A DNA stretch of 64,000 nucleotides, taken from positions 50,723 to 114,722 of the forward strand of contig QPMI01000689.1 in NCBI GenBank assembly GCA_004431415.1, in the 5' to 3' direction. Below are positions 1 through 64,000 of this stretch, piece after piece. The notes beneath the pieces are model-generated. The model saw nothing but the letters and a program-made list of their open reading frames with translations, had not been told where the DNA came from and did no database searches. The stretch comes from Cyanophora paradoxa CCMP329. Lineage: Eukaryota; Plantae; Glaucophyta. A program made the translations under genes and the position numbers. How positions within the stretch are numbered: position 1 is the stretch's first letter; each line of letters begins with the position of its first letter.

Positions 1-235
1 CCGGATCGCAGCGTTCTGAGCAGAGGCAAGTGTTAGATGAGCAGAGCCGCGAGATTGAATCAAAAAGAGGGCGGACCACGCTGGTTTGCATAAGAACCTG
101 GATGCTGCGCTGAGCACTATTGTTGATCGACTCGATGCTGCGTGCCATGCCAAGGGTCATGGACACAAGGCTAGGCTGAGTCTGCCCAACAGGGCCTGGC
201 TGGGGCTGCCCCTGATAGTAGCCGCTGAAGTCCAT
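1..235 (-). CDS. Host-side hypothetical protein, 5' part only (MDFSGYYQGQPQPG...), runs off the window edge
   Basis: Open frame from ATG at 235 to position 1. A minus-strand TATAAAA (326-332) and a GGAAAG/CTTTCC cassette lie upstream, as for the neighbouring genes. Confidence 0.35.
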   Translation of the reverse strand, partial: MDFSGYYQGQPQPGPVGQTQPSLVSMTLGMARSIESINNSAQRSIQVLMQTSVVRPLFDSISRLCSSNTCLCSERCDP

Positions 236-325
236 TGGCGCTAAGGTAGCTGGACTTGTGAGTTTTCAAAATACCAGGGCTTCCGCCGGTCTGAGAGTGT
301 GTGACAGGACTATGGCAGCTTGCCC

Positions 326-662
326 TTTTATAGGTTGGGCTATGTGGAAAGAGGTACTTCCCATTAAGTGGAAAGTACCTCTTTCCGCATAGAATTAGTA
401 CGTCTACCCCCCTAGCCAATAATTGGCAATCATATGAAAGGACACCTACCCCCCTAATTGGTAAGTCGGGGGACTTGAACGTTCAATCAAATTGGTAAGT
501 TCGATCGCGAGACTTGAACATGGTAAGTTCAGCGGCAATCATTAGGAAAAAACAAATGATGGAATCCGCATAGAATCAGGGGTACACCCCCAAATTCTAT
601 GCGGAAAGTACCTCTTTCCCCATAGCGGAAAGTACCTCTTTCCGCATAGCTGGAAGTATAAA
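326..662. promoter_or_regulatory. Divergent promoter region with repeated GGAAAG-tacct-CTTTCC(g/a)CATAG palindromic boxes and two TATA boxes
   Basis: Boxes at ~345-392 and 598-650; TATA at 326-332 (-) and 657-662 (+). A near-identical cassette recurs at 3890-3955. Confidence 0.5.
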
Positions 663-751
663 GCACCTTTTTGCAGCCAGTATGCTCACTCTTTGCCACT
701 CTCTCAGTAGTAACTTAGCCAGATACCTCTCGCATTCTGCCTTAGTTCACC

Positions 752-1375
752 ATGGCGGTCACCATCAACGTCAGCGACGCCCTTCGCCGCGAGGCCGACC
801 GGGTGGCCAGCTCCTTTGTTCTGGTGAAGGACTCTGATGATGAGTACAGCAGCGGCGAAGAGGTTTGCGCTGGCTTTCCATACCTCCGGCGAGCCGCTCT
901 GACTTTGCGGCTTTCTCAGGCCAAGATGACAGGGGAAGGGATTCGGTACTGGGCGACGGAGACAGTGCGCCGGACCATGCGCGATCTGAAGGAGAAGAAG
1001 ACGCGCGAGGAAGCACACCGCGAGGCCTTCGACCACATCGCCGGCTCCATCATTCTCATCGAAGACTCCGACGAGGAGGAAAGCGATTACAATAGGAAGG
1101 TGCGGTTTCTGCCTGTTTTTTCGCGGCGCCGCTCACTTTTCACGCAGGCCAAGCTCACTCACTCCGGCATCAACTACTGGGTGAACCGTCAAGTCGAAAA
1201 GAGGATGCACGAGTTCAGGCAGAAGCGCAGCCAGATTGCCGCCGCCCGCGCCCTCCAGATCATGAGCGCCCCCGCCCCGGCCCCCGCTGTTGCTCCCGTG
1301 GCGCCCGAGCCCTTCGCCGCCTCCGACGACATGGAGGAGTCGGAAAACTCCGAGGCCGAGTCGGAGGATATGTAG
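752..1375 (+). CDS. Hypothetical protein (207 aa) with two tandem ~70-aa repeats, each starting with a SIM-like motif
   Basis: GC3-rich ORF with ACCATGG start. Repeats: SFVLVKDSDDE...QAKMTGEGIRYW and SIILIEDSDEEE...QAKLTHSGINYW. Confidence 0.65.
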   Translation: MAVTINVSDALRREADRVASSFVLVKDSDDEYSSGEEVCAGFPYLRRAALTLRLSQAKMTGEGIRYWATETVRRTMRDLKEKKTREEAHREAFDHIAGSIILIEDSDEEESDYNRKVRFLPVFSRRRSLFTQAKLTHSGINYWVNRQVEKRMHEFRQKRSQIAAARALQIMSAPAPAPAVAPVAPEPFAASDDMEESENSEAESEDM

Positions 1376-1683
1376 AATTGTAAATGGACTATAGCTGGCC
1401 TTGTACAGTCAACGTTGTTTGATATATCAGAGCCCGTTACGCACAAGTCATTTTGGGCCCGGGCTCGGTTCTTGGCGGCTCTAGTTTTGGGAGCGATCGT
1501 GGGTTCGGTTCTCGGCGGCTGTAGTTTGGTAAGGGTGGACTCGAATCGGTGGATCCACTTAGCGGATCCACTTTGTGGATCCACTTGGTGGATTTGGGCG
1601 TTTCCAATTTCAACCGCGGCTCGTGCATAAGTAGGGCAGGCCCCGCTGTCTCCGCCACTTTGCCGGCCGTTCAGAATCGAACA

Positions 1684-2849
1684 ATGCACGCCCCCGACGC
1701 CCACGATGCCCAGGAGCACCAGCCGGAGCCGCAGCAGCCCCCCGATGCGCGCAGGGCCCTTGCCCGGGCCGTGCGGAACAGGAAGCTCGTACCCCTCTGC
1801 GTCGACAACTACCTCAAGTTCAGCGCCGTCCTGGAGTACTGCCACGATCTGCTCGAGGGCCTCTTCAACGACCGCCAATCGCCGACGGCCTGCCCCTTCA
1901 CGTGCGAGCTCCTCACCGGCGAGTACACGGCGGCGCGCATCCGCACCGCCATGAGCAAGTGCGTCCTGCGAATGGCCTCCGTCCACCGCCTCGCATACGG
2001 GCTCGGCGAGTGCATCATTGAGACCCTGGAGCTCTGGCCGGGACACGTGGCGGTTTGTTATGCCGGCCCTTTGACATCCTCTGTCGCTTACCCCGGCCGC
2101 CCAGATCCCCCCTGTCGTCAAGCACCAGATCACCTCGATTGCCATGGAGATCGATTTCGATTACCGGGGGCGCGGCATCGACGTTTCTCCCGCCAAGCGC
2201 ATGCCCGCCTGCCCCCCGATCTTCATGACCAGCTGCGGCCGGCTCAACCTGGCGTGGTGCCCGACTGACTGCATCCGCTGCCCGTACTCCAAGGCCATGA
2301 ACTCGCTCAAGGAGTGCGATCCGGTAGAGGAGATACTGGAGCTGGCCCTCGCCGTCGACTCCCACGATCACGACGGCGTTCTTGCCGATCACGAGCGGCG
2401 CTGCCCCGGTACCCGCTACGTCCTCCACCGCATCTACGACGAGCTCTGCGTTCTTAGGGAGCGCTGGGAGGGCTGCTACTGGCTCGACGCAGCCTGGTAC
2501 TGGCTTGCCTCGGCCCTCGGGAGCCACCTTCTCAAGATCGGCAAGTTCCTCGCACCCTACCGCTGGGTCCACTTCAACACGATCGTCTACTGCGTCAAGG
2601 CAGAGCAGATGGCCGTGCGCGGGCTCGGGTCTTGCCCGTGCCCCTTTCTCACCTTTTCGCGAACAGGAGCCGTATGCCGGGCTCTGCGAGGATCTCGAAT
2701 CGCTCCTGTACGCCCTGAAGAACACCGAGGGCGCGAACAGGCCCCCCTCCCCGCTCTACTCCCCCATGTTCGACCGCACGCGCCTTGCCCATCCGGAGGC
2801 CGGCATCAGCGTGGCAGGGACCCGCAAGCGCCGTTTCGTGGATATGTAG
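1684..2849 (+). CDS. Hypothetical 3-exon protein (exons 1684-2052, 2105-2614, 2667-2849)
   Basis: Two 52-nt GT..AG introns (2053-2104 GTTTGT..CCAG; 2615-2666 GTGCGC..ACAG) with pyrimidine tracts join three GC3-rich frames in phase. The product ends in an NLS-like RKRRF. Confidence 0.6.
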
Positions 2850-2857
2850 GGCGCATT

Positions 2858-3298
2858 CTAGCTACCTGTGTTTCCCCCGACCCCTGTGATTTGGGTGTCC
2901 TCTTCGAAATTCGAATTGATCCTGAGCGATTCCTCCCGTGCATGCGTGGCCCTCCCGATGGCGATGGCCCTGAGCGGCGACCCGGCGGCCGTGAATAGGT
3001 GGGGGTTCACGCTGCGAATCGAGCTGGACCGGGCTCGCATGCCAATTGGGTGGTTGATTGTGAAACTGCGGGGGAGGCTCCGGGGAGAGGAGCGGGGCGT
3101 CGGGGGGGGTGGCTCGTGCAGGTGCTCCACCACCCCCCCGGGGAACACATCGGCGACTATCACGTGCGATGCCGTCACGTGCGGCCCCGTGAAACGCTCT
3201 AGACCGGCCCTTTCCATCCAGACCGCCCCGCATGTCGGGCACTGGGCGGCTGCCATCACTTCGATTTCGACGGTACAATTAATTGGCGCCGGCGTCAT
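2858..3298 (-). CDS. Hypothetical protein (MTPAPINC..., CPTC motif)
   Basis: Internal ATG of the 2858-3787 frame overlaps the stop of the upstream ORF (TGATG). Confidence 0.3.
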   Translation of the reverse strand: MTPAPINCTVEIEVMAAAQCPTCGAVWMERAGLERFTGPHVTASHVIVADVFPGGVVEHLHEPPPPTPRSSPRSLPRSFTINHPIGMRARSSSIRSVNPHLFTAAGSPLRAIAIGRATHAREESLRINSNFEEDTQITGVGGNTGS

Positions 3299-3714
3299 CA
3301 ACCGCCTGCGACATCCTGCCGGGCCGCGATCGAGACTACAACGGCATTGGCGGTCCCGCGGAGAACGAAGCTCTCCCCGAGGAACGCCTCCATGAGCCCG
3401 GAGCCCACCGCCTGCGTTGCGGAGGTCCAGCGCCGCGAGATCTCTGCCATGCGAGCGTACGATTCGACCATCGCGTCCAGGTGCGCCGGCTCCATGGACT
3501 CCCAGAGGCTCCGGAACTGGGGTAGGGTCATGCTGCGGACTTGGAAGAGCTTCGCCAGCAGATCGTCCTCCAGCGCGTACACGGTGGGGTCCGGAGAGCA
3601 CGACTCGGAGATTCGAGCCAGGCCGTCGGTGATCTCGTCGATGCAGGAGCGCATACGGGCAAGCGCCGACGTGACGCGAGAGGGTACGAGGACGACAGGG
3701 GTTGCGGGCGGCAT
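3298..3714 (-). CDS. Hypothetical protein (138 aa)
   Basis: ACCATG start and protein-like helical composition. Confidence 0.45.
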   Translation of the reverse strand: MPPATPVVLVPSRVTSALARMRSCIDEITDGLARISESCSPDPTVYALEDDLLAKLFQVRSMTLPQFRSLWESMEPAHLDAMVESYARMAEISRRWTSATQAVGSGLMEAFLGESFVLRGTANAVVVSIAARQDVAGG

Positions 3715-3823
3715 GGTGTGTGGCGAGCGTGTGCGAGTGAGAGACCGAGGGCGGGCTCGTCCACTTGGATTGGCCAGAATCCACCAAGTGGATTGGAAAG
3801 GGGATTCCCGCTTTTGAGTTCCC

Positions 3824-3955
3824 GTACCCCTGATTCTATGCGGAATCCATCATTTGTTTTTCCCTTTTGCCGCTGCTGTACCCCTGATCTTATGCGGAAA
3901 GTACCTCTTTCCACATAGCGGAAAGCACCTCTTTCCACATAGCAGAAACTATAAA
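3824..3955 (+). promoter_or_regulatory. Promoter cassette upstream of the SUMO-like gene
   Basis: TATGCGGAAAGTACCTCTTTCCACATAGCGGAAAGCACCTCTTTCCACATAGC..TATAAA, near-identical to 598-662. Confidence 0.55.
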
Positions 3956-4023
3956 TCCCCTTCCGCGCTTCAGTTGTTAAAGCCACTCCCATTCGTGCAT
4001 CAGCCCATTCTCCAGCCTCCACC

Positions 4024-4075
4024 ATGTCGGATCCCAGCGTCGAGATCAAGCCCGAGCGCATCAACATCTCGGTGA
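4024..4075 (+). pseudogene. SUMO: SUMO-like gene, 5' fragment (MSDPSVEIKPERINISV), interrupted by element 1
   Basis: Removing 4076-36927 rejoins the frame to KDQFGSVDVYKISKATKLQRLFDTHGYRIGRRPETIRFMFDGARIQPTQTPEEAGLEDGDAI, a typical SUMO/Smt3 pattern. Confidence 0.85.
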
Positions 4076-4148
4076 ACACATATGAATATTCATATTTTAA
4101 TCCCTCGGCGTTCCGCCTCAGGATTAAAATATGAATATTCATATGTGT
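4076..4148. repeat. Terminal hairpin of element 1, left end (28-bp perfect stem, 17-nt loop region)
   Basis: ACACATATGAATATTCATATTTTAATCC-ctcGGCGttcCGCCtca-GGATTAAAATATGAATATTCATATGTGT. Confidence 0.95.
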
Positions 4149-4892
4149 GATTCGATGTTATATCAATAAAATCGATTAATTTATTTGAATTTTCACATGA
4201 ATTTTCATATTTTTATATGCATTTTTCAAGTAATTTAATCGATATTATATCGATAAACTCGATTAATCGATATTGTATCTTAATTAGAGTTAATCGGAAT
4301 TATATCAATAACTTCGATTGATCTTAATTGAATCCTAAATGAATCTAATCGGAATTATATCAATAAATTCGATTAAATCATGTTCTTTTCCGATTAAATC
4401 AATTAAATATTTAACTTTGTTACCATAAGTGGTCTAAGTTGACTCACTTTTCATTAACATTTTGAACTCTTAGTCTCCTTGAATTTCTTAAGATGACTCA
4501 ACTTAGTCAACTTAGTCAACTTTGTTACCATAATCAATCAGGGTGGACTCACTTTTAGATCAACTTTGAAATTTCAAGCAAAATCAACTTTGATTTCAAA
4601 AGTGGATCTTCTAAGTGGACTCAAAATGTTCACTTTGTGATACATGTTAGCTCAAATCCTTACTGTTTATGGTCAGGGTTGACTAAGTGGGGGGAGTTGA
4701 CACATTTTTTGAAATCCTTTTTAGAAAACTTTAGGTCCCAAATATTTCCTGTGAAATTTGAGTCAACTCAACCCACTTAGTCAACCCTTGCATTGAATTC
4801 GTAACAAAATCCATATACTATTACTACTTTTACGATTAATATGAGTCAACCTTGAGTCCACTTTAATATAAATATTATATAATAGGGGGAAT
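4076..4892 (+). repeat. Left terminal inverted repeat (~817 bp)
   Basis: Reverse complement of 30843-31426 plus 36689-36921; near-identical (two substitutions noticed near 4810-4820). Confidence 0.92.
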
Positions 4893-5368
4893 CTAGGGGA
4901 GATGCTTACTAAATGCAATGTTAGATTGATGTTTTCATATATGTGATCACGTTAATCGAAGCTATATAATACAGTGGATTATTAGATATCATAAGTGGAT
5001 CGAATTGATAAGTATATGGTTAAAAATCGCGATTTGTGAGTTATAATTGAATTTAATCGAATTATTTTGAATTTCAAAACTCGCTTTAATCGTAATAGCG
5101 ATGTATACACATCGAGATTCGTATATGTGATTGCAAGTTATTGTTATGTATGATATATGTGATTATATTCGATCGTCAGTGCATCGATTTGATAACTTCC
5201 TGGTGATCTATATTAAAAACCCACGTTTTTCAAGCGCATCGATTTGATAACGTGGTGCTGAGATATCGCAGCAAACGTGAATATTGATTTTCCAGACGGG
5301 TACAGCATTAATCTAGAAAAAAACGCGTTTTTTTTTTACTTTTCAAGTTTCACGGCGAACGAAGTAAA

Positions 5369-5441
5369 GGTTCTCGAGCGGATTTGAACCGCGTAGTTCC
5401 GAGTCAGAAATCAAGCGCTCTATTCTCTGAGCCAAAAACGC
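5369..5441 (-). ncRNA. Degenerate tRNA-like sequence / possible Pol III unit
   Basis: TGGCTCAG..AGAGC (A-box/D-arm) and GCGGTTCAAATCCGC (B-box/T-arm) at tRNA spacing. Acceptor and anticodon stems are poor. Confidence 0.3.
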
Positions 5442-5667
5442 TTTTCAGCCAAGTCGATTCTTAGGCTAGTGTTTCACCAAGTCTACTATGGCAAGTGACT
5501 TTCGCATCTTCAAACTGCTATATCTCATCACCAGATCATCAAAACGCAACGTTCTGCATAGCGCTGTGAAGCGCTTGATAAGATCTACAAGACTATGTGT
5601 ATATCATATGCATATATGTATATCTGTCATACATATATTTGGAAAAAACGAGTTTTTGCCTAGCAAA

Positions 5668-7053
5668 CTAGCTAGTTTTGGTCCTTTCTCTTAGTGTTCT
5701 CTGAGGTTTAGGGGCTGTATATGACTCCTTAGTAGTCTGAAAGTCATTATACCATCTTTGGCTATTCACTTCTGAAAGCTTCTGTGTTCCTGCTATAGTG
5801 AGCTTTTTGAGTTCCCTGTTAACTTTCCCAGCCTTCTCCTTTCTAGCCTCTATCAAAGGCTTATCTGGGACTTCATTAGCAGCTTCTATGCCCTCTCTCC
5901 TTATAGCAGCATCAACCCTAGCTTCCTCTTTAGCTTGCTCTAAGGCATCTACTGTAGGGGTTTCCAGATACTCAACTGCATTCACAGGCAACAGCTCATG
6001 GAAAGCAAACCTGTTATCTATGATCTCTCCAGTGGGACTCTTTAGCTTAAACTTGAAGCCTTCTCTACTATCAACAGTGTAAACCATCCTAGACCAATTG
6101 TTACCCTGTTTTGCAAAGGGGTTCTTCTCTACTTTCACTCTAACAAACATGCCAGGCTGCATGGTATCAAGATAAGCTATTGATTTCTTGAATCTTTCAT
6201 CTTCTAATCCCACTATATACCTATAATGCTCCTCTGTAGTTTCGCCTGGCTTCATCTTAGTAGCTGAGTGAACTGTATTATTGTAATTATACTCAATATC
6301 ACCTAACACATCAAAGAATCTAGCTGTATTATTAGCTATGCAGTAGTTTGTGATCAATCTCTTAATCTGCTTGTTAAAGGCTTCAATTCGACCTTGGCTT
6401 CTGTGGTCTGCAGTTCCACTCACTTGGTGTTCTATGTATTTACTAGATAGATACTCCTGGAATATTCGATTTTGGAACTCACTTCCAGCATCTGATTGAA
6501 CCTTTACTATGGGTCTTGCTACTCTCATCTCAAGCTGTTTAAATGCAGCTAATGTAGTGAGAGCTGATTTATCCCTAATAGGTATGATATACCCAGTTCT
6601 CAGTGTGGATTCCATTGCAGTCATAAAGGTATCATAGCCATTGTTTTGTTTCTTATAAGCTGGGAAAAAGAGCAAATCAATCACATAGGTATCAAGGGGT
6701 TGCCTTATTGGGACCATGGGATCTCTCTTTCTAGATATAGCAGGTGCATTGATCTGAACTACCTCTTGCTTTTTATAGAACTCTTGCAACTGCTTATAGG
6801 ATTCATCTGGTAACTCAGCCCTCATAGCTTGAAGCCCTTTGTAACCAGTTCTCACATCATAGAATCTCTTGGCAATCTTACTGGTTTCTTTCACTGCAAT
6901 AGCAACTGGGATCTCTACTGGGACAAGCTCTTTCATCTCAGACTTTTTGACAATTCGAGATTCCCCTTTTTCCTCCTTTGGAACTGTGATAGGCAGTAGG
7001 TTACCTTGTAGTTGCTCAGTGGTTCTCCTAACTATTCTTCCAGTTGCTGGCAT
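5668..7053 (-). CDS. Retroviral-like (rve, DDE) integrase of Polinton type
   Basis: YVIDLLF / VQSDAGSEF / QGRIEAFNKQIK catalytic D-D-E pattern, followed by YNNTVHSATKMKP and an SH3-like C-terminal segment. Confidence 0.92.
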   Translation of the reverse strand: MPATGRIVRRTTEQLQGNLLPITVPKEEKGESRIVKKSEMKELVPVEIPVAIAVKETSKIAKRFYDVRTGYKGLQAMRAELPDESYKQLQEFYKKQEVVQINAPAISRKRDPMVPIRQPLDTYVIDLLFFPAYKKQNNGYDTFMTAMESTLRTGYIIPIRDKSALTTLAAFKQLEMRVARPIVKVQSDAGSEFQNRIFQEYLSSKYIEHQVSGTADHRSQGRIEAFNKQIKRLITNYCIANNTARFFDVLGDIEYNYNNTVHSATKMKPGETTEEHYRYIVGLEDERFKKSIAYLDTMQPGMFVRVKVEKNPFAKQGNNWSRMVYTVDSREGFKFKLKSPTGEIIDNRFAFHELLPVNAVEYLETPTVDALEQAKEEARVDAAIRREGIEAANEVPDKPLIEARKEKAGKVNRELKKLTIAGTQKLSEVNSQRWYNDFQTTKESYTAPKPQRTLRERTKTS

Positions 7054-7056
7054 CTC

Positions 7057-10000
7057 TTAATTAAAAGGAACAGAATTAATACCATCTGGTAAGATGTATC
7101 TCTTTGCATCAAAGCAGTTTAGGGCAACCCTTCTACTCACAGTATCTATTATTGTGTGATCTGCCCTTCTCTTCTGCTTTGCAGTCACAGTCTTGCTGAT
7201 ACCTGCAAATAAACACTCCTTAAAATCATTGAATTGGAGTTCCTCAGTGGAAGTCCCAGAGAGCTTACTCCTCTCAATCTCAGCAGTTCTGAAACTGTAA
7301 ACTTTAGCTCTCAGACCCACATACTCCAATATAGCAGAACCTGGCATCTCATTTTTGTATTTACCTGGGGTCATTCTGTTAGATCCCCCTAGGTCCAAGG
7401 CATAAGATATATTCTCTATATCTTTTTGTAAGGTCTTAGATTCAATATATAGACAGAAGGAGTCAGTATCATGGAATAGTAACTTGGCTTTGGACCATTG
7501 GGACCTCACAGTATCATAGAAGAACTTGTAGTTATGCAGTTTGGCAGCATCCAAAACATAAGCCCCAATTGCAACTGGCTTATCTAGCTTCACATGTTTT
7601 GTGTAAAACTCAAAGGCAACTGCCCTTTCACTTATGGGACTTGTTGATTTCACTAAAGGAGAGGCTGCATATTTCATAAATAGCTTCTCAGTGTTGGCAA
7701 TCTTAACCACAGATCGACCTCTACATGATTCAATGCATTTCCCATAGATTGAATTATTCATGAGCTTATAGAAATCAGCCTCGAATTTATTCACTGCTTT
7801 CCTTCTCATATCAGTGTTCAGCTCAATATAAGATTTCATTACAGGAGCCACAGTAAATGATAGGACCCTGTGGACTTTACTCAATTTCACCCCTTTGTCC
7901 AACAGATACTGTAGAAGAGGCTCAGAAATCACATAGTTGGTCACAGAACCAAAGGTTGCAGTTAGCTTAGGGGTCTTATCAAGCTCTTCTCCCGAAAGAT
8001 CTAATAGGCTCTTTTGATATTGTGATAATTCTGCATATTCTACTATTTTCTTGTTAATAATTAGGGGAAAATCACTGTGATCTAGAAACAGCCTAATTGG
8101 GTAATCCAGATCAACTTCTAGGAAACTGGATCTGTTATCTTGTGGGTTGAATTCGGTCTCCCATCTAAAATCACCAACTGGGATTGGCTGACTCAAACAG
8201 TAGCCATACAAGTTGTTAGCATCAAACAGCATAATATGGGAGTTCTCACCATCAGCCTCAGCATACCTACAAGGCATTGTTGCAAAGCCACCCCTGATTC
8301 CCCTCTCAACAAATTCGTATTGCTCTACATCACTTATAAGCTCTATTTTTGCCTTGGTGGTCCTTAACATAGCATCCCAAGATAACCCAGGGGCAGATAC
8401 ATAATGAACTGGGTCAAGTCCATATACTGAGTGTGAAAGCCTTCTGAAGGCTTGGAATTTGTTCATTAACTCAGTCACATCAGCAGCTCCGAAATCCATG
8501 AAATTACTGGCATCAATGAACTTGTAAAGACCCCATTGCAATGATAGGTATTGATCAAAATTTTTCGAAAGGATTTCAATTCGCTTTTTATCACCCATGC
8601 CTGCTATTTTTCTGAAAATGAATGTCCCACAGTCATCCATTTGGTCAACAACAACTGCAACTTTGGTTTGCTTTGAGATTCTCCTATGGAGATTGCAGTT
8701 TCTGCATGCAGGAGCAATGTAATGACCTGTGTGATGATCATGATCCCTGCATTTGAAGTTCTCTTTGGTGAACCTCTCACTGCAAAGGTAACAGTGTTTA
8801 GTAGCCCTGTAAACAGCCTTTTGCTCATCTGTGAGTTCATTCATGGGTATATTGGTAAACAGAAAATCGATCAGTTCTCTTGCTTTGGACTCCAAGCATT
8901 CAAAGAGACCTCCCATTGGATCCTGCCCCTCAAATCGAAAATCTTGAACATCTGCCCCAGTGACTATTCTTATGTTGACTGCTGAGACTTCTCTCTTGGA
9001 TTTCGATGCATCTATGGGGATGCTTCTATGTTCAATCTTGCAGTAAACCACAACAGGAAGCCAAACAGTTTTCCTTAGGTTTTTCAGTCCAAACTCTATT
9101 GTGGTCTCAGGTTTAGGTGTGATTCCCTTTGAGAGTCTCCAATCAATGCATCTGTTTGAGTCCACATGAGCAGTGAGTTTAGCCTCAGACCTGAATCGAG
9201 ATAAGCATGTGTCACAGTAGTGTAACTTCTGATCATTGTATGTTTCATGGTTAACTTTCAATAGCCTTGAAAGGGACATGATTGTAATATAGTGACCATT
9301 CCCTTCATCATCAAATATCAGCATGAGATTAACCTTATGCTTTCTGCCTGGGTTACTTGATTGATGCAGGGGATAAACAACCTCTCCATCGATTCCAAAT
9401 ATATTAATGCTAATGCCTGCATTTTGAGCCTCGAATTTATCAATTATTTCAGCATCACAGGCAACAGGGAATGGGATATTGTCGAAATTGAGAGCCAGCG
9501 GATTATAAGCGATTGCTGAGTATTTCCATTTGCGATACTGTGAAAGCTCATTCCTCTTATGGGAGTTTATCGCTTTTCTGTGAATATATGCCAAAATTGC
9601 ATTTTCGAAGCAGGAATCATCAATATTTCGAATATTCACTGTGGCTCTCTTCCTAGCAATCCACTCTGGGGTTTGTAGAAAGCATCCACCAGTTGGAGCA
9701 TAACTCATAATAGCCACTCTGAGTATTTCAATTCTTTCTAAGCGATAGCTATCAACCACATTCATCTGCTCCTGACACATTTGGGCTGCTTTATTCAGCT
9801 CAGTTCGAATATTTCTCGATCTGGTTAATACAAAATAATCACTGTAAATGTATTTCGATATCCAAACCTGCGGATTGCTGACTTTAACGAACTTGCAGAT
9901 AAAAGACAAGCGAACCTTGATTGCCCTGAATTGATCTAAACCCTGCCTTAATCGATTAGGAAGGGATGTAGCAATTCTGTCCAGGAATTCAATCACATCT

Positions 10001-10302
10001 ACAACAACTTCCCTTCTGGCTCTGTAAGTGAGCCAGCGATATAATTCATTCATGGCTGTTCCATCTTCTGCCTCAGGTTCTATTTGCCTTAGGCGATCTA
10101 GTTCATCCAAGGTTTCAATTTTATCATATAGGTTATTTGCTTTTCTGGTTAATCTGGCTAAAGTGGGTCTACCCTTTGCAATTAAATCTATTTCCCGGTC
10201 ATATTCAGCCTCTGTTATTTCATGGGCTGCATAAAGTGTTCCCAGCAATCCCATGAGTTCCCATTTCTTCTCTCTTATGAGTTTGTTGGTAATTCGGGGC
10301 AT
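7057..10302 (-). CDS. Family B DNA polymerase (Polinton protein-primed type) with endonuclease-VII-like Zn insertion
   Basis: Motifs FDANNLYG, KLMNNSIYGK, HDTDS, GLRAKVY. CYLC..CRDHDHHTG..ACRNCN insertion. GLDPVHYVSAPGLSWDAML segment typical of Maverick PolB. Confidence 0.92.
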   Translation of the reverse strand: MPRITNKLIREKKWELMGLLGTLYAAHEITEAEYDREIDLIAKGRPTLARLTRKANNLYDKIETLDELDRLRQIEPEAEDGTAMNELYRWLTYRARREVVVDVIEFLDRIATSLPNRLRQGLDQFRAIKVRLSFICKFVKVSNPQVWISKYIYSDYFVLTRSRNIRTELNKAAQMCQEQMNVVDSYRLERIEILRVAIMSYAPTGGCFLQTPEWIARKRATVNIRNIDDSCFENAILAYIHRKAINSHKRNELSQYRKWKYSAIAYNPLALNFDNIPFPVACDAEIIDKFEAQNAGISINIFGIDGEVVYPLHQSSNPGRKHKVNLMLIFDDEGNGHYITIMSLSRLLKVNHETYNDQKLHYCDTCLSRFRSEAKLTAHVDSNRCIDWRLSKGITPKPETTIEFGLKNLRKTVWLPVVVYCKIEHRSIPIDASKSKREVSAVNIRIVTGADVQDFRFEGQDPMGGLFECLESKARELIDFLFTNIPMNELTDEQKAVYRATKHCYLCSERFTKENFKCRDHDHHTGHYIAPACRNCNLHRRISKQTKVAVVVDQMDDCGTFIFRKIAGMGDKKRIEILSKNFDQYLSLQWGLYKFIDASNFMDFGAADVTELMNKFQAFRRLSHSVYGLDPVHYVSAPGLSWDAMLRTTKAKIELISDVEQYEFVERGIRGGFATMPCRYAEADGENSHIMLFDANNLYGYCLSQPIPVGDFRWETEFNPQDNRSSFLEVDLDYPIRLFLDHSDFPLIINKKIVEYAELSQYQKSLLDLSGEELDKTPKLTATFGSVTNYVISEPLLQYLLDKGVKLSKVHRVLSFTVAPVMKSYIELNTDMRRKAVNKFEADFYKLMNNSIYGKCIESCRGRSVVKIANTEKLFMKYAASPLVKSTSPISERAVAFEFYTKHVKLDKPVAIGAYVLDAAKLHNYKFFYDTVRSQWSKAKLLFHDTDSFCLYIESKTLQKDIENISYALDLGGSNRMTPGKYKNEMPGSAILEYVGLRAKVYSFRTAEIERSKLSGTSTEELQFNDFKECLFAGISKTVTAKQKRRADHTIIDTVSRRVALNCFDAKRYILPDGINSVPFN

Positions 10303-10363
10303 TATTCCTAACTTGTTCCTATTCTAAGGGGATATTTTATTTTAGGATGTTCTAAACGCATTT

Positions 10364-10714
10364 TTAAAATGTTTTAATGGATCCATTGGCTTCCTCTGAA
10401 TGGAATCGCAAAAACCGATTAATTCTAAATCTTGATTTCGGTTTTTGTAAATTGACTATCCAAGGTTCAAACAGATACATGTAATATGCTTCTCTGTTCA
10501 TTAGGTCTTCATGCCCACCATTCTTGCTTGAATACAAGACTGAAAACTTGACATCAGCAGCCTTGCATAGGTCTGCTGTGGATTTCATTTCACCTGATTT
10601 GTGTTGTCTCCATCTTTTGTGTAGTGGCTGTGAGGTTCTCCCTATGTAGATTTTGTTCATTTCCTGACTCTCAATCATATAGATCGATCCAGAATCATGA
10701 TCTGTTCCAGCCAT
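10364..10714 (-). CDS. GIY-YIG endonuclease
   Basis: SIYMI..KIYIGRT..KRWRQH..REAYY. Confidence 0.85.
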   Translation of the reverse strand: MAGTDHDSGSIYMIESQEMNKIYIGRTSQPLHKRWRQHKSGEMKSTADLCKAADVKFSVLYSSKNGGHEDLMNREAYYMYLFEPWIVNLQKPKSRFRINRFLRFHSEEANGSIKTF

Positions 10715-10841
10715 GTCTTACTTCTAACATAAAAATATATTTTTCTATCTCTTAAATCATTTTTTGGAAATGGCTTAAAGCGAATTTGAAAAAAGGATAT
10801 AGAGGAAAAATTATTTTCTTTTCTACTAGTAGAAAGGATCG

Positions 10842-11327
10842 ATGAATACCCAAGATATCATAGAAACCCTGAAAGCTTCGACCTCAATACCTGTTGAGGA
10901 TGCCACAAGTATGTTTACTGATGCAACTAGAGATCTTTTGGATCGCTCTGTGAGTGAAAACAAAATCTTTGTGATCTCAAACACTGAAAAGCATGTCAAA
11001 ATGTTTCGGAATTTGAATGTGGTCAATGGATATTCTCCTGAGAGAAGGCAACTTTGCTTCATTCTCTTCAAAGACAGTGGTTACCTAGTTCCCCAATCGA
11101 TTTCTAAGAGTATTCTGAAATCGTTCTTACATGATGTCATCATATCTTTTGAGAGGGAAGAGGATACAACATGTGTTATTTGTTTGGAAACTGATGAACC
11201 CCCTGGGACATGGAGTTGTTTCAAGTGTAATAGTCAAGTATGTGGTGACTGCACAGCAAAGCTGCCATCAAAAGATCAATTCAAATGTCCAGTATGTAGA
11301 AGTGATCTTAGTGTTAAGTTGACTTAG
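10842..11327 (+). CDS. RING-finger protein (putative E3 ligase)
   Basis: CVICL..CFKC..VCGDC..CPVCR C-terminal RING-like pattern. Confidence 0.8.
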   Translation: MNTQDIIETLKASTSIPVEDATSMFTDATRDLLDRSVSENKIFVISNTEKHVKMFRNLNVVNGYSPERRQLCFILFKDSGYLVPQSISKSILKSFLHDVIISFEREEDTTCVICLETDEPPGTWSCFKCNSQVCGDCTAKLPSKDQFKCPVCRSDLSVKLT

Positions 11328-11500
11328 TGGGTGGAGTTGAGGCACTTTTTATTTCTTTTTAGGGCAGAGTCCTCTTTCAGAATCTGTGAAAAAATGAGTC
11401 AACTCCCCCCACTTAGTCAACCTAATCGATAAATAAACCATAAATAAAAGACTGTTTGGGTCTTTTATGATAAATTTGAGTCAACTATGAGTCCACTTTT
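11313..11500. promoter_or_regulatory. Internal copy of the TIR iteron block (putative replication origin) directly downstream of the helicase
   Basis: GTTGACTTAGTGGGTGGAGTTGA..TGAGTCAACTCCCCCCACTTAGTCAACC..TGAGTCAACTATGAGTCCACTTT resembles 4676-4865. Confidence 0.55.
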
Positions 11501-11508
11501 GAATAAAC

Positions 11509-14103
11509 CTAAACTTCAACATCAGAATCATAATCTGATGCATCTGGATCAGCAGCAGGTAGGTCCTGTTTCATTCTTGGATTAGCTTCTTCCTCAATAG
11601 TGTCATCATCTACAAGTTTCATCTTTCTGAATTCCTCAAATACTTGTGGGAATAGGAAATGATAGTATTGTTTGCCATTTGTAGTTTTCACTTGAATATA
11701 TGTAACACTTCTCATTTCAGTATAATATCTGCGACTATTATAATCGTTTTTATATTTGTTGCTGGTAATGAACTCCTGGAACCACTTCCAGGTTTCCACA
11801 AGGCTACCAGACTTGCATTTATTCTCGGAAATTAAGCCTCGATCCACAAGCCACTTAGTGAACATAAGAATGATTGGGGCGCATACCTGCTGGGCTAAAT
11901 AGTATTTATTTGTAAGGGGTCTATCAGCAATCCAGTTCACATCCTCACAGTCAACTTTGGTTCTCAAATAGTGGGCAATGTTTCGAATATTGCAGTGATC
12001 ATTAAGCCATTTTACAAGTGGAAGGAAGTATGACCTATCCTTTGCGAATTTCTTACTAACTTCAACAACCACAAATCGCCTATCTCCAGCTTCAATTTTC
12101 ACTGGAATGTTATTATTGCTGGTAAATATAATCCTGGCAAAGTTGCTTTTTGTGTATGAATCTATCCCTTTGTGTTCAATTACAATCTTATCAGAAGTTA
12201 TGAGATCTTTGAGCATATCATTATTTTCGAATGTGTCCTTGCCTGAGGCTTCATTGACAACAATCAAGATCTTATCCTCTCTGTTGTGGGCAAATCGACC
12301 AAACAGATCCTCTTTTGGCTTACCAGTTGCATAACTCAGGGCATCTCCAAGTATCTTCTTTTGAAAAGTATCAACCAACACATTCTTACCAGTTCCTTGT
12401 TCACCAATGAAGATTATGGATACTCCATTGAGTTCCCCAGGCTTTTGCAGCATGTGGGCAAACCATTTCAATAGATATTCGTAGGTATTTTGATCCTCAC
12501 CAGACATTAAGAACAAGTGATCTAGGAAAGGCTTAATCATCTCAGCAGTTACATCCTCTGGAGCATTTTCGAATTGCTGATGGTCAACCTTCATTCCTGG
12601 ATAGAGATTAAATACAGACTTGCATTTGGCACTGAGAGTAGCAGGAGGTGGGAGGAAATCCATGTAAGTTGATCTTGTGGCTGTTGGATCCACAATCCAT
12701 TTCCTAAATGATTGCTCCCATTTCTCTTTCTCATTATCTGTCCCCTCATTCACAATCACCTTATGCATCAAGTGGGGGAAATGCTTTGTAGAGAGCTTCC
12801 CAATATCTTTTGGCATCCAGCAAAGTAGTTGTTCATCCCAGAGCATCACACAACCAACATTTTCAACATGATGCATTCGAGCATTGAAATACCTCTTATG
12901 CACATTGTAATGTTCAGCCAAAGGAGGGATACTTGCAGTCTTGTAATCGATTTCATCTGTGTCCTCTGGTAGGAATGCATACTTTTTGGGGAAGAGTTCC
13001 TTGAAAAGCTCATTGTTATCTTTGCTCAACCAATAAACCAAGGATTTGAAGGTTAACACTTTGCCAGGCTCAACCTTCTTCTTGCTTCTGCGAAGCTGTG
13101 TAAACTTCTCCTGGCATTCATCATAATCATACTTGTCACTCTGTTCTGAGAATTGGTGGAAGAGTTCAGCTTGCATTTTAGGGGTGAACTTGTTGTCTTC
13201 CCCAACATTGATGATGACCAGTCCTACATCAATCCAAGTTTTATACTCATTAGCTCTCTCACCATTCAGACCCATTATAACACTTTGTAGCAGCTCGAAA
13301 GTAACAGGATTTTCGGGTTCAGTGTCTTTTTCAGCTTCTACCTTCTCAGTCTTCACTTTATCACTTTTTGGCTCCTTTTTAACTGGTTTTGGCTCAGGGC
13401 TATAATTTGCGAATGCAGAAATATTCGATTCATCCACAAGTTTAGTAGTAGCTGAGAAGTAAGATACAAAGAAGTCCTCATTTCGCATTAACACTTTGTC
13501 ACAGTCAACGAATTTCTTAAAGCAAACGTTTTTATCAACATCTTTTTTCGATTTATTTTGAGCATCCAGAGTCTCACCTTTGCAGCAATTGAGGCAGATA
13601 AGGTTCTGTGTGGAGCTGTACACTCCACTGTCATAATCCTCATTTTTCACCAATCCCATTGCTTTGAAAAGCTTGGGGATATCTTCATGTTTGCATGCAA
13701 GCGATTTAATGATAAAGTGGGCTGAGATCTTGAACTTGGTGACATCCTCCTTGATCAAATAAACCCTTCTATGGCGAACTGCAACAGCAATATCGTTAAT
13801 CGAAGTGGTCCCAGATCGCTTCCATAGCTTATCTCTCATCTCTCTTACAACAGCTTCCGCCTCAGCATAGTTATCAGCAATGTTCTCCTTCAAATCAGCG
13901 AATTTATCCAGGTCCAGGTAAACTCTGGTGACTTGTTCAGGCTGAATGCATTCAGCCCAGGTCTTAATCTTGCTATTATCAATGGCTTCAAGGGCATCTT
14001 CGGCAGAATCAAATACATGGGTGACCTTGTTGCGATCACCAATGAGAGTACTAAGGAATGTAGCGTTTTCAACAGGGGTGGCGAATTTCTCGATTTTGTT
14101 CAT
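11509..14103 (-). CDS. AEP (PrimPol-like) primase - PriCT-2 - SF3/D5-like helicase
   Basis: AEP motifs YLDLD, SAHF, DSGVY. PriCT-2-like YKTWIDVG..FSEQSDKYD. Walker A GEQGTGKN, Walker B VVNEA, motif C FTSNN, GDRRF. Confidence 0.88.
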   Translation of the reverse strand: MNKIEKFATPVENATFLSTLIGDRNKVTHVFDSAEDALEAIDNSKIKTWAECIQPEQVTRVYLDLDKFADLKENIADNYAEAEAVVREMRDKLWKRSGTTSINDIAVAVRHRRVYLIKEDVTKFKISAHFIIKSLACKHEDIPKLFKAMGLVKNEDYDSGVYSSTQNLICLNCCKGETLDAQNKSKKDVDKNVCFKKFVDCDKVLMRNEDFFVSYFSATTKLVDESNISAFANYSPEPKPVKKEPKSDKVKTEKVEAEKDTEPENPVTFELLQSVIMGLNGERANEYKTWIDVGLVIINVGEDNKFTPKMQAELFHQFSEQSDKYDYDECQEKFTQLRRSKKKVEPGKVLTFKSLVYWLSKDNNELFKELFPKKYAFLPEDTDEIDYKTASIPPLAEHYNVHKRYFNARMHHVENVGCVMLWDEQLLCWMPKDIGKLSTKHFPHLMHKVIVNEGTDNEKEKWEQSFRKWIVDPTATRSTYMDFLPPPATLSAKCKSVFNLYPGMKVDHQQFENAPEDVTAEMIKPFLDHLFLMSGEDQNTYEYLLKWFAHMLQKPGELNGVSIIFIGEQGTGKNVLVDTFQKKILGDALSYATGKPKEDLFGRFAHNREDKILIVVNEASGKDTFENNDMLKDLITSDKIVIEHKGIDSYTKSNFARIIFTSNNNIPVKIEAGDRRFVVVEVSKKFAKDRSYFLPLVKWLNDHCNIRNIAHYLRTKVDCEDVNWIADRPLTNKYYLAQQVCAPIILMFTKWLVDRGLISENKCKSGSLVETWKWFQEFITSNKYKNDYNSRRYYTEMRSVTYIQVKTTNGKQYYHFLFPQVFEEFRKMKLVDDDTIEEEANPRMKQDLPAADPDASDYDSDVEV

Positions 14104-14303
14104 TTTCGATTTTGGGGGACTTCTACCTTTAACGAAGAAAATAATTTCGGAAGGAGGAATTGTTTTTTGCCAAGTCCTTAAGTAGTTTTGGGTCGGGATA
14201 CTGTCTCGATGTAAAGGTACAGTTTTTAAAAAGAGGGAAGAAAGCTGTCATTTTTTTGCCTCCGATCAAATCGATTTCTACAAAATTTGTTTCGATCGAG
14301 AAT

Positions 14304-14630
14304 TTATTCCTCGATATATTTCCGAGGTCTTCCAACCGGTTTATGCTCTTTGGTTTTCTTGGGCTGTTCATCTTTCTTCTTGTGGTAATATTCCAGCGCT
14401 TTTGCCTTTTTCTGTTCGCGATATTCTTCATTTTCCCTGTATTTCCTCTGGTGTCTGAGGGCAATCTTTTTGAGTTCTTCTGGTGTGTGAACTGTAGCGG
14501 CTCCTTGGGATAATCGTTCCTCCTTCTTTTTATGATAGGCTTCGCGTTTTCTTTGGGCATCTTGCTCCCTTTTCAGTCTCAGCTTCTCTGCTTTTTCATC
14601 ATCTGTGAGTATCTTGCGGATATTCGGCAT
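14304..14630 (-). CDS. Small basic protein with AT-hook-like GRPRK
   Basis: K/R/E-rich helix, YRENEEYREQKKAKALEYY, C-terminal VGRPRK. Confidence 0.7.
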   Translation of the reverse strand: MPNIRKILTDDEKAEKLRLKREQDAQRKREAYHKKKEERLSQGAATVHTPEELKKIALRHQRKYRENEEYREQKKAKALEYYHKKKDEQPKKTKEHKPVGRPRKYIEE

Positions 14631-14798
14631 TTCTCTTTAATAGTAGATACGAAAATAATTTTCCTCAATACAACCTATCTACTTTTTCCTTAAGTCATTT
14701 TTTGTTGCGAACACCAGTTCCTGTCTATAAACTGTGGCAACAAAAAATGATTAGGTGAAAGCAGCTTGATATTTATCAGATATAATTACAAATCAGTA

Positions 14799-15107
14799 AT
14801 GGCTGCTCGAACTGCAAGAGGAATTCTGTTTGACAAGTTGGAGAAAAATCCTATAGTGAATGGACATAAGGGATTGGTAGATGCTATGGTCGAAAGTAGT
14901 CTTCAATCAAAAGGGATAAACATCAATCATACAGACAACACAAGAACCAAACAGTTTCGACAGAAATTAGAGAAAGACATATTGACAATGACACTTGATC
15001 CAAACTACATGCCTTCGATTGGTAAAAAGAATCATTCAGGCTCTGCCACAAGAAAGCGACTTTTAACCAAATTGATGAATCGTTCTATTGCAGCCACTAG
15101 CGATTAA
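14799..15107 (+). CDS. Hypothetical basic protein (MAARTARG...)
   Basis: ORF with the AT-rich AAAAAATGA upstream motif; first ATG at 14799. Confidence 0.55.
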   Translation: MAARTARGILFDKLEKNPIVNGHKGLVDAMVESSLQSKGININHTDNTRTKQFRQKLEKDILTMTLDPNYMPSIGKKNHSGSATRKRLLTKLMNRSIAATSD

Positions 15108-15187
15108 CCAATGAAGACACTAACTCCTGTGTATATATTTTTATAGCTGCCTCAGTTGCATACTGAGACCGCTTTTTCTCAATTATC

Positions 15188-15433
15188 TTATAGACCTGGG
15201 GGTCCATTGCTACTATCAGTTGGCAAATAATATTTAATCGGTCTTCCTCTGGGTCTCTGCTCCTCTTTTTGGGCTTTTCTGCGATAATAGGATGCTAGGG
15301 CTTGCTGCTTCTTATACTCTCTATATGCTGGGTCCTCTCTATATCGTTTCTGCATTGCTAGAATGTGTCTAATAGAACCCTCAGTAACAGGTTCATCACT
15401 GGTAAACTCGATTAAACTAATAGTATCCTCCAT
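15188..15433 (-). CDS. Small basic protein with AT-hook-like RGRP
   Basis: Homologue at 54762-54992 (QKRYREDP.YRE.KKQQALASYYRR). Confidence 0.8.
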   Translation of the reverse strand: MEDTISLIEFTSDEPVTEGSIRHILAMQKRYREDPAYREYKKQQALASYYRRKAQKEEQRPRGRPIKYYLPTDSSNGPPGL

Positions 15434-15689
15434 TTATATTCCCAGAGAAAACGTTTTCTGCTGACAGAGAACTTCTCCTTGGATACTCCTGCTGCTCATA
15501 TGTATACTCTGTGAGGTCTGCTGGCATTGACTCCACAGAAACTGTTGATCTCCTTCTCTCTCTTGCTTCTGAGGCATTATCCTCATTATCTGACATCTCA
15601 AACTCTATTGTTGTGTCACAGCATCCACTGTGGCAATTGCTCACCACATGCAGACTGAACATCTCGAAGAACTTTCGTATTATATCCAT
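15417..15689 (-). CDS. Small protein with N-terminal amphipathic helix and Cys cluster
   Basis: Homologue at 55018-55284 (MF.(L/I)HV.SN....CCDTTI). Confidence 0.7.
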   Translation of the reverse strand: MDIIRKFFEMFSLHVVSNCHSGCCDTTIEFEMSDNEDNASEARERRRSTVSVESMPADLTEYTYEQQEYPRRSSLSAENVFSGNINGGYY

Positions 15690-15711
15690 GTCTCTAATAA
15701 AACAGAGAAAA

Positions 15712-16446
15712 TTAAAGCCAAACTCGTCTTTTATATACTGTTGGGGCTACTCCCTTTTCTACTTCAGCTTTGGTGGCACCAGGTTCAATAGTTCCCTTTT
15801 GGGTCTTTGTTTTCATTTCATCTACTGCCTGCTCATCGATTTGGGTCTCTTTCTTAGCAATAAACTGTTTATCTGGGACACCAGTAATACCCATTTTATA
15901 AACTTCCTTTCGAAGCATCTCCTTTAGCTTAGCCCTCTCTTTCTTCTCAGTAACATACTGCTCCAAGGCACTTGATTTGGCTTCCAGATCTTTGAGTTTA
16001 GCAGTCATCTCATCCCATTGAGCCTTGGGAATTCGATGAACATTCTGAGTGGGAGCAGTCTTATATGTGACTTCACCAGCCATAGACTGGATTACCTTGT
16101 CTGATTCCTTACTTAGACCTTCACCTTTGCGAGCCAATGACAGATCTTGCAAGCCTAAACCTTTATCATCAGCAGCCCCAATAATTCGCCTGGCACCCTC
16201 AGCAACAGACTTCATCTTTGCTGTCTCAGGGGAAATGTTCAGTTGGTCAGCAGTTGAACTTTGTGGGGCTTTGTCATCGACTGATTCCTCATAGGCAGCA
16301 TTTAGGGGGTCTTCTTGGGGTTGTGAGGGTTTGATTTCGTTCATACCATTGAATTTCATTGGTTCAGTGTTAATAGATCCACTGTTTCCACCACCTGAAT
16401 AGCCAACAGCCCCAGCTGGGATCCCTATCTTTCGTTTGGGAGGCAT
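15712..16446 (-). CDS. Conserved hypothetical protein (244 aa), probable virion core protein
   Basis: Near-identical, same-length copy at 53999-54733. N-terminal PPKRK and C-terminal KRR; lies in the capsid gene cluster. Confidence 0.85.
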   Translation of the reverse strand: MPPKRKIGIPAGAVGYSGGGNSGSINTEPMKFNGMNEIKPSQPQEDPLNAAYEESVDDKAPQSSTADQLNISPETAKMKSVAEGARRIIGAADDKGLGLQDLSLARKGEGLSKESDKVIQSMAGEVTYKTAPTQNVHRIPKAQWDEMTAKLKDLEAKSSALEQYVTEKKERAKLKEMLRKEVYKMGITGVPDKQFIAKKETQIDEQAVDEMKTKTQKGTIEPGATKAEVEKGVAPTVYKRRVWL

Positions 16447-16474
16447 TGTATCTTTATTAGAATGAGAGATAATC

Positions 16475-17257
16475 TTATAAACCGCGTTTATATCGCATCA
16501 ATTTATTGCTATGGACTTGGCTCTTCACTTCTTTGGGGGCTTCCTCTTTCTCTGGGGGTTTCAGCTCATCTTCTTTCTTTTTGGGCTTCCTGTGGAAGCG
16601 AGGGAATGGGAAATCTTTCACAAGGTCCGCTTTATCAACAAAGTATTTAACTGAGTAGCCAGCAGAGGACCAAACGATATACTGATAGGAGTGAACATAC
16701 TCTTCAAACATCTTGTAAAAGTCCTCCTTGTTTCGCATTATATTGTATTCTTCCTCTATGGCTTCAAGTTCTTTGCGATTAGCAGCACTCAAGAAAACAG
16801 CATAATCAGAATTAACTCGAATAGTCGAAGAAACCTTACGCAATTTCTGAGTTATGCAAATAATGCTTATTTGGGAATGGCGCCCGCGACTGTAAAGAGA
16901 TGACACCACCTTGTCTCTGGTTAAATCAATTATCTCATTATCAATTAAATCATCTAAAACAACACACATGTGGTTGACAGGTTCACCTTTTTCGATTTTC
17001 TCCTGCCTTTCATCCAAAAGCTTTGAAATGTAACCAGCATCCCATTTCCCAAGTTGCACAGTGGCAACTTGGTCCCAGAAATGATTGAAGCTGGTCCCAC
17101 TCACAACTAGGACAACATCAATAACTTTGGCATCATGTAATTGCTTTAACCAATACTTAACACATTCGCTTTTGCCCGTGGCACTTTTTCCTATAAAAAT
17201 GGCTCTGAAAACACCTTTTATCATTTCAGAGACATTAAACTCTTCTAAATCTTGCAT
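16475..17257 (-). CDS. A32/FtsK-HerA family genome packaging ATPase
   Basis: Walker A GKSATGKS, Walker B VVLDD, and SRGRHSQISIICITQ signature. Confidence 0.93.
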   Translation of the reverse strand: MQDLEEFNVSEMIKGVFRAIFIGKSATGKSECVKYWLKQLHDAKVIDVVLVVSGTSFNHFWDQVATVQLGKWDAGYISKLLDERQEKIEKGEPVNHMCVVLDDLIDNEIIDLTRDKVVSSLYSRGRHSQISIICITQKLRKVSSTIRVNSDYAVFLSAANRKELEAIEEEYNIMRNKEDFYKMFEEYVHSYQYIVWSSAGYSVKYFVDKADLVKDFPFPRFHRKPKKKEDELKPPEKEEAPKEVKSQVHSNKLMRYKRGL

Positions 17258-17316
17258 TGTTGTAGATCTTCCTAAATAAAGACAGATAAAAATAATGCAG
17301 GAAGACTGAAAATGGT

Positions 17317-18687
17317 CTATAAATTGATTCTACGAACCCCTGAACCGTCTATAATGAGGAAACTATGCATTAAAGCGCGAACTTGAACATTGATTGTCTT
17401 ATCTGTGGGCATGTAGAGTGTTAGGAATGAAGATGAGGAATTTGTCAGGTCAACAAATCCACTTTGAGCAATATTTCGAATCGCCTTCTCTCCATCAATG
17501 CAGAAACTCATACCTGAAAGGACATATTTATCTGCGACCTTGTCCATGTTAGAGCATTTGAAGGCATCAGCAATAAGCTCAGCACCTTTGAGTAGGGAAA
17601 TTGGCTCAGTGGCATAGAGACGCTGACCATTTATTTCCACAGTGAATGTTATCTCTTTGGAGTTGGCATAGGTCTTAAGAACACTGTGGGAGCCATTGGA
17701 TTTGTCAACAGTCTCATAATCACGAACTGAAACAAGCAGAGCATAGACAAGACCTGAGATTTGAGAGAGGTTAATTCGATTGGGCTGGGCATTGCCCTTG
17801 GCAGGGAAAGCAATGGCATCTACAAATCCAATATCAAGGGAGGGAATAGCCATGCCAGTAGTCTTTACTTTTTCAATTACAGTAGCGAAAAGCTCATCAG
17901 AAACATTAATAGCATGCATGTAAAGGCGAGGAGAAGTAATTGAAATAGCAGGGGTTGTTGCACCAAGACTGAAAGTGGTGATGTTTTGACCAACATGGGC
18001 AAGTGTAGCATTAGCAGTATCACCAAGACCATCATCTTCTGTCTTATCAGCAGCTGTCCCACCAACAACAGGGAGAGAGCGACCACCATAGGACGTTTCA
18101 ACATAACCCTTTCCAGCATCCTTAAACCAAACAGTAACAACCATTTCACCAGATAAAGCACCAAGGGGAAGATAGTGATTTAGCCAAGGCACTGGGATTT
18201 CAACGAAAAATGAGCCACCAAGGCGGTTGGTTCCATGAGCAGGGATGCCATGAACCATGCCCATTGATCGCTTCTTTTTAGCTAGTTGATCCTCCGAATA
18301 ATAGACCAGGGGGAAATGAGCAAGGAAATCAGAAGGGATATGGTAGGTGTAAGATCCATAGGTAATTTCAAGTCGCTGAACTAAAGCACCAACTGGGCGA
18401 GTGTATCCATTGCGAACAAGGTCAGTATCGCCAGCAAAAGTGATAGCTGGAAGGTCGAAAGCAAGTTCGAGTTTTCCACAGAAATTGTAGCGAGGTAGCT
18501 TGAAGGAAATGCGATTTCCGACATTATTCTCAAAAGTATTGCTGGGATTCACAACAACTAGAACTGGCTTAGACTTGGATTCGAGACCAAGCATAAGGGA
18601 GTTATCCAGGAAAAAGGCTTTCGCCTCCTCTGGGGTTGTTAGGGCTTCTTTCAGCGAAAGTCTTTGAAGAGTGGAAGTGATATCCAT
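17317..18687 (-). CDS. Putative double-jelly-roll major capsid protein (456 aa from MDITST)
   Basis: Size, beta-rich pattern (ISFKLPR..LELAFDLP, VEIPVPW..YLPLGAL), position between the ATPase and penton-like genes, and strong conservation in element 2. Confidence 0.75.
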   Translation of the reverse strand: MDITSTLQRLSLKEALTTPEEAKAFFLDNSLMLGLESKSKPVLVVVNPSNTFENNVGNRISFKLPRYNFCGKLELAFDLPAITFAGDTDLVRNGYTRPVGALVQRLEITYGSYTYHIPSDFLAHFPLVYYSEDQLAKKKRSMGMVHGIPAHGTNRLGGSFFVEIPVPWLNHYLPLGALSGEMVVTVWFKDAGKGYVETSYGGRSLPVVGGTAADKTEDDGLGDTANATLAHVGQNITTFSLGATTPAISITSPRLYMHAINVSDELFATVIEKVKTTGMAIPSLDIGFVDAIAFPAKGNAQPNRINLSQISGLVYALLVSVRDYETVDKSNGSHSVLKTYANSKEITFTVEINGQRLYATEPISLLKGAELIADAFKCSNMDKVADKYVLSGMSFCIDGEKAIRNIAQSGFVDLTNSSSSFLTLYMPTDKTINVQVRALMHSFLIIDGSGVRRINL

Positions 18688-18740
18688 TATATTCTCTTTT
18701 ATTATACTGCAACATAAAAAATCTACCAATGATCCTTAAT

Positions 18741-19751
18741 TTATGCGAAGCTTGTAATAACTGGATAGGAAGGGTGAAGCTGTGACATTCTCATCTTAAA
18801 GTATTCATAAACAGGGTCGCCTGCTGGCTCATCACCATAGCGAATTTCAAAGGTCAGATGAACAGGTTGACCCTCAAAATCAATTGGTTCATTAATAGCA
18901 TTTACAATATCAACCGAGAAAGTGGATAATCCAACTTTCTTATTATAGTATTTGTAAAGTGGATGAGCCTCTGTTGAATTGTAAACTACATGCTCGCCAT
19001 AGTCTTTATCAGGGACCACTATTTTATGGAAGTAACCAGTCAGAAGACCATCCCCACATTGAACCAGATCACCCAGCTCCTTTACTCTCACAAACAAAAC
19101 ACTGTCCCTGGTCTTCTCAGGCTCAAAAGAAGATATAATACCGTTTACTCGAGTTCCAGTAAAGATACCATCAGTGAGAGCATCATACACTTGTGATTGG
19201 ATTGAGGAATTGCCATATCTTCCAGGATCAAGACCAAGCAGTCTCCCTGAACTCAATAGCTTTTGAATTGTTTGCAGGTTTGGATTTACAGCAAGTGAGA
19301 AAGCCAGGTAAAAAGGTTTTTCGGAATGGAATACTATTCGTTTCAGTGACTCATCCCATTTGCAGCGAAGAGATGGTTTTGGATTTTTTAAATCGAACTT
19401 TTCATTAATAACATTCACCAGTTGTTGGTGGCTTTGGATGGGGGCTTTGCGACTTATAATGATTTGTTTCCACTGTTCAAAGTCCTCAGCTGGGCGAACT
19501 GTGGGGATACCATCAATTCCAGCTCCCGCATATTGTTCAGAATAGTAAATACTAAATGAATTGTCAATTGTCACATCTCCTACTTTGGTTTCCCCACTCA
19601 CCATAGGGATGCTGTTATAAAATTCGGCTGAGACCAGTCTCACAGCCCTCACATTCTCATAAGAACTTGGGAGTCTAGCCACAAAGCTTGATGTGGGACC
19701 ATCACCAGAGATTGTATTAAATGAGCTAACCTCGATGTAATCCACAGGCAT
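18741..19751 (-). CDS. Minor capsid (penton-like single jelly roll) protein A
   Basis: IEVSS..SSFVARLPSSYENVRAVRLVSAEFYNS ... IDFEGQPVHLTFEI pattern of PLV/NCLDV minor capsid proteins. Confidence 0.72.
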   Translation of the reverse strand: MPVDYIEVSSFNTISGDGPTSSFVARLPSSYENVRAVRLVSAEFYNSIPMVSGETKVGDVTIDNSFSIYYSEQYAGAGIDGIPTVRPAEDFEQWKQIIISRKAPIQSHQQLVNVINEKFDLKNPKPSLRCKWDESLKRIVFHSEKPFYLAFSLAVNPNLQTIQKLLSSGRLLGLDPGRYGNSSIQSQVYDALTDGIFTGTRVNGIISSFEPEKTRDSVLFVRVKELGDLVQCGDGLLTGYFHKIVVPDKDYGEHVVYNSTEAHPLYKYYNKKVGLSTFSVDIVNAINEPIDFEGQPVHLTFEIRYGDEPAGDPVYEYFKMRMSQLHPSYPVITSFA

Positions 19752-19780
19752 TCTTCTTTTATCTATATTTATATATTAAA

Positions 19781-20713
19781 ATGAATCGACTTGTTAATAT
19801 TGATAGCAGGGATAGAAGCCAAGGGGAATCTGAAAACTCTTACAGGGTCACCCTCACAACTCCAGTAGAGAGACCAAGAGAATGCAGGGTTCTCTATGCA
19901 GAGATTCCAAACAGTATCTATAACAGTGTGGGAACTGATCATCTAACAGTTCAGTTTAATTACCAAGATGGTTCATATAACCAAGTGATCACACAACAAG
20001 TGTATCCCCTTCCCAGTGGCTACATCAATCAGGGTCATTTTGGGGTAACACACCCTTATAATTATGGGCTGAACTATTCAAGCTTCCAAACAATTGCAGG
20101 CAAAACAGTAGCTTTTGAGTTCAAGATATTCTACAACCCAACAACCTATAAAGTGGAGTTTTACAGTAACCATGAGTTCCGTTTTATTGCAAGCAACAAG
20201 CGAATAGGGAAGCTTTTGGGTGTGAGTTCTACTGAATACACCACTGGGTATTATAGCACTCCTCCTGTTGGTGGATCACCCTATCGACCTGAGAATCTTT
20301 TAAAGTATGATGGCAAACCTATTACACCTGATCACCCAGCATGGGGAATCACCTTCTCAGGACCCAGACTCTCCTCAAAGCCCTTGCAGTATTATTTCAC
20401 CAGTAATAAGATGTCTGATATGAATGCTGAGCAGTATCTGTACATGCATATTAAAGAGCTTGCCCCCTTTGCCAGCAGACACAATATAATTCCGAAATCG
20501 CAACCACAAAACCAGGGAGCTATCCTTAGATTACAATTGAGTAAAGATATAGGTGGCTATGTTTACCATAGTGGTGAACATGCAGAATTTATTCAAATCA
20601 ATGACAGAAACCTGGTGATAAGGGAACTCACTGTGGAGTTTAAAGATTACTTTGGTGAACTGATTGATATGAATGGAATCGATAATTCGTTTCAGTTGGA
20701 GTTTATCGAATAA
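19781..20713 (+). CDS. Minor capsid (penton-like) protein B
   Basis: NIDSRDR..YRVTL..AEIPNS ... GELIDMNGIDNSFQLEF. Confidence 0.75.
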   Translation: MNRLVNIDSRDRSQGESENSYRVTLTTPVERPRECRVLYAEIPNSIYNSVGTDHLTVQFNYQDGSYNQVITQQVYPLPSGYINQGHFGVTHPYNYGLNYSSFQTIAGKTVAFEFKIFYNPTTYKVEFYSNHEFRFIASNKRIGKLLGVSSTEYTTGYYSTPPVGGSPYRPENLLKYDGKPITPDHPAWGITFSGPRLSSKPLQYYFTSNKMSDMNAEQYLYMHIKELAPFASRHNIIPKSQPQNQGAILRLQLSKDIGGYVYHSGEHAEFIQINDRNLVIRELTVEFKDYFGELIDMNGIDNSFQLEFIE

Positions 20714-22259
20714 AGGCGCCTGTAAAGTCAACTCTCATTGTGGGAGCATTCACATACACAAGGGGATAAATGCGAATATATTTGATTCTGAGAGAATAAC
20801 CTATGTAAAAAGCATCCTTGATGCTGAGAGGAAATCCACTCAATAGAGCCACATCACCAGAGTTGTGAGCATTGTTAATGTTCTCACACATATACATTTT
20901 GTTCTGCCCATCTGATCGAATAAAAGACCAGTTGATCCCATCAGTGGATGTTGCCACATTGAAAGTCTTAATAAAAGCATTGGTGTCCCCTGATCCATAA
21001 GCAACCACAGAGGAGAGTTCAAAAGTATATGGGAAAGCAACTTGAAGGTATTCAGTGGGAGTTTCCCATATCTGTTCAGGAGCAAAGGCTCCAGCTTCCC
21101 AGCCAAATGCTGAAGGTCTAGCCATGAAAGGCTCTTTACCTGTCACAGAGGATGAGGCAGTAAAGGCATCATCTGCAAGCTGATACCAATTGGCATCCAA
21201 AGGAGGTGATGTAGTGAGAGTGGATGAGATGTAAGCCTTTGTAGGGTTCTTTAGTTCATAGTTTGCTACTAGTAGGCTGCAAAGCTTATTAATCATATCA
21301 TTGTTTGCTGCTATGTATGTTTCAGTGAATGCTAGCATATCTGGGATCTTAGATGTGTCATCCAGAGAGCTTACTATATGGTTTGGAAGAGGGACTGATA
21401 GCCTATAGTATCTCCCATAATCCTGATCATAGTTGTAGGGTAACAACTCCTCCATCTTGTCAAGGGCAGAAAGCTCACTTGCAGCCATGAGCATGTTAAT
21501 CAATGGGCTTCCATCTGTTGAGGCAATCCATGAGAGAATGCCCCAACTGTTCACAGTCTCATAAGCATAACCCACATAATCAGACTCTAAATGTGGGTCC
21601 ACCTCTCCACAAGAGATGCTTATTACTATAATATCATCATCATCACTGAAAATCTTCTTTGCATGGCTGTAACCACACACACTGGGATTATTGTTTCCCG
21701 AAATGGCACCATCAATGAGACAGACAAATACTCCCCGATTGAAATCAACAATGCTTACAGGAGAGAAATATGTAGGAGCAGCAGAAGTAGCCCTAGCAGC
21801 AATCTTACAAGGCAGAAAGCTGTAATTGTTATCATTTGTGATAAATATTGGTTTCATATTCTGAGTATCAAAGGATGTAATCACAATGTCCTTTAAGGAA
21901 TCCTGTATTAGTGATTCACCAGTAACTGAGTTGATTGCAATCTCCAAGGGTCCCACATCATACTTTGTATTAAAAAGGGCATTTTCGATTATATTTCGAG
22001 GATTTGCGAAAATCAAGGGCAGTTGAGTTAGGTAAATATTGTGTAAATCGTTTGCTGTCAGTTTAGGTTCACCTGGTTTATCAGGATGCCTGATGTTTAA
22101 CCCAATAGCAATGATCCCACCAGTGGAAGTTCCACTCACAAGATCCACAAGATCGATTATTCTCCTGCCAGTTCGATTTTCGATTTCTTTAAGCAGCCTG
22201 GTTATGATAATGCCCCTTGCACCCCCACCAGAAAGACTTAAACAAAACCTGAGAGGCAT
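20703..22259 (-). CDS. Patatin-like phospholipase fused to an F5/8 type C (discoidin) domain
   Basis: LSLSGGGARG oxyanion loop, GTSTG nucleophile and DGA aspartate. C-terminal YLQVAF..STDGINW..YIRIYP..MRVDF. Confidence 0.88.
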   Translation of the reverse strand: MPLRFCLSLSGGGARGIIITRLLKEIENRTGRRIIDLVDLVSGTSTGGIIAIGLNIRHPDKPGEPKLTANDLHNIYLTQLPLIFANPRNIIENALFNTKYDVGPLEIAINSVTGESLIQDSLKDIVITSFDTQNMKPIFITNDNNYSFLPCKIAARATSAAPTYFSPVSIVDFNRGVFVCLIDGAISGNNNPSVCGYSHAKKIFSDDDDIIVISISCGEVDPHLESDYVGYAYETVNSWGILSWIASTDGSPLINMLMAASELSALDKMEELLPYNYDQDYGRYYRLSVPLPNHIVSSLDDTSKIPDMLAFTETYIAANNDMINKLCSLLVANYELKNPTKAYISSTLTTSPPLDANWYQLADDAFTASSSVTGKEPFMARPSAFGWEAGAFAPEQIWETPTEYLQVAFPYTFELSSVVAYGSGDTNAFIKTFNVATSTDGINWSFIRSDGQNKMYMCENINNAHNSGDVALLSGFPLSIKDAFYIGYSLRIKYIRIYPLVYVNAPTMRVDFTGAFIR

Positions 22260-22302
22260 CTTTTACTTATCAGGAATTTTATAAATCCATATAGTAAAAG
22301 CC

Positions 22303-25300
22303 ATGAGCTTCAATTACCCACCCAATCTAGAAACCATTCAAGATGATAATGCAAGCAGCACCAAGCATGTGAACTTTGATAATATTAAAGTAAAGGGTTC
22401 AGTTTCGATTGACCACAGCTCTGATAATACTTCCAAGACTCAATCAAGGGAGCATGCTTTATCTGTGAATCAAACCGATCCAGATAAGGAGGAAGTCAGT
22501 GTTGCTTTTAGCTTGGGTAATGTGAAAGCAAACCAAGTGGCAGAGATCAAAGCAACAAGAAGGAGACCTAGGAAACTAAAAACCAGTGGCACTCACCCAG
22601 ATATACCTTCTAGGTTTGATAGTGGTCGATTGATTTTCAATGTTCAAGATGAGCAGGGCAAACAGAACACAGCTTTGCGAATTTACAATGAGGGCAGCAC
22701 TGCAAAAGCTGAGGTCCCCCAAGTATTGCAAGTGGGTCCCATTGCCAATACAAATCAGGTCTCCTACACAAATGATGTCTACCCCAAGGATATTACATAT
22801 GACTTTGCGAGGAATGAGCCTTTTGGGTTCTTTACTCCAAAAGATGTCCATCAAAAAAAGCCATCAATTACAATCAACAGTAGCCCCAGTCAGCCAGTAG
22901 CAATCCATTTACACCCTGATTTAGTCGAAATGGATAGGCACCTTTTGCCTTTGTATAGCAATGTGAAAGACCTTGGAATAAGAACCAGGCAATGGCGAAA
23001 TATCCATGGCAGTAATGTGTATGCAAATGGTGAGAAGCTTGTAAGTGAGAAGACCATAAGAGAGATCTTTGAGTATTATGGACCTGTCCCAGTTCCCTTC
23101 CCTCTTCCATGGGATCCACCAGATTTAACACCAAAAAAGCAACCAGGCAGAGAGTACACAGCAGATGAGACAGTTCCTTTTGGGCAACACATTGTTAGTT
23201 GGGAGCAAGTTCGCAATAAACCTATAATTGAACCCAGAAAGCAAATAGATGAGCAGTATTTACCTCCTGAAGTCGACATATTAGAGCTTGATGAATACCA
23301 ATTCGTCCCAGATGAGGAAGAGTATTTACCTGATGGTTTTGACCCACAAGAATATGAATATGATCAATTTGACCCCAATGAGGAGGAGATACTACCAGAT
23401 GGCTTAGATCCACAAGAGTTTGAGTATGAGCAGAACTATGAGCCTGATGAGGAGTATTTACCAGATGGTCATGATCCACCAGCTGTTGACTATGAGCAAC
23501 CTTATGAACCTCATGAAGAATTATTACCAGATGGATTTCGACCTGAGATCTGGGAGTTCTTTCCTGATTATGAACAAATTAATAATAAACCTGCAAAGTA
23601 TCCCCCAGAGGATCACAACCATGATTGGGATGAAATCTTAGGCAAACCTCAAAAGTATCCACCAGAGGATCACAGGCATGATTGGGGAGAAATTGATGGG
23701 ATTCCAGATAAGTTTGCAGCAAGCAACCATGAACACACTTGGGATGAGATCAATGACCAACCAGAATTTGCAAAGGTAGAGCCTCTTGATAACTTGGGGG
23801 TTTCTCTTTACCAGACTTGCAATGTCCCTGAAAGAATCTTTTTGAATGAACACTATGTACATGTGAATGGGACACTTGCAAATTCAGCTATGAGAGGACC
23901 ACTTCATATTAGGACATTACCAGGCTCTTATGATCCACCACCTGAACCAGGAGCAACCATACCAAATATCTTTGTGTCAAGCTACATGGAGGCTGACATT
24001 CCCACAGATACATTCAGAGTCCCAACAGACCCAGCAACCTACCAAAATTTCAACTCTGCTATACAGGTTCATGTAGCAGATGTAAGCAGCTTAGATGGCT
24101 CAAGACCAATGATAGTATTCAGCAGAGATAAATATTCTTATATTCCCATAGTGGGAACTGCAAATGATAATTATGGGAGGGCAGAGCTTGCATGGATTAA
24201 AACAGATTATGGTGGGGTTCTGGAAGCCAATCAGAGGATGGCTGCAAAAAACATTCACAATGAGAACATTTCGAGAGTGGTCACAGAGGATTATCTAGAA
24301 GATCAAGGATATATTGATGAAGGTGAACTCACAAATACTCTCTCTCTTTTTGTGATCAAAAATGACACAAACCTTACAGTCACAAGTAACATTTACACCA
24401 GCAACCTTTATACAAGTAACATTTTCACAAGTAACCTATGGGCAAGTAATATTTATGGAAGTAATTTAGAAGTCGACTATTTGACTGTGAATATTGAAGC
24501 AAACCTACCAAATCATCCTACTTCCAATGTTGTTTTGGATTGGATTGATAACCACACACACACAAAAGATGAGATCACAGATTTTGCACATGATCATTTA
24601 TGGGAGCATATCACAAATCCCCCATTGACCTTTCCACCCAGTTCCCATACTCATTTATGGGAGCATATTACTAATCCCCCCTCAACCTTCCCGCCCAGTT
24701 CACACACTCATGACTACTCAGAGATCACAAACTCTAATCACAGACACATTTGGAGTGAAATAGATGAACAGCCAGTATTCGCACAATTGAATGCAATCGG
24801 AAACGTTTTTAATGGAGTCACACTTTACCAATCGATTAATACACCTGAAAGGCTATTTTTGAATGATCATTATGTTAGTCTCAATGGGACTTTTACAGGT
24901 CAAACAGGCACTCCAATGGAGGGAACTCTTGCAGTAAGATTACCCAGGGATCCAATTGTAAATGGAGTTTATGATGGTGATTTCAATGTAGGAGTAAATG
25001 ATACTTTCCCCAGTATCTATGTTACGAATTATCACCCAGGTGAAACAGGACAAGTAGCCGATTTTTCAGCAGCTATTCAAATAAACGTTACAGATCAAAG
25101 CCCATATGATGGAGCAAGACCTAAGATTGTGTTCACAAGGGAGAAAGTCGTAAACTACCTTCCTGTTGTGGGACAACCCACAGATGATCATGGGAAATGT
25201 GAGATGGCATGGATTAAAACGACATCAGGAGGAGCCTTAGAAGTCAATCAGAGGATGGCAGCAAAAAACTTACACAATACAACCCTTTCAGGTGTGGTCA

Positions 25301-27819
25301 CAGATGATTACCTTACCAATAAAGGGTATCTTACCTCTGCAGATTTAAGCAGTTATACAACTGATGCAGAGTTAACAACAGCTCTTGCAAACTATTTGCC
25401 TCTTACAGGTGGGACTGTCACAGGAACTGTGAATGCTACCACTTTACAAATTGGTGGAACAACAATTCCAAAAGGTTATGATTTCGACCAATTAGATGTT
25501 ATTTCGACAGACAGATCTCCAAATAACTGGACTGTTACATGGGCATCAAGAACAGGGCAAAATGGATGTTATACCACACCACAAAATGATGAAGATTGCA
25601 GTGGTTGTTGGATGAGATGGCTTGTCCCCTCAGGAATGAAGTCGTTTTATATCCAGCATATGCCTTGGTATAATTGCAGATATTTCGATATCTATGGGCA
25701 AACAACTAATGGATATCAACATTTCTTAAAGCGAGTAAATGCCTATCAGGGTATACAACAGGTGAATCAGGATGGAACACACAATACAATCTTGTTTGTC
25801 TCTATCAATTGCGAATTCTACAAATATATTTATGTCCAAGGTCGAAAAGGTCGCATTCATCTCACAGGTGTTTTTGGGTGGAGCAGACAGAGGGCAACAG
25901 ATAATGAATTGGGCATGATCTCTTGGGATAATATTTTTAGTAAACCATCATTTTATTCAGCCGCAGACCTTCCAGGAACGGCAACATGGACAACTAACAC
26001 ATTGTTAAAATCAACAGACAATATAGAAAGATTTTGGTTTGGAAATGGTAATACGACATATATTCGAGGTTATGGAAACTCTGATAATGTTTGTGTGGAG
26101 TTTCGCAATGGCTCCGATTTAGCATTATTAAAATCATATAATAATGGTAATTTATGGGTAGGAGGAAGTTTAAATGTTACTACAAGTGTAAGCGCACCAT
26201 CAATTACAGGAACTACTATAAATGCTACTACGAATCTCCAGATAAATGGGAATGCTGTTCCAAAGCTACACTCCAACGATGGATATGTTGCAGGCAGTTC
26301 TCCACACAATTATTCTGGAAGTTGGACATTTGGGTATGGCTCAGCTTGGGAACCCTATTTTAATTATGGTGGGCATGCATACAATAATGAAGTGGATGAC
26401 CAAACCTCTTCCGCTTGGATTGAATACAATATACCCGATGGATTACACACTGGGTCAGCATTTCTGACTCATTTACCATGGGGCAACACACGAATTTTCG
26501 AGATTTGGGGAATTAATCGACAAGGCAATGCGATTTTCATAACAACTGTCAACAATTATCACCCTTATGCAGGGTCTGCAAATGATAACCATAGTGGTGT
26601 GAATAATGTCCCCATCTTCCTAGGAAACCGATTTGTAAGGATTCGAATTCAAGCAAGAATTGGAAGGGTTCACATTATGGGTATTAGTTTCATGAAAATA
26701 TGGGTTGGGCATAGCTATGGTGGTCACACTGGTTATATTCATTGGAATAATGTGTATAGTAAGCCGAATATACCTACATCCTATCTATCATTAACTGATG
26801 TCACCAATTCGATTGGAAACATTACAGGTTTTGATACTTGGAGTGGAACAGGTTCCTATGGTCTATCATTTAGTGGTGGTTGGACAACAGGTTGGACACC
26901 AACCTACACAAATCCAGTCGATGGATTTTATAGTACCATTTCAGGCGATGAGACAAGTGGTGATTGGGCGCAAATTGAAGTCCCTGGTAACATGAAAACA
27001 TGTCATGTTCAATACCTGTGTTGGACAACTTCAAGATATTTCGATATTGGAGGCTATCGAAATGGGAGGTGGCATCACATTATGAGGGTGAACTGTTACC
27101 AAGCCGTTTCAAATGCAGCTGATTCAGATTGGCATGATGGCTTAACATGGACTTCTTTCCATTGTGATACATTTTCTCATGTTAGATTTGTTGCAAGAAA
27201 AGGGAGATGTCACATTGGCATGATTGGTTGGACAAAAGAAAAAGGAAGAACAGCACCAGCAAATGGTTTTATAAGTTGGGATAACGTTTTTAGTAAAGAT
27301 GCTCGCACAACTTGGGCTACCGGAACTTGGATAACATCAGATGATAATTATGGGAGAGTTTATTTCGGTTCATCATCGACTACATACATTAAAGGTTATG
27401 GTTACGAAATGATCCATTTTAGAAATGGAATTGATATAACAATGCAAGCTTTTTATAATGATGGTAACGCTTACTTTTGGGGATGGCTTACACAAGGAAG
27501 CGACCGTAGATATAAAACCGACATTAAAAATATAACCGGCGCCCTTTCAGCAATCGAGAAATTACAGGGTGTGAGTTATAAAAAGATTGGTGATGAAAAA
27601 CAGAAAGTAAATCTAGGTTTAATTGCGCAAGATGTCGAAAAAGTCATACCAGAAGTAGTAGGTAAAAATCACGAAAACTATTTAACCCTTGCATATACAG
27701 GTTTAATTCCAGTTCTCATAGAAGCTGTAAAGGAATTATCCCAGAAATGCAAAGATTTAACACAAACCTGTGAGAATCTCCAAAGTCAAATAAACCAAAT
27801 TAAAAATGTCACATTATAA
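22303..27819 (+). CDS. Large fibre/spike protein with C-terminal peptidase S74 intramolecular chaperone
   Basis: HxH(D/T)W fibre repeats, acidic LPDG repeats, YLPLTGGT motif, three repeated globular domains, and SDRRYKTDI..GLIAQDV..LIEAVKEL. Confidence 0.85.
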   Translation: MSFNYPPNLETIQDDNASSTKHVNFDNIKVKGSVSIDHSSDNTSKTQSREHALSVNQTDPDKEEVSVAFSLGNVKANQVAEIKATRRRPRKLKTSGTHPDIPSRFDSGRLIFNVQDEQGKQNTALRIYNEGSTAKAEVPQVLQVGPIANTNQVSYTNDVYPKDITYDFARNEPFGFFTPKDVHQKKPSITINSSPSQPVAIHLHPDLVEMDRHLLPLYSNVKDLGIRTRQWRNIHGSNVYANGEKLVSEKTIREIFEYYGPVPVPFPLPWDPPDLTPKKQPGREYTADETVPFGQHIVSWEQVRNKPIIEPRKQIDEQYLPPEVDILELDEYQFVPDEEEYLPDGFDPQEYEYDQFDPNEEEILPDGLDPQEFEYEQNYEPDEEYLPDGHDPPAVDYEQPYEPHEELLPDGFRPEIWEFFPDYEQINNKPAKYPPEDHNHDWDEILGKPQKYPPEDHRHDWGEIDGIPDKFAASNHEHTWDEINDQPEFAKVEPLDNLGVSLYQTCNVPERIFLNEHYVHVNGTLANSAMRGPLHIRTLPGSYDPPPEPGATIPNIFVSSYMEADIPTDTFRVPTDPATYQNFNSAIQVHVADVSSLDGSRPMIVFSRDKYSYIPIVGTANDNYGRAELAWIKTDYGGVLEANQRMAAKNIHNENISRVVTEDYLEDQGYIDEGELTNTLSLFVIKNDTNLTVTSNIYTSNLYTSNIFTSNLWASNIYGSNLEVDYLTVNIEANLPNHPTSNVVLDWIDNHTHTKDEITDFAHDHLWEHITNPPLTFPPSSHTHLWEHITNPPSTFPPSSHTHDYSEITNSNHRHIWSEIDEQPVFAQLNAIGNVFNGVTLYQSINTPERLFLNDHYVSLNGTFTGQTGTPMEGTLAVRLPRDPIVNGVYDGDFNVGVNDTFPSIYVTNYHPGETGQVADFSAAIQINVTDQSPYDGARPKIVFTREKVVNYLPVVGQPTDDHGKCEMAWIKTTSGGALEVNQRMAAKNLHNTTLSGVVTDDYLTNKGYLTSADLSSYTTDAELTTALANYLPLTGGTVTGTVNATTLQIGGTTIPKGYDFDQLDVISTDRSPNNWTVTWASRTGQNGCYTTPQNDEDCSGCWMRWLVPSGMKSFYIQHMPWYNCRYFDIYGQTTNGYQHFLKRVNAYQGIQQVNQDGTHNTILFVSINCEFYKYIYVQGRKGRIHLTGVFGWSRQRATDNELGMISWDNIFSKPSFYSAADLPGTATWTTNTLLKSTDNIERFWFGNGNTTYIRGYGNSDNVCVEFRNGSDLALLKSYNNGNLWVGGSLNVTTSVSAPSITGTTINATTNLQINGNAVPKLHSNDGYVAGSSPHNYSGSWTFGYGSAWEPYFNYGGHAYNNEVDDQTSSAWIEYNIPDGLHTGSAFLTHLPWGNTRIFEIWGINRQGNAIFITTVNNYHPYAGSANDNHSGVNNVPIFLGNRFVRIRIQARIGRVHIMGISFMKIWVGHSYGGHTGYIHWNNVYSKPNIPTSYLSLTDVTNSIGNITGFDTWSGTGSYGLSFSGGWTTGWTPTYTNPVDGFYSTISGDETSGDWAQIEVPGNMKTCHVQYLCWTTSRYFDIGGYRNGRWHHIMRVNCYQAVSNAADSDWHDGLTWTSFHCDTFSHVRFVARKGRCHIGMIGWTKEKGRTAPANGFISWDNVFSKDARTTWATGTWITSDDNYGRVYFGSSSTTYIKGYGYEMIHFRNGIDITMQAFYNDGNAYFWGWLTQGSDRRYKTDIKNITGALSAIEKLQGVSYKKIGDEKQKVNLGLIAQDVEKVIPEVVGKNHENYLTLAYTGLIPVLIEAVKELSQKCKDLTQTCENLQSQINQIKNVTL

Positions 27820-27822
27820 TAA

Positions 27823-28128
27823 ATGGCGACCTATCCACTTGGTGGAACCACCTATTCTACTGAGCCAGTTGCGCTTTCTTTTGATACAATCACCCTTGTA
27901 AACGCATTACAAACAGTTGAAAAAACGATTCAGCAAACTAACAAGCTCTCACCAGTTGTAAATGAGTATAAAAACCTCTTGGTTAATGTCCTTGCCAAAT
28001 CTGCATATGGTGACCCTGTAGCTAAATACACTGAATGTGATAACAACATTAAAGCAATGACATCCAACCTGCAAGTTCTTTCAACTGTTTACCAATCCCT
28101 TGGATCGAATTTAATCACTTTGGCTTGA
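27823..28128 (+). CDS. Hypothetical helical protein (101 aa)
   Basis: Tightly packed after the fibre gene; absent from element 2. Confidence 0.6.
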   Translation: MATYPLGGTTYSTEPVALSFDTITLVNALQTVEKTIQQTNKLSPVVNEYKNLLVNVLAKSAYGDPVAKYTECDNNIKAMTSNLQVLSTVYQSLGSNLITLA

Positions 28129-28167
28129 TTGCAGTTTATTTTTCTTTCCTTCTTAGTAAAAGAAGCA

Positions 28168-29013
28168 ATGGGTGAATATAATCGAGTTCAACTTCCAATA
28201 TATTCCCTTGGATCCCCTGCTATGCACTTTCGCCAGCATGAAGTAAATGATGAGGTTCGTGGTTTAGAATCCACAGAGAGACCCAACTCCAATGGTAACT
28301 CCTTTGATAAAAATTCGATTATTCGAGTTAAAGAGCTGAGAGCTGATAAGAATTCTGGTGTGGTGAAAACAACTCGGCTTCTTGTCACAAATGCAAACTT
28401 CTTCCAACCTACTAATGGAGGTCCTGATGCTTACAGTGTTGATCTGAAAGCCCTTGATTATGATAAAAACACTGCTGCTGTAACTGTGAGATCAGGAGGA
28501 GCTTTTATTGGTGGTGGCTGCAGAGTTTCAGGTCAACTCTCTTCATCAATTGCATACAATGATGTCCCAGATACTCTTGAACAGAATGTTGAAGACCCCC
28601 AACGAATTCGATTATATATACCAGTTGCACAACAGCCACTTATTCAATTTTACCAAGGTTATACTGTCACACTTGAAAACTCTGAATTGATTGAAGGAAC
28701 CAAAAGAGTGATGAGAGGGCTGGTCATTCCTTCTGCAATGCTTTCTTTATGTAGAGCCAACAATAACCAGCCAGGTCACAGATACAATTTCAGTGTTCAA
28801 GGATATGATCATTTCGGCACAGGGTTCTGTGTTTATAATAACAATTTCACCTATGATCTGTTTGTTACAGATATTGGAAAATATACAATTACAGTTATGG
28901 GTATCAGAACAGATATAGCTGCTGTCTCAGCTCTTAGAGGTGTTACTCCTGATACTCTTTCTCAAACAGGGTTTTATTCGGAACCAGATGTAATTGATGA
29001 CCCAACCCCATAA
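28168..29013 (+). CDS. Hypothetical virion protein (paralogue pair, copy A; start MGEYNRV)
   Basis: Orthologue at 38235-39080; shares ELR.DKN.G.VKTT.LLVTNANF with the next gene. Confidence 0.85.
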   Translation: MGEYNRVQLPIYSLGSPAMHFRQHEVNDEVRGLESTERPNSNGNSFDKNSIIRVKELRADKNSGVVKTTRLLVTNANFFQPTNGGPDAYSVDLKALDYDKNTAAVTVRSGGAFIGGGCRVSGQLSSSIAYNDVPDTLEQNVEDPQRIRLYIPVAQQPLIQFYQGYTVTLENSELIEGTKRVMRGLVIPSAMLSLCRANNNQPGHRYNFSVQGYDHFGTGFCVYNNNFTYDLFVTDIGKYTITVMGIRTDIAAVSALRGVTPDTLSQTGFYSEPDVIDDPTP

Positions 29014-29036
29014 AAGATATATCCCTTTAATGTAAA

Positions 29037-29870
29037 ATGGCTGAGCAAACCCCACTTGAACGAATTATTACACCTCAACTATCATTAGCTGCACCTGCAA
29101 ACCATGTTCTGCAACATGCTACCTTTGATGATGTGGAAGGTCTCCAATCCACAGAGGTCCAACCTACAATGAACACCTTTGGTTCCACCCACAAGCTGAG
29201 ATTACAGGAACTCAGATGTGATAAAAATAATGGAATAGTTAAGACAACTAAGCTACTTGTCACAAATGCAAACTTTTCTGCTCATTATGGAGACCCAGAT
29301 AGCTATGGAGATCCTCTGTCTACTTATTCTTTTGAATCTAGGTCGGGAGCTATTAACTGCAAATCGGGGGGAGCTTATATTGGTGATGGTCTTAGGGTTG
29401 GTGGGGCTGTTGGAGCGCCTCTATTTGTGAATGATCAACCCAATCCCATTGATCCCAACACAAGAATTCGAACCTATGTTCCCAGCATGAATGCCCCATA
29501 CATCATCAAGATCTTCCCAATTGTTGTAAATGAACAGACAGCAGTTGTAGATTCCCTTGTTGAGATTGGTGATCACTATAAGGTGGTTGTTGATATTCCA
29601 CCAGATGTTTATGCTGTATGCCAAGTTGAAGGTGGAACTCCCAACTTTGCAGTAGTGATCACCCCATATGATAATTTCGGAATTGCTTATCATGGAGTCA
29701 ATTTTGGTTTGGAAGACTATCAGTTTCTGGTTAGAGCCACCAAGTTTGGTATCTACAAGTGTGTGATGTTTGCAGAGAGAACCGATTTTATTGCAAAGCA
29801 GAATACCTATGCTGAATACTATGGGACAAATCGATATTTCCCCATTTTCGGGCAGGATACTGCTCCATAA
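29037..29870 (+). CDS. Hypothetical virion protein (paralogue pair, copy B)
   Basis: Orthologue at 37370-38215. Confidence 0.85.
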   Translation: MAEQTPLERIITPQLSLAAPANHVLQHATFDDVEGLQSTEVQPTMNTFGSTHKLRLQELRCDKNNGIVKTTKLLVTNANFSAHYGDPDSYGDPLSTYSFESRSGAINCKSGGAYIGDGLRVGGAVGAPLFVNDQPNPIDPNTRIRTYVPSMNAPYIIKIFPIVVNEQTAVVDSLVEIGDHYKVVVDIPPDVYAVCQVEGGTPNFAVVITPYDNFGIAYHGVNFGLEDYQFLVRATKFGIYKCVMFAERTDFIAKQNTYAEYYGTNRYFPIFGQDTAP

Positions 29871-29892
29871 GAATGTTGGTTATATATAGAGT

Positions 29893-30165
29893 ATGGATAG
29901 TAAAACAAAAAAGTTTATTGATGCTGCTATGACAGTCCATGGTAAAGATAAATTCGATTACAGTGAGACACATTACATCAAAGCTCAAGAGAAAGTATCT
30001 GTTAGATGTTTGCAGTGTAACAAGGTGATCCTAACATATCCCTTTAATCATGTGAAGGGATCAGGTTGTAGGGAATGCAACAAAAAGCATTCTCAGGCTT
30101 ATAGGAAAAGGGCTACTTCATCAATCACAGTGGAATATAGGGATGTTTGCATTAGGTTCGATTAG
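29893..30165 (+). CDS. Zn-ribbon protein resembling the DUF723-type repeat of viral homing-endonuclease-like proteins
   Basis: KFI..A..VHG.KFDYS..Y.....KV...C..C......P.NH..G.GC..C. Confidence 0.65.
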   Translation: MDSKTKKFIDAAMTVHGKDKFDYSETHYIKAQEKVSVRCLQCNKVILTYPFNHVKGSGCRECNKKHSQAYRKRATSSITVEYRDVCIRFD

Positions 30166-30194
30166 GTTTAATTAATTTTTCTAAGGTATTCTTA

Positions 30195-30593
30195 ATGGAG
30201 ACTCAATACAGAGGCTTTCATGTTATGCTTGATTACAAAGCTAAATCAGCTATTGCAACAGGACATGAGCATGTGAGCTTCCTAGGTAATTGGATTATGA
30301 AAACCCTTGAACAAGCTATATTGCGACAAGGTATTAGGATTGTTCATAAACACTGTGAAATATTTGATGGCAAAGTATCACCTCCTGGTTTTGCATTGGT
30401 TCTGCTATTAGATGAAAGCCATTGTACAGCTCATTGTTATTCCAATGAAGGCATGTTAGCAATTGATATATTCAGTTGTGGTAAAGAAGCTCAGCATAAA
30501 ACACAAGCAGTTGCAGATGAGATCGATAAAACAATGAATTTCCTCACATTTGAGAAGACTGAAAGACATAAACATGATAGATTCCCGTTTTAA
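30195..30593 (+). CDS. speD: S-adenosylmethionine decarboxylase proenzyme (short prokaryotic/viral type)
   Basis: G.HVMLD, PPGF..VLLLDESHCTAHCY (E|S autocleavage site), AIDIFSCG. Confidence 0.85.
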   Translation: METQYRGFHVMLDYKAKSAIATGHEHVSFLGNWIMKTLEQAILRQGIRIVHKHCEIFDGKVSPPGFALVLLLDESHCTAHCYSNEGMLAIDIFSCGKEAQHKTQAVADEIDKTMNFLTFEKTERHKHDRFPF

Positions 30594-30842
30594 TGAGTTT
30601 CTATAATGACAATCAGGGTGATTTACCTTTTTTATTACAATAGCTACTGTTACAAAAGGATATAATATATCCTTTTCCTACAATAACTTTCTACAATGAT
30701 TACTTTCCGGATTCCGGTCATTCTTTACGATAGAAATTCTACTGTATGATGTAGCCGAAATATGAATGCACCCTACATTAAGCAATGTCAAGTATTTCGA
30801 ATACAATTGATTTCCTTACACTACAACTCAACATTCCCCTTC

Positions 30843-31426
30843 ATTCCCCCTATTATATAATATTTATATTAAAGTGGACTCAAGGTTGACTCATATTAAT
30901 CGTAAAAGTAGTAAAAGTATATGGAATTTGTTACGAATTCAATGCAAGGGTTGACTAAGTGGGTTGAGTTGACTCAAATTTCACAGGAAATATTTGGGAC
31001 CTAAAGTTTTCTAAAAAGGATTTCAAAAAATGTGTCAACTCCCCCCACTTAGTCAACCCTGACCATAAACAGTAAGGATTTGAGCTAACATGTATCACAA
31101 AGTGAACATTTTGAGTCCACTTAGAAGATCCACTTTTGAAATCAAAGTTGATTTTGCTTGAAATTTCAAAGTTGATCTAAAAGTGAGTCCACCCTGATTG
31201 ATTATGGTAACAAAGTTGACTAAGTTGACTAAGTTGAGTCATCTTAAGAAATTCAAGGAGACTAAGAGTTCAAAATGTTAATGAAAAGTGAGTCAACTTA
31301 GACCACTTATGGTAACAAAGTTAAATATTTAATTGATTTAATCGGAAAAGAACATGATTTAATCGAATTTATTGATATAATTCCGATTAGATTCATTTAG
31401 GATTCAATTAAGATCAATCGAAGTTA
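30843..31426 (-). repeat. Right TIR, inner part
   Basis: Reverse complement of 4309-4892. Confidence 0.9.
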
Positions 31427-34400
31427 TCAGGCGAAGCCTCTTTCTCAAACCCAAAAACCGCCGATATAAATTCCTTTTTTAACCTTTTTTTCCACTCAAG
31501 ATCCCCCCTGCTAAATAATTTCCGCGTCGCACTCCCTCGAGGACGAATTATTAATTCTGCCTCGACACGGACGCGATTGCCGCTAATGACTCAGCTACCC
31601 TAACCCCCACAGACCTCTCTAGATCCATTTTTAGCGTCGTGGCTCCCCTAAGACGACCGCTCGCCCGTGGGCGTCGCGCGAAAATCGAATTTCCCTCTGG
31701 ATCAATTCCGGTACTTAACCTCCGACAAATGCAGTCCGAGTCAGAAGGTGGGACCCGGTCCCGCCCGGTCCCGCGACGAAATCGCGCCAGGGACGCCCCA
31801 GAACGATACAGAATGCCGCGCGAGGGCGAGCGCATCGCCGCAAGCTCGATTTTGGGCGCCGTCGACGCTCCAGTGCGAAGAGTCGGCCGAAAATTTGATC
31901 CGGCCGGTTCCGGCCGGTCCCGCGACGCGCGCAATCGATGCGTACTGGCGCGCATGGACATAGCAGGGCCTGCGCACCCCCGAAATCCGCTTTTCGGAGC
32001 CGGAACAGCGCAGGAAGGTACCCGACGGCCAAAATTCGATCCTGCACGCGCCCTGACATCTTTCCGCGCGCCCACGCCGCGGCGCATGCGCGGAACGATA
32101 GCATAAGCATTTAAGATGTAGGCAAAGTCTTCCGCACGCTTTGCGTATGCGACGGGCCGCGAGGACCCAGCCGACCCCGAAAATTCGATCCTGCATGGAC
32201 CTGCACATCTTTCCGCGCGCCCTCGCCTCGAGCTCCGCAGCCCCGCACATCGATGCTATAGCTATATGCATTCAAGATTCTGTTTAAGCGATTCGCAAGC
32301 TCTGTGCATGCGCCTGGCCGCGAGAACCTTGCCCCTCCCGGGCCTCCCTCTCAACAATATTATCAGGCGAAGCCTCTTTCTCAAACCCAAAAACCGACGA
32401 TCTAAATTCCTTTTTTAACCTTTTTTTCCACTCGAGATCCCCCCTGCTAAATAATTTCCGTGTCGCACTCCCTCGAGCCAGAATTATTAATTCTGCCTCG
32501 ACACGGACGCGATTGCCGCTAGTCACACACCCACCCGAACCCCCACAGACCTCTCTAGATCCATTTTTAGCGTCCTGGCTCCCCTAAGACGACCGCTCCC
32601 CCGTGGGCGTCCCGCGAAAATCGAATTTCCCTCTGGATCAATTCCGGTACTTAACCTCCGACAAATGCAGTCCGAGTCAGAAGGTGGGACCCGGTCCCGC
32701 CCGGTCCCGCGACGAAATCGCGCCAGGGACGCCCCAGAGCGATACAGAATGACGCGCGAGGGCGAGCGCATCGCCGCAAGCTCGATTTCGGGCGCCCTCG
32801 ACGCTCCAGTGCGAACAGTCGCCCGAAAATTTGATCCGGCCGGTTCCGGCCGGTCCCGCGAAGCGCACAAACGATGCGTACGAGCGCGCATAGAAATAGC
32901 AGGGCCTGCGCACCCCCGAAATCCGCTTTTCAGAGGCCGAACAGCGCAGGAAGGTACCCGACAGCAAAAATTCGATCCTGCACAGGCCCGGACATCTTTC
33001 CGCGCGCCCGCGCCGCGGCGCACGCGCGGAACGATAGCATAAGCATTTAAGATGTACAAGAAGACTTCCGCACGCTTTATAAATGCACCAGGCCGCGAGG
33101 ACCTAGCCGACCCCGAAAATTCGATCCTCTACAGACCTGCAGACCTTTCCGCGGTCCCGCGACGAAACCGCGCCAGGGACGCCCCAGACCGATACAGAAT
33201 GACGCGCGAGGGCGAGCGCATCGCCGCAAGCTCGATTTCGGGCGCCGTCGACGCTCCAGTGCGAAGAGTCGGCCGAAAATTTGATCCGGCCGGTCCCACC
33301 CGGTCCCGCGACGCGCGCAATCGATGCGCACTGGCGCGCATAGACATAGCAGGGCCTGCGCACCCACGAAATCCGCTTTTCGGATGCCGAACAGCGCACG
33401 AAGGTACCCGACGGCAAAAATTTGATCCTGCACCGGCCTGGACATCTTTCCGCGCACTCATGCCGCGGCGCATGCGCGGAACAATAGCATAAGCATTTGA
33501 GATGTAGAAGAAGCCTTCCGCACGCTTTATAGCTGCGCCGGGCCGCGAGGACCCAGCCCACCCCGAAAATTCGATCCTCTACAGACCTGCAGACCTTTCC
33601 GCGCGCCCTCGCATCCTCGCGCGTGCGCATCGCTACAATAGTAATTTGACATCTTCGTTAAGCTTTTTGCGACCCCCGACAACGCGACAGGGCGCGAGAA
33701 TCCAGCCGACCCTGAAAATTCGATCCTGCATGGACCTGCACGTCTTTCCTCGCGCCCTCGCCTCCGCAACCCTGCACATTGGTACTATATGCATGCGAGA
33801 TTCTTTTTAAGCGATTGGCAAGCTCTGCGCATGCGCCTGGCTGCAAGAACCTCGCCCCTCCGGATCCTCGGGCTCCCACCCCCCCCACGTGCACAAGCCA
33901 ATACATAAAATCTCCTCTCAATATGCTCCACCAGTTAAAAGCAAGCCAGTACGTCCAACTCCTCCCTAATTATAAATTCCCTCTAGCTCCTCGATCATTA
34001 CATTCCTCTCTGGCCAGCCAGGTTCGTCCCCCAGCCCTCTGGCTATATATATAGCTAGCGAGCCAGCATGCATATATATGGCCCGGCCGCCAGCTTCGAA
34101 TTCCAGCCAGCCATTTGGCCGGGCAGCGCGCTGGCCAGTGCGCTAGGCCTAGGCTGCCAAGGCCTACTGTGACAGCCGCGAGAGCGTCCGCGAGGCTTCG
34201 CCGTACTTAGTGCTCCGCAGGAGCACGGATCTTGTCTCAAACCCAAAAACCGACGATCTAAATTCCTTTTTTAACCTTTTTTTCCACTCAAGATCCCCCC
34301 TGCTAAATAATTCCCGTGTCGCACTCCCTCGAGGCAGAATTAATAATTCTGCCTCGACACGGACGCGATTGCTGCTAGTCACACACCCACACGAACCCCC

Positions 34401-36688
34401 ACAGACCTCTCTAGATCCATTTTTAGCGTCGTGGCTGCCCAAAGACGACCGCTCCCCCGTAGGCATCCCGCGAAAATCGAATTTCCCTCTGGATCAATTC
34501 CGGTACTTAACCTCCGACAAATGCAGTCCGAGTCCGAAGGTGGGACCCGGTCCCGCCCGGTCCCGCGACGAAATCGCGCCAGGGACGCCCCAGAACGATA
34601 CAGAATGACGCGCGAGGGCGAGCGCATCGCCGCAAGCTCGATTTTGGGCGCCGTCGACGCTCCAGTGCGAAGAGTCGGCCGAAAATTTGATCCGGCCGGT
34701 TCCGGCCGGTCCCGCGACGCGCGCAATCGATGCGTACTGGCGCGCATAGACATACCAGGGCCCGCGCACCCCCGAAATCCGCTTTTCGAACCCGGAGCAG
34801 CGCAGGAAGGTACCGGACAGCAAAAATCCGATCCTGGACAGACCCGGACATCTTTCCGCGCGCCCACGCCGCGGCGCATGCGCGGAACGATAGCATAACC
34901 ATTTAAGATGTAGAGAAAGACTTCCGCACGGTGTCTAAATGCACCAGGTCACGAGCACCCAGCCGACCCCGAAAATTCGATCCTTGACGACGACCGCTCC
35001 CCCGTAGGCATCCCGCGAAAATCGAATTTCCCTCTGGATCAATTCCGGTACTTAACCTCCGACAAATGCAGTCCGAGTCCGAAGGTGGGACCCGGTCCCG
35101 CCCGGTCCCGCGACGAAATCGCGCCAGGGACGCCCCAGAACGATACAGAATGACGCGCGAGGGCGAGCGCATCGCCGCAAGCTCGATTTTGGGCGCCGTC
35201 GACGCTCCAGTGCGAAGAGTCGGCCGAAAATTTGATCCGGCCGGTTCCGGCCGGTCCCGCGACGCGCGCAATCGATGCGTACTGGCGCGCATAGACATAC
35301 CAGGGCCCGCGCACCCCCGAAATCCGCTTTTCGAACCCGGAGCAGCGCAGGAAGGTACCGGACAGCAAAAATCCGATCCTGGACAGACCCGGACATCTTT
35401 CCGCGCGCCCACGCCGCGGCGCATGCGCGGAACGATAGCATAACCATTTAAGATGTAGAGAAAGACTTCCGCACGGTGTCTAAATGCACCAGGTCACGAG
35501 CACCCAGCCGACCCCGAAAATTCGATCCTTGACAGACCTGAACATCTTTCCGCGCGCCCTCGCATTCTCGCGCATGCGCATCGTCGCAATATTCATTTGA
35601 GATTTTATCAAAGTTTTCCACAAGCTTTGAAGACGCGAAAGAGCACGAGAACCCAGCCGACGGCAAAAATTCGATCCTGCACACGCCTGGACATCTTTCC
35701 GCGCGCCCACGCCACGGCGCATGCGCGGAACAATAGCATAAGCATTTGAGATGTAGATCAAGCGTTCCGCGCGCTTTGCAGATGCGCCGGGCCGCGGGGA
35801 CCCAGCCGACCCCGAAAATTCGATCCTTGAGGGAACTGAACCGCGTTCCGCGCGCCCTCGCGTCCTCATGCATGGGCATCGCTATAATATTCATTTGAGA
35901 GCTTTTCAAAGCGTAATGCAAGCCCCAAGGGCGCGACAGGGCGCGAGAATTCAGCCGACCCCGAAAATTCGATCCTGCATGGACCTGCACGTCTTTCCGC
36001 GCGCCCTCGCCTCCGCAGCCCCGCACATCGATGCTATATGCATTCGAGATTGTGTTTAAGCGATTCGCAAGCTCTGTGCATGCGCCTGGCCGCGAGAACC
36101 TCGCCCCTCCCGGGCCTCCCCCCCAACAATACATTAATATTAAATAAATCTCCTATCAATCTGCTCCACCAGTTAAAAGCAAGAGTTACCGGTTCAACTC
36201 CTCCCCTAGTTCATTATATATTCGCTCTCCTCATTACATTGCTCCCTGGCCAGCGAGCTCTCCCTCGAGCTGGCTATAGCGGGCCAGCCCATTGCCCCAG
36301 TGCCAAGCCGGCGAAACTTTTGAAGCCCGGCCATGCAACTGGGCGGGGCTGCAGCTGCCCGCCTACTGTGACAGCCGCGAGGGCGTCCGCGAGGCTTCGC
36401 CGTACTTAGTGCTCCGCAGGAGCACGGATCTTGTATATAATTCATCTCCTCTAATCTCAACCTGCTCCGGCCTCCCTTTATTTCCTCAGTACATTAATAT
36501 TCCTCTAGTTATATTCCTCTAGCCGGCCAGCGGTAGCTGGACTGGCCGTCAGCCGGCCAGCTTCCAACCAGAAAGCTGTTCGCGATCGGCCAGGCCGCTG
36601 GCCAGTGCCCTATAGGCCTACTGTGACAGCCGCGAGGGCGTCCGCGAGGCTTCGCCGTACTTAGTGCTCCGCAGGAGCACGGATCTTG
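31427..36688 (+). mobile_element. Nested non-autonomous Helitron/Helentron-like elements inserted in the right TIR (outer 31427-32362 + 36434-36688; inner tandem 32363-34234 and 34235-36433)
   Basis: No TSD; TIR rejoins as AAGTTA|TTGATATA. 5'-TC starts. Three identical 3' ends with GTGCTCCgcaGGAGCAC hairpin then GGATCTTG. 11-bp subterminal inverted repeat GGCGAAGCCTC/GAGGCTTCGCC. GC-rich internal repeats. Confidence 0.75.
34444..35533 (+). repeat. 545-bp near-perfect tandem duplication inside the third Helitron-like copy
   Basis: Identical ORF translations offset by 545 nt (e.g. 34507-34902 vs 35052-35447). Confidence 0.85.
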
Positions 36689-36921
36689 TTGATATAATTC
36701 CGATTAACTCTAATTAAGATACAATATCGATTAATCGAGTTTATCGATATAATATCGATTAAATTACTTGAAAAATGCATATAAAAATATGAAAATTCAT
36801 GTGAAAATTCAAATAAATTAATCGATTTTATTGATATAACATCGAATCACACATATGAATATTCATATTTTAATCCTGAGGCGGAACGCCGAGGGATTAA
36901 AATATGAATATTCATATGTGT
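36689..36921 (-). repeat. Right TIR, outer part, including the terminal hairpin 36849-36921
   Basis: Reverse complement of 4076-4308. Confidence 0.93.
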
Positions 36922-37184
36922 CGGTGAAGGACCAGTTTGGTTCCGTCGACGTGTACAAGATCAGCAAGGCCACCAAACTTCAGCGCCTCTTCGACACCCA
37001 CGGCTACCGGATCGGGCGGAGGCCGGAGACGATTCGATTCATGTTCGACGGCGCCCGAATCCAGCCCACCCAGACGCCGGAGGAGGCAGGTCTCGAAGAT
37101 GGTGACGCAATCGAGTGAGTCCTTTGCCTTTTCGTTCACCTTTACCTTCCTCACGCACCTTGCAGCATCATGTTCGAGCAGGTG
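36922..37184 (+). pseudogene. SUMO: SUMO-like gene, central fragment (exon to 37114, 51-nt intron 37115-37165, exon 37166-37184 giving DIMFEQV), cut by element 2
   Basis: IRFMFDG.RI...QTP...GLEDGD.I SUMO signature. The GTGAGT..TTGCAG intron gives ...AIDIMFEQV, where GG is expected next. Confidence 0.85.
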
Positions 37185-37259
37185 ACACATAGGGATACCC
37201 CTGATCCAAGCCCTCCGGCCTTCGGCCTACAGGCTTGGATCAGGGGTATCCCTATGTGT
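37185..37259. repeat. Terminal hairpin of element 2 (28-bp perfect stem, 19-nt loop region)
   Basis: ACACATAGGGATACCCCTGATCCAAGCC-ctccGGCCttcGGCCtaca-GGCTTGGATCAGGGGTATCCCTATGTGT. Confidence 0.95.
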
Positions 37260-37369
37260 GCGCGTTTCAGGTACTAGGGTAGTAAGCATTTATTTCAGGT
37301 CTTAGGGTATTATTCATGTCTTTTTGGCACCAGTAGGGGTTTAGAAAGAATTTCCAACGCCCTCAACAA

Positions 37370-38215
37370 TTATGGCAAAGGGTCACTTCCTCCAATGGGA
37401 TTGTATAAATTTGTGGTTAGATATTGACCATATCTATTTCCTCTGGCTATTTCATCATTTCTTTCAGCATACATTATCACTGTGTAAGTCCCTTGCTGGG
37501 TAGCTCTTATAATATATTGGTCATCTTGTGTGTCAAGAAGTGGCAGTGAATGGAAAGCAAGTCCGAAATTATCTACTGGGACTACTTGGACAGTAATACG
37601 GGGTCTTGCTCCATCTGTTCTTCTACATAATGCGTAAATATCAGCAGGCAACGTCTCAGTATATCTATAATGATTTCCCAAAGGCTCTAAAACATCAAGA
37701 ACAGCAGTCTGAAGGTTGATAATGATTGTGTTGATTTTGATAATGTAAGGCTCATTCATTCCCGGGACATATGTCCTGATTCTTGTATTCACATCATCTG
37801 GATTGGGTTGGTCATTTACTAATAAGGGCGCTCCAATAATTCCACCAACCCTTAAACCATCTCCAATATAGGCACCTCCTGACCTACATTTAATTGCTCC
37901 CCTTCTTGCTTCGTAGGCAAAATTGGTTACCTTGTTATCATCATTGTAGCTGTCAGGATCCCCATGAAATGCGTTGAAATTCGCATTTGTTACAAGAAGT
38001 TTAGTAGTTTTAACGACCCCATTATTTTTGTCACATCTCAATTCTCTTAGTCTTAGCATGTGAGTGTCCCCAAAAGTATTTAGGGTTGGGGCTATCTCTG
38101 TGGATTCGAGACCATCAATATTATCAATAATAGCATGCTGTAAGACGTGGTTAGCTGGAGCAGCTAATGATAGTTGCGCTGTTAAAATGCGCTCTGGTGG
38201 TGCTGGTGCTGCCAT
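37370..38215 (-). CDS. Hypothetical virion protein, orthologue of 29037-29870
   Basis: Clear similarity (QLSLAAPANHVLQHA...). Confidence 0.85.
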   Translation of the reverse strand: MAAPAPPERILTAQLSLAAPANHVLQHAIIDNIDGLESTEIAPTLNTFGDTHMLRLRELRCDKNNGVVKTTKLLVTNANFNAFHGDPDSYNDDNKVTNFAYEARRGAIKCRSGGAYIGDGLRVGGIIGAPLLVNDQPNPDDVNTRIRTYVPGMNEPYIIKINTIIINLQTAVLDVLEPLGNHYRYTETLPADIYALCRRTDGARPRITVQVVPVDNFGLAFHSLPLLDTQDDQYIIRATQQGTYTVIMYAERNDEIARGNRYGQYLTTNLYNPIGGSDPLP

Positions 38216-38234
38216 TTAATATACTGAAACATAA

Positions 38235-39080
38235 TTACGGAATGGGATCATTCGGGAATGGTTCATTATAGAAATTCGATACTTGCGAATCGGGATTTAT
38301 ACAGTTGGCAACCGCCCATGCTGCTTCATCATTACGATATCCAAAAATCAATATATCATAACCCCCTACCTCTGATGCCCAAAAATCGAAACTGTTTGGT
38401 TGTGTGGCAGGATTTCTTGTGATCCATCCACGCCCACCATGGCCTACTGCTTGAACAAAGAAAGTATAACCTTCTAATCCTCCATTCTGAGAGCGACACA
38501 TAGAATACATTGCCTTAGGTAAAAGCTGATTAGCCAATTTCCATGGTCCGGCAATACCTTGGGGTTGAGTGGCATTTTGCGTATTTACATTAGCTCTAAT
38601 GATACCAAAAGCATACGGGGAATCCCCGCATGGAAGAAACATGCGAATTCTTTGGGGATTATCAGCATGTTCAGGTAAAGTGTCCGGAAAATCATTAAAG
38701 GCAGCAGAAGAGCCAAGCATTCCCGATACTCTACAGCCACCACCAATTATTGCTCCTCCTGATCTAATAACAGCAGCAGCCCTTGTATTTTCAAATTCAA
38801 ATGCTTTGATATCTACACCGTACGCATCAGGTTGTCCATTTGCTGATTGAAAATTCGCATTCGTTACAAGGAGCTGAGTTGTTTTTACCACACCCGAATT
38901 TTTATCCGCGCGTAGTTCTTTTACACGAATCATGCTGTTTTTATCAAAAGCATTACCAGAATTGGCTCGTTCTGTGGATTCAAGTCCACGAATTTCGTCA
39001 GACACTTCATGTTGTCTAAAATGAATTGCTGGACTCCCCAATGCGTAAACTGGTAATTGGACTCGATTATATTCGCCCAT
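38235..39080 (-). CDS. Hypothetical virion protein, orthologue of 28168-29013
   Basis: MGEYNRVQLP... shared. Confidence 0.85.
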   Translation of the reverse strand: MGEYNRVQLPVYALGSPAIHFRQHEVSDEIRGLESTERANSGNAFDKNSMIRVKELRADKNSGVVKTTQLLVTNANFQSANGQPDAYGVDIKAFEFENTRAAAVIRSGGAIIGGGCRVSGMLGSSAAFNDFPDTLPEHADNPQRIRMFLPCGDSPYAFGIIRANVNTQNATQPQGIAGPWKLANQLLPKAMYSMCRSQNGGLEGYTFFVQAVGHGGRGWITRNPATQPNSFDFWASEVGGYDILIFGYRNDEAAWAVANCINPDSQVSNFYNEPFPNDPIP

Positions 39081-39119
39081 TACCTCTTTTATTTAGAAGG
39101 ATAGAAAAATAAAGCTTCA

Positions 39120-42100
39120 TCACGGAATTCCATATGCTGTCCAGTGAATTGTAAATGTATATGTCGTATTTGCTGTAGCAGTCGCACCAGTAAGCAAGGT
39201 AACATACACTGTGGACATGGTTGAACTTGAATTCGATAATCCCAGTTTATAGTCAAGCGCTTGGGATGTCACAGGGGCTCCCTCCATTATTAAAGTAATG
39301 ACAGGAGGTTTTGTGTTGAATGCTGGGTTCCAATTTAAGATATAAGTGGCTTCTCCACGGCTATTGGCATTGAGGGGTCCTATACTCATCTGGAAAGTCC
39401 CAGATAGAAAGCTTTGCCTGATTTCATTCCATGTCGGGATTTTACTTAGACTATTTGTAGTACCAGTGGCCACCTCATAGAAAGACCTCGCATAAATGTT
39501 GGTGTTCACACTGAGTTTATCTACCAAAAGATTTGCTGAGAGCTGTGTATATGCTTCTGGATACGTGTATGGAAAGCCAAACCCATATTTCAGCTTGAAG
39601 TAATATCTCATGAAACTCTTTTCAGTTGGAGATAAAGCCCGATTAAATATTACTATTTCGGCTACCTCTCCCACAAAAGATGCAAATGATAACTCATTTA
39701 TTCCGATGGTTGACGAGTTTGACCAAAGGAAATTTCCAGTAATTTCGGGTGATACATCCGCACCATTCAAACCCACTGTTAATGTGGTAGGGGTTAAATG
39801 AAATTCAAATAAACTCCAAGAATTCAAGAAGCTTGCGGTTGAGACTTGCGTTAAAGTGGATGTGGTGATTCCAAGAGAATTTCCATTAGTTGCTCCCAGT
39901 GTGATATACCTTCCGTAGGTAGGATCGCCTGTGTCATCGTTTTTGACTACGAAATGTGATCGGTTACCTGTGTCCGTATGCTTTCGCACTGAAAATACAG
40001 TCATACCAGATGCAAAAATGTTTGATAATGAAGTGTTGTATAGAAATCTATATCCAGTAGAGATGTTTGCGCTGATCGCGTATTTATTTCCATTCAGCAC
40101 TGTCCCACTACTTATTGAAAACTTGGTTGCTGAACTAAACCCAATGGGATTCATATTCGGTAAAGCAAGTGGAAGCCCTTCTGCTCTATTGACCAATGTT
40201 TCCAGCACTGTGCCATTGACATCAGTTGAATTTGGATACCAGTGAAACACGCAATTGGATGTGAAAAGTGGGTTGGTATATGATAGCAACTGGTCAATTG
40301 GTGGTGATGTAGAAATTGGATAGAACTTAATTGACTGCTCTCCATTTACAATAGAAGGAGTGTAAAGGTTGCTTGAAACTACCAGGTTTGATGTGATTGT
40401 ACCTCCTGTTGTGGGTAAATAGTTGCTGAGCCATCCCAGAGTAACATTTGAGGTAACAAGTTGCGGATTTATTTTTTCAGCTATCAACCCTTGAACGATA
40501 TTTGAAGTGGTGTAAGGTTGGAGCCAGCTTTGAACAATGTTTGATGTGGGAATATTTGGAATGGTTACATTGCTGTTCACGGTCAGGTTGTCTACTTTAA
40601 GTTCCGGAGTGGACACCTCCATATGCTCCTCAGAAGTGTAGGAAGGTGTGATTTGAGGCACTGGGTTGTTAAGACCATACTTTTGCGATAGATAGTAGCG
40701 AATAAACGCCTTCTCATCAGCAGACAAAGCCCGATTGTAAATGATTATTTCCGCAATTAGTCCAAAGAAGCTTTCTATCCCAATCTTTTGAATTGTGAGA
40801 TTTGCCACTTCACTTAAATTGAAATTGCCTGATAATGTAGGTGATAAATCAACACTATTGAAGCCTACTGTGGTGATGCTTGAAGTGACATGATAATCAA
40901 ATAAAGCCCATTGGTCGTAGAAACTCGTGGTTATGGATGCTGTGGAAGTTGGTTGATACGCTCCATTTTTTAGATAACTCGTTATCCCAATAGAATCTAC
41001 ACCTTTGGTTCCAAATCTGATATTTCTGCCTGATGTTTGATCACTATAAATCATTAATTGAGCAGCAGCACCCATAGAGTCTGTGTAGTTCCTTCTCACA
41101 CAAAATATCGTCATCCCATTGGTGAACGGGTTTGCTATATATGGATTTGGTTGAGCCATGTAGGTTATTGTTCCTGTCATCCCAAACACTTTTTTCCCAT
41201 TGAGCAAACCACTCACCACAAGCGCCCCACTTGATACTTTAAGAAAAGAAGGCAAAGCATTGGGTAACCCAGATGCTCTATTTGTCATTTCTGCGATTGC
41301 TGTGTTTGAAGGCTCATCTACATGATACCAGTGGAATACACAGTTTGGTGTAGATAATGGATTTGTGTATGCTGAAAGTATTGTTAATGGAGGTATCAAG
41401 TTTTTGGTTATAACAAAATCTATGGATTGATTACCACTTCTTATGTTACTTGTGTAAAGGTTGCCGGAAACTGATAGATCGGATGTGATAGTTCCACCTG
41501 ATTTGGGCAAATAATCACTCAACCAACCTTGTGTTATGTTTGAAGTCACCAAAGGGCTTATCCATCCTTGAACAACATTAGATGCGGTCAATGGAGCTAT
41601 CCAATTTTGAACAACATTTGATGCCGTTAATGGAGCTATCCAATTTTGAACCACATTTGATGCTGTTAATGGAGCTATCCAACCTTGAACCACATTCGAT
41701 GTTGGATAATGTGGAAGGTTAGCATTGCTTGTAACTGTGAGATAGTCTATCACTGTGTCGGGTGATGTAATTTTCAACCCTCTGTAAATGGTTAAAGGTT
41801 GAGTGATCGGAAATCCATACATCATTTGGATGTAATATCTTACTTCTTGTTTTTCTGCTGTGGTTAATGCTCTGTTGAATACTATAATCTCAGCAATGCT
41901 ACCGCCATAGAAATGCCCAATACCGAAAAGATCAACTCTCGAATCAGGTAAATAATTGGTTCCTGTCGTTGTCCCAATATCAACTCCATTAAATCCTACT
42001 GTGTAGCTATTTTCTGTTATGGTTTGGTCAGAGTAATACCATTGATTTGAAAAAGATGGAACAGCGAATGAAGGTCTTGTTTGACTTACACCATTGATTA

Positions 42101-45100
42101 CAAATGAGCTGATACCAATTGAAGACCAAGTTAGGGTTCCATAACGCAATTGTCTATTTGGAGTTACTGATTTCTCACTCCTAAAATGGGAATCAAGCCC
42201 ACTTGTTGCTCTTCCATATCTCCCCACAAAGAAAAAGGTTAAACCGGCTGAATAATCAATAGTTCGAGTCGTAGTTGAATACATTGCAAAGTTATTGGCT
42301 GGTTCAATCGACAAACTCATCTGATTGTTAATAGCTACATTGGATGAGTAGTAGGGACTTCCAAGAACAGGAAGTGATGGAATACTTGATGAGATTCGAT
42401 TAAAAATGGAAGTTCCTGTTGCTGATTGCCCTTCTGTTCCTGATGCTTTCCATGCAAAAAGACAATTCGGAATATTTGAAGCGGGATCATTGCTGGCTGT
42501 AATTGAATACCATTCTCTGTAAAGTTGATTCATATTATGAAAATTGCTTGCCCCAATTGTGAGAGTTCCATTGACATTTAAATTGCTTGTGATTGTTCCA
42601 CCTGATATAGGTAAATAGTTTGATAATGCTGTTTGAATCATACCTTGAACCACATTTGATGTTGGATGATGAGGAAGATTAGCATTACTTGTAACAGTAA
42701 GATTATCAATCACTGTCTCAGGTGATGTGATCTTTAACCCCCTGTAAAATGTCAGAGGTTGAGTAATTGGAAACCCATACATTTGTTGAATATAATACCT
42801 CACATCACGTTTTTCATCATTTGTCAATGCTCTGTTGAATACTATAATTTCGGCAATACTACCTCCAACAGTCAGTCCAAGTCCAAAAAAGTTTACTCTG
42901 GAATTAGGCAAATAATTAGTCCCTGTGACAGTTTGGATATCTACACCATTCAAACCTACTGTATAAGAATTGGAGGTGATTGTTTGGTCTGTGTAATACC
43001 ATTTATTTAGCATAGAAGGAACAGTGATAGAAGGGGTCGCTTGTAGCGCTCCCGATATTACAAAACTTGTCATTCCAAGTATTGTATTTGACTTGATACC
43101 ATATTGAACAGTTCTGTTTGGTGATTCTGTCCTCATTATTCGTAGATGATCAACAACACTGGGTGACTGGTTGTATTTACCTATCGCAAAGTATGTTAAT
43201 CCTGATGACCAATCTATTGTTGCATGCGGATAGGAAAATGCAGCCATACTGTCTACGGAAGGAGTTGTTATAGTGAATTGGTTATTGATTTCTGTATTTG
43301 ATGTAAAATAAGAACTGTTTCCAAAAGCCACTTTTATTGATGGAATCAAAGCATTTGGGACTCTATTGAAAAGATTAGAATTGAACGCGGATTCACCGTG
43401 AACACCTGATGCTTTCCATGCAAAAAGACAATTTGGAATATTAGAAGCGGGGTCATTGCTTGCTGTAATAGAATACCATTCTCTGTAAAGTTGGTTCATG
43501 GTATTAAAGTTGCCTGAGCCAATCGTTAGAATTCCATTCACTTTTAGGTTGCTTGTGATTGTTCCACCTGTAAGTGGTAAATAGTTTGAAGAAATATGGT
43601 CTGTAATAGCTATGGTATCTGCCTTTGGAGCTAACCAATTTTGAACGACATTCGAAGTCGTTAATGGAGCAATCCATTCTTGAACCACATTTGATGCTGT
43701 TAATGTTGCTATCCATTCTTTAACCACATTCGATGCTGTTAATGGAGCAATCCATTCTTCAACCACATTCGATGCCGTTAAGGGTGCTATCCATTCCTGA
43801 ACTACATTCGATGCTGTTAAAGGTGCTATCCATTCTTCAACTACATTGGAAGTGGTTAAAGGTTCTATATTGGTATTGATACTGTCTATGCTTTCTTGTA
43901 TCTGTGTAATCTGGGCATTGATGGCAGTTATTTCTGCCTCTTGAAGACTTGAGCTTGTTTGGAAATCTTTGATAATAAAACCACCTCCTGGTGCTGGTGC
44001 TGTATATTGGAGGTTGTTAGCTATAAGACTTCCTGTTACTCGAAGGCTGTTTGTTTGGAGAAGAAGTTTGTTAGGGTCACTGGCGAAAGGATTGTCCAAT
44101 GGCTCAGGATAGCCGTATTTTTGGAGGAGATAACTTCGTATGTTGTCCTTCACGATTTCTGTTGTTGGTTTAATAATCACTATTAGCTCTGCTAAATCTT
44201 GTTTGGAGGTTGAAGAGCCAATACGACTTTCAGTAACAAGGTTATTGGGGAACATGTTTGTAACATTTTCAACACTTCTATTGCTACCATTGATCCCAAA
44301 TGTAACAGTGGAAGGAGAGACTGTTACTTCGTAGAGTGTCCATGTCGTCATTTCGGAGTATGTAATTTCTGCTTTTGCGTTACTTGGTGAAGTGCTTTCA
44401 CCTAATCCTGCTGCTCCAACCCCATTAGAAACCTGAATATAACAAGTCGCACCATTGTTCCATTTATTGATGCTCCAATTTGTGGTTCCATAACTCAAAG
44501 ATAAAACGTTCTCTACATTTGGAGGTGCTGTATCTGTGAATTTCGCGACGAAAAACACAGTTAAATGTTGCTGTGAAGTTTGGCTCATGAAAAGTTCACA
44601 CTCAGCCCCCCACGTATTATAGGCTGAAAAGTTGAAGTTAATTGTAGGATACGAATTAAAATAAGGTTTGTTGTTAGGACCTCCATTATTCTTAATTTGT
44701 GTCGAGTTCCCAGCAACATTACCAAACCCAAGAAGAAAATTCGGTGTCTCAGGGTTATTATCAAACCAAACGTCTCCTGCTCCGTTTCCAAGTCCACTCA
44801 CTATCGTTCCATCTTTCATATTGTCCCTTGCTCTGACCCAAACGAAAACATTAAGAACTGAAAGGACATTAAACGTCGAAACATCCAAATAATCCAATTT
44901 GAAAGTGTTCTCATATATTTTGAGTTTGCTGTCAGTGTTTCCTTGATTGCTCACGTTAAGATTTCCTGTGATTGTTCCACCTGTTAATGGTAAGTAGTTA
45001 TCTAACAACGCTTCTGAATCTGCTATCCAACCCCTCACAACATTTGAAGTGGTGTATTCATTTAACCATCCTCTTACAACATTCGAGGTTGTGCGATCTG

Positions 45101-48100
45101 TCAATAATGCTACTACACCATTGGTGGTTGCTAAGTTCATCCCTGTTACTTGTAGTTCCTGAGTCTTGATAAGTAGTTTATTATCATCTCTTGGTATTGG
45201 GTTTGAAGGGTCTTCCACAAATCCGTAGAATTGATGAAGATACCATCGTAAATTATATAGTTCCTCGGCTGTGAAGGCTCTTGTAAAACAATAGAATTCG
45301 CACAGGTCGAATTTTGAGTATTGACTTCCCAAATATACATACTTTACATCATTTCGAGGCAGGTGAGAACCATTTGATATTGAGAAGGTCTGTCTCTCTT
45401 TCGCATTAACGCCCACTTTTACGGATGTGCTTGTGATTGTGATGTCATAGATTGTCCAAGAATCTACTTCGTCAATTGTGAGTGGAACCCTGAAAGTAGA
45501 TTGGTCTAATTTACTGATGTTCAAAACGAAACCATCACCCCATTGACCTTTGGAAATACTCCAAATTTGCCCATTACTACCAAGTGTAGAAGACCCATCA
45601 AACTGTAAAATAGGTTCAAGCGGTTCAGCATTTCTTAACTTAATCACAAATGCGACAGTTATTCCTCCACTGAAATCGATGGTTTCATAGCCTGCTGAAT
45701 TTGTAGAAGTGAAGGAATAACGGAAAGTAGAGAAGCTATTGGTGTCTGCTACATCATAGTAGGGTTTGTTATTAGGACCTCCTGAGTTTCTGAATACTAC
45801 ACTTCCTGACTGTATCAGTTTTTGAATAACATTAGCATTTGCTTTATTAACAAGCTCATAGACCAGTACATTATTTTCCCAAGCATCATCCAAACTCGCA
45901 TTAAATCTTAGAAGGCAATGAGACAAACCCCCAACATCGAAATTTAAGAAGTTTAAAGGGGCTCTTGAAATCTCATTGTTCCCTATAACAATCTTATCCT
46001 TTACCTCCAGTTCTCTATTGACTGTAAGATCACCTGTAATGGTGCCACCTGTCAATGGTAAATATTTAGCAAGTTCAGCATCAAGCTCAGTCTCTGTCAC
46101 ATAGGGTATTAATGCTGCTGCCAGTGTTGTGGCATATTCAGTTTCTGTTACATAATCATTGAGTATAGTAGTTAATTCGGTTCCATCTATGTAATTCTTA
46201 TTTTCTAAATAATCCTCTGTGACCACTCGTGATATATTTTCGTTGTGAATGTTTTTTGCTGCTGCTCTCTGATTTATTTCTAAAACACCTTGCTTATCAA
46301 CATCATTATAGTTCGTTTTCTTCCACCCTATCTCACATTGCTTGTAATCGTCTCGATCTCCAACTAAATCATCAGGTAAGAGCCGTTCTCGGCTAAATAT
46401 TAGCTTTGGTCTTGATCCATCAAAAGCGCTAACATCAGTCACATTAATCTGAAGAGTCGCATCTTTGTCTACATAATTAATTGGATTGGCTGGAAGAGAT
46501 GGTATAGGTGGTAATGTTGCTGTCATTGGGATGTCGTCAGGGTAGTAACTTGTTAAATAGATACCTGGTTTGGTGTCTTTTATTTCAACACCTCCACCAG
46601 CTGCCACTAAATTAACTCTTGTAGGTGGTCTAATATAGAGTTCGCCTTCCATTGTGGTTCCAGCATTAATTCCGTGGCGATTGACATAATATGTATCTAA
46701 TAGTAATCGTTCTTCTGTGTCTATATTTTTATACAGACTCACACCATGTAGCCCATCATTCACAGCATTACCTGCTGATGCGAAAGTAGGTTGCTGGTCG
46801 ATTTCATCCCAATCGTGTCTGTGGTCTTCTGGTGGGAACAATTCTGGTACATCAATTTCGTCCCAAGTGTGTCTATGGTCTGCTGGTGGAAAGTCTTCTG
46901 GTATTCCATCGATTTCTCCCCAATCATGCCTATGATCCACAGGCGGAAATCTATCAGGTTTATTCTCGATTTCGTCCCAATCATGGCCATGGGGATCAGG
47001 TGGATATGTTTGTGGTTTATTTCGAATGTCCTCCCAATCCACTATGAAATCGAATAGATCAGGTGCGAAACCATCAGGTAAAAGCTGCTCATCAAAAGGC
47101 TCGTAGCGATCATAAGTTACAAGATTTGGGTCGAAACCATCTGGTAAGACATTATCCTCTTCAAATCGCCTATCTTCAAGAGGTATAACATTTACATCTG
47201 GTGATAAAAGCTCCTCAGCTGGTTGTTTGTAATCTGTAAATACTGGTTTGTTTCTGACTTTTTCCCAGCTAACTATGTGCTGCCCAAAGGCTACATTTTC
47301 CTCTGCTGTGTATTCCCTCCCAGGTTGCTTCTTTGGTGTAAGGTCAGGTGGATCCCACGGAAGCGGAAAGGGACAGGAACAGGACCGTAATGCTCAAAGA
47401 TTTCCCTTATAGTTTTCTCACTGACAAGCTTTTCACCATTGGCATACACATTGCTTCCATGGATATTTCGCCACTGCCTCGTCCTGATTCCAAGGTCTTT
47501 TGTGTTTGTGACCAAAGGTAAAAGGTGCCTATCCATTTCGACAAGATCAGGGTGTAAATGGATTGCTACTGGTTGAGTGGGGCTGCTGTTGATGGTAATT
47601 GATGGCTTTTTCTGGTGGACATCATTTGGAGTAAAAAACCCAAACGGCTCATTCCTCGCAAAGTCATATGTAATATCCTTGGGTATACATCATTAGTTGA
47701 ACAGACTTGATTCGTGTTCTGGAAATGGCCCACTTGTAATACTTGGGAACCTCTGTTTTTGTGGTGCTGCCCTCATTATAAATTCTTAAACCTGTGTTCT
47801 GTTTGCCCTGCTCATCTTGTACATTGAAAATCAAACGGCCACTATCACACCTTGATGGTATGTCTGGATGGGTTCCACTTGGTTTGAGTTTTCTCGGTCT
47901 CCTTCTGGTTGCCTTGATCTCTGCTACTTGATTGGCTTTCACATTGCCCAAACTAAAAGCTATACTGACATCCTCCTTGTCTGGATCGGTCTGATTTAAG
48001 GACAGGGCATGCTCCCTTGATTGAGTCTTTGAAGAACCGTCAGAGCTGTGGTCGATTGATATTGAACCTTTAACTTTTATATTATCAAAGTTCACATGCT

Positions 48101-48161
48101 TTGTGCTGCTGGAATTATCATCTTGAATTGTTTCCAGATTAGGGGGGTAATTAAAGCTCAT
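39120..48161 (-). CDS. Giant fibre/spike protein (~3000 aa; frameshifts in 47050-47750) with LamG/ConA-like repeats
   Basis: N-terminus MSFNYPPNLET matches the element 1 fibre. The 2640-aa open frame has ~6 domains ending (A/C)E(I/L/F)...(N/T)RA(L/F)...RYY...YG, plus TSNVVQ.WIAPL repeats; no S74 domain. Confidence 0.8.
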
Positions 48162-48204
48162 GGCTTTTACTATATGGATTTATAAAATTCCTTATAAGTA
48201 TTAG

Positions 48205-49755
48205 ATGCCTCACAAAATAGTCCTTAGTTTGTCAGGTGGCGGGGCAAGGGGCATTATCATTACCAGACTGCTCAAAGAAATCGAAAATCGAACTGGCAGG
48301 CGAATCATTGACCTTGTGGATCTTGTTAGTGGAACTTCCACGGGTGGGATCATTGCCATTGGGTTGAACATCAGGCATCCAGATAGGGCAGGCGAACCCA
48401 AACTCACAGCCAGTGATTTACATAATATTTACCTCACTCAGCTGCCCTTGATTTTCGCGAATCCTCGAAATATAATCGAAAATGCCCTTTTTAACACCAA
48501 GTATGATGTGGCTCCTTTAGAAAGCGCGATCAATTCTGTTACTGGCGAATCCCTCATTCAGGATTCTCTGAAGGACATTGTGATTACTTCGTTTGATACT
48601 CAGTACATGAAACCTATATTTATCACAAACGATAACAACTACAACTTTCTGCCCTGTAAAATAGCAGCAAGGGCTACCTCTGCTGCTCCCACCTACTTTT
48701 CTCCTGTGAGTATAGTTGATTTTAATCGAGGGGTAACTGCTTGCCTTATTGATGGTGCTATTTCAGGAAACAATAACCCAAGTGTGTGTGGCTATAGCCA
48801 TGCGAGGAAGATTTACAGTGATGATGATGACATTATAGTTATAAGCATCTCTTGTGGTGAGGTAGACCCATATTTAGAGTCTGATTATTTCGGCTATGGT
48901 TATGAGACTGTGAACAGTTGGGGCATTCTCTCATGGATTGCCTCAACAGATGGAAGCCCATTGATTAACATGCTCATGGCAGCAAGTGAGCTGTCAGCTC
49001 TTGACAAGATGGAGGAGTTGCTGCCTTACAACTACGATCAGGATTATGGGAGGTACTATAGGCTATCTGTTCCTCTTCCAAATCACATAGTCAAGTCCCT
49101 TGATGATACCTCTAAAATCCCCGACATGCTTTCGTTCACTGAGACATACATAGCAGCAAACAACACCATGATTAATAAGCTTTGCGATTTGCTGGTAGCA
49201 AACTATGAATTAAAGAACCCATCAAAAGCATACATCTCTTCCACTCTCACCCTGTCACCACCTTTGGATGCTAATTGGTACAAACTTGCTGATGATGCCT
49301 TTACTGCCTCCTCCTCTGTGACAGGTAAAGAGCCCCACATGGCTCGACCTTCATCATTTGGCTGGGAAGCTGGGGCATTTGCTCCAGAGCAGATATGGGA
49401 GACCCCACTGAGTACCTTCAAGTTGCGTTCCCATACACTTTTGAACTCTCTTCAGTGGTTGCCTATGGGTCAGGGACACCAATGCTTTATAAAGACTTTC
49501 AATGTGGCTACATCAACTAATGGGGTCAACTGGTCTTTTATTCGAGCCGAAGGGCAGAACAAAACATTTGTTTGTGAGAATATAAACAATGCTAATAATT
49601 CCGGCGATGTAGCTTTATTAAATGGTTACCCTCTCACCATCAAGGATGCTTTCTACATAGGGTTCTCTTTGAGAATCAAGTATGTTCGCATTTATCCCTT
49701 GTTTATGTCAATGCTCCACAATGAGAGTCGATTTACAGGTGCGTTTATTCGATAA
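48205..49755 (+). CDS. Patatin-like phospholipase - F5/8C fusion (compensating frameshifts near the 3' end)
   Basis: Near-identical to 20703-22259. Confidence 0.88.
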   Translation: MPHKIVLSLSGGGARGIIITRLLKEIENRTGRRIIDLVDLVSGTSTGGIIAIGLNIRHPDRAGEPKLTASDLHNIYLTQLPLIFANPRNIIENALFNTKYDVAPLESAINSVTGESLIQDSLKDIVITSFDTQYMKPIFITNDNNYNFLPCKIAARATSAAPTYFSPVSIVDFNRGVTACLIDGAISGNNNPSVCGYSHARKIYSDDDDIIVISISCGEVDPYLESDYFGYGYETVNSWGILSWIASTDGSPLINMLMAASELSALDKMEELLPYNYDQDYGRYYRLSVPLPNHIVKSLDDTSKIPDMLSFTETYIAANNTMINKLCDLLVANYELKNPSKAYISSTLTLSPPLDANWYKLADDAFTASSSVTGKEPHMARPSSFGWEAGAFAPEQIWETPLSTFKLRSHTLLNSLQWLPMGQGHQCFIKTFNVATSTNGVNWSFIRAEGQNKTFVCENINNANNSGDVALLNGYPLTIKDAFYIGFSLRIKYVRIYPLFMSMLHNESRFTGAFIR

Positions 49756-50677
49756 ACTCGAGCTGAAAAGAATTGTCAATTCCATTCATGTCAATGATGT
49801 CACCAAAGTAGTCTTTGAACTCAACTGTTAGTTCTCTCACCACCAGATGTCGGTCATTAATTCGAATAAACTCCCATGTTCACCATTATAGTAAACATAG
49901 CCTCCTATATCCTTGCTTAATTGGAGTCTCAGTATGGCGCCTTGGTTTTGTGGCTGTGATTTTGGACTATATTATGTCTGCTGGCAAAGGGAGCAAGTTC
50001 TTTGACATGTAAATAAAGGTACTGCTCAGCATTCATATCTGCCATCTTATTGCTGTAATAAACATATCTAAGAGGTGTGGATGAAAGTCTGGATCCCGAA
50101 AAGGTAGTTCCCACAAGGGGTGATTGAGTGTGATAGGTTTGCCATCATACTTTAGAAAATTCTCAGGGCGATATGGAGATTGAGAGGGCGAATTGTCATC
50201 CATAAATGAAGACTGGAACTCAGTTGAGCTTAACCCCAGAAGCTTACCAATACGCTTATTGCTTGCTCTTATACGGAAAAATCGGTTACTGTAGAACTCC
50301 ACTTTATAAGTGGTTGGATTGTAGAATAATTTGAATTCGAAAGCAACTGTTTTTCCTGCTATAGTTTCCTCATAGAACACATAGTTCAATCCATAGTTGT
50401 ATGGTTGGGTGACCCCAAAATGACCCTGATTGATATAACCGGTTGGCAGAGGAGAGATGTTGTAAGTTACTGTTTCAGTGACAGAACTATCCTGATAGGT
50501 GAATTCCACTATTAAATGATCTGTTCCCACACTATTGTAAATGCTGTTTGGAATTTCTGCGTAAATGATCCTACACTCTCGAGGTCTCTCTACTGGTGTT
50601 GTGAGGGCAACCCTGTAAGAGTTTTCGGTTTCACCTTGGCTGCGATCCCTGCTATCAACATTGACAAGCCGGTTCAT
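49745..50677 (-). pseudogene. Minor capsid protein B, frameshifted
   Basis: Fragments 50033-50677, 49929-50114 and the 3' end match 19781-20713. Confidence 0.8.
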
Positions 50678-50706
50678 TTTAATATATGAATATAGATAAA
50701 AGGAGA

Positions 50707-51715
50707 ATGCCCGTGGACTACATTGAGGTGAGCTCTTTTAATACAATCTCTGGTGACGGTCCTACTTCAAGCTTTGTAGCTCGACTTCCAAACATATATG
50801 AGAATGTGAGGGCTGTCAGGCTGGTCTCGGCCGAATTTTATAATAGTATCCCTATGGTGAGTGGTGAAACGCAACCAGGGATATTACAATTGATAATTCA
50901 TTCAGCATTTTTTGGAGTGAAGAATTCGATGGTGCTGGCATTGATGGCATTCCAACTACTCGACCAGCGGCCGGCTTTGAACCTTGGAAGCAATTAATCA
51001 TAAGTCGCAAAAACCCATTCAAAGCCACCAGCAATTGGTAAATGTAATTAATGCGAAATTCGATGATAGAGAGCCGGAACCATCTATTCGCTGTAAATGG
51101 GATGAGTCACTAAAACGAATTATATTCCACTCAGAGAAACCTTTCTATCTAGCCTTCTCTGTTGCTGGAAATCCAAACCAGAAAACGATCCAAAAGTTAC
51201 TGAGCGCTGCCCGATTGCTTGGTCTTGATCCCGGAAGATATGGAAATTCCCCAATCCAATCACAGGTTTATAATGCTCTTACTGATGGCATCTTTACTGG
51301 TGAACGGGTGAATGGTATTATATCTTCGTTTGAGCCTGAAAAGACCAGGGACAGTGTTTTATTTGTCAGAGTAAAAGAGTTGGGTGATCTGGTTCAGTGT
51401 GGGGATGGTCTCCTGACTGGTTACTTCCATAAAATAGTGGTTCCTGACAAGGACTACGGTGAGCATGTGGTTTACAATTCGACAGAATCCCACCCACTTT
51501 ACAAATACTATAACAAAAAAATGAGTTTGTCTACATTCTCTGTGGATATAGTAAATGCTATAAACGAACCAATTGATTTTGAGGGTCAACCTGTCCACCT
51601 CACATTTGAAATTCGCTATGGGGACGAGCCAGCAGGTGACCCTCTCTATGAATACTTTAAGATGCGGATGTCGCAAAGTCATCCAACATATCCGGTCATT
51701 GCGAGTTTCGGGTAA
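50707..51715 (+). pseudogene. Minor capsid protein A, frameshifted
   Basis: Fragments match 18741-19751. Confidence 0.8.
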
Positions 51716-51769
51716 ACACAAGGATCATTCGTAATTTTTTTATGTTACAGTATAATAAAAGCGAAAATC

Positions 51770-53135
51770 ATGGATATTACGTCGACCCTCCAGCGCCTTT
51801 CGTTGAAAGAAGCCCTAACAACCCAGAGGAGGCCAAGGCCTTCTTTCTGGATAACTCCCTTATGCTTGGTCTTGAATCCAAGTCTAAGCCCGTTCTTGTT
51901 GTTGTGAACCCGAGCAATACTTTTGAAAATAATGTTGGAAATCGCATTTCATTCAAACTCCCTCGCTACAATTCTGTGGCAAACTCGAACTTGCCTTTGA
52001 CCTTCCAGCTATCACTTTTGGTGATGCTGATCTTGTTCGAAATGGATACACTCGCCCAGTTGGTGCTTTGGTTCAGCGACTTGAAATTACCTATGGGTCA
52101 TACACCTACCATATCCCTTCTGATTTCCTTGCTCATTTCCCTCTTGTCTATTATAGTGAGGACCAACTTGCCAAAAAGAAGCGGTCAATGGGTATGCTTC
52201 ACGGCATCCCCGCCCATGGAACCAACCGACTTGGTGGTTCTTTCTTCGTCGAAATTCCTGTGCCTTGGCTAAACCACTACCTACCTCTTGGTGCTCTGTC
52301 TGGTGAAATGGTAGTAACTGTTTGGTTCAAGGATGTAGGGAAGGGTTATGTTGAGACTTCTTATGGTGGTCGTACTCTTCCTAAGGCTGGGGACACAGCC
52401 ATTGATGGGGACAAGGACGATGGGCTTGGCGTCGCACCTGCTGAATCTGTGCTGGCACATGTTGGCCAAAACATCACCACTTTCAATCTTGGTGCGCCAA
52501 ACGTTGAAATTAAAATTACTTCTCCTCGCCTTTATATGTATGCTGTTAATGTGTCTGATGAGCTTTTCGCTACTGTTATTGAGAAGGTAAAGACAACTGG
52601 CATGGCTATCCCTGCTCTGGATATTGGATTTGTGGATGTCAGTGATTTGAAAGCCAAGGGCGGCGCCCAGCCCAATCGAGTTAACCTCTCCCAAATCTCA
52701 GGTCTTGTTTATGCTCTGCTTGTTTCAGTTCGTGATAACGCTAATGTTGACAAAGCAAATGTTCCCACAGTGTACTTAAGACCTACTCCAACTCCAAAGA
52801 GATCACATTCACAATTGAGATAAACGCCAGCGACTTTTTGCCACTGAGCCAATTTCGCTCCTCAAAGGTGCTGAGCTGATTGCTGATGTCTTCAAATGCT
52901 CTAATATGGATAAGGTTGCTGATCGCTATGTTCTTTCGGGTATGAGTTTCTGTCTTGATGGTGAGAAGGCAATTCGCAATATTGCCCAGTCTGGCTATGT
53001 TGACCTGACCAATTCTTCATCTTCATTCCTCACTCTCTACATGCCCACTGACAAGGCAATTGATGTCAATGTTCGCGCTCTCATGCATAGTTTCATTATT
53101 GTGACAAGGACGGCTTGAGGCGAATCAATCTATAA
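51770..53135 (+). pseudogene. Putative major capsid protein, frameshifted
   Basis: Fragments 51742-52272, 52068-52823 and 52906-53118 match 17317-18687. Confidence 0.78.
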
Positions 53136-53188
53136 ACCATATTCAGTCACATCGTATTATTTTTATCTGGTTCTTTATAGAAGGAAGC

Positions 53189-53970
53189 ATGGGCGACTTG
53201 GACGAATTTAATGCTGGTGAGATGATAAATCCCCCTTTCCGCGTTTTGGCAATTGGCAAATCTGCTACTGGTAAATCAGAGGCTGTAAAGTACTGGCTCA
53301 AGCAGCTTCATGATGCCAAAAAGATTGATGTCGTTTTGGTGGTGAGTGGAACAAGCTTTAATCATTTCTGGGATAAGGTGGCCACATTACAATTGGGGAA
53401 ATGGGACGCCCCTTACATTGCTAAATTGCTGGATGAAAGGCAAGAGAAAATAGAAAAAGGGAACCTGTTAACCAATTATGTGTTGTTTTGGACGACCTTA
53501 TTGACAACGAAATAGTAGATTTGACCCGAGATAAAATAATCGGAAGTCTTTACAGTCGTGGTAGACATTCGAAAATATCTATTATCTGTATCACACAAAA
53601 GCTAAGGAAAGTCTCATCAACAATTCGCGTCAACTCAGATTATGCTATGTTCCTAAGCGCTGCCAATAGAAAGGAGCTTGAAGCCATTGAGGAAGAATAC
53701 AATATAATGCGGGACAAAGATGTTTTCTATAAAATGTTTGAAGAATATGTACATTCCTATCAGTTTCTAATTTGGTCATCTGCCGATTATTCTGTGAAAT
53801 ATTTCGTAGATAAAGCGGATTTGGTCAAAGATTTCCCATTTCCACGGTTCCACAGGAAGCCAAAGAAGAAAGAAGATGAGCTTAAACCACCAGAGAAAGA
53901 AGAAGGGCGAAAAGAAGTGAGAAGCCAAGTTCATAGTAATAAGTTAATGCGATATAAACGCGGTCTATAA
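53189..53970 (+). pseudogene. A32 packaging ATPase, one frameshift near 53460
   Basis: GKSATGKS in the first fragment; DDLID..SRGRH in the second. Confidence 0.88.
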
Positions 53971-53998
53971 AAATATCTCTCACTTTAATAAAGACACA

Positions 53999-54733
53999 AT
54001 GCCCCCCAAACGCAAAATAGGCATCCCTGCTGGGGCTGTTGGTTATTCAGGCGGTGGTAACAATGGCTCCATTAACACAGACCCGCTTAAATTCAATGGA
54101 ATGAATGAGGTTAAGCCATCACAGCAACAAGAGGATCCCCTTAATGCCGCCTATGAGGAATCTTTTGATGACAAAGCCCCACAGACGTCCACCAGTGATC
54201 AGCTCAACATCTCCCCTGAAGCTTCTAAAATGAAGGCTGTGGGTGAGGGTGCCAGGCGAATTATAGGTGCTGCTGATGACAAAGGTCTTGGGCTCCAAGA
54301 TCTATCACTCACTCGCAAAGGTGAGGGTCTCAGTAAAGAATCCGACAAGGTTATCCAGTCTATGGCGGGTGAAGTCACATACAAGACTGCTCCCACCCAG
54401 AATATTCATAGAGTTCCCAAGGCTCAATGGGACGAGATGACTGCCAAGCTTAAAGATCTGGAAGCCAAATCAAGTGCCTTAGAGCAATATGTAACTGAGA
54501 AGAGAGAGAGATCCAAACTCAAGGAGATGCTAAGAAAGGAGGTGTTCAAAATGGGGATCACTGGGATTCCAGATAAACAGTTTATTGCCAAGAAAGAGAA
54601 CCAAATTGATGAGCAAGCTGTTGATGAAATGAAAACAAAGACCCAAAAGGGGACTATTGAGCCAGGTGCTACAAAGGCTGAGGTGGACAAAGGTGTAGCC
54701 CCCACAGTGTATAAACGACGGGTTTGGCTTTGA
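53999..54733 (+). CDS. Conserved 244-aa protein
   Basis: Orthologue of 15712-16446. Confidence 0.85.
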   Translation: MPPKRKIGIPAGAVGYSGGGNNGSINTDPLKFNGMNEVKPSQQQEDPLNAAYEESFDDKAPQTSTSDQLNISPEASKMKAVGEGARRIIGAADDKGLGLQDLSLTRKGEGLSKESDKVIQSMAGEVTYKTAPTQNIHRVPKAQWDEMTAKLKDLEAKSSALEQYVTEKRERSKLKEMLRKEVFKMGITGIPDKQFIAKKENQIDEQAVDEMKTKTQKGTIEPGATKAEVDKGVAPTVYKRRVWL

Positions 54734-54761
54734 GAAAAAATAAACGTTTTTTCTATTATAA

Positions 54762-54992
54762 ATGGATGATACCATCAGTCTGGTTGAGTTCACCGTTGAT
54801 AGTCCTGTTAGTGAGAGTTATATTAAGAGCGCTGTAGCAAACCAAAAACGATACAGGGAAGACCCAGAATATAGAGAGTTTAAGAAACAGCAAGCCTTGG
54901 CATCATATTATCGCCGAAGGGCACAAAAAGATGTTGTGAGGCCTATAGGGAGGCCAATTAAACATTATTTGACCACTGAGAGCAGCAACTGA
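54762..54992 (+). CDS. Small basic protein (GRP motif)
   Basis: Orthologue of 15188-15433. Confidence 0.8.
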   Translation: MDDTISLVEFTVDSPVSESYIKSAVANQKRYREDPEYREFKKQQALASYYRRRAQKDVVRPIGRPIKHYLTTESSN

Positions 54993-55017
54993 GTTATTTT
55001 GTCCTGTTACTTGTAAG

Positions 55018-55284
55018 ATGTGGCAATGGCTCCAACAATTGCTGGATATGTTTCATATACATGTGACCAGCAATTATAAGTGTAGCTGTTGTGATACTAC
55101 TATTGACGTCAGCATTGGATCTTCCTCCCCAAGTGGATCCAGGAGTGGGTCTCCCTATGATGTGGTGCGCTCAACTGAGGGGCAAAGGGTAAGCTTGGAG
55201 AGCATTGAAGAGGTGACAGGGGAGCAATTTGCTCAGGCTGTAAGCAGCGCTTGGAATGAGTACCAAGGAAACCGTCTACATTGA
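55018..55284 (+). CDS. Small Cys-cluster protein
   Basis: Orthologue of 15417-15689. Confidence 0.7.
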   Translation: MWQWLQQLLDMFHIHVTSNYKCSCCDTTIDVSIGSSSPSGSRSGSPYDVVRSTEGQRVSLESIEEVTGEQFAQAVSSAWNEYQGNRLH

Positions 55285-55289
55285 ACACA

Positions 55290-55526
55290 TTATCTGCCAT
55301 CAGGGAAGGGGCTAATCTCATTTCCAAGCATGAGGAGATCGTTTGATATTTTTTGTAAAGCTGCTTTGATATGTGGAGACAGGGGGGCTATTCGATGACC
55401 AAGGTTGTACAGTTCTATAGAGACGCGATGTATGGAGTCACTCAATTCAGGGCTTGGAGACGTCAGCGCCAAATATGAGAGTTCAAAGGAGACCTCTACA
55501 AGGCGAGTATGGATGGGAGTTGTCAT
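55290..55526 (-). CDS. Hypothetical protein (78 aa)
   Basis: Compact ORF with an internal repeat (S.EL..LG..I.P) and an AT-rich leader. Confidence 0.45.
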   Translation of the reverse strand: MTTPIHTRLVEVSFELSYLALTSPSPELSDSIHRVSIELYNLGHRIAPLSPHIKAALQKISNDLLMLGNEISPFPDGR

Positions 55527-55723
55527 AATAATCTACTTTTAGGCAGCATAAAAATGCGAAAGGGGCGGCTCTGCGTAGAGCTTGATGAGAGCTTCACAGG
55601 AAAAAAAAGAGCGCTCAAAACGGCCAATCTGGTGCCGAGATATTCGCGTTTGAAGTTCCTTAAGTGGCTCTAATTGAAAGTTTTAGAAACATTCTTATAG
55701 AGCTCTATAAGGAAATAGCTGCG

Positions 55724-55899
55724 CAATCTCAGCGTTGCGCGGCCATACAAGGAGCAATCTCAGGCTTGCGCAGCCACACACTGAGCAATCTCCGGCTTGC
55801 GCGGCCATACAAGGAGCAATCTCAGCGTTGCGCGGCCATACAAGGAGCAATCTCAGGCTTGCGCAGCCACACACTGAGCAATCTCAGGCTTGCGCAGCC
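55724..55899 (+). repeat. 31-bp tandem repeat, two alternating variants (GAGCAATCTCAGGCTTGCGCAGCCACACACT / GAGCAATCTCAGCGTTGCGCGGCCATACAAG)
   Basis: About 5.5 units read directly. Confidence 0.9.
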
Positions 55900-55905
55900 C
55901 GCGTG

Positions 55906-56550
55906 TATATGTATATGATATATATGAAAAAAAAAACAAGTTTTGGTAAAAACTACAGCGCCGTGATCGCCATGACGCGGCGAGTCCGGAAAGCTATGAT
56001 ATATATATATGTCATGTGACATTATGATATATCATATACATATATCATTATGGTATATACAAGTCGCTCAAATTGAAGTCTTATAAGGTCTTATAAGAGT
56101 TGTCTTATAGAATTCTTTTCTAAAATCTTATATGGTCTTATAAGATTTAATGTGCGTACCGTAGCGCAGTACGCAAGCCACTTTGCGTACCGTAGCGCCG
56201 TACGCAGCCCACTGTGCGTACCGTAGCGCAGTACGCAGGCCACTGTGCGTACCGTGGCTCAGTACGCAAGCCACTGTGCGTACCGTAGCGCAGTACGCAA
56301 GCCACTGTGCGTACCGTAGCGCAGTACGCAGGCCCTGTGCGTACCGTAGCGCAGTACGCAGGCCCCTGTGCGTACCGTGGCTCAGTACGCGCGAACGTAC
56401 ATATGTATATGATATATATGAAAAAAACAAGTTTTGGTAAAAACTATAGCGCCGTGATCGCCATGACGCGGCGAGTCCGGAAAGCATGTTATATATATAT
56501 GTCATGTGACATCATAATATATCATATACATATATCATTATGGTATATAC
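55906..56550 (+). repeat. ~150-bp direct repeats (55906-56060, 56401-56550) flanking a second 31-bp tandem array (56151-56390, CCACTGTGCGTACCGTAGCGCAGTACGCAAG x ~8)
   Basis: Read directly; each array unit contains the palindromic arms TGCGTAC..GTACGCA. Confidence 0.88.
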
Positions 56551-56708
56551 ATTTGGTATATGCGAAACTGAAAATATTCGTAGCTCGTCACCAGATCATC
56601 GTAAGGCTATGATGTTGGAGTCTATAAATATCTACTTTGTACGAGGAATCCAACGGTGATAGCGGCAAGGAGTGAATCGGTGATTTTAAGATGGGGTACT
56701 TACAATTT

Positions 56709-56945
56709 TCATGACTTTCTCCAGCTAAAATTTGCTTTGTGGAGTAGGGCATACCCCTCCATGCCATAGTTATCACATATGATGTTCTCATATGCCTCCA
56801 TCAATCTGCGCAATTCTTTACTTTTCTGGGGGTTGATGTCTTGGGGGGACTTCCTATACTCATCATAATACTGCTGCCTGACTGCCTCCCACAGTTCAAC
56901 CATGTCCTCAAGGGGGATGTCATCATAGCTGCTATCTGAGTCCAT
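56709..56945 (-). CDS. Hypothetical acidic protein (MDSDSSYDD...)
   Basis: ORF with AAAATTGA ~55 nt upstream of the ATG. Confidence 0.45.
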   Translation of the reverse strand: MDSDSSYDDIPLEDMVELWEAVRQQYYDEYRKSPQDINPQKSKELRRLMEAYENIICDNYGMEGYALLHKANFSWRKS

Positions 56946-57446
56946 GGTGGTACTGGTGGGCTTATGTAAGACTGTTTGGGGGGTTGGGGGTGTCAAGAAT
57001 CAATTTTTGGTGGGCACTTGGGGGCTTGGGCTCTTCACCATGCTATATGAAGATGTCCTTAAGTGCTGGTGGCCTACAAGCAAGTGGGGTGATTTTGGGG
57101 GGGTTAGGGGACTCAAGGGAAGTTAGGGGGTTTCTGCCAACTGACGTCTTGTTGTTTAGGTTACCATTCTCAGTCTGGAAGGTGGGGTTTAGGGGGGATT
57201 AGGGGGTTGTGAGTGGGTAGGGGGGTATTCTCTCACAACTCTATATATTTCTGGCTTGTTGCTTAAAAATGAAAAAGAGTTGGAGGCTATAGGAGTTATA
57301 TATCCCCCCCTAGGTCCCCTAACCCCCCCACATGTATACATTATTACCATTTCTGGTCATAAAACAACCAGAAAGTAAAAAATGAAGGTCCCCCAGAAGG
57401 TCCCCCAGACGTCTTGAACCCCCCCCAAAAACCTATCATGAGCCCC

Positions 57447-59708
57447 CTAATCCTCCTCCTCTTCCAAAAATTCTATCAACAGCCCACAGCTCTTGAAGTA
57501 AGCCATCATCTCATCCCACTTGAAGACATAACACTCCCTTCCACAATACTTGGTAGGCCTCACATATTCCAGTCCAGCCATCTCAATGTAGAACTTCCTT
57601 GAGCTGAATTCATTCTTGAATTTATTAATTGTAATGAACTGCTGGAACCACTCCCACACCTGTTGCCTGTTCTCAGTCCTTGGTGTATCCTTGGTAATCT
57701 TTTGGGTGTCTACCAAATCCTTGGTGAACAAGGCAGTGACAGGAACACTTGCTTGTTGGGCAAGGTAGTAGCTGTTGGTCATTGGCCTGTCAGCATACCA
57801 GTTCACATCTGTGACATCCACCTTGTTTTTCAAGTAAAGGAATACCATGTGCTGGTTTCTTGGCTCCTTCAGCCAATTACCCAGTGACTTGAATATTTCA
57901 TGTCACCCTTTTTCTTGTCACTCACCTCCACAATCACAAACCTTCTATCTCCAGCCTCCACTTTGATTGGTAGGGTGTTGTTGGTAGTAAATATGATCCT
58001 GGCAAAATTCCTCACCTCATGAGAATTGACATACTTAGCCTCAATTACAATTTTCTCAGCAGTGATCATGTCCTTGAGGGCATCACTGTTGTGAAGGTGT
58101 CTTTGCCACTTGCCTCATTCACAGTGATAAGTAGTTTGTGCTTTCGCTGGTGGGCAAAGTTTCCAAATAAGTCCTTCAGTGGGTTGGCTGTGCTGAAAGC
58201 CAAGTCCCACCCAGTATTTCATTTTGAAACCAATCCAATATGATGTTCTTCCCCACTCCTTGCTTTCCCTTGAAGATGATTGAAATCCCATTCAACTCCC
58301 CAGGTCTCTGAATAATGTGGGCAAAGTACTTCAGTATGTAATTGAATGTAGAAGCATCTTCACCACTGAGAATCATCATGTGGTCAAGGAATGGGCTAAC
58401 ATCTTCCAGTTACATCAGGAGGAATATCCATTTCACTCACATCCATAAGCTCACCTTTCATACCAGCATAGGCATTAAACACCTTGGCAGTGGTGGAAGC
58501 AGATTTTACAGGAGGTGGGAGGAAGTCCAAGTAATCATACCTTGTGGCAGTCTCATCTTTCGCCCACTTTTTGATGAAGTTATGAGGCTCCATCTTCATA
58601 GACATTAGGTCAAACTCTGTGTATGAATGTGAGGGTATACATCCTCAGCCAAGCTTTTGAAGCTGGTTGTGTCATACTTCTTGGTATGATCATTCCAAGA
58701 CAAGACAAACCCAGGCTTCATAATGTGAGCAAGTCTGGCATCCATGTAGGGCTTGATCTCCATGTAATCACAGTTGGTAGGAATTGGAGCAGTCTTGTAA
58801 TCAATGTTGGAAAGGGAAGCTTGACATTCAGGTACATCAAACCCACTGGCCATAGGTTTTTCCACAAAAGTCACCCTGTAGCCAGTTTTCCCTCCACATA
58901 ATCACTAACCTCTTCCAAAGCACTCAATACTTTGGGGTCTTTCCTGATCATACATCCATCAAAGACCAAGACATCCACATGGAGCTTAAGAGCACTGAAG
59001 TACTCACAAGCAGCCATTAACACCTGATTCTCAAGGTCACATAGTACCATATTCATGGTGGAACCAAGTACATTGCTTTCTTTCTTGCGCTTAGCAATAG
59101 CATAGAAGCGCTGCTTCTCAATCCCACCAATGAATTGATGGACTTTGGCCATTTCCTCTTTGAGATCACTGAAGTACTTGTGATTGTAAGTAGGCTGAGA
59201 GGTCAGCCCCTTGCCCACCATTGATGACTGCCAGAATGCTGCGCTTGACATCAGCCTTGGATTTCTGGGTGACCTCACAGAGATCATCAAGAATTTCATC
59301 CCTGCTCTGAACATATTTGTTCAGCTGAGGAGTGGCAATTGAATGTTTCTCACAATACTGAACAAGCAGGACAGGGTGGCAGTTCACAATGTCAATGTCA
59401 TAGTAGTAGTCCTTGGAAATGGTGTGGCGAATTTCCCTACAGATGCTTTGAAGGCTGGGGGTTTTTCCATCCACAAAGTACCACAGTGTTGTGCTTCACC
59501 TGCTTATATTTACAGGTGTGGTAGCCCTCATGATCGACGATAGAAAGTAATTTCTGGATGATGGCTCTCATTTGGGTCTTGTCAGTTTCAGGGCGAAACT
59601 GGAGATTATCAAAGTTCTCCACCACCCATTTGAGGTTACTCTGTGGATGCGCTCAGTGAGAATGAAGGTGTTGCCATTGGGGTTGATTGAGCTGAATGAG
59701 GGAGCCAT
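57447..59708 (-). pseudogene. TVpol (PolA-like primase-polymerase) - SF3/D5 helicase fusion, multiply frameshifted
   Basis: SLQSICREIR..YDIDIVNCHPVLL, K..IL..INGG, LCDLENQVL, LVFDGCMI. Helicase GKQGVGKN, FTTNN, GDRRF. Confidence 0.78.
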
Positions 59709-59804
59709 TCTATAATAGGGTGAGATAATTATTTCAGTGAACTATACCTTAAGTACTTTTCAGAAAAAGGAGTAACTCCAATCAATTTTTCGGACCCCCC
59801 ACCC

Positions 59805-59996
59805 TCATACATAGGGATTTCGCTTCCTTGGCCGCCCCCTCCGGTCAGGAACAGCCTCTTCAAACAAATACCTGATACACAATAAAGCGCCTGCTCTGTA
59901 CGTACTAACCCTTACATATTTCTTGTGAAGCTCTCGAAACTCTGGGTCATTTTGAATCCTGCGTTGGATGTATCTCATTTGCTTTGTGTATGCCAT
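59805..59996 (-). CDS. Small basic AT-hook-like protein
   Basis: NDPEFRE..RRGRPRK. Confidence 0.6.
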   Translation of the reverse strand: MAYTKQMRYIQRRIQNDPEFRELHKKYVRVSTYRAGALLCIRYLFEEAVPDRRGRPRKRNPYV

Positions 59997-60049
59997 TGCT
60001 TGATGCGTTTCCTCTTATAGTATAGTTGAGATTTCTTTTTAAGTAGATT

Positions 60050-60550
60050 TCACTCTTCAAAACGTTGGAGGGATAGCTTACATGCGCGTACTATTTTTTG
60101 GGTGGGCACCCAGTTACTCAGCCTCTTCTCAATCTTGCCACATTGAGTAATCATCTGATTAATCCAATGAACCTCCCCCAAATCACAGAAATTTATGTCC
60201 CCAGAAGCATGTTTAAATAATGAGTTTCTGAGCTCTTTGCTCTTTTGAACAAAGATATTCTTGACATCACTCCACAAGAGTTTGATAATTGGATTTGACC
60301 CTTCACCATACTGCCATGTAGAGGAGTTACCAACCCGAAAATACCATAGTCCTTGTTTTTTACCTTCAGGGATTCTGTAAAGCACCTTGTGACTAAGAGC
60401 CAGACGGGCAACTTCAGCTATTGACTGTCAGTGCCCTCCATGATACATCGTGAGACAGCTTGTTTAATAACTCCTCATTCTTGGATTGGACAGCATCCAC
60501 TTCAGTGGTGTCAATCGTGAGAATTCGAGCATCCATTGTGACAATCATCT
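60050..60550 (-). pseudogene. Hypothetical protein, possibly D5_N-like, frameshifted at the 5' end
   Basis: 111-aa frame with a WYF..W..L..DVK pattern; promoter-like motif at ~60570-60590. Confidence 0.35.
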
Positions 60551-60653
60551 TGATCTCCTTTGAATATAGTAGAGAAAATAATCTTTAAGTAGTAACTATA
60601 CCAGCACTTAAAGAAATAAAATGTTCCCTATATAGAATACAGCCCCCACAACC

Positions 60654-63600
60654 ATGCCCCGCCCCAGCCACTACCAAATTAAGGAGCTCCAGGACAAGAT
60701 TCTCGGGAATCTGGCCTTCCTCCTTGCGAACCACTCCATCAGTGAAAGCGAATATGAATCATACATAAGCCAAACCAACAAAGCTCAAGGGCTTCAAGCT
60801 CTCAATCGAGAGCTATTAGGGAAAATCGACGCCCTTGATGAGACTGATCGCCTTGGCCAAATCCAAGTCGAACAAACACCACAACTCAAGTCAGAGGAGA
60901 TGAATACACTACCTTAATAAATGAGCATCGCGCTCTCTGAATAATAAATACATCGATTTCACATCAGAGCTCAGCACCAGATCCTGACCACTCAAGAGTT
61001 TATAGACACCTACTCTGAGGAACTCCACACAAGGCTCCAAGATGCCATCAATTCACAGATGTCGATTAAAACTCGCTTTACGTTGTCTGTCGCTTTTCTA
61101 AGCAATAATTCGAGAGATTTATTACCAAGCACATTTACAGCACCTATGCTATCATGACAAGATCTCGAATCCTCACAAAGAGACAGCTAAACTTGCCAAG
61201 GAATGCCAGTCGCAAATTAATGTCACAGATAGCTACAATTAGATAGCATCAAGCCCTCAGGGTCATTGTTCTCCTTTAAGCCATCTCAGGAGGAGCATTT
61301 ATTCCCATTGCCTGAGTGGCTAAAAATAAACGCGCCATTGTCAATGTTAATAACAAGGACAATAGGTGCTTTGAATATCCATCCTGAGCTATATTCACAA
61401 GGACGAAGTAAATAGCCACAAGCGCAATGAGACTTCCCAATACAGGAGGTGGTTCAAAAAAGAACTAAATTTCGAGGGCATTGAGTTTCCTGTAAGGCGG
61501 ATGCTGATACTATTGATCTCTTTGAAAATCTCAATCCAGCAATCTCTGTTAATATTTACGACCCCTCTAATCTACAGAAGAAATTAATCTACTCCACAAC
61601 AGCTCCTCAAGGAACAGGAAACACCAAGTGGATCTGCTGCTAATTACAGACGAAAATGGTAACAGTCATATACCACAATATTCAGCATGTCCAGAGTCTT
61701 AGCTAAAAATGATAAGCAGCGACTCCATTTCTGTAAAACCTGTTCCAACCACTTCAAGACTGAGGAGAAGCTTCAATCCACATTCAAAGCAAACGTTGTG
61801 TGGATTGGAAGACAAGTGCTGGAGAGACCCCAAAACAACCCACATTCATTGAATATGGTCTTAAACACTCTCAAAGACTGTATTCCTCCCGTGATTGCCT
61901 ATTGCTATTTCGATTTTGAAACAGATCTGGTATGTTCAAGATCAAATCAATCTCACTGACAGCTCTTCATAATAATAGAGTAGTACTCACTAAAACCCAC
62001 TCCAACATCTTTGAGCTCCTGAATACCTCGACAGCAAGCCCCAGAGCTATTCAAAGCCTATTTACCAACCCCAATGTCACTGACCAAAGAGCAGAAACGT
62101 ACCCATTACCTTGCTAAAACCTGCTACATCTGCCAAGGTGATTTCACCCAAGACAATATAAAGTGAGGGATCACTGACCACAAACTGGCGATTTTGTAGG
62201 CACAGCATGTCGCAAATGTAATCTCCACAGACGCACCAGCAATCTCACCAAGATTCCCATAGTGACCAATGATCTGTCCCTATCTGGAACGCAGATATTC
62301 AAGGCAGTCGCCTTAAATCCCGAAAAAAGGGTGGAAGTCCTCGCAAAATCGTTTGACACTACATGTCGATCACCTGGGGCTGTTTCAAATTCATTGACAT
62401 CAAAAACTTTATTGATTATGGCGTCCAGAACGGGAAGGATTAATGAAAAGTTCCAGCTTTTCCGCCAGAAATCACACAAAACTTTTGGGATGGATGCTGC
62501 CCCTATGTCTCAAGTCCAGGGCTTTCGTGGGACAGCATGCTATCGATTACCAAGCCCAAAATCGAACTCTCTCCAACCTTGATATGTACAACATGGTTGA
62601 AGGCATGATCAGGGAGGCCTTTCGATTATGAATCATAAATATGCCAAAAAGGAAAGGGACAGACACATTATATATTTGGATGCCAATAACCTATATGGAT
62701 ATGCCCTGTCCCAAAAGCTACCCCTCTCGAATTTCCAATGGCACCCAGAACCCTCAAATTACGACCTGTCATCAGCAGAGGGGCCATCTTAGAAGTTGAC
62801 ATCATTATCCCAGCACCTCCATCAACTCCACAAAGAACTGCCTCTTGTCATCAGAGAACAGAAGATGGGCTCAAGCAGCCTGCGAAGACATATCAACTTT
62901 GTGGTGTCGAAACCTTTGCTCCAATTCATGGTAGCACAAGGCTTAAAGGTCACCAAAAATCCACAGGGTGCTAACATTTACTCAGGCTGCCTTTTGAAGC
63001 CTTACGTCGAATCCAATGCCCAAAACCGCAGAGCAAGCCGCCTCCAAACCCGAAAAGGACTTCTTTAAGATCATGAACAATAGCCTTTTCGGCAAAACCA
63101 TTGAGAAAGTGAGAGGAAGGTCTAATGTCAAGATTGCCACCAACGAAAAGCATTTATGAATACGCCAGATCGCCCCTACTCAAAAGCAGAAACAAGACTA
63201 AGCGATTCAGCAGTAGCCTTCGAAATGCTACAGAAAAGATGTCAAGTTAGATAAGCCCATAGCAATTGGGCAGTTTGTTTGATCTTGCCAAGCTGCGCCT
63301 ATTTGATTATTATTATAACACCATCAAGCGGAAATGGCCAGACTGTAAACTGCTTTTTACTGATACAGATTCGCTTTGCTTCAATAAATTCGAAAACTAT
63401 AGCAAAAGACCTACAAGACATTGACACCACCCCACAGAGCTTGGAAAGTTCAAAAATGAGTTTGAGGGCAGAACCATTATGAATATGCTGGGGTAAGGCC
63501 GAAATGCTACAGCATTAAAACAGATGATGAGGAAATAAAAAAACTGGCAGGTGTTTGTAAGGAGACCATTCAAGCAGATCTGTCTTTCCAAGATTATAAA

Positions 63601-63700
63601 GACCATGTGTCCACCAAAAACCCAAGCAAATCGAAATGACTGTCCAAAAGAAGCTTGAAAATGAGACCTACAATGTGAAGATGTCAAGATTGCTTTCTAA
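60654..63700 (+). pseudogene. Family B DNA polymerase, heavily frameshifted
   Basis: Fragments YLDANNLYGYALSQ, FFKIMNNSLFGK, FTDTDS, YFDFE, CYIC..DH; N-terminus similar to element 1 PolB. Confidence 0.85.
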
Positions 63701-63711
63701 TCCCAATATAG

Positions 63712-64000
63712 ATGTCAATCAAAGATCACACGCAGACAAACAGAGTACGATGTGAGTATATTGCCAATCCAATCCCTCAAGAGGAGAGAGGGGGTCGCAT
63801 TCAGAAAAAGAGTGACCTAAAGCTTTAGTTCCTGCGGATATCCCAACTGCCATTGCTGTGCCCACTTGGATCCCTTAGCAAGGACATTCTATGACACCAA
63901 GGTAGGATTTAAAGGCCTTGCTTCATTGGCCAAAGAGCTTCCAGATGTGCCAAGAAAGACAATCCGTAGATTCTATGATGCCCAAGAAATCAACCAGATA
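63712..64000 (+). pseudogene. rve integrase 5' part, frameshifted and truncated by the window edge
   Basis: ARTFYDTKVGFKGLASLAKELPD..FYDAQEINQI aligns to element 1 AKRFYDVRTGYKGLQAMRAELPD..FYKKQEVVQI. Confidence 0.8.

Follow-up and report, generated by a model that had tools for sequence, protein, structure and literature searches.

Two polinton-like viruses inserted 257 bp apart in one SUMO-like gene

A SUMO-like gene split by two viral elements

The window (the whole stretch of DNA analysed, 64,000 nt, numbered from its first letter) holds the pieces of a small SUMO-like gene, separated by a complete polinton-like virus (PLV) and interrupted again by a second PLV that runs off the end. The features are:

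3894..3955 (+): promoter-like motif ahead of the SUMO-like gene (TATAAA preceded by two palindromic copies 24 nt apart); putative function
4024..4075 (+): 5′ piece of the SUMO-like gene, from the start codon to the first target duplication CGGTGA (4070–4075)
4076..36921: element 1, a complete PLV with 825-bp terminal inverted repeats (4 mismatches) and the 6-bp target duplication CGGTGA
4076..4148 (+): terminal hairpin of element 1 (28-bp stem, bulge, 4-bp stem, TTC loop; z −14.2), with a mirror copy at 36849–36921
5668..7053 (−): rve-type DDE integrase, 461 aa (rve E 1.4e-4, below cut-off; IS481-type E 2.3e-12)
7057..10302 (−): protein-primed family B DNA polymerase (pPolB), 1081 aa (DNA_pol_B_2 E 1.5e-13)
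11509..14103 (−): primase-helicase, 864 aa (PriCT_2, DUF5906)
16475..17257 (−): A32-type packaging ATPase (Pox_A32 E 1.3e-12)
17317..18687 (−): major capsid protein, 456 aa, likely double jelly-roll (feature search and 59% identity to P0152)
20703..27819: patatin-like lipase (−) and 1838-aa fibre protein with an S74 chaperone domain (+)
31427..36688 (+): GC-rich Helitron-like block, 5.26 kb, within the right inverted repeat of element 1, with nested partial copies
36922..37114 (+): middle piece of the SUMO-like gene, starting with the second CGGTGA copy (36922–36927)
37115..37165 (+): 51-nt GT–AG intron of the SUMO-like gene, splicing predicted from frame restoration
37166..37184 (+): exon piece ending at a Val codon, with the duplication CAGGTG (37179–37184)
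37185..64000, running off the window: element 2, a second PLV in the opposite orientation to element 1, with a 75-nt terminal hairpin (37185–37259)

When element 1, one copy of its duplication and the intron were taken out, the gene pieces joined into an open frame of 86 codons (MSDPS...DIMFEQV), as a sequence-only reading of this DNA had proposed. The right-frame piece at 36924–37112 matched the Pfam family Rad60-SLD (42.9 bits against a cut-off of 23.8, E 4e-11) and SMT3/SUMO chains in the PDB (E about 1e-11). Identity of the product to its best 150 representatives did not exceed 51%, with the exception of one domain of a Cyanophora paradoxa three-domain protein (61%), and a right-frame search with the SUMO-like piece found no close homologue of 34–111 aa. 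By sequence, the gene is a divergent paralogue within the SUMO family. Three RNA-type runs did not cover the piece, a result with no bearing on expression. The promoter-like arrangement also occurs at 340–392 (−) and 597–662 (+), ahead of two other genes.

Element 1 is an endogenous PLV, carrying a capsid gene, an A32 ATPase, inverted repeats, a target duplication, an integrase and a replicase. Its capsid protein scored 0.98 in the feature comparison with Capsid_N/Capsid_NCLDV clusters, although recognition fell below the threshold of the tool. The contig label of P0152 is that of an HHpred-confirmed capsid row in table S2 of Bellas et al. (2023; PMC10120064), and another row of that table nearly matches the start of the protein by eye. 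The predicted capsid structure was of low confidence (pLDDT 36.8). Two beta-rich proteins without a family match, at 18741–20713, are candidates for the minor capsid (penton). A Pfam scan of the element 1 ORFs, several of which had no match at all, found no adenain-like cysteine protease, the gene by which a Polinton/Maverick in the strict sense is recognized; a very divergent protease may have escaped the scan. No match in viral or metagenome contigs was obtained for the ends of the elements, the integrase, the capsid or the promoter motif, gene 752 had no usable Atlas match, and gene 2144 had none in the phage collection.

The Helitron-like block is a third, unrelated mobile element, 497 bp from the element 2 site. 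Helitrons insert between A and T without a duplication, start with TC and end with a hairpin followed by CTRR. The block lies at such an A/T point without a duplication and starts with TC, but it ends in CTTG, not CTRR, behind a small hairpin.

Two independent insertions

Element 2 starts at 37185, directly behind the Val codon and just ahead of where the di-glycine codons of a SUMO protein are due. The sequence-only reading had predicted that the far end of this element, outside the window, would be followed by CAGGTG and the Gly-Gly codons. This is what a public contig contains: the loose end of a single contig in run X3 (before 37183), which corresponds in reverse complement to the far end, reads CAGGTG followed, by eye, by codons for Gly-Gly-Gly-Ser-Glu-Glu-Ala-Asp. 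The spacing of about 260 bp given in that reading is likewise correct, the two sites lying 257 bp apart, each with its own 6-bp duplication, whereas the gene length of about 300 bp may be too low, because the frame stays stop-free in the 26 bases seen beyond Gly-Gly.

The double junction (36894–37211) was recovered as one unbranched contig with zero differences in all four DNA runs (X1, X3, X4 and X5). These runs may come from the source strain of the window, and so they test the assembly but say nothing about how old the insertions are. The two elements are different viruses. Both have pPolB and a primase-helicase and their virion blocks are 82% identical, but the polymerases share only 25–43% identity, the starts of the integrases 31% (over the 99 aa available), and the ends differ as well. 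Because both duplications are present, Gly-Gly codons come after the distant end of element 2, and the double junction is unbranched in four runs, we conclude that two real, independent insertions lie in one SUMO-like gene.

Chance, tolerance and target choice

The sequence-only reading had held that two such insertions would be unlikely by chance and had suggested that the integrase prefers this gene, its multicopy family or its promoter, possibly disabling a SUMO-based antiviral function, or that this is a safe-harbour repeat locus. For C. paradoxa, a published table gives 366 capsid loci over 99.9 Mb (Bellas et al. 2023, PMC10120064); this figure belongs to the species with the closest relatives, the likely host. 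When 366 elements were placed in 92.6 Mb, two of them lay within 257 bp of each other at least once in 6284 of 20,000 simulations (0.31), so that under this high load a close pair is about 31% likely by chance, and the claim that it would be unlikely finds no support. The value rises if insertions are tolerated in just a part of the genome. Counting no more than the roughly 70 elements of the two families lowers it to 0.013. Contig depth in run X1 was 5917 at the element 1 ends and 65.9 for the junction contig, a ratio of about 90, which is a rough guide only.

We therefore consider it probable that the double insertion reflects independent landings, favoured by a very large number of PLVs and by a gene that is likely dispensable and accessible, and not recognition of SUMO; a tolerated local pile-up is the most likely explanation. 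Each rve integrase would have made a staggered 6-bp cut, followed by joining of the hairpin-bearing ends. The first insertion would have killed a non-essential SUMO-like paralogue, and because of this the later ones, a second virus and the Helitron-like block, would have been cost-free and hence kept, whichever virus came first. On this most likely reading, the locus provides a clean, verified case of a host-like gene knocked out twice by PLVs, with a local pile-up, which is useful yet expected where a genome carries hundreds of PLVs.

The proposed multicopy family or safe-harbour repeat finds no support, since no further contig was detected over the SUMO piece at 80% identity (DNA runs X1, X3 and X4) or 85% (X5); more divergent paralogues exist. 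As to the proposed preference of the integrase, the GGTG noted at both junctions is present in both duplications but out of register, at positions 2–5 in element 1 and 3–6 in element 2, and no motif is in register at the two target sites. By eye, six of the seven other readable single-contig flanks (30 letters each) were not SUMO-like, in a sample that comprises 7 of roughly 140 ends and is biased to flanks sharing their first letters with the sites in the window. Outside this count stand four mixed rows of two contigs each (X1 and X4 at 37183, X4 at 37184, X17 at 36921), the far end of element 2, a contig joining 37087 to 37185, and 1 + 21 further rows. Two features of a target-specific element are lacking: copies do not lie mostly at one site in this small, biased sample, and the target is not multicopy at the identities given. 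SUMO-targeted integration, for which one look-alike flank speaks, is accordingly unlikely.

That flank belongs to an element-1-type end in runs X15 and X17, on contigs of 1365 and 1148 nt, respectively, with 805–1116 letters of flank. It shares 12 of 13 bases with the element 1 site, shifted by 2, for which the chance is roughly 0.001–0.01; per simulated flank, such a match was seen in 10 of 150,000 cases near register and in 31 of 30,000 at any shift. It translates as Glu-Val-Lys-Asp-Gln, followed by GT. At the position matching that GT, an intron is present in the SUMO genes of plants and animals. The flank may mark a third insertion, in a SUMO paralogue. If it does, three hits in one small family compare with an expectation of 0.002–0.009 family-sized bins genome-wide, and it would show that a gene family can be the target of PLV integration, with a bearing on how these viruses choose their sites. 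On the other strand, however, the flank also has a plausible coding frame, which would explain why it is joined to an element end in RNA-type runs, and none of the 52 V-K/R-x-Q motifs found in 150 SUMO-like matches had Glu in front of it.

These observations bear on the strongest alternative, in which tethering or weak sequence reading would steer the viruses to a lineage-specific SUMO-like family or to genes under the palindromic promoter, with the element-1 family hitting the same Val-Lys-Asp-Gln codons twice. Besides the look-alike flank, it draws on two confirmed insertions in a single gene, on a related SUMO-like protein in C. paradoxa (P0007), on a promoter motif common to three neighbouring genes and on the promoter-tethered targeting described for Tf1 (PMC5741268). 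It would require the same preference in two integrases of 31% identity and is at odds with the unrelated flanks, and we regard it as improbable. Its narrower version, confined to the SUMO-like family, with two virus families in one copy and the element-1 family in a second copy at most 2 bases off the same codons, is rather improbable too. The joint of 37087 to 37185 (X1 and X3) looked like a second SUMO paralogue carrying an element 2 end, but it was rejected as SUMO because the letters upstream of its 24-nt match, in a 7674-nt contig, read as a Gly/Asp-rich frame. Against this rejection, a 24-mer with at most 4 mismatches appeared in 0 of 60 simulated contigs, so that a match this close would be less common than expected by chance alone, in a simulation without low-complexity DNA. 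Steering, if true, would mean gene-family-targeted PLV integration together with the knockout of a likely stress or defence modifier. Our literature search found no description of SUMO-directed PLV insertion or of gene-family-targeted PLV integration, and neither CGGTGA nor CAGGTG occurs in the duplication table of the PMC12220804 supplement, where C. paradoxa has two rows only, both tRNA.

It is still less likely that the gene lies in an old virus-derived region, such as a domesticated giant-virus insert, where viral or silenced DNA would attract or tolerate insertions. Five compact neighbouring ORFs have no family, one promoter-like motif precedes three genes, and the first 19 residues of the closest paralogue weakly resemble a lambda-exonuclease family (E 0.0075, far below cut-off). 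For C. paradoxa, passages of PMC12344493 report giant endogenous viral elements, and viral sequences are described as PLV insertion hotspots in parts of 10.64898/2026.07.28.741278. By contrast, positions 1–4075 contain no viral marker gene, the short spliceosomal-type introns and a GC3 of 0.8–0.9 are as expected of host genes, and the promoter motif had no exact match in viral contigs. Finally, a misassembly or rearrangement between the two element ends is very unlikely: the many single-base gaps in element 2 aligned to element 1 are what a weak long-read consensus would give, but the junction is identical in every DNA run and the duplications match at both elements.

Comparison with known systems

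Tolerated pile-up, the reading we prefer, has parallels among known elements. The two viruses resemble the endogenous PLVs of C. paradoxa (Bellas et al. 2023, PMC10120064; S1, S2 and S4) in their rve integrase, polymerase, primase-helicase, ATPase and inverted ends, although that account, in the portions drawn on here, gives no insertion sites and does not mention SUMO. A patatin–discoidin fusion has been noted in glaucophyte PLVs (PMC12220804). According to the sections of PMC8547959 used here, virophages bearing rve integrate without sequence specificity and often hit exons, and among the EMALEs of Cafeteria burkhardae 13 of 22 classed sites are exonic and many lie near repeats. The EMALEs are like the present elements in rve integration, short duplications and invasion by other mobile elements, but they have virophage capsids, and those sections describe no double hit in one gene.

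Targeting would instead resemble that of R2, Dada and Utopia, which use multicopy genes, and of the tethered LTR element Tf1. These elements insert repeatedly at one conserved site or feature, whereas here the majority of the other flanks are unrelated and the target is not a multicopy one. A likeness in arrangement is seen in the virophages and PLVs of Halocafeteria seosinensis, which, in the parts of the report concerned (10.64898/2026.07.28.741278), are nested or clustered with transposons and carry terminal palindromes beside the duplication. There the palindromes occur mainly with non-pPolB replication genes, whereas here they accompany pPolB and a primase-helicase, and the pile-up at this locus lies in a host-like gene and not, as in H. 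seosinensis, within another virus.

Two polinton-like viruses in one SUMO-like gene

Window positions 1-4075 are host-like, GC-rich DNA (60%) carrying small genes with introns, adjoined on the right by two AT-rich elements, both polinton-like viruses (PLVs).

Mobile elements in the window
4076-36921: element 1, flanked on each side by a CGGTGA duplication
31427-36688: GC-rich Helitron-like block, lodged in the right-hand inverted repeat of element 1
37185 to beyond the window end: element 2, in the orientation opposite to element 1

When element 1 is excised together with one duplication and a 51-nt intron, an open 86-codon frame ending in Glu-Gln-Val remains, and the middle piece of this gene belongs to the SUMO family (Pfam and PDB). 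The sequence-only reading that two PLVs interrupt a single SUMO-like gene was borne out by a 315-318-nt contig reaching from the element-1 end across the SUMO piece into the first bases of element 2, which showed no differences in all four DNA runs, although these may come from the window's own source strain. As that reading had also predicted, element 2 is followed at its far end, which appears on the opposite strand as a single-contig loose end in DNA run X3, by CAGGTG and then, by eye, Gly-Gly-Gly-Ser-Glu-Glu-Ala-Asp. The double insertion is real, and the observation is now stronger than when first made. It comprises two separate integrations, each with a 6-bp duplication, and the two duplications lie 257 bp apart, start to start, in the empty gene. 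The junction contig did not branch in any of the four DNA runs and hence showed no empty allele, but rare variants can be lost from contigs.

The inverted ends of element 1 span 825 bp with 4 mismatches when the 5.26-kb Helitron-like block is left out. The element encodes an rve-type integrase, a protein-primed polymerase, a GIY-YIG nuclease, a RING protein, a primase-helicase, an A32 ATPase, a patatin, a fibre protein and a likely double jelly-roll capsid protein; it also carries an S-adenosylmethionine decarboxylase gene (30195-30593; Pfam E 1.5e-11). Element 2 shares 82% identity with element 1 across 7.5 kb of the virion block, whereas the polymerases are 25-43% identical and the integrases 31% (99 residues visible in the window). 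Its genes at 47240-64000 are disrupted, chiefly by single-base gaps relative to element 1, which may reflect assembly error or real decay, and two 31-bp repeat arrays and a duplicated 155-bp AT-rich stretch lie between its virion and replication modules (55692-56561).

Both element families share a hairpin design of 28-bp stem, bulge, 4-bp stem and TTC loop (4076-4148; 37185-37259), with only 18 of the 28 stem letters alike, and both hairpin-ended elements encode pPolB and a primase-helicase. Partial copies are nested within the Helitron-like block, their 5' ends lying at 31427 and 32363 and their 3' ends at 34234, 36433 and 36688. A distance of 497 bp separates the end of this third mobile element from the element-2 site, in keeping with a local pile-up.

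The interrupted gene and its neighbours

The SUMO-like gene is divergent, with at most 51% overall identity among the 150 best representatives. Its nearest domain (61%) belongs to the Cyanophora paradoxa protein P0007, which is SUMO-like and has three domains; the first of these terminates in Glu-Gln-Val-Gly-Gly-Gly, the same residues that the interrupted gene has around the element-2 site. Residues 2-20 of P0007 bear a weak likeness (E 0.0075) to proteins of the lambda-exonuclease family, which hints at a virus-derived neighbourhood.

Three neighbouring genes, among them the SUMO-like gene, each have a tandem palindromic motif and then TATAAA upstream (340-392, 597-662, 3894-3955); one of them, at 752, contains a stretch resembling a SUMO-interacting motif, IILIEDSDEEES. 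The three may form a co-regulated SUMO-related cluster. The promoter-like motif had no exact match among viral contigs. Comparison with Pfam, PHROGs and NCBIfam assigned no family to four small ORFs at 752-3714, of which that at 2144 is cysteine-rich.

Chance, other insertion sites and possible SUMO targeting

Whether two such insertions are unlikely by chance, as had been claimed for this locus, which was chosen post hoc, hinges on element load. With uniform insertion, a pair no more than 257 bp apart arose in 254 of 20,000 simulated runs with 70 elements, in 6,284 of 20,000 with 366, and in 16,436 of 20,000 when insertions were tolerated in only 20 Mb. Contig depth gives, as a rough guide only, ~90 element-1-type and ~50 element-2-type ends; the supplementary table of PMC10120064 gives 366 capsid loci in a 99.9-Mb C. 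paradoxa assembly.

A possible third site is the flank of another element-1-type end, found in two RNA-type runs, which agrees with the element-1 site in all but one of 13 bases, with the register off by 2. Simulated matches of this kind occurred in 10 of 150,000 flanks near register and 31 of 30,000 at any shift, a chance of ~0.001-0.01 across all flanks seen. The flank translates as Glu-Val-Lys-Asp-Gln followed by GT, at what would be the position of an intron in plant and animal SUMO genes. However, none of 52 motif matches among SUMO-like hits has Glu at that position, and on the other strand a coding frame that is just as plausible extends into the element. The flank could derive from a SUMO paralogue, although we lean against it.

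That PLV integration is aimed at SUMO-like genes is unlikely. Six of the seven readable single-contig flanks of other ends (30 letters each) are not SUMO-like (3/3 element-2-type, 3/4 element-1-type), in a sample of ~5% of all ends that is biased towards flanks beginning like the SUMO-gene sites and from which, being small and biased, no target-site logo was obtainable. The two integrases differ widely, and the GGTG common to both duplications sits out of register between them. A multicopy target is not supported either: at 80-85% likeness the SUMO piece was covered by no second contig. The targeting interpretation is thus not established and probably wrong.

Also against targeting, contigs in the RNA-type runs X15 and X21 link the second hairpin arm of an element-2-type end (37232-37335) to an unrelated, coding-like stretch of host DNA, which suggests a cut-down end at another locus. 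A joint first taken for a SUMO paralogue was rejected on its Gly/Asp-rich frame, yet such a match arose in none of 60 simulated random contigs.

Proposed mechanism and known systems

Integrases of the rve type join ends across a staggered cut, and, from gene content and this established chemistry, each element's integrase would have joined its own ends in this way. The first insertion would have knocked out a dispensable paralogue; later insertions at the dead gene would be neutral and therefore retained. Open chromatin at a strongly promoted gene may have aided insertion. An antiviral function of the gene, as suggested from the sequence alone, finds no support in these results.

No paper pairing polintons with SUMO was found in a search that left most subscription journals and bioRxiv supplements outside its reach. 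Glaucophyte PLVs and giant-virus inserts are already known (PMC12220804, PMC12344493). Virophages bearing rve integrases are described as integrating without sequence specificity and often striking exons (PMC8547959), and viral elements of Halocafeteria are described as showing nesting, hotspots and palindromes at their termini (10.64898/2026.07.28.741278). Swaps of virion and replication modules are described as common among such viruses (10.64898/2026.10.13.758929), and elements 1 and 2, with similar virion blocks but diverged replication genes, are a pair of the same kind.

Follow-up and report, generated by a model that had tools for sequence, protein, structure and literature searches.

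Two integrated Polinton-like viruses interrupt a single host gene of Cyanophora paradoxa CCMP329, and all three of their ends visible in the 64,000-nucleotide stretch analysed here (contig QPMI01000689.1, hereafter the window) can fold back into hairpins. The locus thus asks how such ends are copied: from a protein primer, from the folded 3′ terminus itself, or by other means, with the hairpin serving integration alone. Perfect palindromes hide the direction of their copying, whereas the asymmetric loop present here reveals it, so that the question can be tested directly from genome and virion reads.

Results

The interrupted gene encodes a SUMO-like protein (Rad60-SLD, E 1.1e-11) with its start codon at 4024 and its middle part at 36928..37184 on the plus strand, between the two elements. 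Element 1 is flanked by the 6-bp target-site duplication CGGTGA (plus-strand copies at 4070..4075 and 36922..36927) and opens with an 825-bp inverted repeat (4076..4900, plus strand), which pairs at an identity of at least 99% with 30835..31427 on the minus strand, the inner part of the right repeat, and with 36686..36921. Splitting the right repeat is a GC-rich (59%), internally repeated insert of 5.26 kb (31429..36685), which is no part of the hairpin system. Element 2 (37185..64000) follows ...IMFEQV of the SUMO-like protein, probably at the expected di-glycine site, and extends past the window end; many of its genes are frameshifted, the polymerase and the beginning of the integrase extend to base 64000, and the other element end lies beyond. 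Compared with element 1, its best capsid and ATPase segments are 84-93% identical, its helicase 30-60% and its integrase 31% over the 99 residues visible. Contigs of public runs confirm the element junctions, and the host-gene spacer is bridged by one contig in each of five different runs (5/5). No Rfam match falls within the window.

These two integrated Polinton-like viruses terminate exactly in the hairpins. At the left tip of element 1 (4076..4148) a 28-bp stem is followed by a 3×3 internal loop, a 4-bp stem and a triloop, and the right tip (36849..36921) is its exact reverse complement; the tip of element 2 (37185..37259) has a 28-bp stem, a 4×4 internal loop, a 4-bp stem and a triloop. 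The initial annotation had described a perfect 28-bp stem at all three ends, enclosing a bulge, a 4-bp GC stem and TTC, and we find precisely this, in loops of 17 and 19 nt with bulges of 3 or 4 nt. Both boundaries of the palindrome bear the same ACACAT/ATGTGT motif, and the palindrome directly abuts the target duplication. Folding z-scores range from -11 to -14 (equally good shuffles 0/200), the chance expectation for such stems in the 64-kb window is about 6e-11, and apart from the three hairpins, no perfect stem in the 64 kb whose loop spans up to 40 nt exceeds 14 bp.

Comparison of the two elements indicates that geometry is maintained while sequence drifts, although not to the extent first proposed. 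The middle 19 bp of the stems, initially described as unrelated, agree at 9 of 19 positions (shuffle p = 0.0025), and the whole arms at 18 of 28. Compensatory change is nevertheless complete as claimed, all 10 arm differences being mirrored on the partner arm, and the 16-bp palindrome noticed within the element 1 arm is present at arm positions 5-20. Among the variant letters listed for the public-run contigs, none falls over either hairpin. A third hairpin type, lying outside the window and seen in 2/2 runs, appears to have a 28+17 layout, judging from one 45-letter loose end; with it, and with the geometry kept despite polymerase and integrase identities of about 30%, the idea of a conserved structured end signal stands.

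The inner part of the hairpin has a strand polarity of its own. On the 3′ strand all seven internal-loop mismatches of elements 1 and 2 are G·A or G·T, whereas on the 5′ strand the same seven are C·A, T·C or C·T; the three mismatches of the third type, read by eye, also fit G·A/G·T on the 3′ strand. The 3′-strand apex is a GAA triloop in all three types, and in the third it reads GCGAAGC, an exonuclease-resistant mini-hairpin (PMC13037366).

Public-run contigs also report on loop orientation, within a scope of 16 of 183 pieces and 12 of 23 loose ends listed, all from integrated copies; free viral DNA was not seen among them. They represent roughly 100, 24 and 6 ends for the three hairpin types, with hairpin contigs covered some 6- to 100-fold more deeply than the host spacer; the element 2 hairpin is a 76-nt contig of depth 1009. 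Integrated ends are strongly biased toward one loop orientation, with the same polarity in all three types, where for element 1 the orientation derives from the two window ends and two low-depth contigs, its other contigs being broken inside the stem. With 50% inversion, simulations of 24 ends reproduced the asymmetric contig in 0 of 2000 cases; for the third type, simulated with 6 ends, an unbroken contig of 114 nt like the one observed arose in 26 of 2000 balanced-inversion runs. The 76-nt contig has an overhang of +1, whereas pure fixed-orientation simulations gave only +2 or more; 10% inversion reproduced +1 in 123 of 2000 runs. Simulation thus rules out balanced flip/flop among integrated copies and is compatible with rare inversions, and because the integrated ends favour one orientation, the AAV-type rolling hairpin with flip/flop isomers suggested at the outset is not supported. 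No strand-switch joint occurs among the pieces listed from five public runs, and in one run (X2) a single contig has foreign DNA attached at the hairpin apex.

All the genes of element 1 discussed here lie on the minus strand. It has the A32-type packaging ATPase (16475..17257, E 1.3e-12) as well as the inverted repeats and 5-6 bp duplication, together with an rve (retroviral-type) integrase, by which Polinton-like viruses are recognised. The integrase (5668..7053) has an rve profile match under the curated cut-off, yet its D126, D188 and E224 are invariant in 4/4 aligned proteins. A predicted AEP primase - PriCT-2 - superfamily 3 helicase (C962R/D5-like) is encoded at 11509..14103; its AEP portion is an Atlas lead (score 0.97), and searches of PDB and PHROGs with the primase N-terminus returned nothing useful. 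The candidate capsid gene (17317..18687) is likewise an Atlas lead (0.98), with a recognition value under the tool threshold; the Atlas clusters matched have Capsid_N in 12-30% of members, the product has no Pfam match and a single-sequence fold of pLDDT 35, and it has only two detectable relatives. Among all 25 element 1 ORFs of at least 90 aa, we found no match to Pfam families of HUH Rep proteins, tyrosine recombinases, protelomerases or Holliday-junction resolvases, nor to a maturation (Ulp1-type) protease, although a very divergent protease could escape. A GIY-YIG nuclease (10364..10714, E 2.6e-11) is present, as is an EndoVII motif, but neither is specific.

The protein-primed type polymerase (pPolB, 7057..10302) combines a TP-like domain, a vOTU domain, an EndoVII-like insert and intact polymerase motifs, and differs from most of 120 homologues in its priming and exonuclease motifs. 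The TP-like domain is modelled with pLDDT 89 as a beta-sheet and two helices (residues 78-200), a topology that agrees, by secondary structure only, with the published PRD1-like description, and the vOTU domain retains Cys231 and His337. The priming column, Ser, Thr or Tyr in 116/120 homologues, is Asp in element 1, and the nearby Gly/Pro of 118/120 homologues is missing; there is a Ser one residue from the usual position, and a DSY at the predicted priming site is common to both elements, so the polymerase could still prime. The aspartates of ExoI and ExoII, which 120/120 homologues keep, are missing, and ExoIII is cut down to a stretch of 34 residues against a homologue median of 128. Part of the exonuclease domain still remains, in inactivated form, and proofreading has been lost. 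The EndoVII insert had been nominated as a candidate resolvase; counted by alignment columns, its motif occurs in 114 of the 120 homologous polymerases, several of them from animal genomes, and it is therefore no marker of hairpin ends and lends no support to a dedicated resolvase.

Pattern scans and integrase loci revealed no relatives with visible ends outside the host organism. The full hairpin pattern had no match, and all 66 half-pattern matches lacked a fitting partner arm (48% at best); in viral_contigs, neither the capsid nor the primase-helicase query retrieved a locus. Integrase alignment yielded 13 distant loci (21-35% identity) with no perfect stem longer than 16 bp in any (6 of 13 rescanned), and since it is not known for any of the 13 that an element end is covered, these absent stems are no evidence either way.

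Discussion

Our preferred reading, held tentatively and at rather less than an even chance, is that the 3′-strand hairpin self-primes or closes the viral DNA end and is resolved asymmetrically, without protein priming. Fold-back would base-pair the terminal 3′-OH at the inner edge of the palindrome, where the interior of the genome could serve as its template, and replication would be run by the primase-helicase and the proofreading-less polymerase. The inner arm would then template re-copying of the outer arm, which would explain why the stems stay perfect as their sequence drifts. A protein recognising the asymmetric loop (candidates are the integrase, the GIY-YIG protein and the EndoVII insert) would cut at the ACACAT/ATGTGT boundary, 28 bp away, and only ends of one orientation would thereby be released or used. 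Finally, the integrase would connect the 3′-OH to host DNA, and gap repair would restore the whole palindrome and the 6-bp duplication.

Self-primed replication, as the initial annotation envisaged it, thus remains plausible on account of the altered priming motif and exonuclease and the predicted primase-helicase, but not in its AAV-type flip/flop form. The asymmetric step has to be added because hairpin transfer ordinarily yields both loop orientations (PMC11575299), and balanced inversion never matched the data. Further support comes from the Halocafeteria seosinensis preprint, which ties palindromic ends to replication genes other than pPolB. Against self-priming, the CG/CG stem closing the element 1 apex is, in a review, not unusually stable for a GAAA loop (PMC13037366), and the computed folding energies of the 3′- and 5′-strand hairpins lie only about 1 kcal/mol apart. 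The lack of strand-switch joints among the pieces listed and of relatives with visible ends outside the host organism also counts against it. It is an unlikely further reading that the lineage is shifting from protein to hairpin priming: the polymerase would have lost proofreading and its priming residue, the primase-helicase would have taken over, and a 28-bp ruler would cut the polarised, GAA-capped 3′ hairpins so as to free one orientation only and hand the folded 3′-OH directly to the integrase.

The strongest alternative, which we consider somewhat unlikely, is protein priming on a local panhandle: the genome would be linear, double-stranded and open, its 5′ ends carrying terminal protein, and the 3′ hairpin on the displaced strand would remake a 28-bp duplex origin without annealing to the far end. 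The hairpin would shield the 3′ end, the terminal protein would prime there and the loop would be copied without inversion, so that fixed orientation needs no added step and the 3′-strand polarity is accounted for. The retention of a TP-like fold and of the vOTU Cys/His favours this alternative and weighs against self-priming, and the element ends begin with ACAC, a repeat that suits slide-back initiation. A displaced-strand panhandle has been modelled (PMC11886824), and mavirus already combines an exonuclease-less pPolB with an S3H helicase while keeping TP and vOTU, an analogy that again argues against self-priming. Conversely, the priming column has Asp without the Gly/Pro that nearly all homologues keep, a recessed, paired 3′-OH would be a ready DNA primer in competition with protein priming, and elements with non-pPolB replication genes can be palindrome-ended too, according to the preprint.

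That the hairpin is a signal for integration or excision only, with the integrase nicking a cruciform or folded end and the primase priming elsewhere, strikes us as improbable. The exact abutment of palindrome and duplication and the ACACAT/ATGTGT motif at both boundaries suit this alternative, as do the X2 contig and the association, noted in the preprint, of palindromes with particular integrases. A cruciform would however involve both strands and leave the one-strand purine polarity unexplained, the stem length is the same although the integrases are so diverged, and the EMALE and cryptophyte Polinton-like virus papers, whose elements have rve integrases, use neither the word hairpin nor any word in palindrom-. 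More improbable still is balanced rolling-hairpin or poxvirus-like flip/flop from which one isomer integrates, or whose founders were amplified without inversion: the data cover integrated copies and the +1 overhang was obtained with 10% inversion and never with the fixed model, but the balanced simulations, the single polarity common to three types and the lack of HUH or tyrosine-recombinase matches in the 25 ORFs all point the other way. That the hairpins arose neutrally, when a broken end was repaired by fold-back and then fixed in a founder, or are an assembly artefact, hardly merits belief and is already largely refuted by the public-run contigs. Although the preprint raises accidental annealing and the frameshifts all through element 2 mean that the assembly may hold errors, diverged types agree in stem length, bulge position, 4-bp stem and triloop, the junctions are bridged in 5/5 runs and the hairpin contigs far exceed the spacer in depth.

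For integrated copies, balanced inversion of the AAV kind is already excluded by this first look. If protein priming has been lost as well, the elements would show a linear virus swapping one end-replication solution for another.

Comparison with known systems

Canonical Polintons and Mavericks share with element 1 the pPolB, rve integrase, A32 ATPase, long inverted repeats and 6-bp duplication, but their termini are simple AG...CT, whereas here the ends are AC...GT (ACACAT...ATGTGT inside the hairpin) with structured tips, an exonuclease-dead polymerase and no maturation protease match. Palindromic ends on Polinton-like viruses, first taken to be novel, are not, since the Halocafeteria preprint of 2026 (bioRxiv 10.64898/2026.07.28.741278) reports terminal palindromes for endogenous virophage subtypes 1, 2, 5 and 6 and Polinton-like virus subtype 4 and proposes the same hairpin priming. 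There too the palindrome lies within the inverted repeat and adjoins the target duplication, and the integrase is of rve type; subtype 5 has a 52-nt palindrome, and the text seen does not mention bulges, loop polarity, orientation or covariation. Those palindromes accompany non-pPolB genes, whereas here a decaying pPolB stands beside the predicted AEP-S3H. New here are the orientation bias, the GAA and G·A/G·T polarity of the 3′ strand, the exonuclease loss and the altered TP priming motif.

The mavirus module comprises a TP-vOTU-polymerase without exonuclease, a separate S3H helicase and an rve integrase (bioRxiv 10.1101/2024.03.18.585575), and element 1 resembles it in all three respects. 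Unlike mavirus, element 1 partly keeps its inactivated exonuclease domain and has Asp in the priming Ser column, its closest polymerases include animal Maverick-type proteins, and its capsid candidate stands nearly alone.

Protoparvoviruses (MVM) maintain one orientation of the left-end hairpin through asymmetric processing, with the asymmetry in the stem and NS1 as the nicking enzyme; the hairpins here likewise favour one orientation, but they have a perfect stem, and what is asymmetric in them is found 28 bp from the tip. The AAV inverted terminal repeat (PMC11575299) similarly offers a 3′ fold-back able to prime and an asymmetric inner part that marks orientation, but AAV ends flip and flop independently, its nickase is Rep and its genome is ssDNA, where we find one dominant orientation and no HUH match. 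If the less likely reading of a shift from protein to hairpin priming with a 28-bp ruler is true, these elements would represent a third mode of hairpin-end handling, unlike AAV or poxvirus flip/flop, in an integrating dsDNA virus.

Results

Terminal hairpins and their conservation

The three terminal palindromes reported in the initial annotation are present at 4076-4148 and 36849-36921 (element 1) and at 37185-37259 (element 2), each with a perfect 28-bp stem; the left and right hairpins of element 1 are exact reverse complements, and the loop measures 19 nt in element 2 vs. 17 nt in element 1. These are the only perfect stems longer than 14 bp with a loop of at most 40 nt in the whole window, where about 6e-11 would be expected by chance, and 0/200 shuffled sequences folded as well. 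The middle of the stem, earlier considered unrelated between the two Polinton-like viruses (PLVs), is in fact identical at 9/19 bases (shuffle p = 0.0025), as is the whole arm at 18/28, and the stems are therefore homologous. Complete compensatory change is borne out, with each of the 10 arm differences matched on the partner arm, and the 16-bp palindrome inside the element 1 arm is likewise present. In element 2 this part of the arm forms a 4-bp stem that closes a 4-nt loop, and in two of its four pairs both partners differ from those of element 1, so that conservation of this nested palindrome, judged from two sequences, may serve as a lead only. The hairpins are real and conserved, and most likely represent a working end signal.

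Further copies were sampled in contigs of 5/24 listed public sequencing runs, all of which may derive from the window's own strain. A single contig extends across both junctions and the host spacer between them in 5/5 runs, which rules out assembly artefact as the source of the ends. Contig depth relative to the host spacer suggests about 100 ends of the element 1 type, 23-24 of the element 2 type, and 6 of a third type, counts that are rough because depth does not equal copy number; no variant letters are listed over the element 1 or element 2 hairpin in these contigs. The third type has a 45-letter loose end in 2/2 runs, consistent with a 28+17 layout in which 13/28 bases of the outer arm are visible, and the bulge recurs in its last 30 letters, together with TTC and an inner stem of GGGC/GCCC.

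Three further contigs are of separate interest. A single-copy contig present in both run X2 and run X3 aligns with ~27 bases of the SUMO-like spacer (window 37087-37185) and carries 24 bases of an element 2-type stem; it may represent a paralogous SUMO-like gene that received an insertion separately, and this would be a hint of targeting. One X2 contig joins foreign DNA to the hairpin apex at 36886, a half hairpin left either by breakage or nicking in the loop or by chance deletion, and a contig in X14, at 36927, continues from the element 1 stem into CGGTGA and departs from the window sequence thereafter, marking a second site with this hexamer through chance or target preference.

Element anatomy and host gene

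Both elements interrupt one host SUMO-like gene in a GC-rich eukaryotic genome, with gene portions at 4024-4075 and 36928-37184 and the insertions separated by 257 bases in the empty site. Element 2 enters after ...IMFEQV of the protein, where the C-terminal di-glycine would be expected. Element 1 (4076-36921) shows a CGGTGA target-site duplication and 825-bp inverted repeats, the right one split by a GC-rich insert (31429-36685; 5.26 kb, 59% GC) with repeat spacings of 149, 450, 545 and 936 bases and no Rfam match. It encodes an rve integrase, pPolB, a GIY-YIG nuclease, an A32 ATPase, a predicted primase-helicase and probably a capsid protein, the closest relative of which is a EukProt entry (P0001, 59% identity). 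Accessory genes of element 1 lie at 20703-22259, 22303-27819 and 30195-30593; they encode a patatin phospholipase with a discoidin domain, a long fibre-like protein that bears an S74 chaperone domain, and an S-adenosylmethionine decarboxylase. Element 2, which runs from 37185 past the window end, is 84-93% identical to element 1 in the best capsid and ATPase segments but only about 30% in polymerase and integrase; the shape of the hairpin has thus persisted while the replication genes diverged deeply.

Several additional features were observed. Element 2 has many frameshifts across 47000-64000, from decay or read errors, vs. open genes in element 1; between its capsid and replication modules, 31-bp repeats bearing internal dyads form two arrays (55692-55899 and 56120-56426), each followed by a shared AT-rich block, possibly an internal origin or promoter region. 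A motif family AGTCAAC/GTTGACT occupies the inverted repeats of element 1 (4488-4797 and 30947-31327) and one internal site, 11315-11433, between the RING and primase-helicase genes. On the host side, a palindromic motif recurs (340-392, 597-649, 3890-3942) upstream of small GC-rich ORFs, the SUMO-like gene included, and this left flank may itself be part of a mobile or viral region. A 2340-base contig of an ENA assembly encodes an integrase (P0122) 76% identical to that of element 1.

Loop orientation

The asymmetric loop is an orientation marker that shows the facing of each hairpin, and the window ends face identically in 3/3. In X14 the element 2 hairpin forms one 76-nt contig, from the tip to one base inside the interior, and the third type is spanned by a single contig of 114 nt that reaches from the tip into the interior; a single-copy contig of 6679 nt connects a different host flank with that same side of the loop. 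When k=31 graphs were simulated, with neither graph cleaning nor errors, the observed asymmetry at 24 ends arose in 2000/2000 runs with fixed orientation, 337/2000 at 10% inversion and 0/2000 at 50%, which excludes balanced flip/flop. At 6 ends, an unbroken run of at least 12 interior bases was obtained in 1062/2000 fixed vs. 26/2000 balanced simulations. The fit to fixed orientation is imperfect: the exact +1 shape of the element 2 contig never appeared under the pure fixed model (+2 or more there) and did so in 123/2000 under 10% inversion; it could alternatively stem from interior variants or error branches, and rare inversions among the ends are possible. Among the 16/183 contig pieces listed, all integrated copies and with the element 1 type outside the asymmetry test, integrated ends are strongly biased to one orientation.

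Strand polarity

The apex reads GAA in all three types on the strand that terminates 3' at the tip. For elements 1 and 2, mismatches in the internal loop of this strand are G·A or G·T in 7/7, vs. C·A, T·C or C·T on the opposite strand; the third type's 3 mismatches, read by eye, fit the same pattern, and since the hairpin types share ancestry these counts are not independent. The apex is GCGAAGC in the third type and CCGAAGG in element 2, and triloops of the GNA class, in which G and A form a sheared pair, are described as unusually stable and exonuclease-resistant on GC/GC or CC/GG stems (PMC13037366), whereas the CG/CG closing stem of element 1 falls outside the stable class for the GAAA loop tested there. 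Computed folding energies of the two strands differ by about 1 kcal/mol. The sequences thus suggest that the working hairpin may be the 3' one.

Polymerase and replication genes

In element 1 pPolB, the polymerase motifs are retained, as are Cys and His of the vOTU domain. Compared with the best 120 of 2334 matched homologues, this polymerase lacks the ExoI and ExoII aspartates that 120/120 possess, and its ExoIII-bearing stretch is 34 residues vs. a median of 128; the same exonuclease losses were noted by eye in the broken polymerase gene of element 2. A structural model (pLDDT 89, 79 sequences) has phi29 polymerase as its best match and predicts a TP-like domain. Within the same best 120, the priming column holds Ser/Thr/Tyr in 116/120, the predicted linking residue (bioRxiv 10.1101/2024.03.18.585575), vs. 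Asp in element 1, and a nearby Gly/Pro of 118/120 is absent. Because both elements have a Ser at the very next residue, protein priming appears, from the sequence, only in doubt. The EndoVII motif, put forward earlier as a candidate resolvase within PolB, occurs in 114/120 of these best homologues, several of them animal-genome proteins, and so is no marker of hairpin ends. An 864-aa protein of element 1 combines PriCT-2 and S3H domains with an N-terminus that Atlas predicts, with very high confidence, to be AEP-like.

Discussion

Our preferred reading, held tentatively and at somewhat short of even confidence, is that the 3' hairpin would self-prime or close the viral DNA end, with asymmetric processing: the inner arm would template re-copying of the outer arm, a protein reading the loop and cutting 28 bp away would release one orientation, and the integrase would join the 3'-OH, with the palindrome rebuilt by repair. 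The perfect stems and the recessed 3'-OH agree with this chain, which we infer throughout, as do the polarity and the decayed polymerase, but an extra asymmetric step is needed, with a precedent in the left-end hairpin of parvoviruses. Of the self-primed or rolling-hairpin replication initially proposed, self-priming is retained within the best reading, and balanced flip/flop finds no support among integrated copies.

The main rival, which we regard as unlikely, is protein priming on a local panhandle (PMC11886824): it would explain the orientation for free, but a ready DNA primer would have to be suppressed and the altered priming motif would have to serve. That the hairpin is an integration signal only seems rather improbable, and balanced flip/flop with selective integration, which would accommodate a bias scored on integrated copies, more improbable still. 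A neutral origin of such conserved hairpins can be given very little credence.

The concept of palindromic ends with hairpin priming is already in print. In five subtypes, four of them virophages and the fifth a PLV, palindromes adjoin the duplications and are tied to non-pPolB replication genes, with hairpin priming proposed (bioRxiv 10.64898/2026.07.28.741278), a comparison made on the text of that work, the figures and supplements of which may hold palindromes with similar loops. Exonuclease loss with helicase gain has been described for mavirus and PLVs, and flip/flop for AAV (PMC11575299). Cyanophora PLVs are mentioned in PMC12220804; neither "hairpin" nor "palindrom-" occurs in its main text or in those of PMC8547959 and 10.1101/2025.10.09.676808, and PMC11296320 mentions hairpins for poxviruses only. 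Our search, mostly of openly accessible literature, found no report on how loops are oriented, or on polarity between strands, at the ends of PLVs. The value of the present elements lies in their combination of a built-in orientation marker, 3'-strand polarity and a decaying polymerase, through which end replication in such viruses becomes a testable question.
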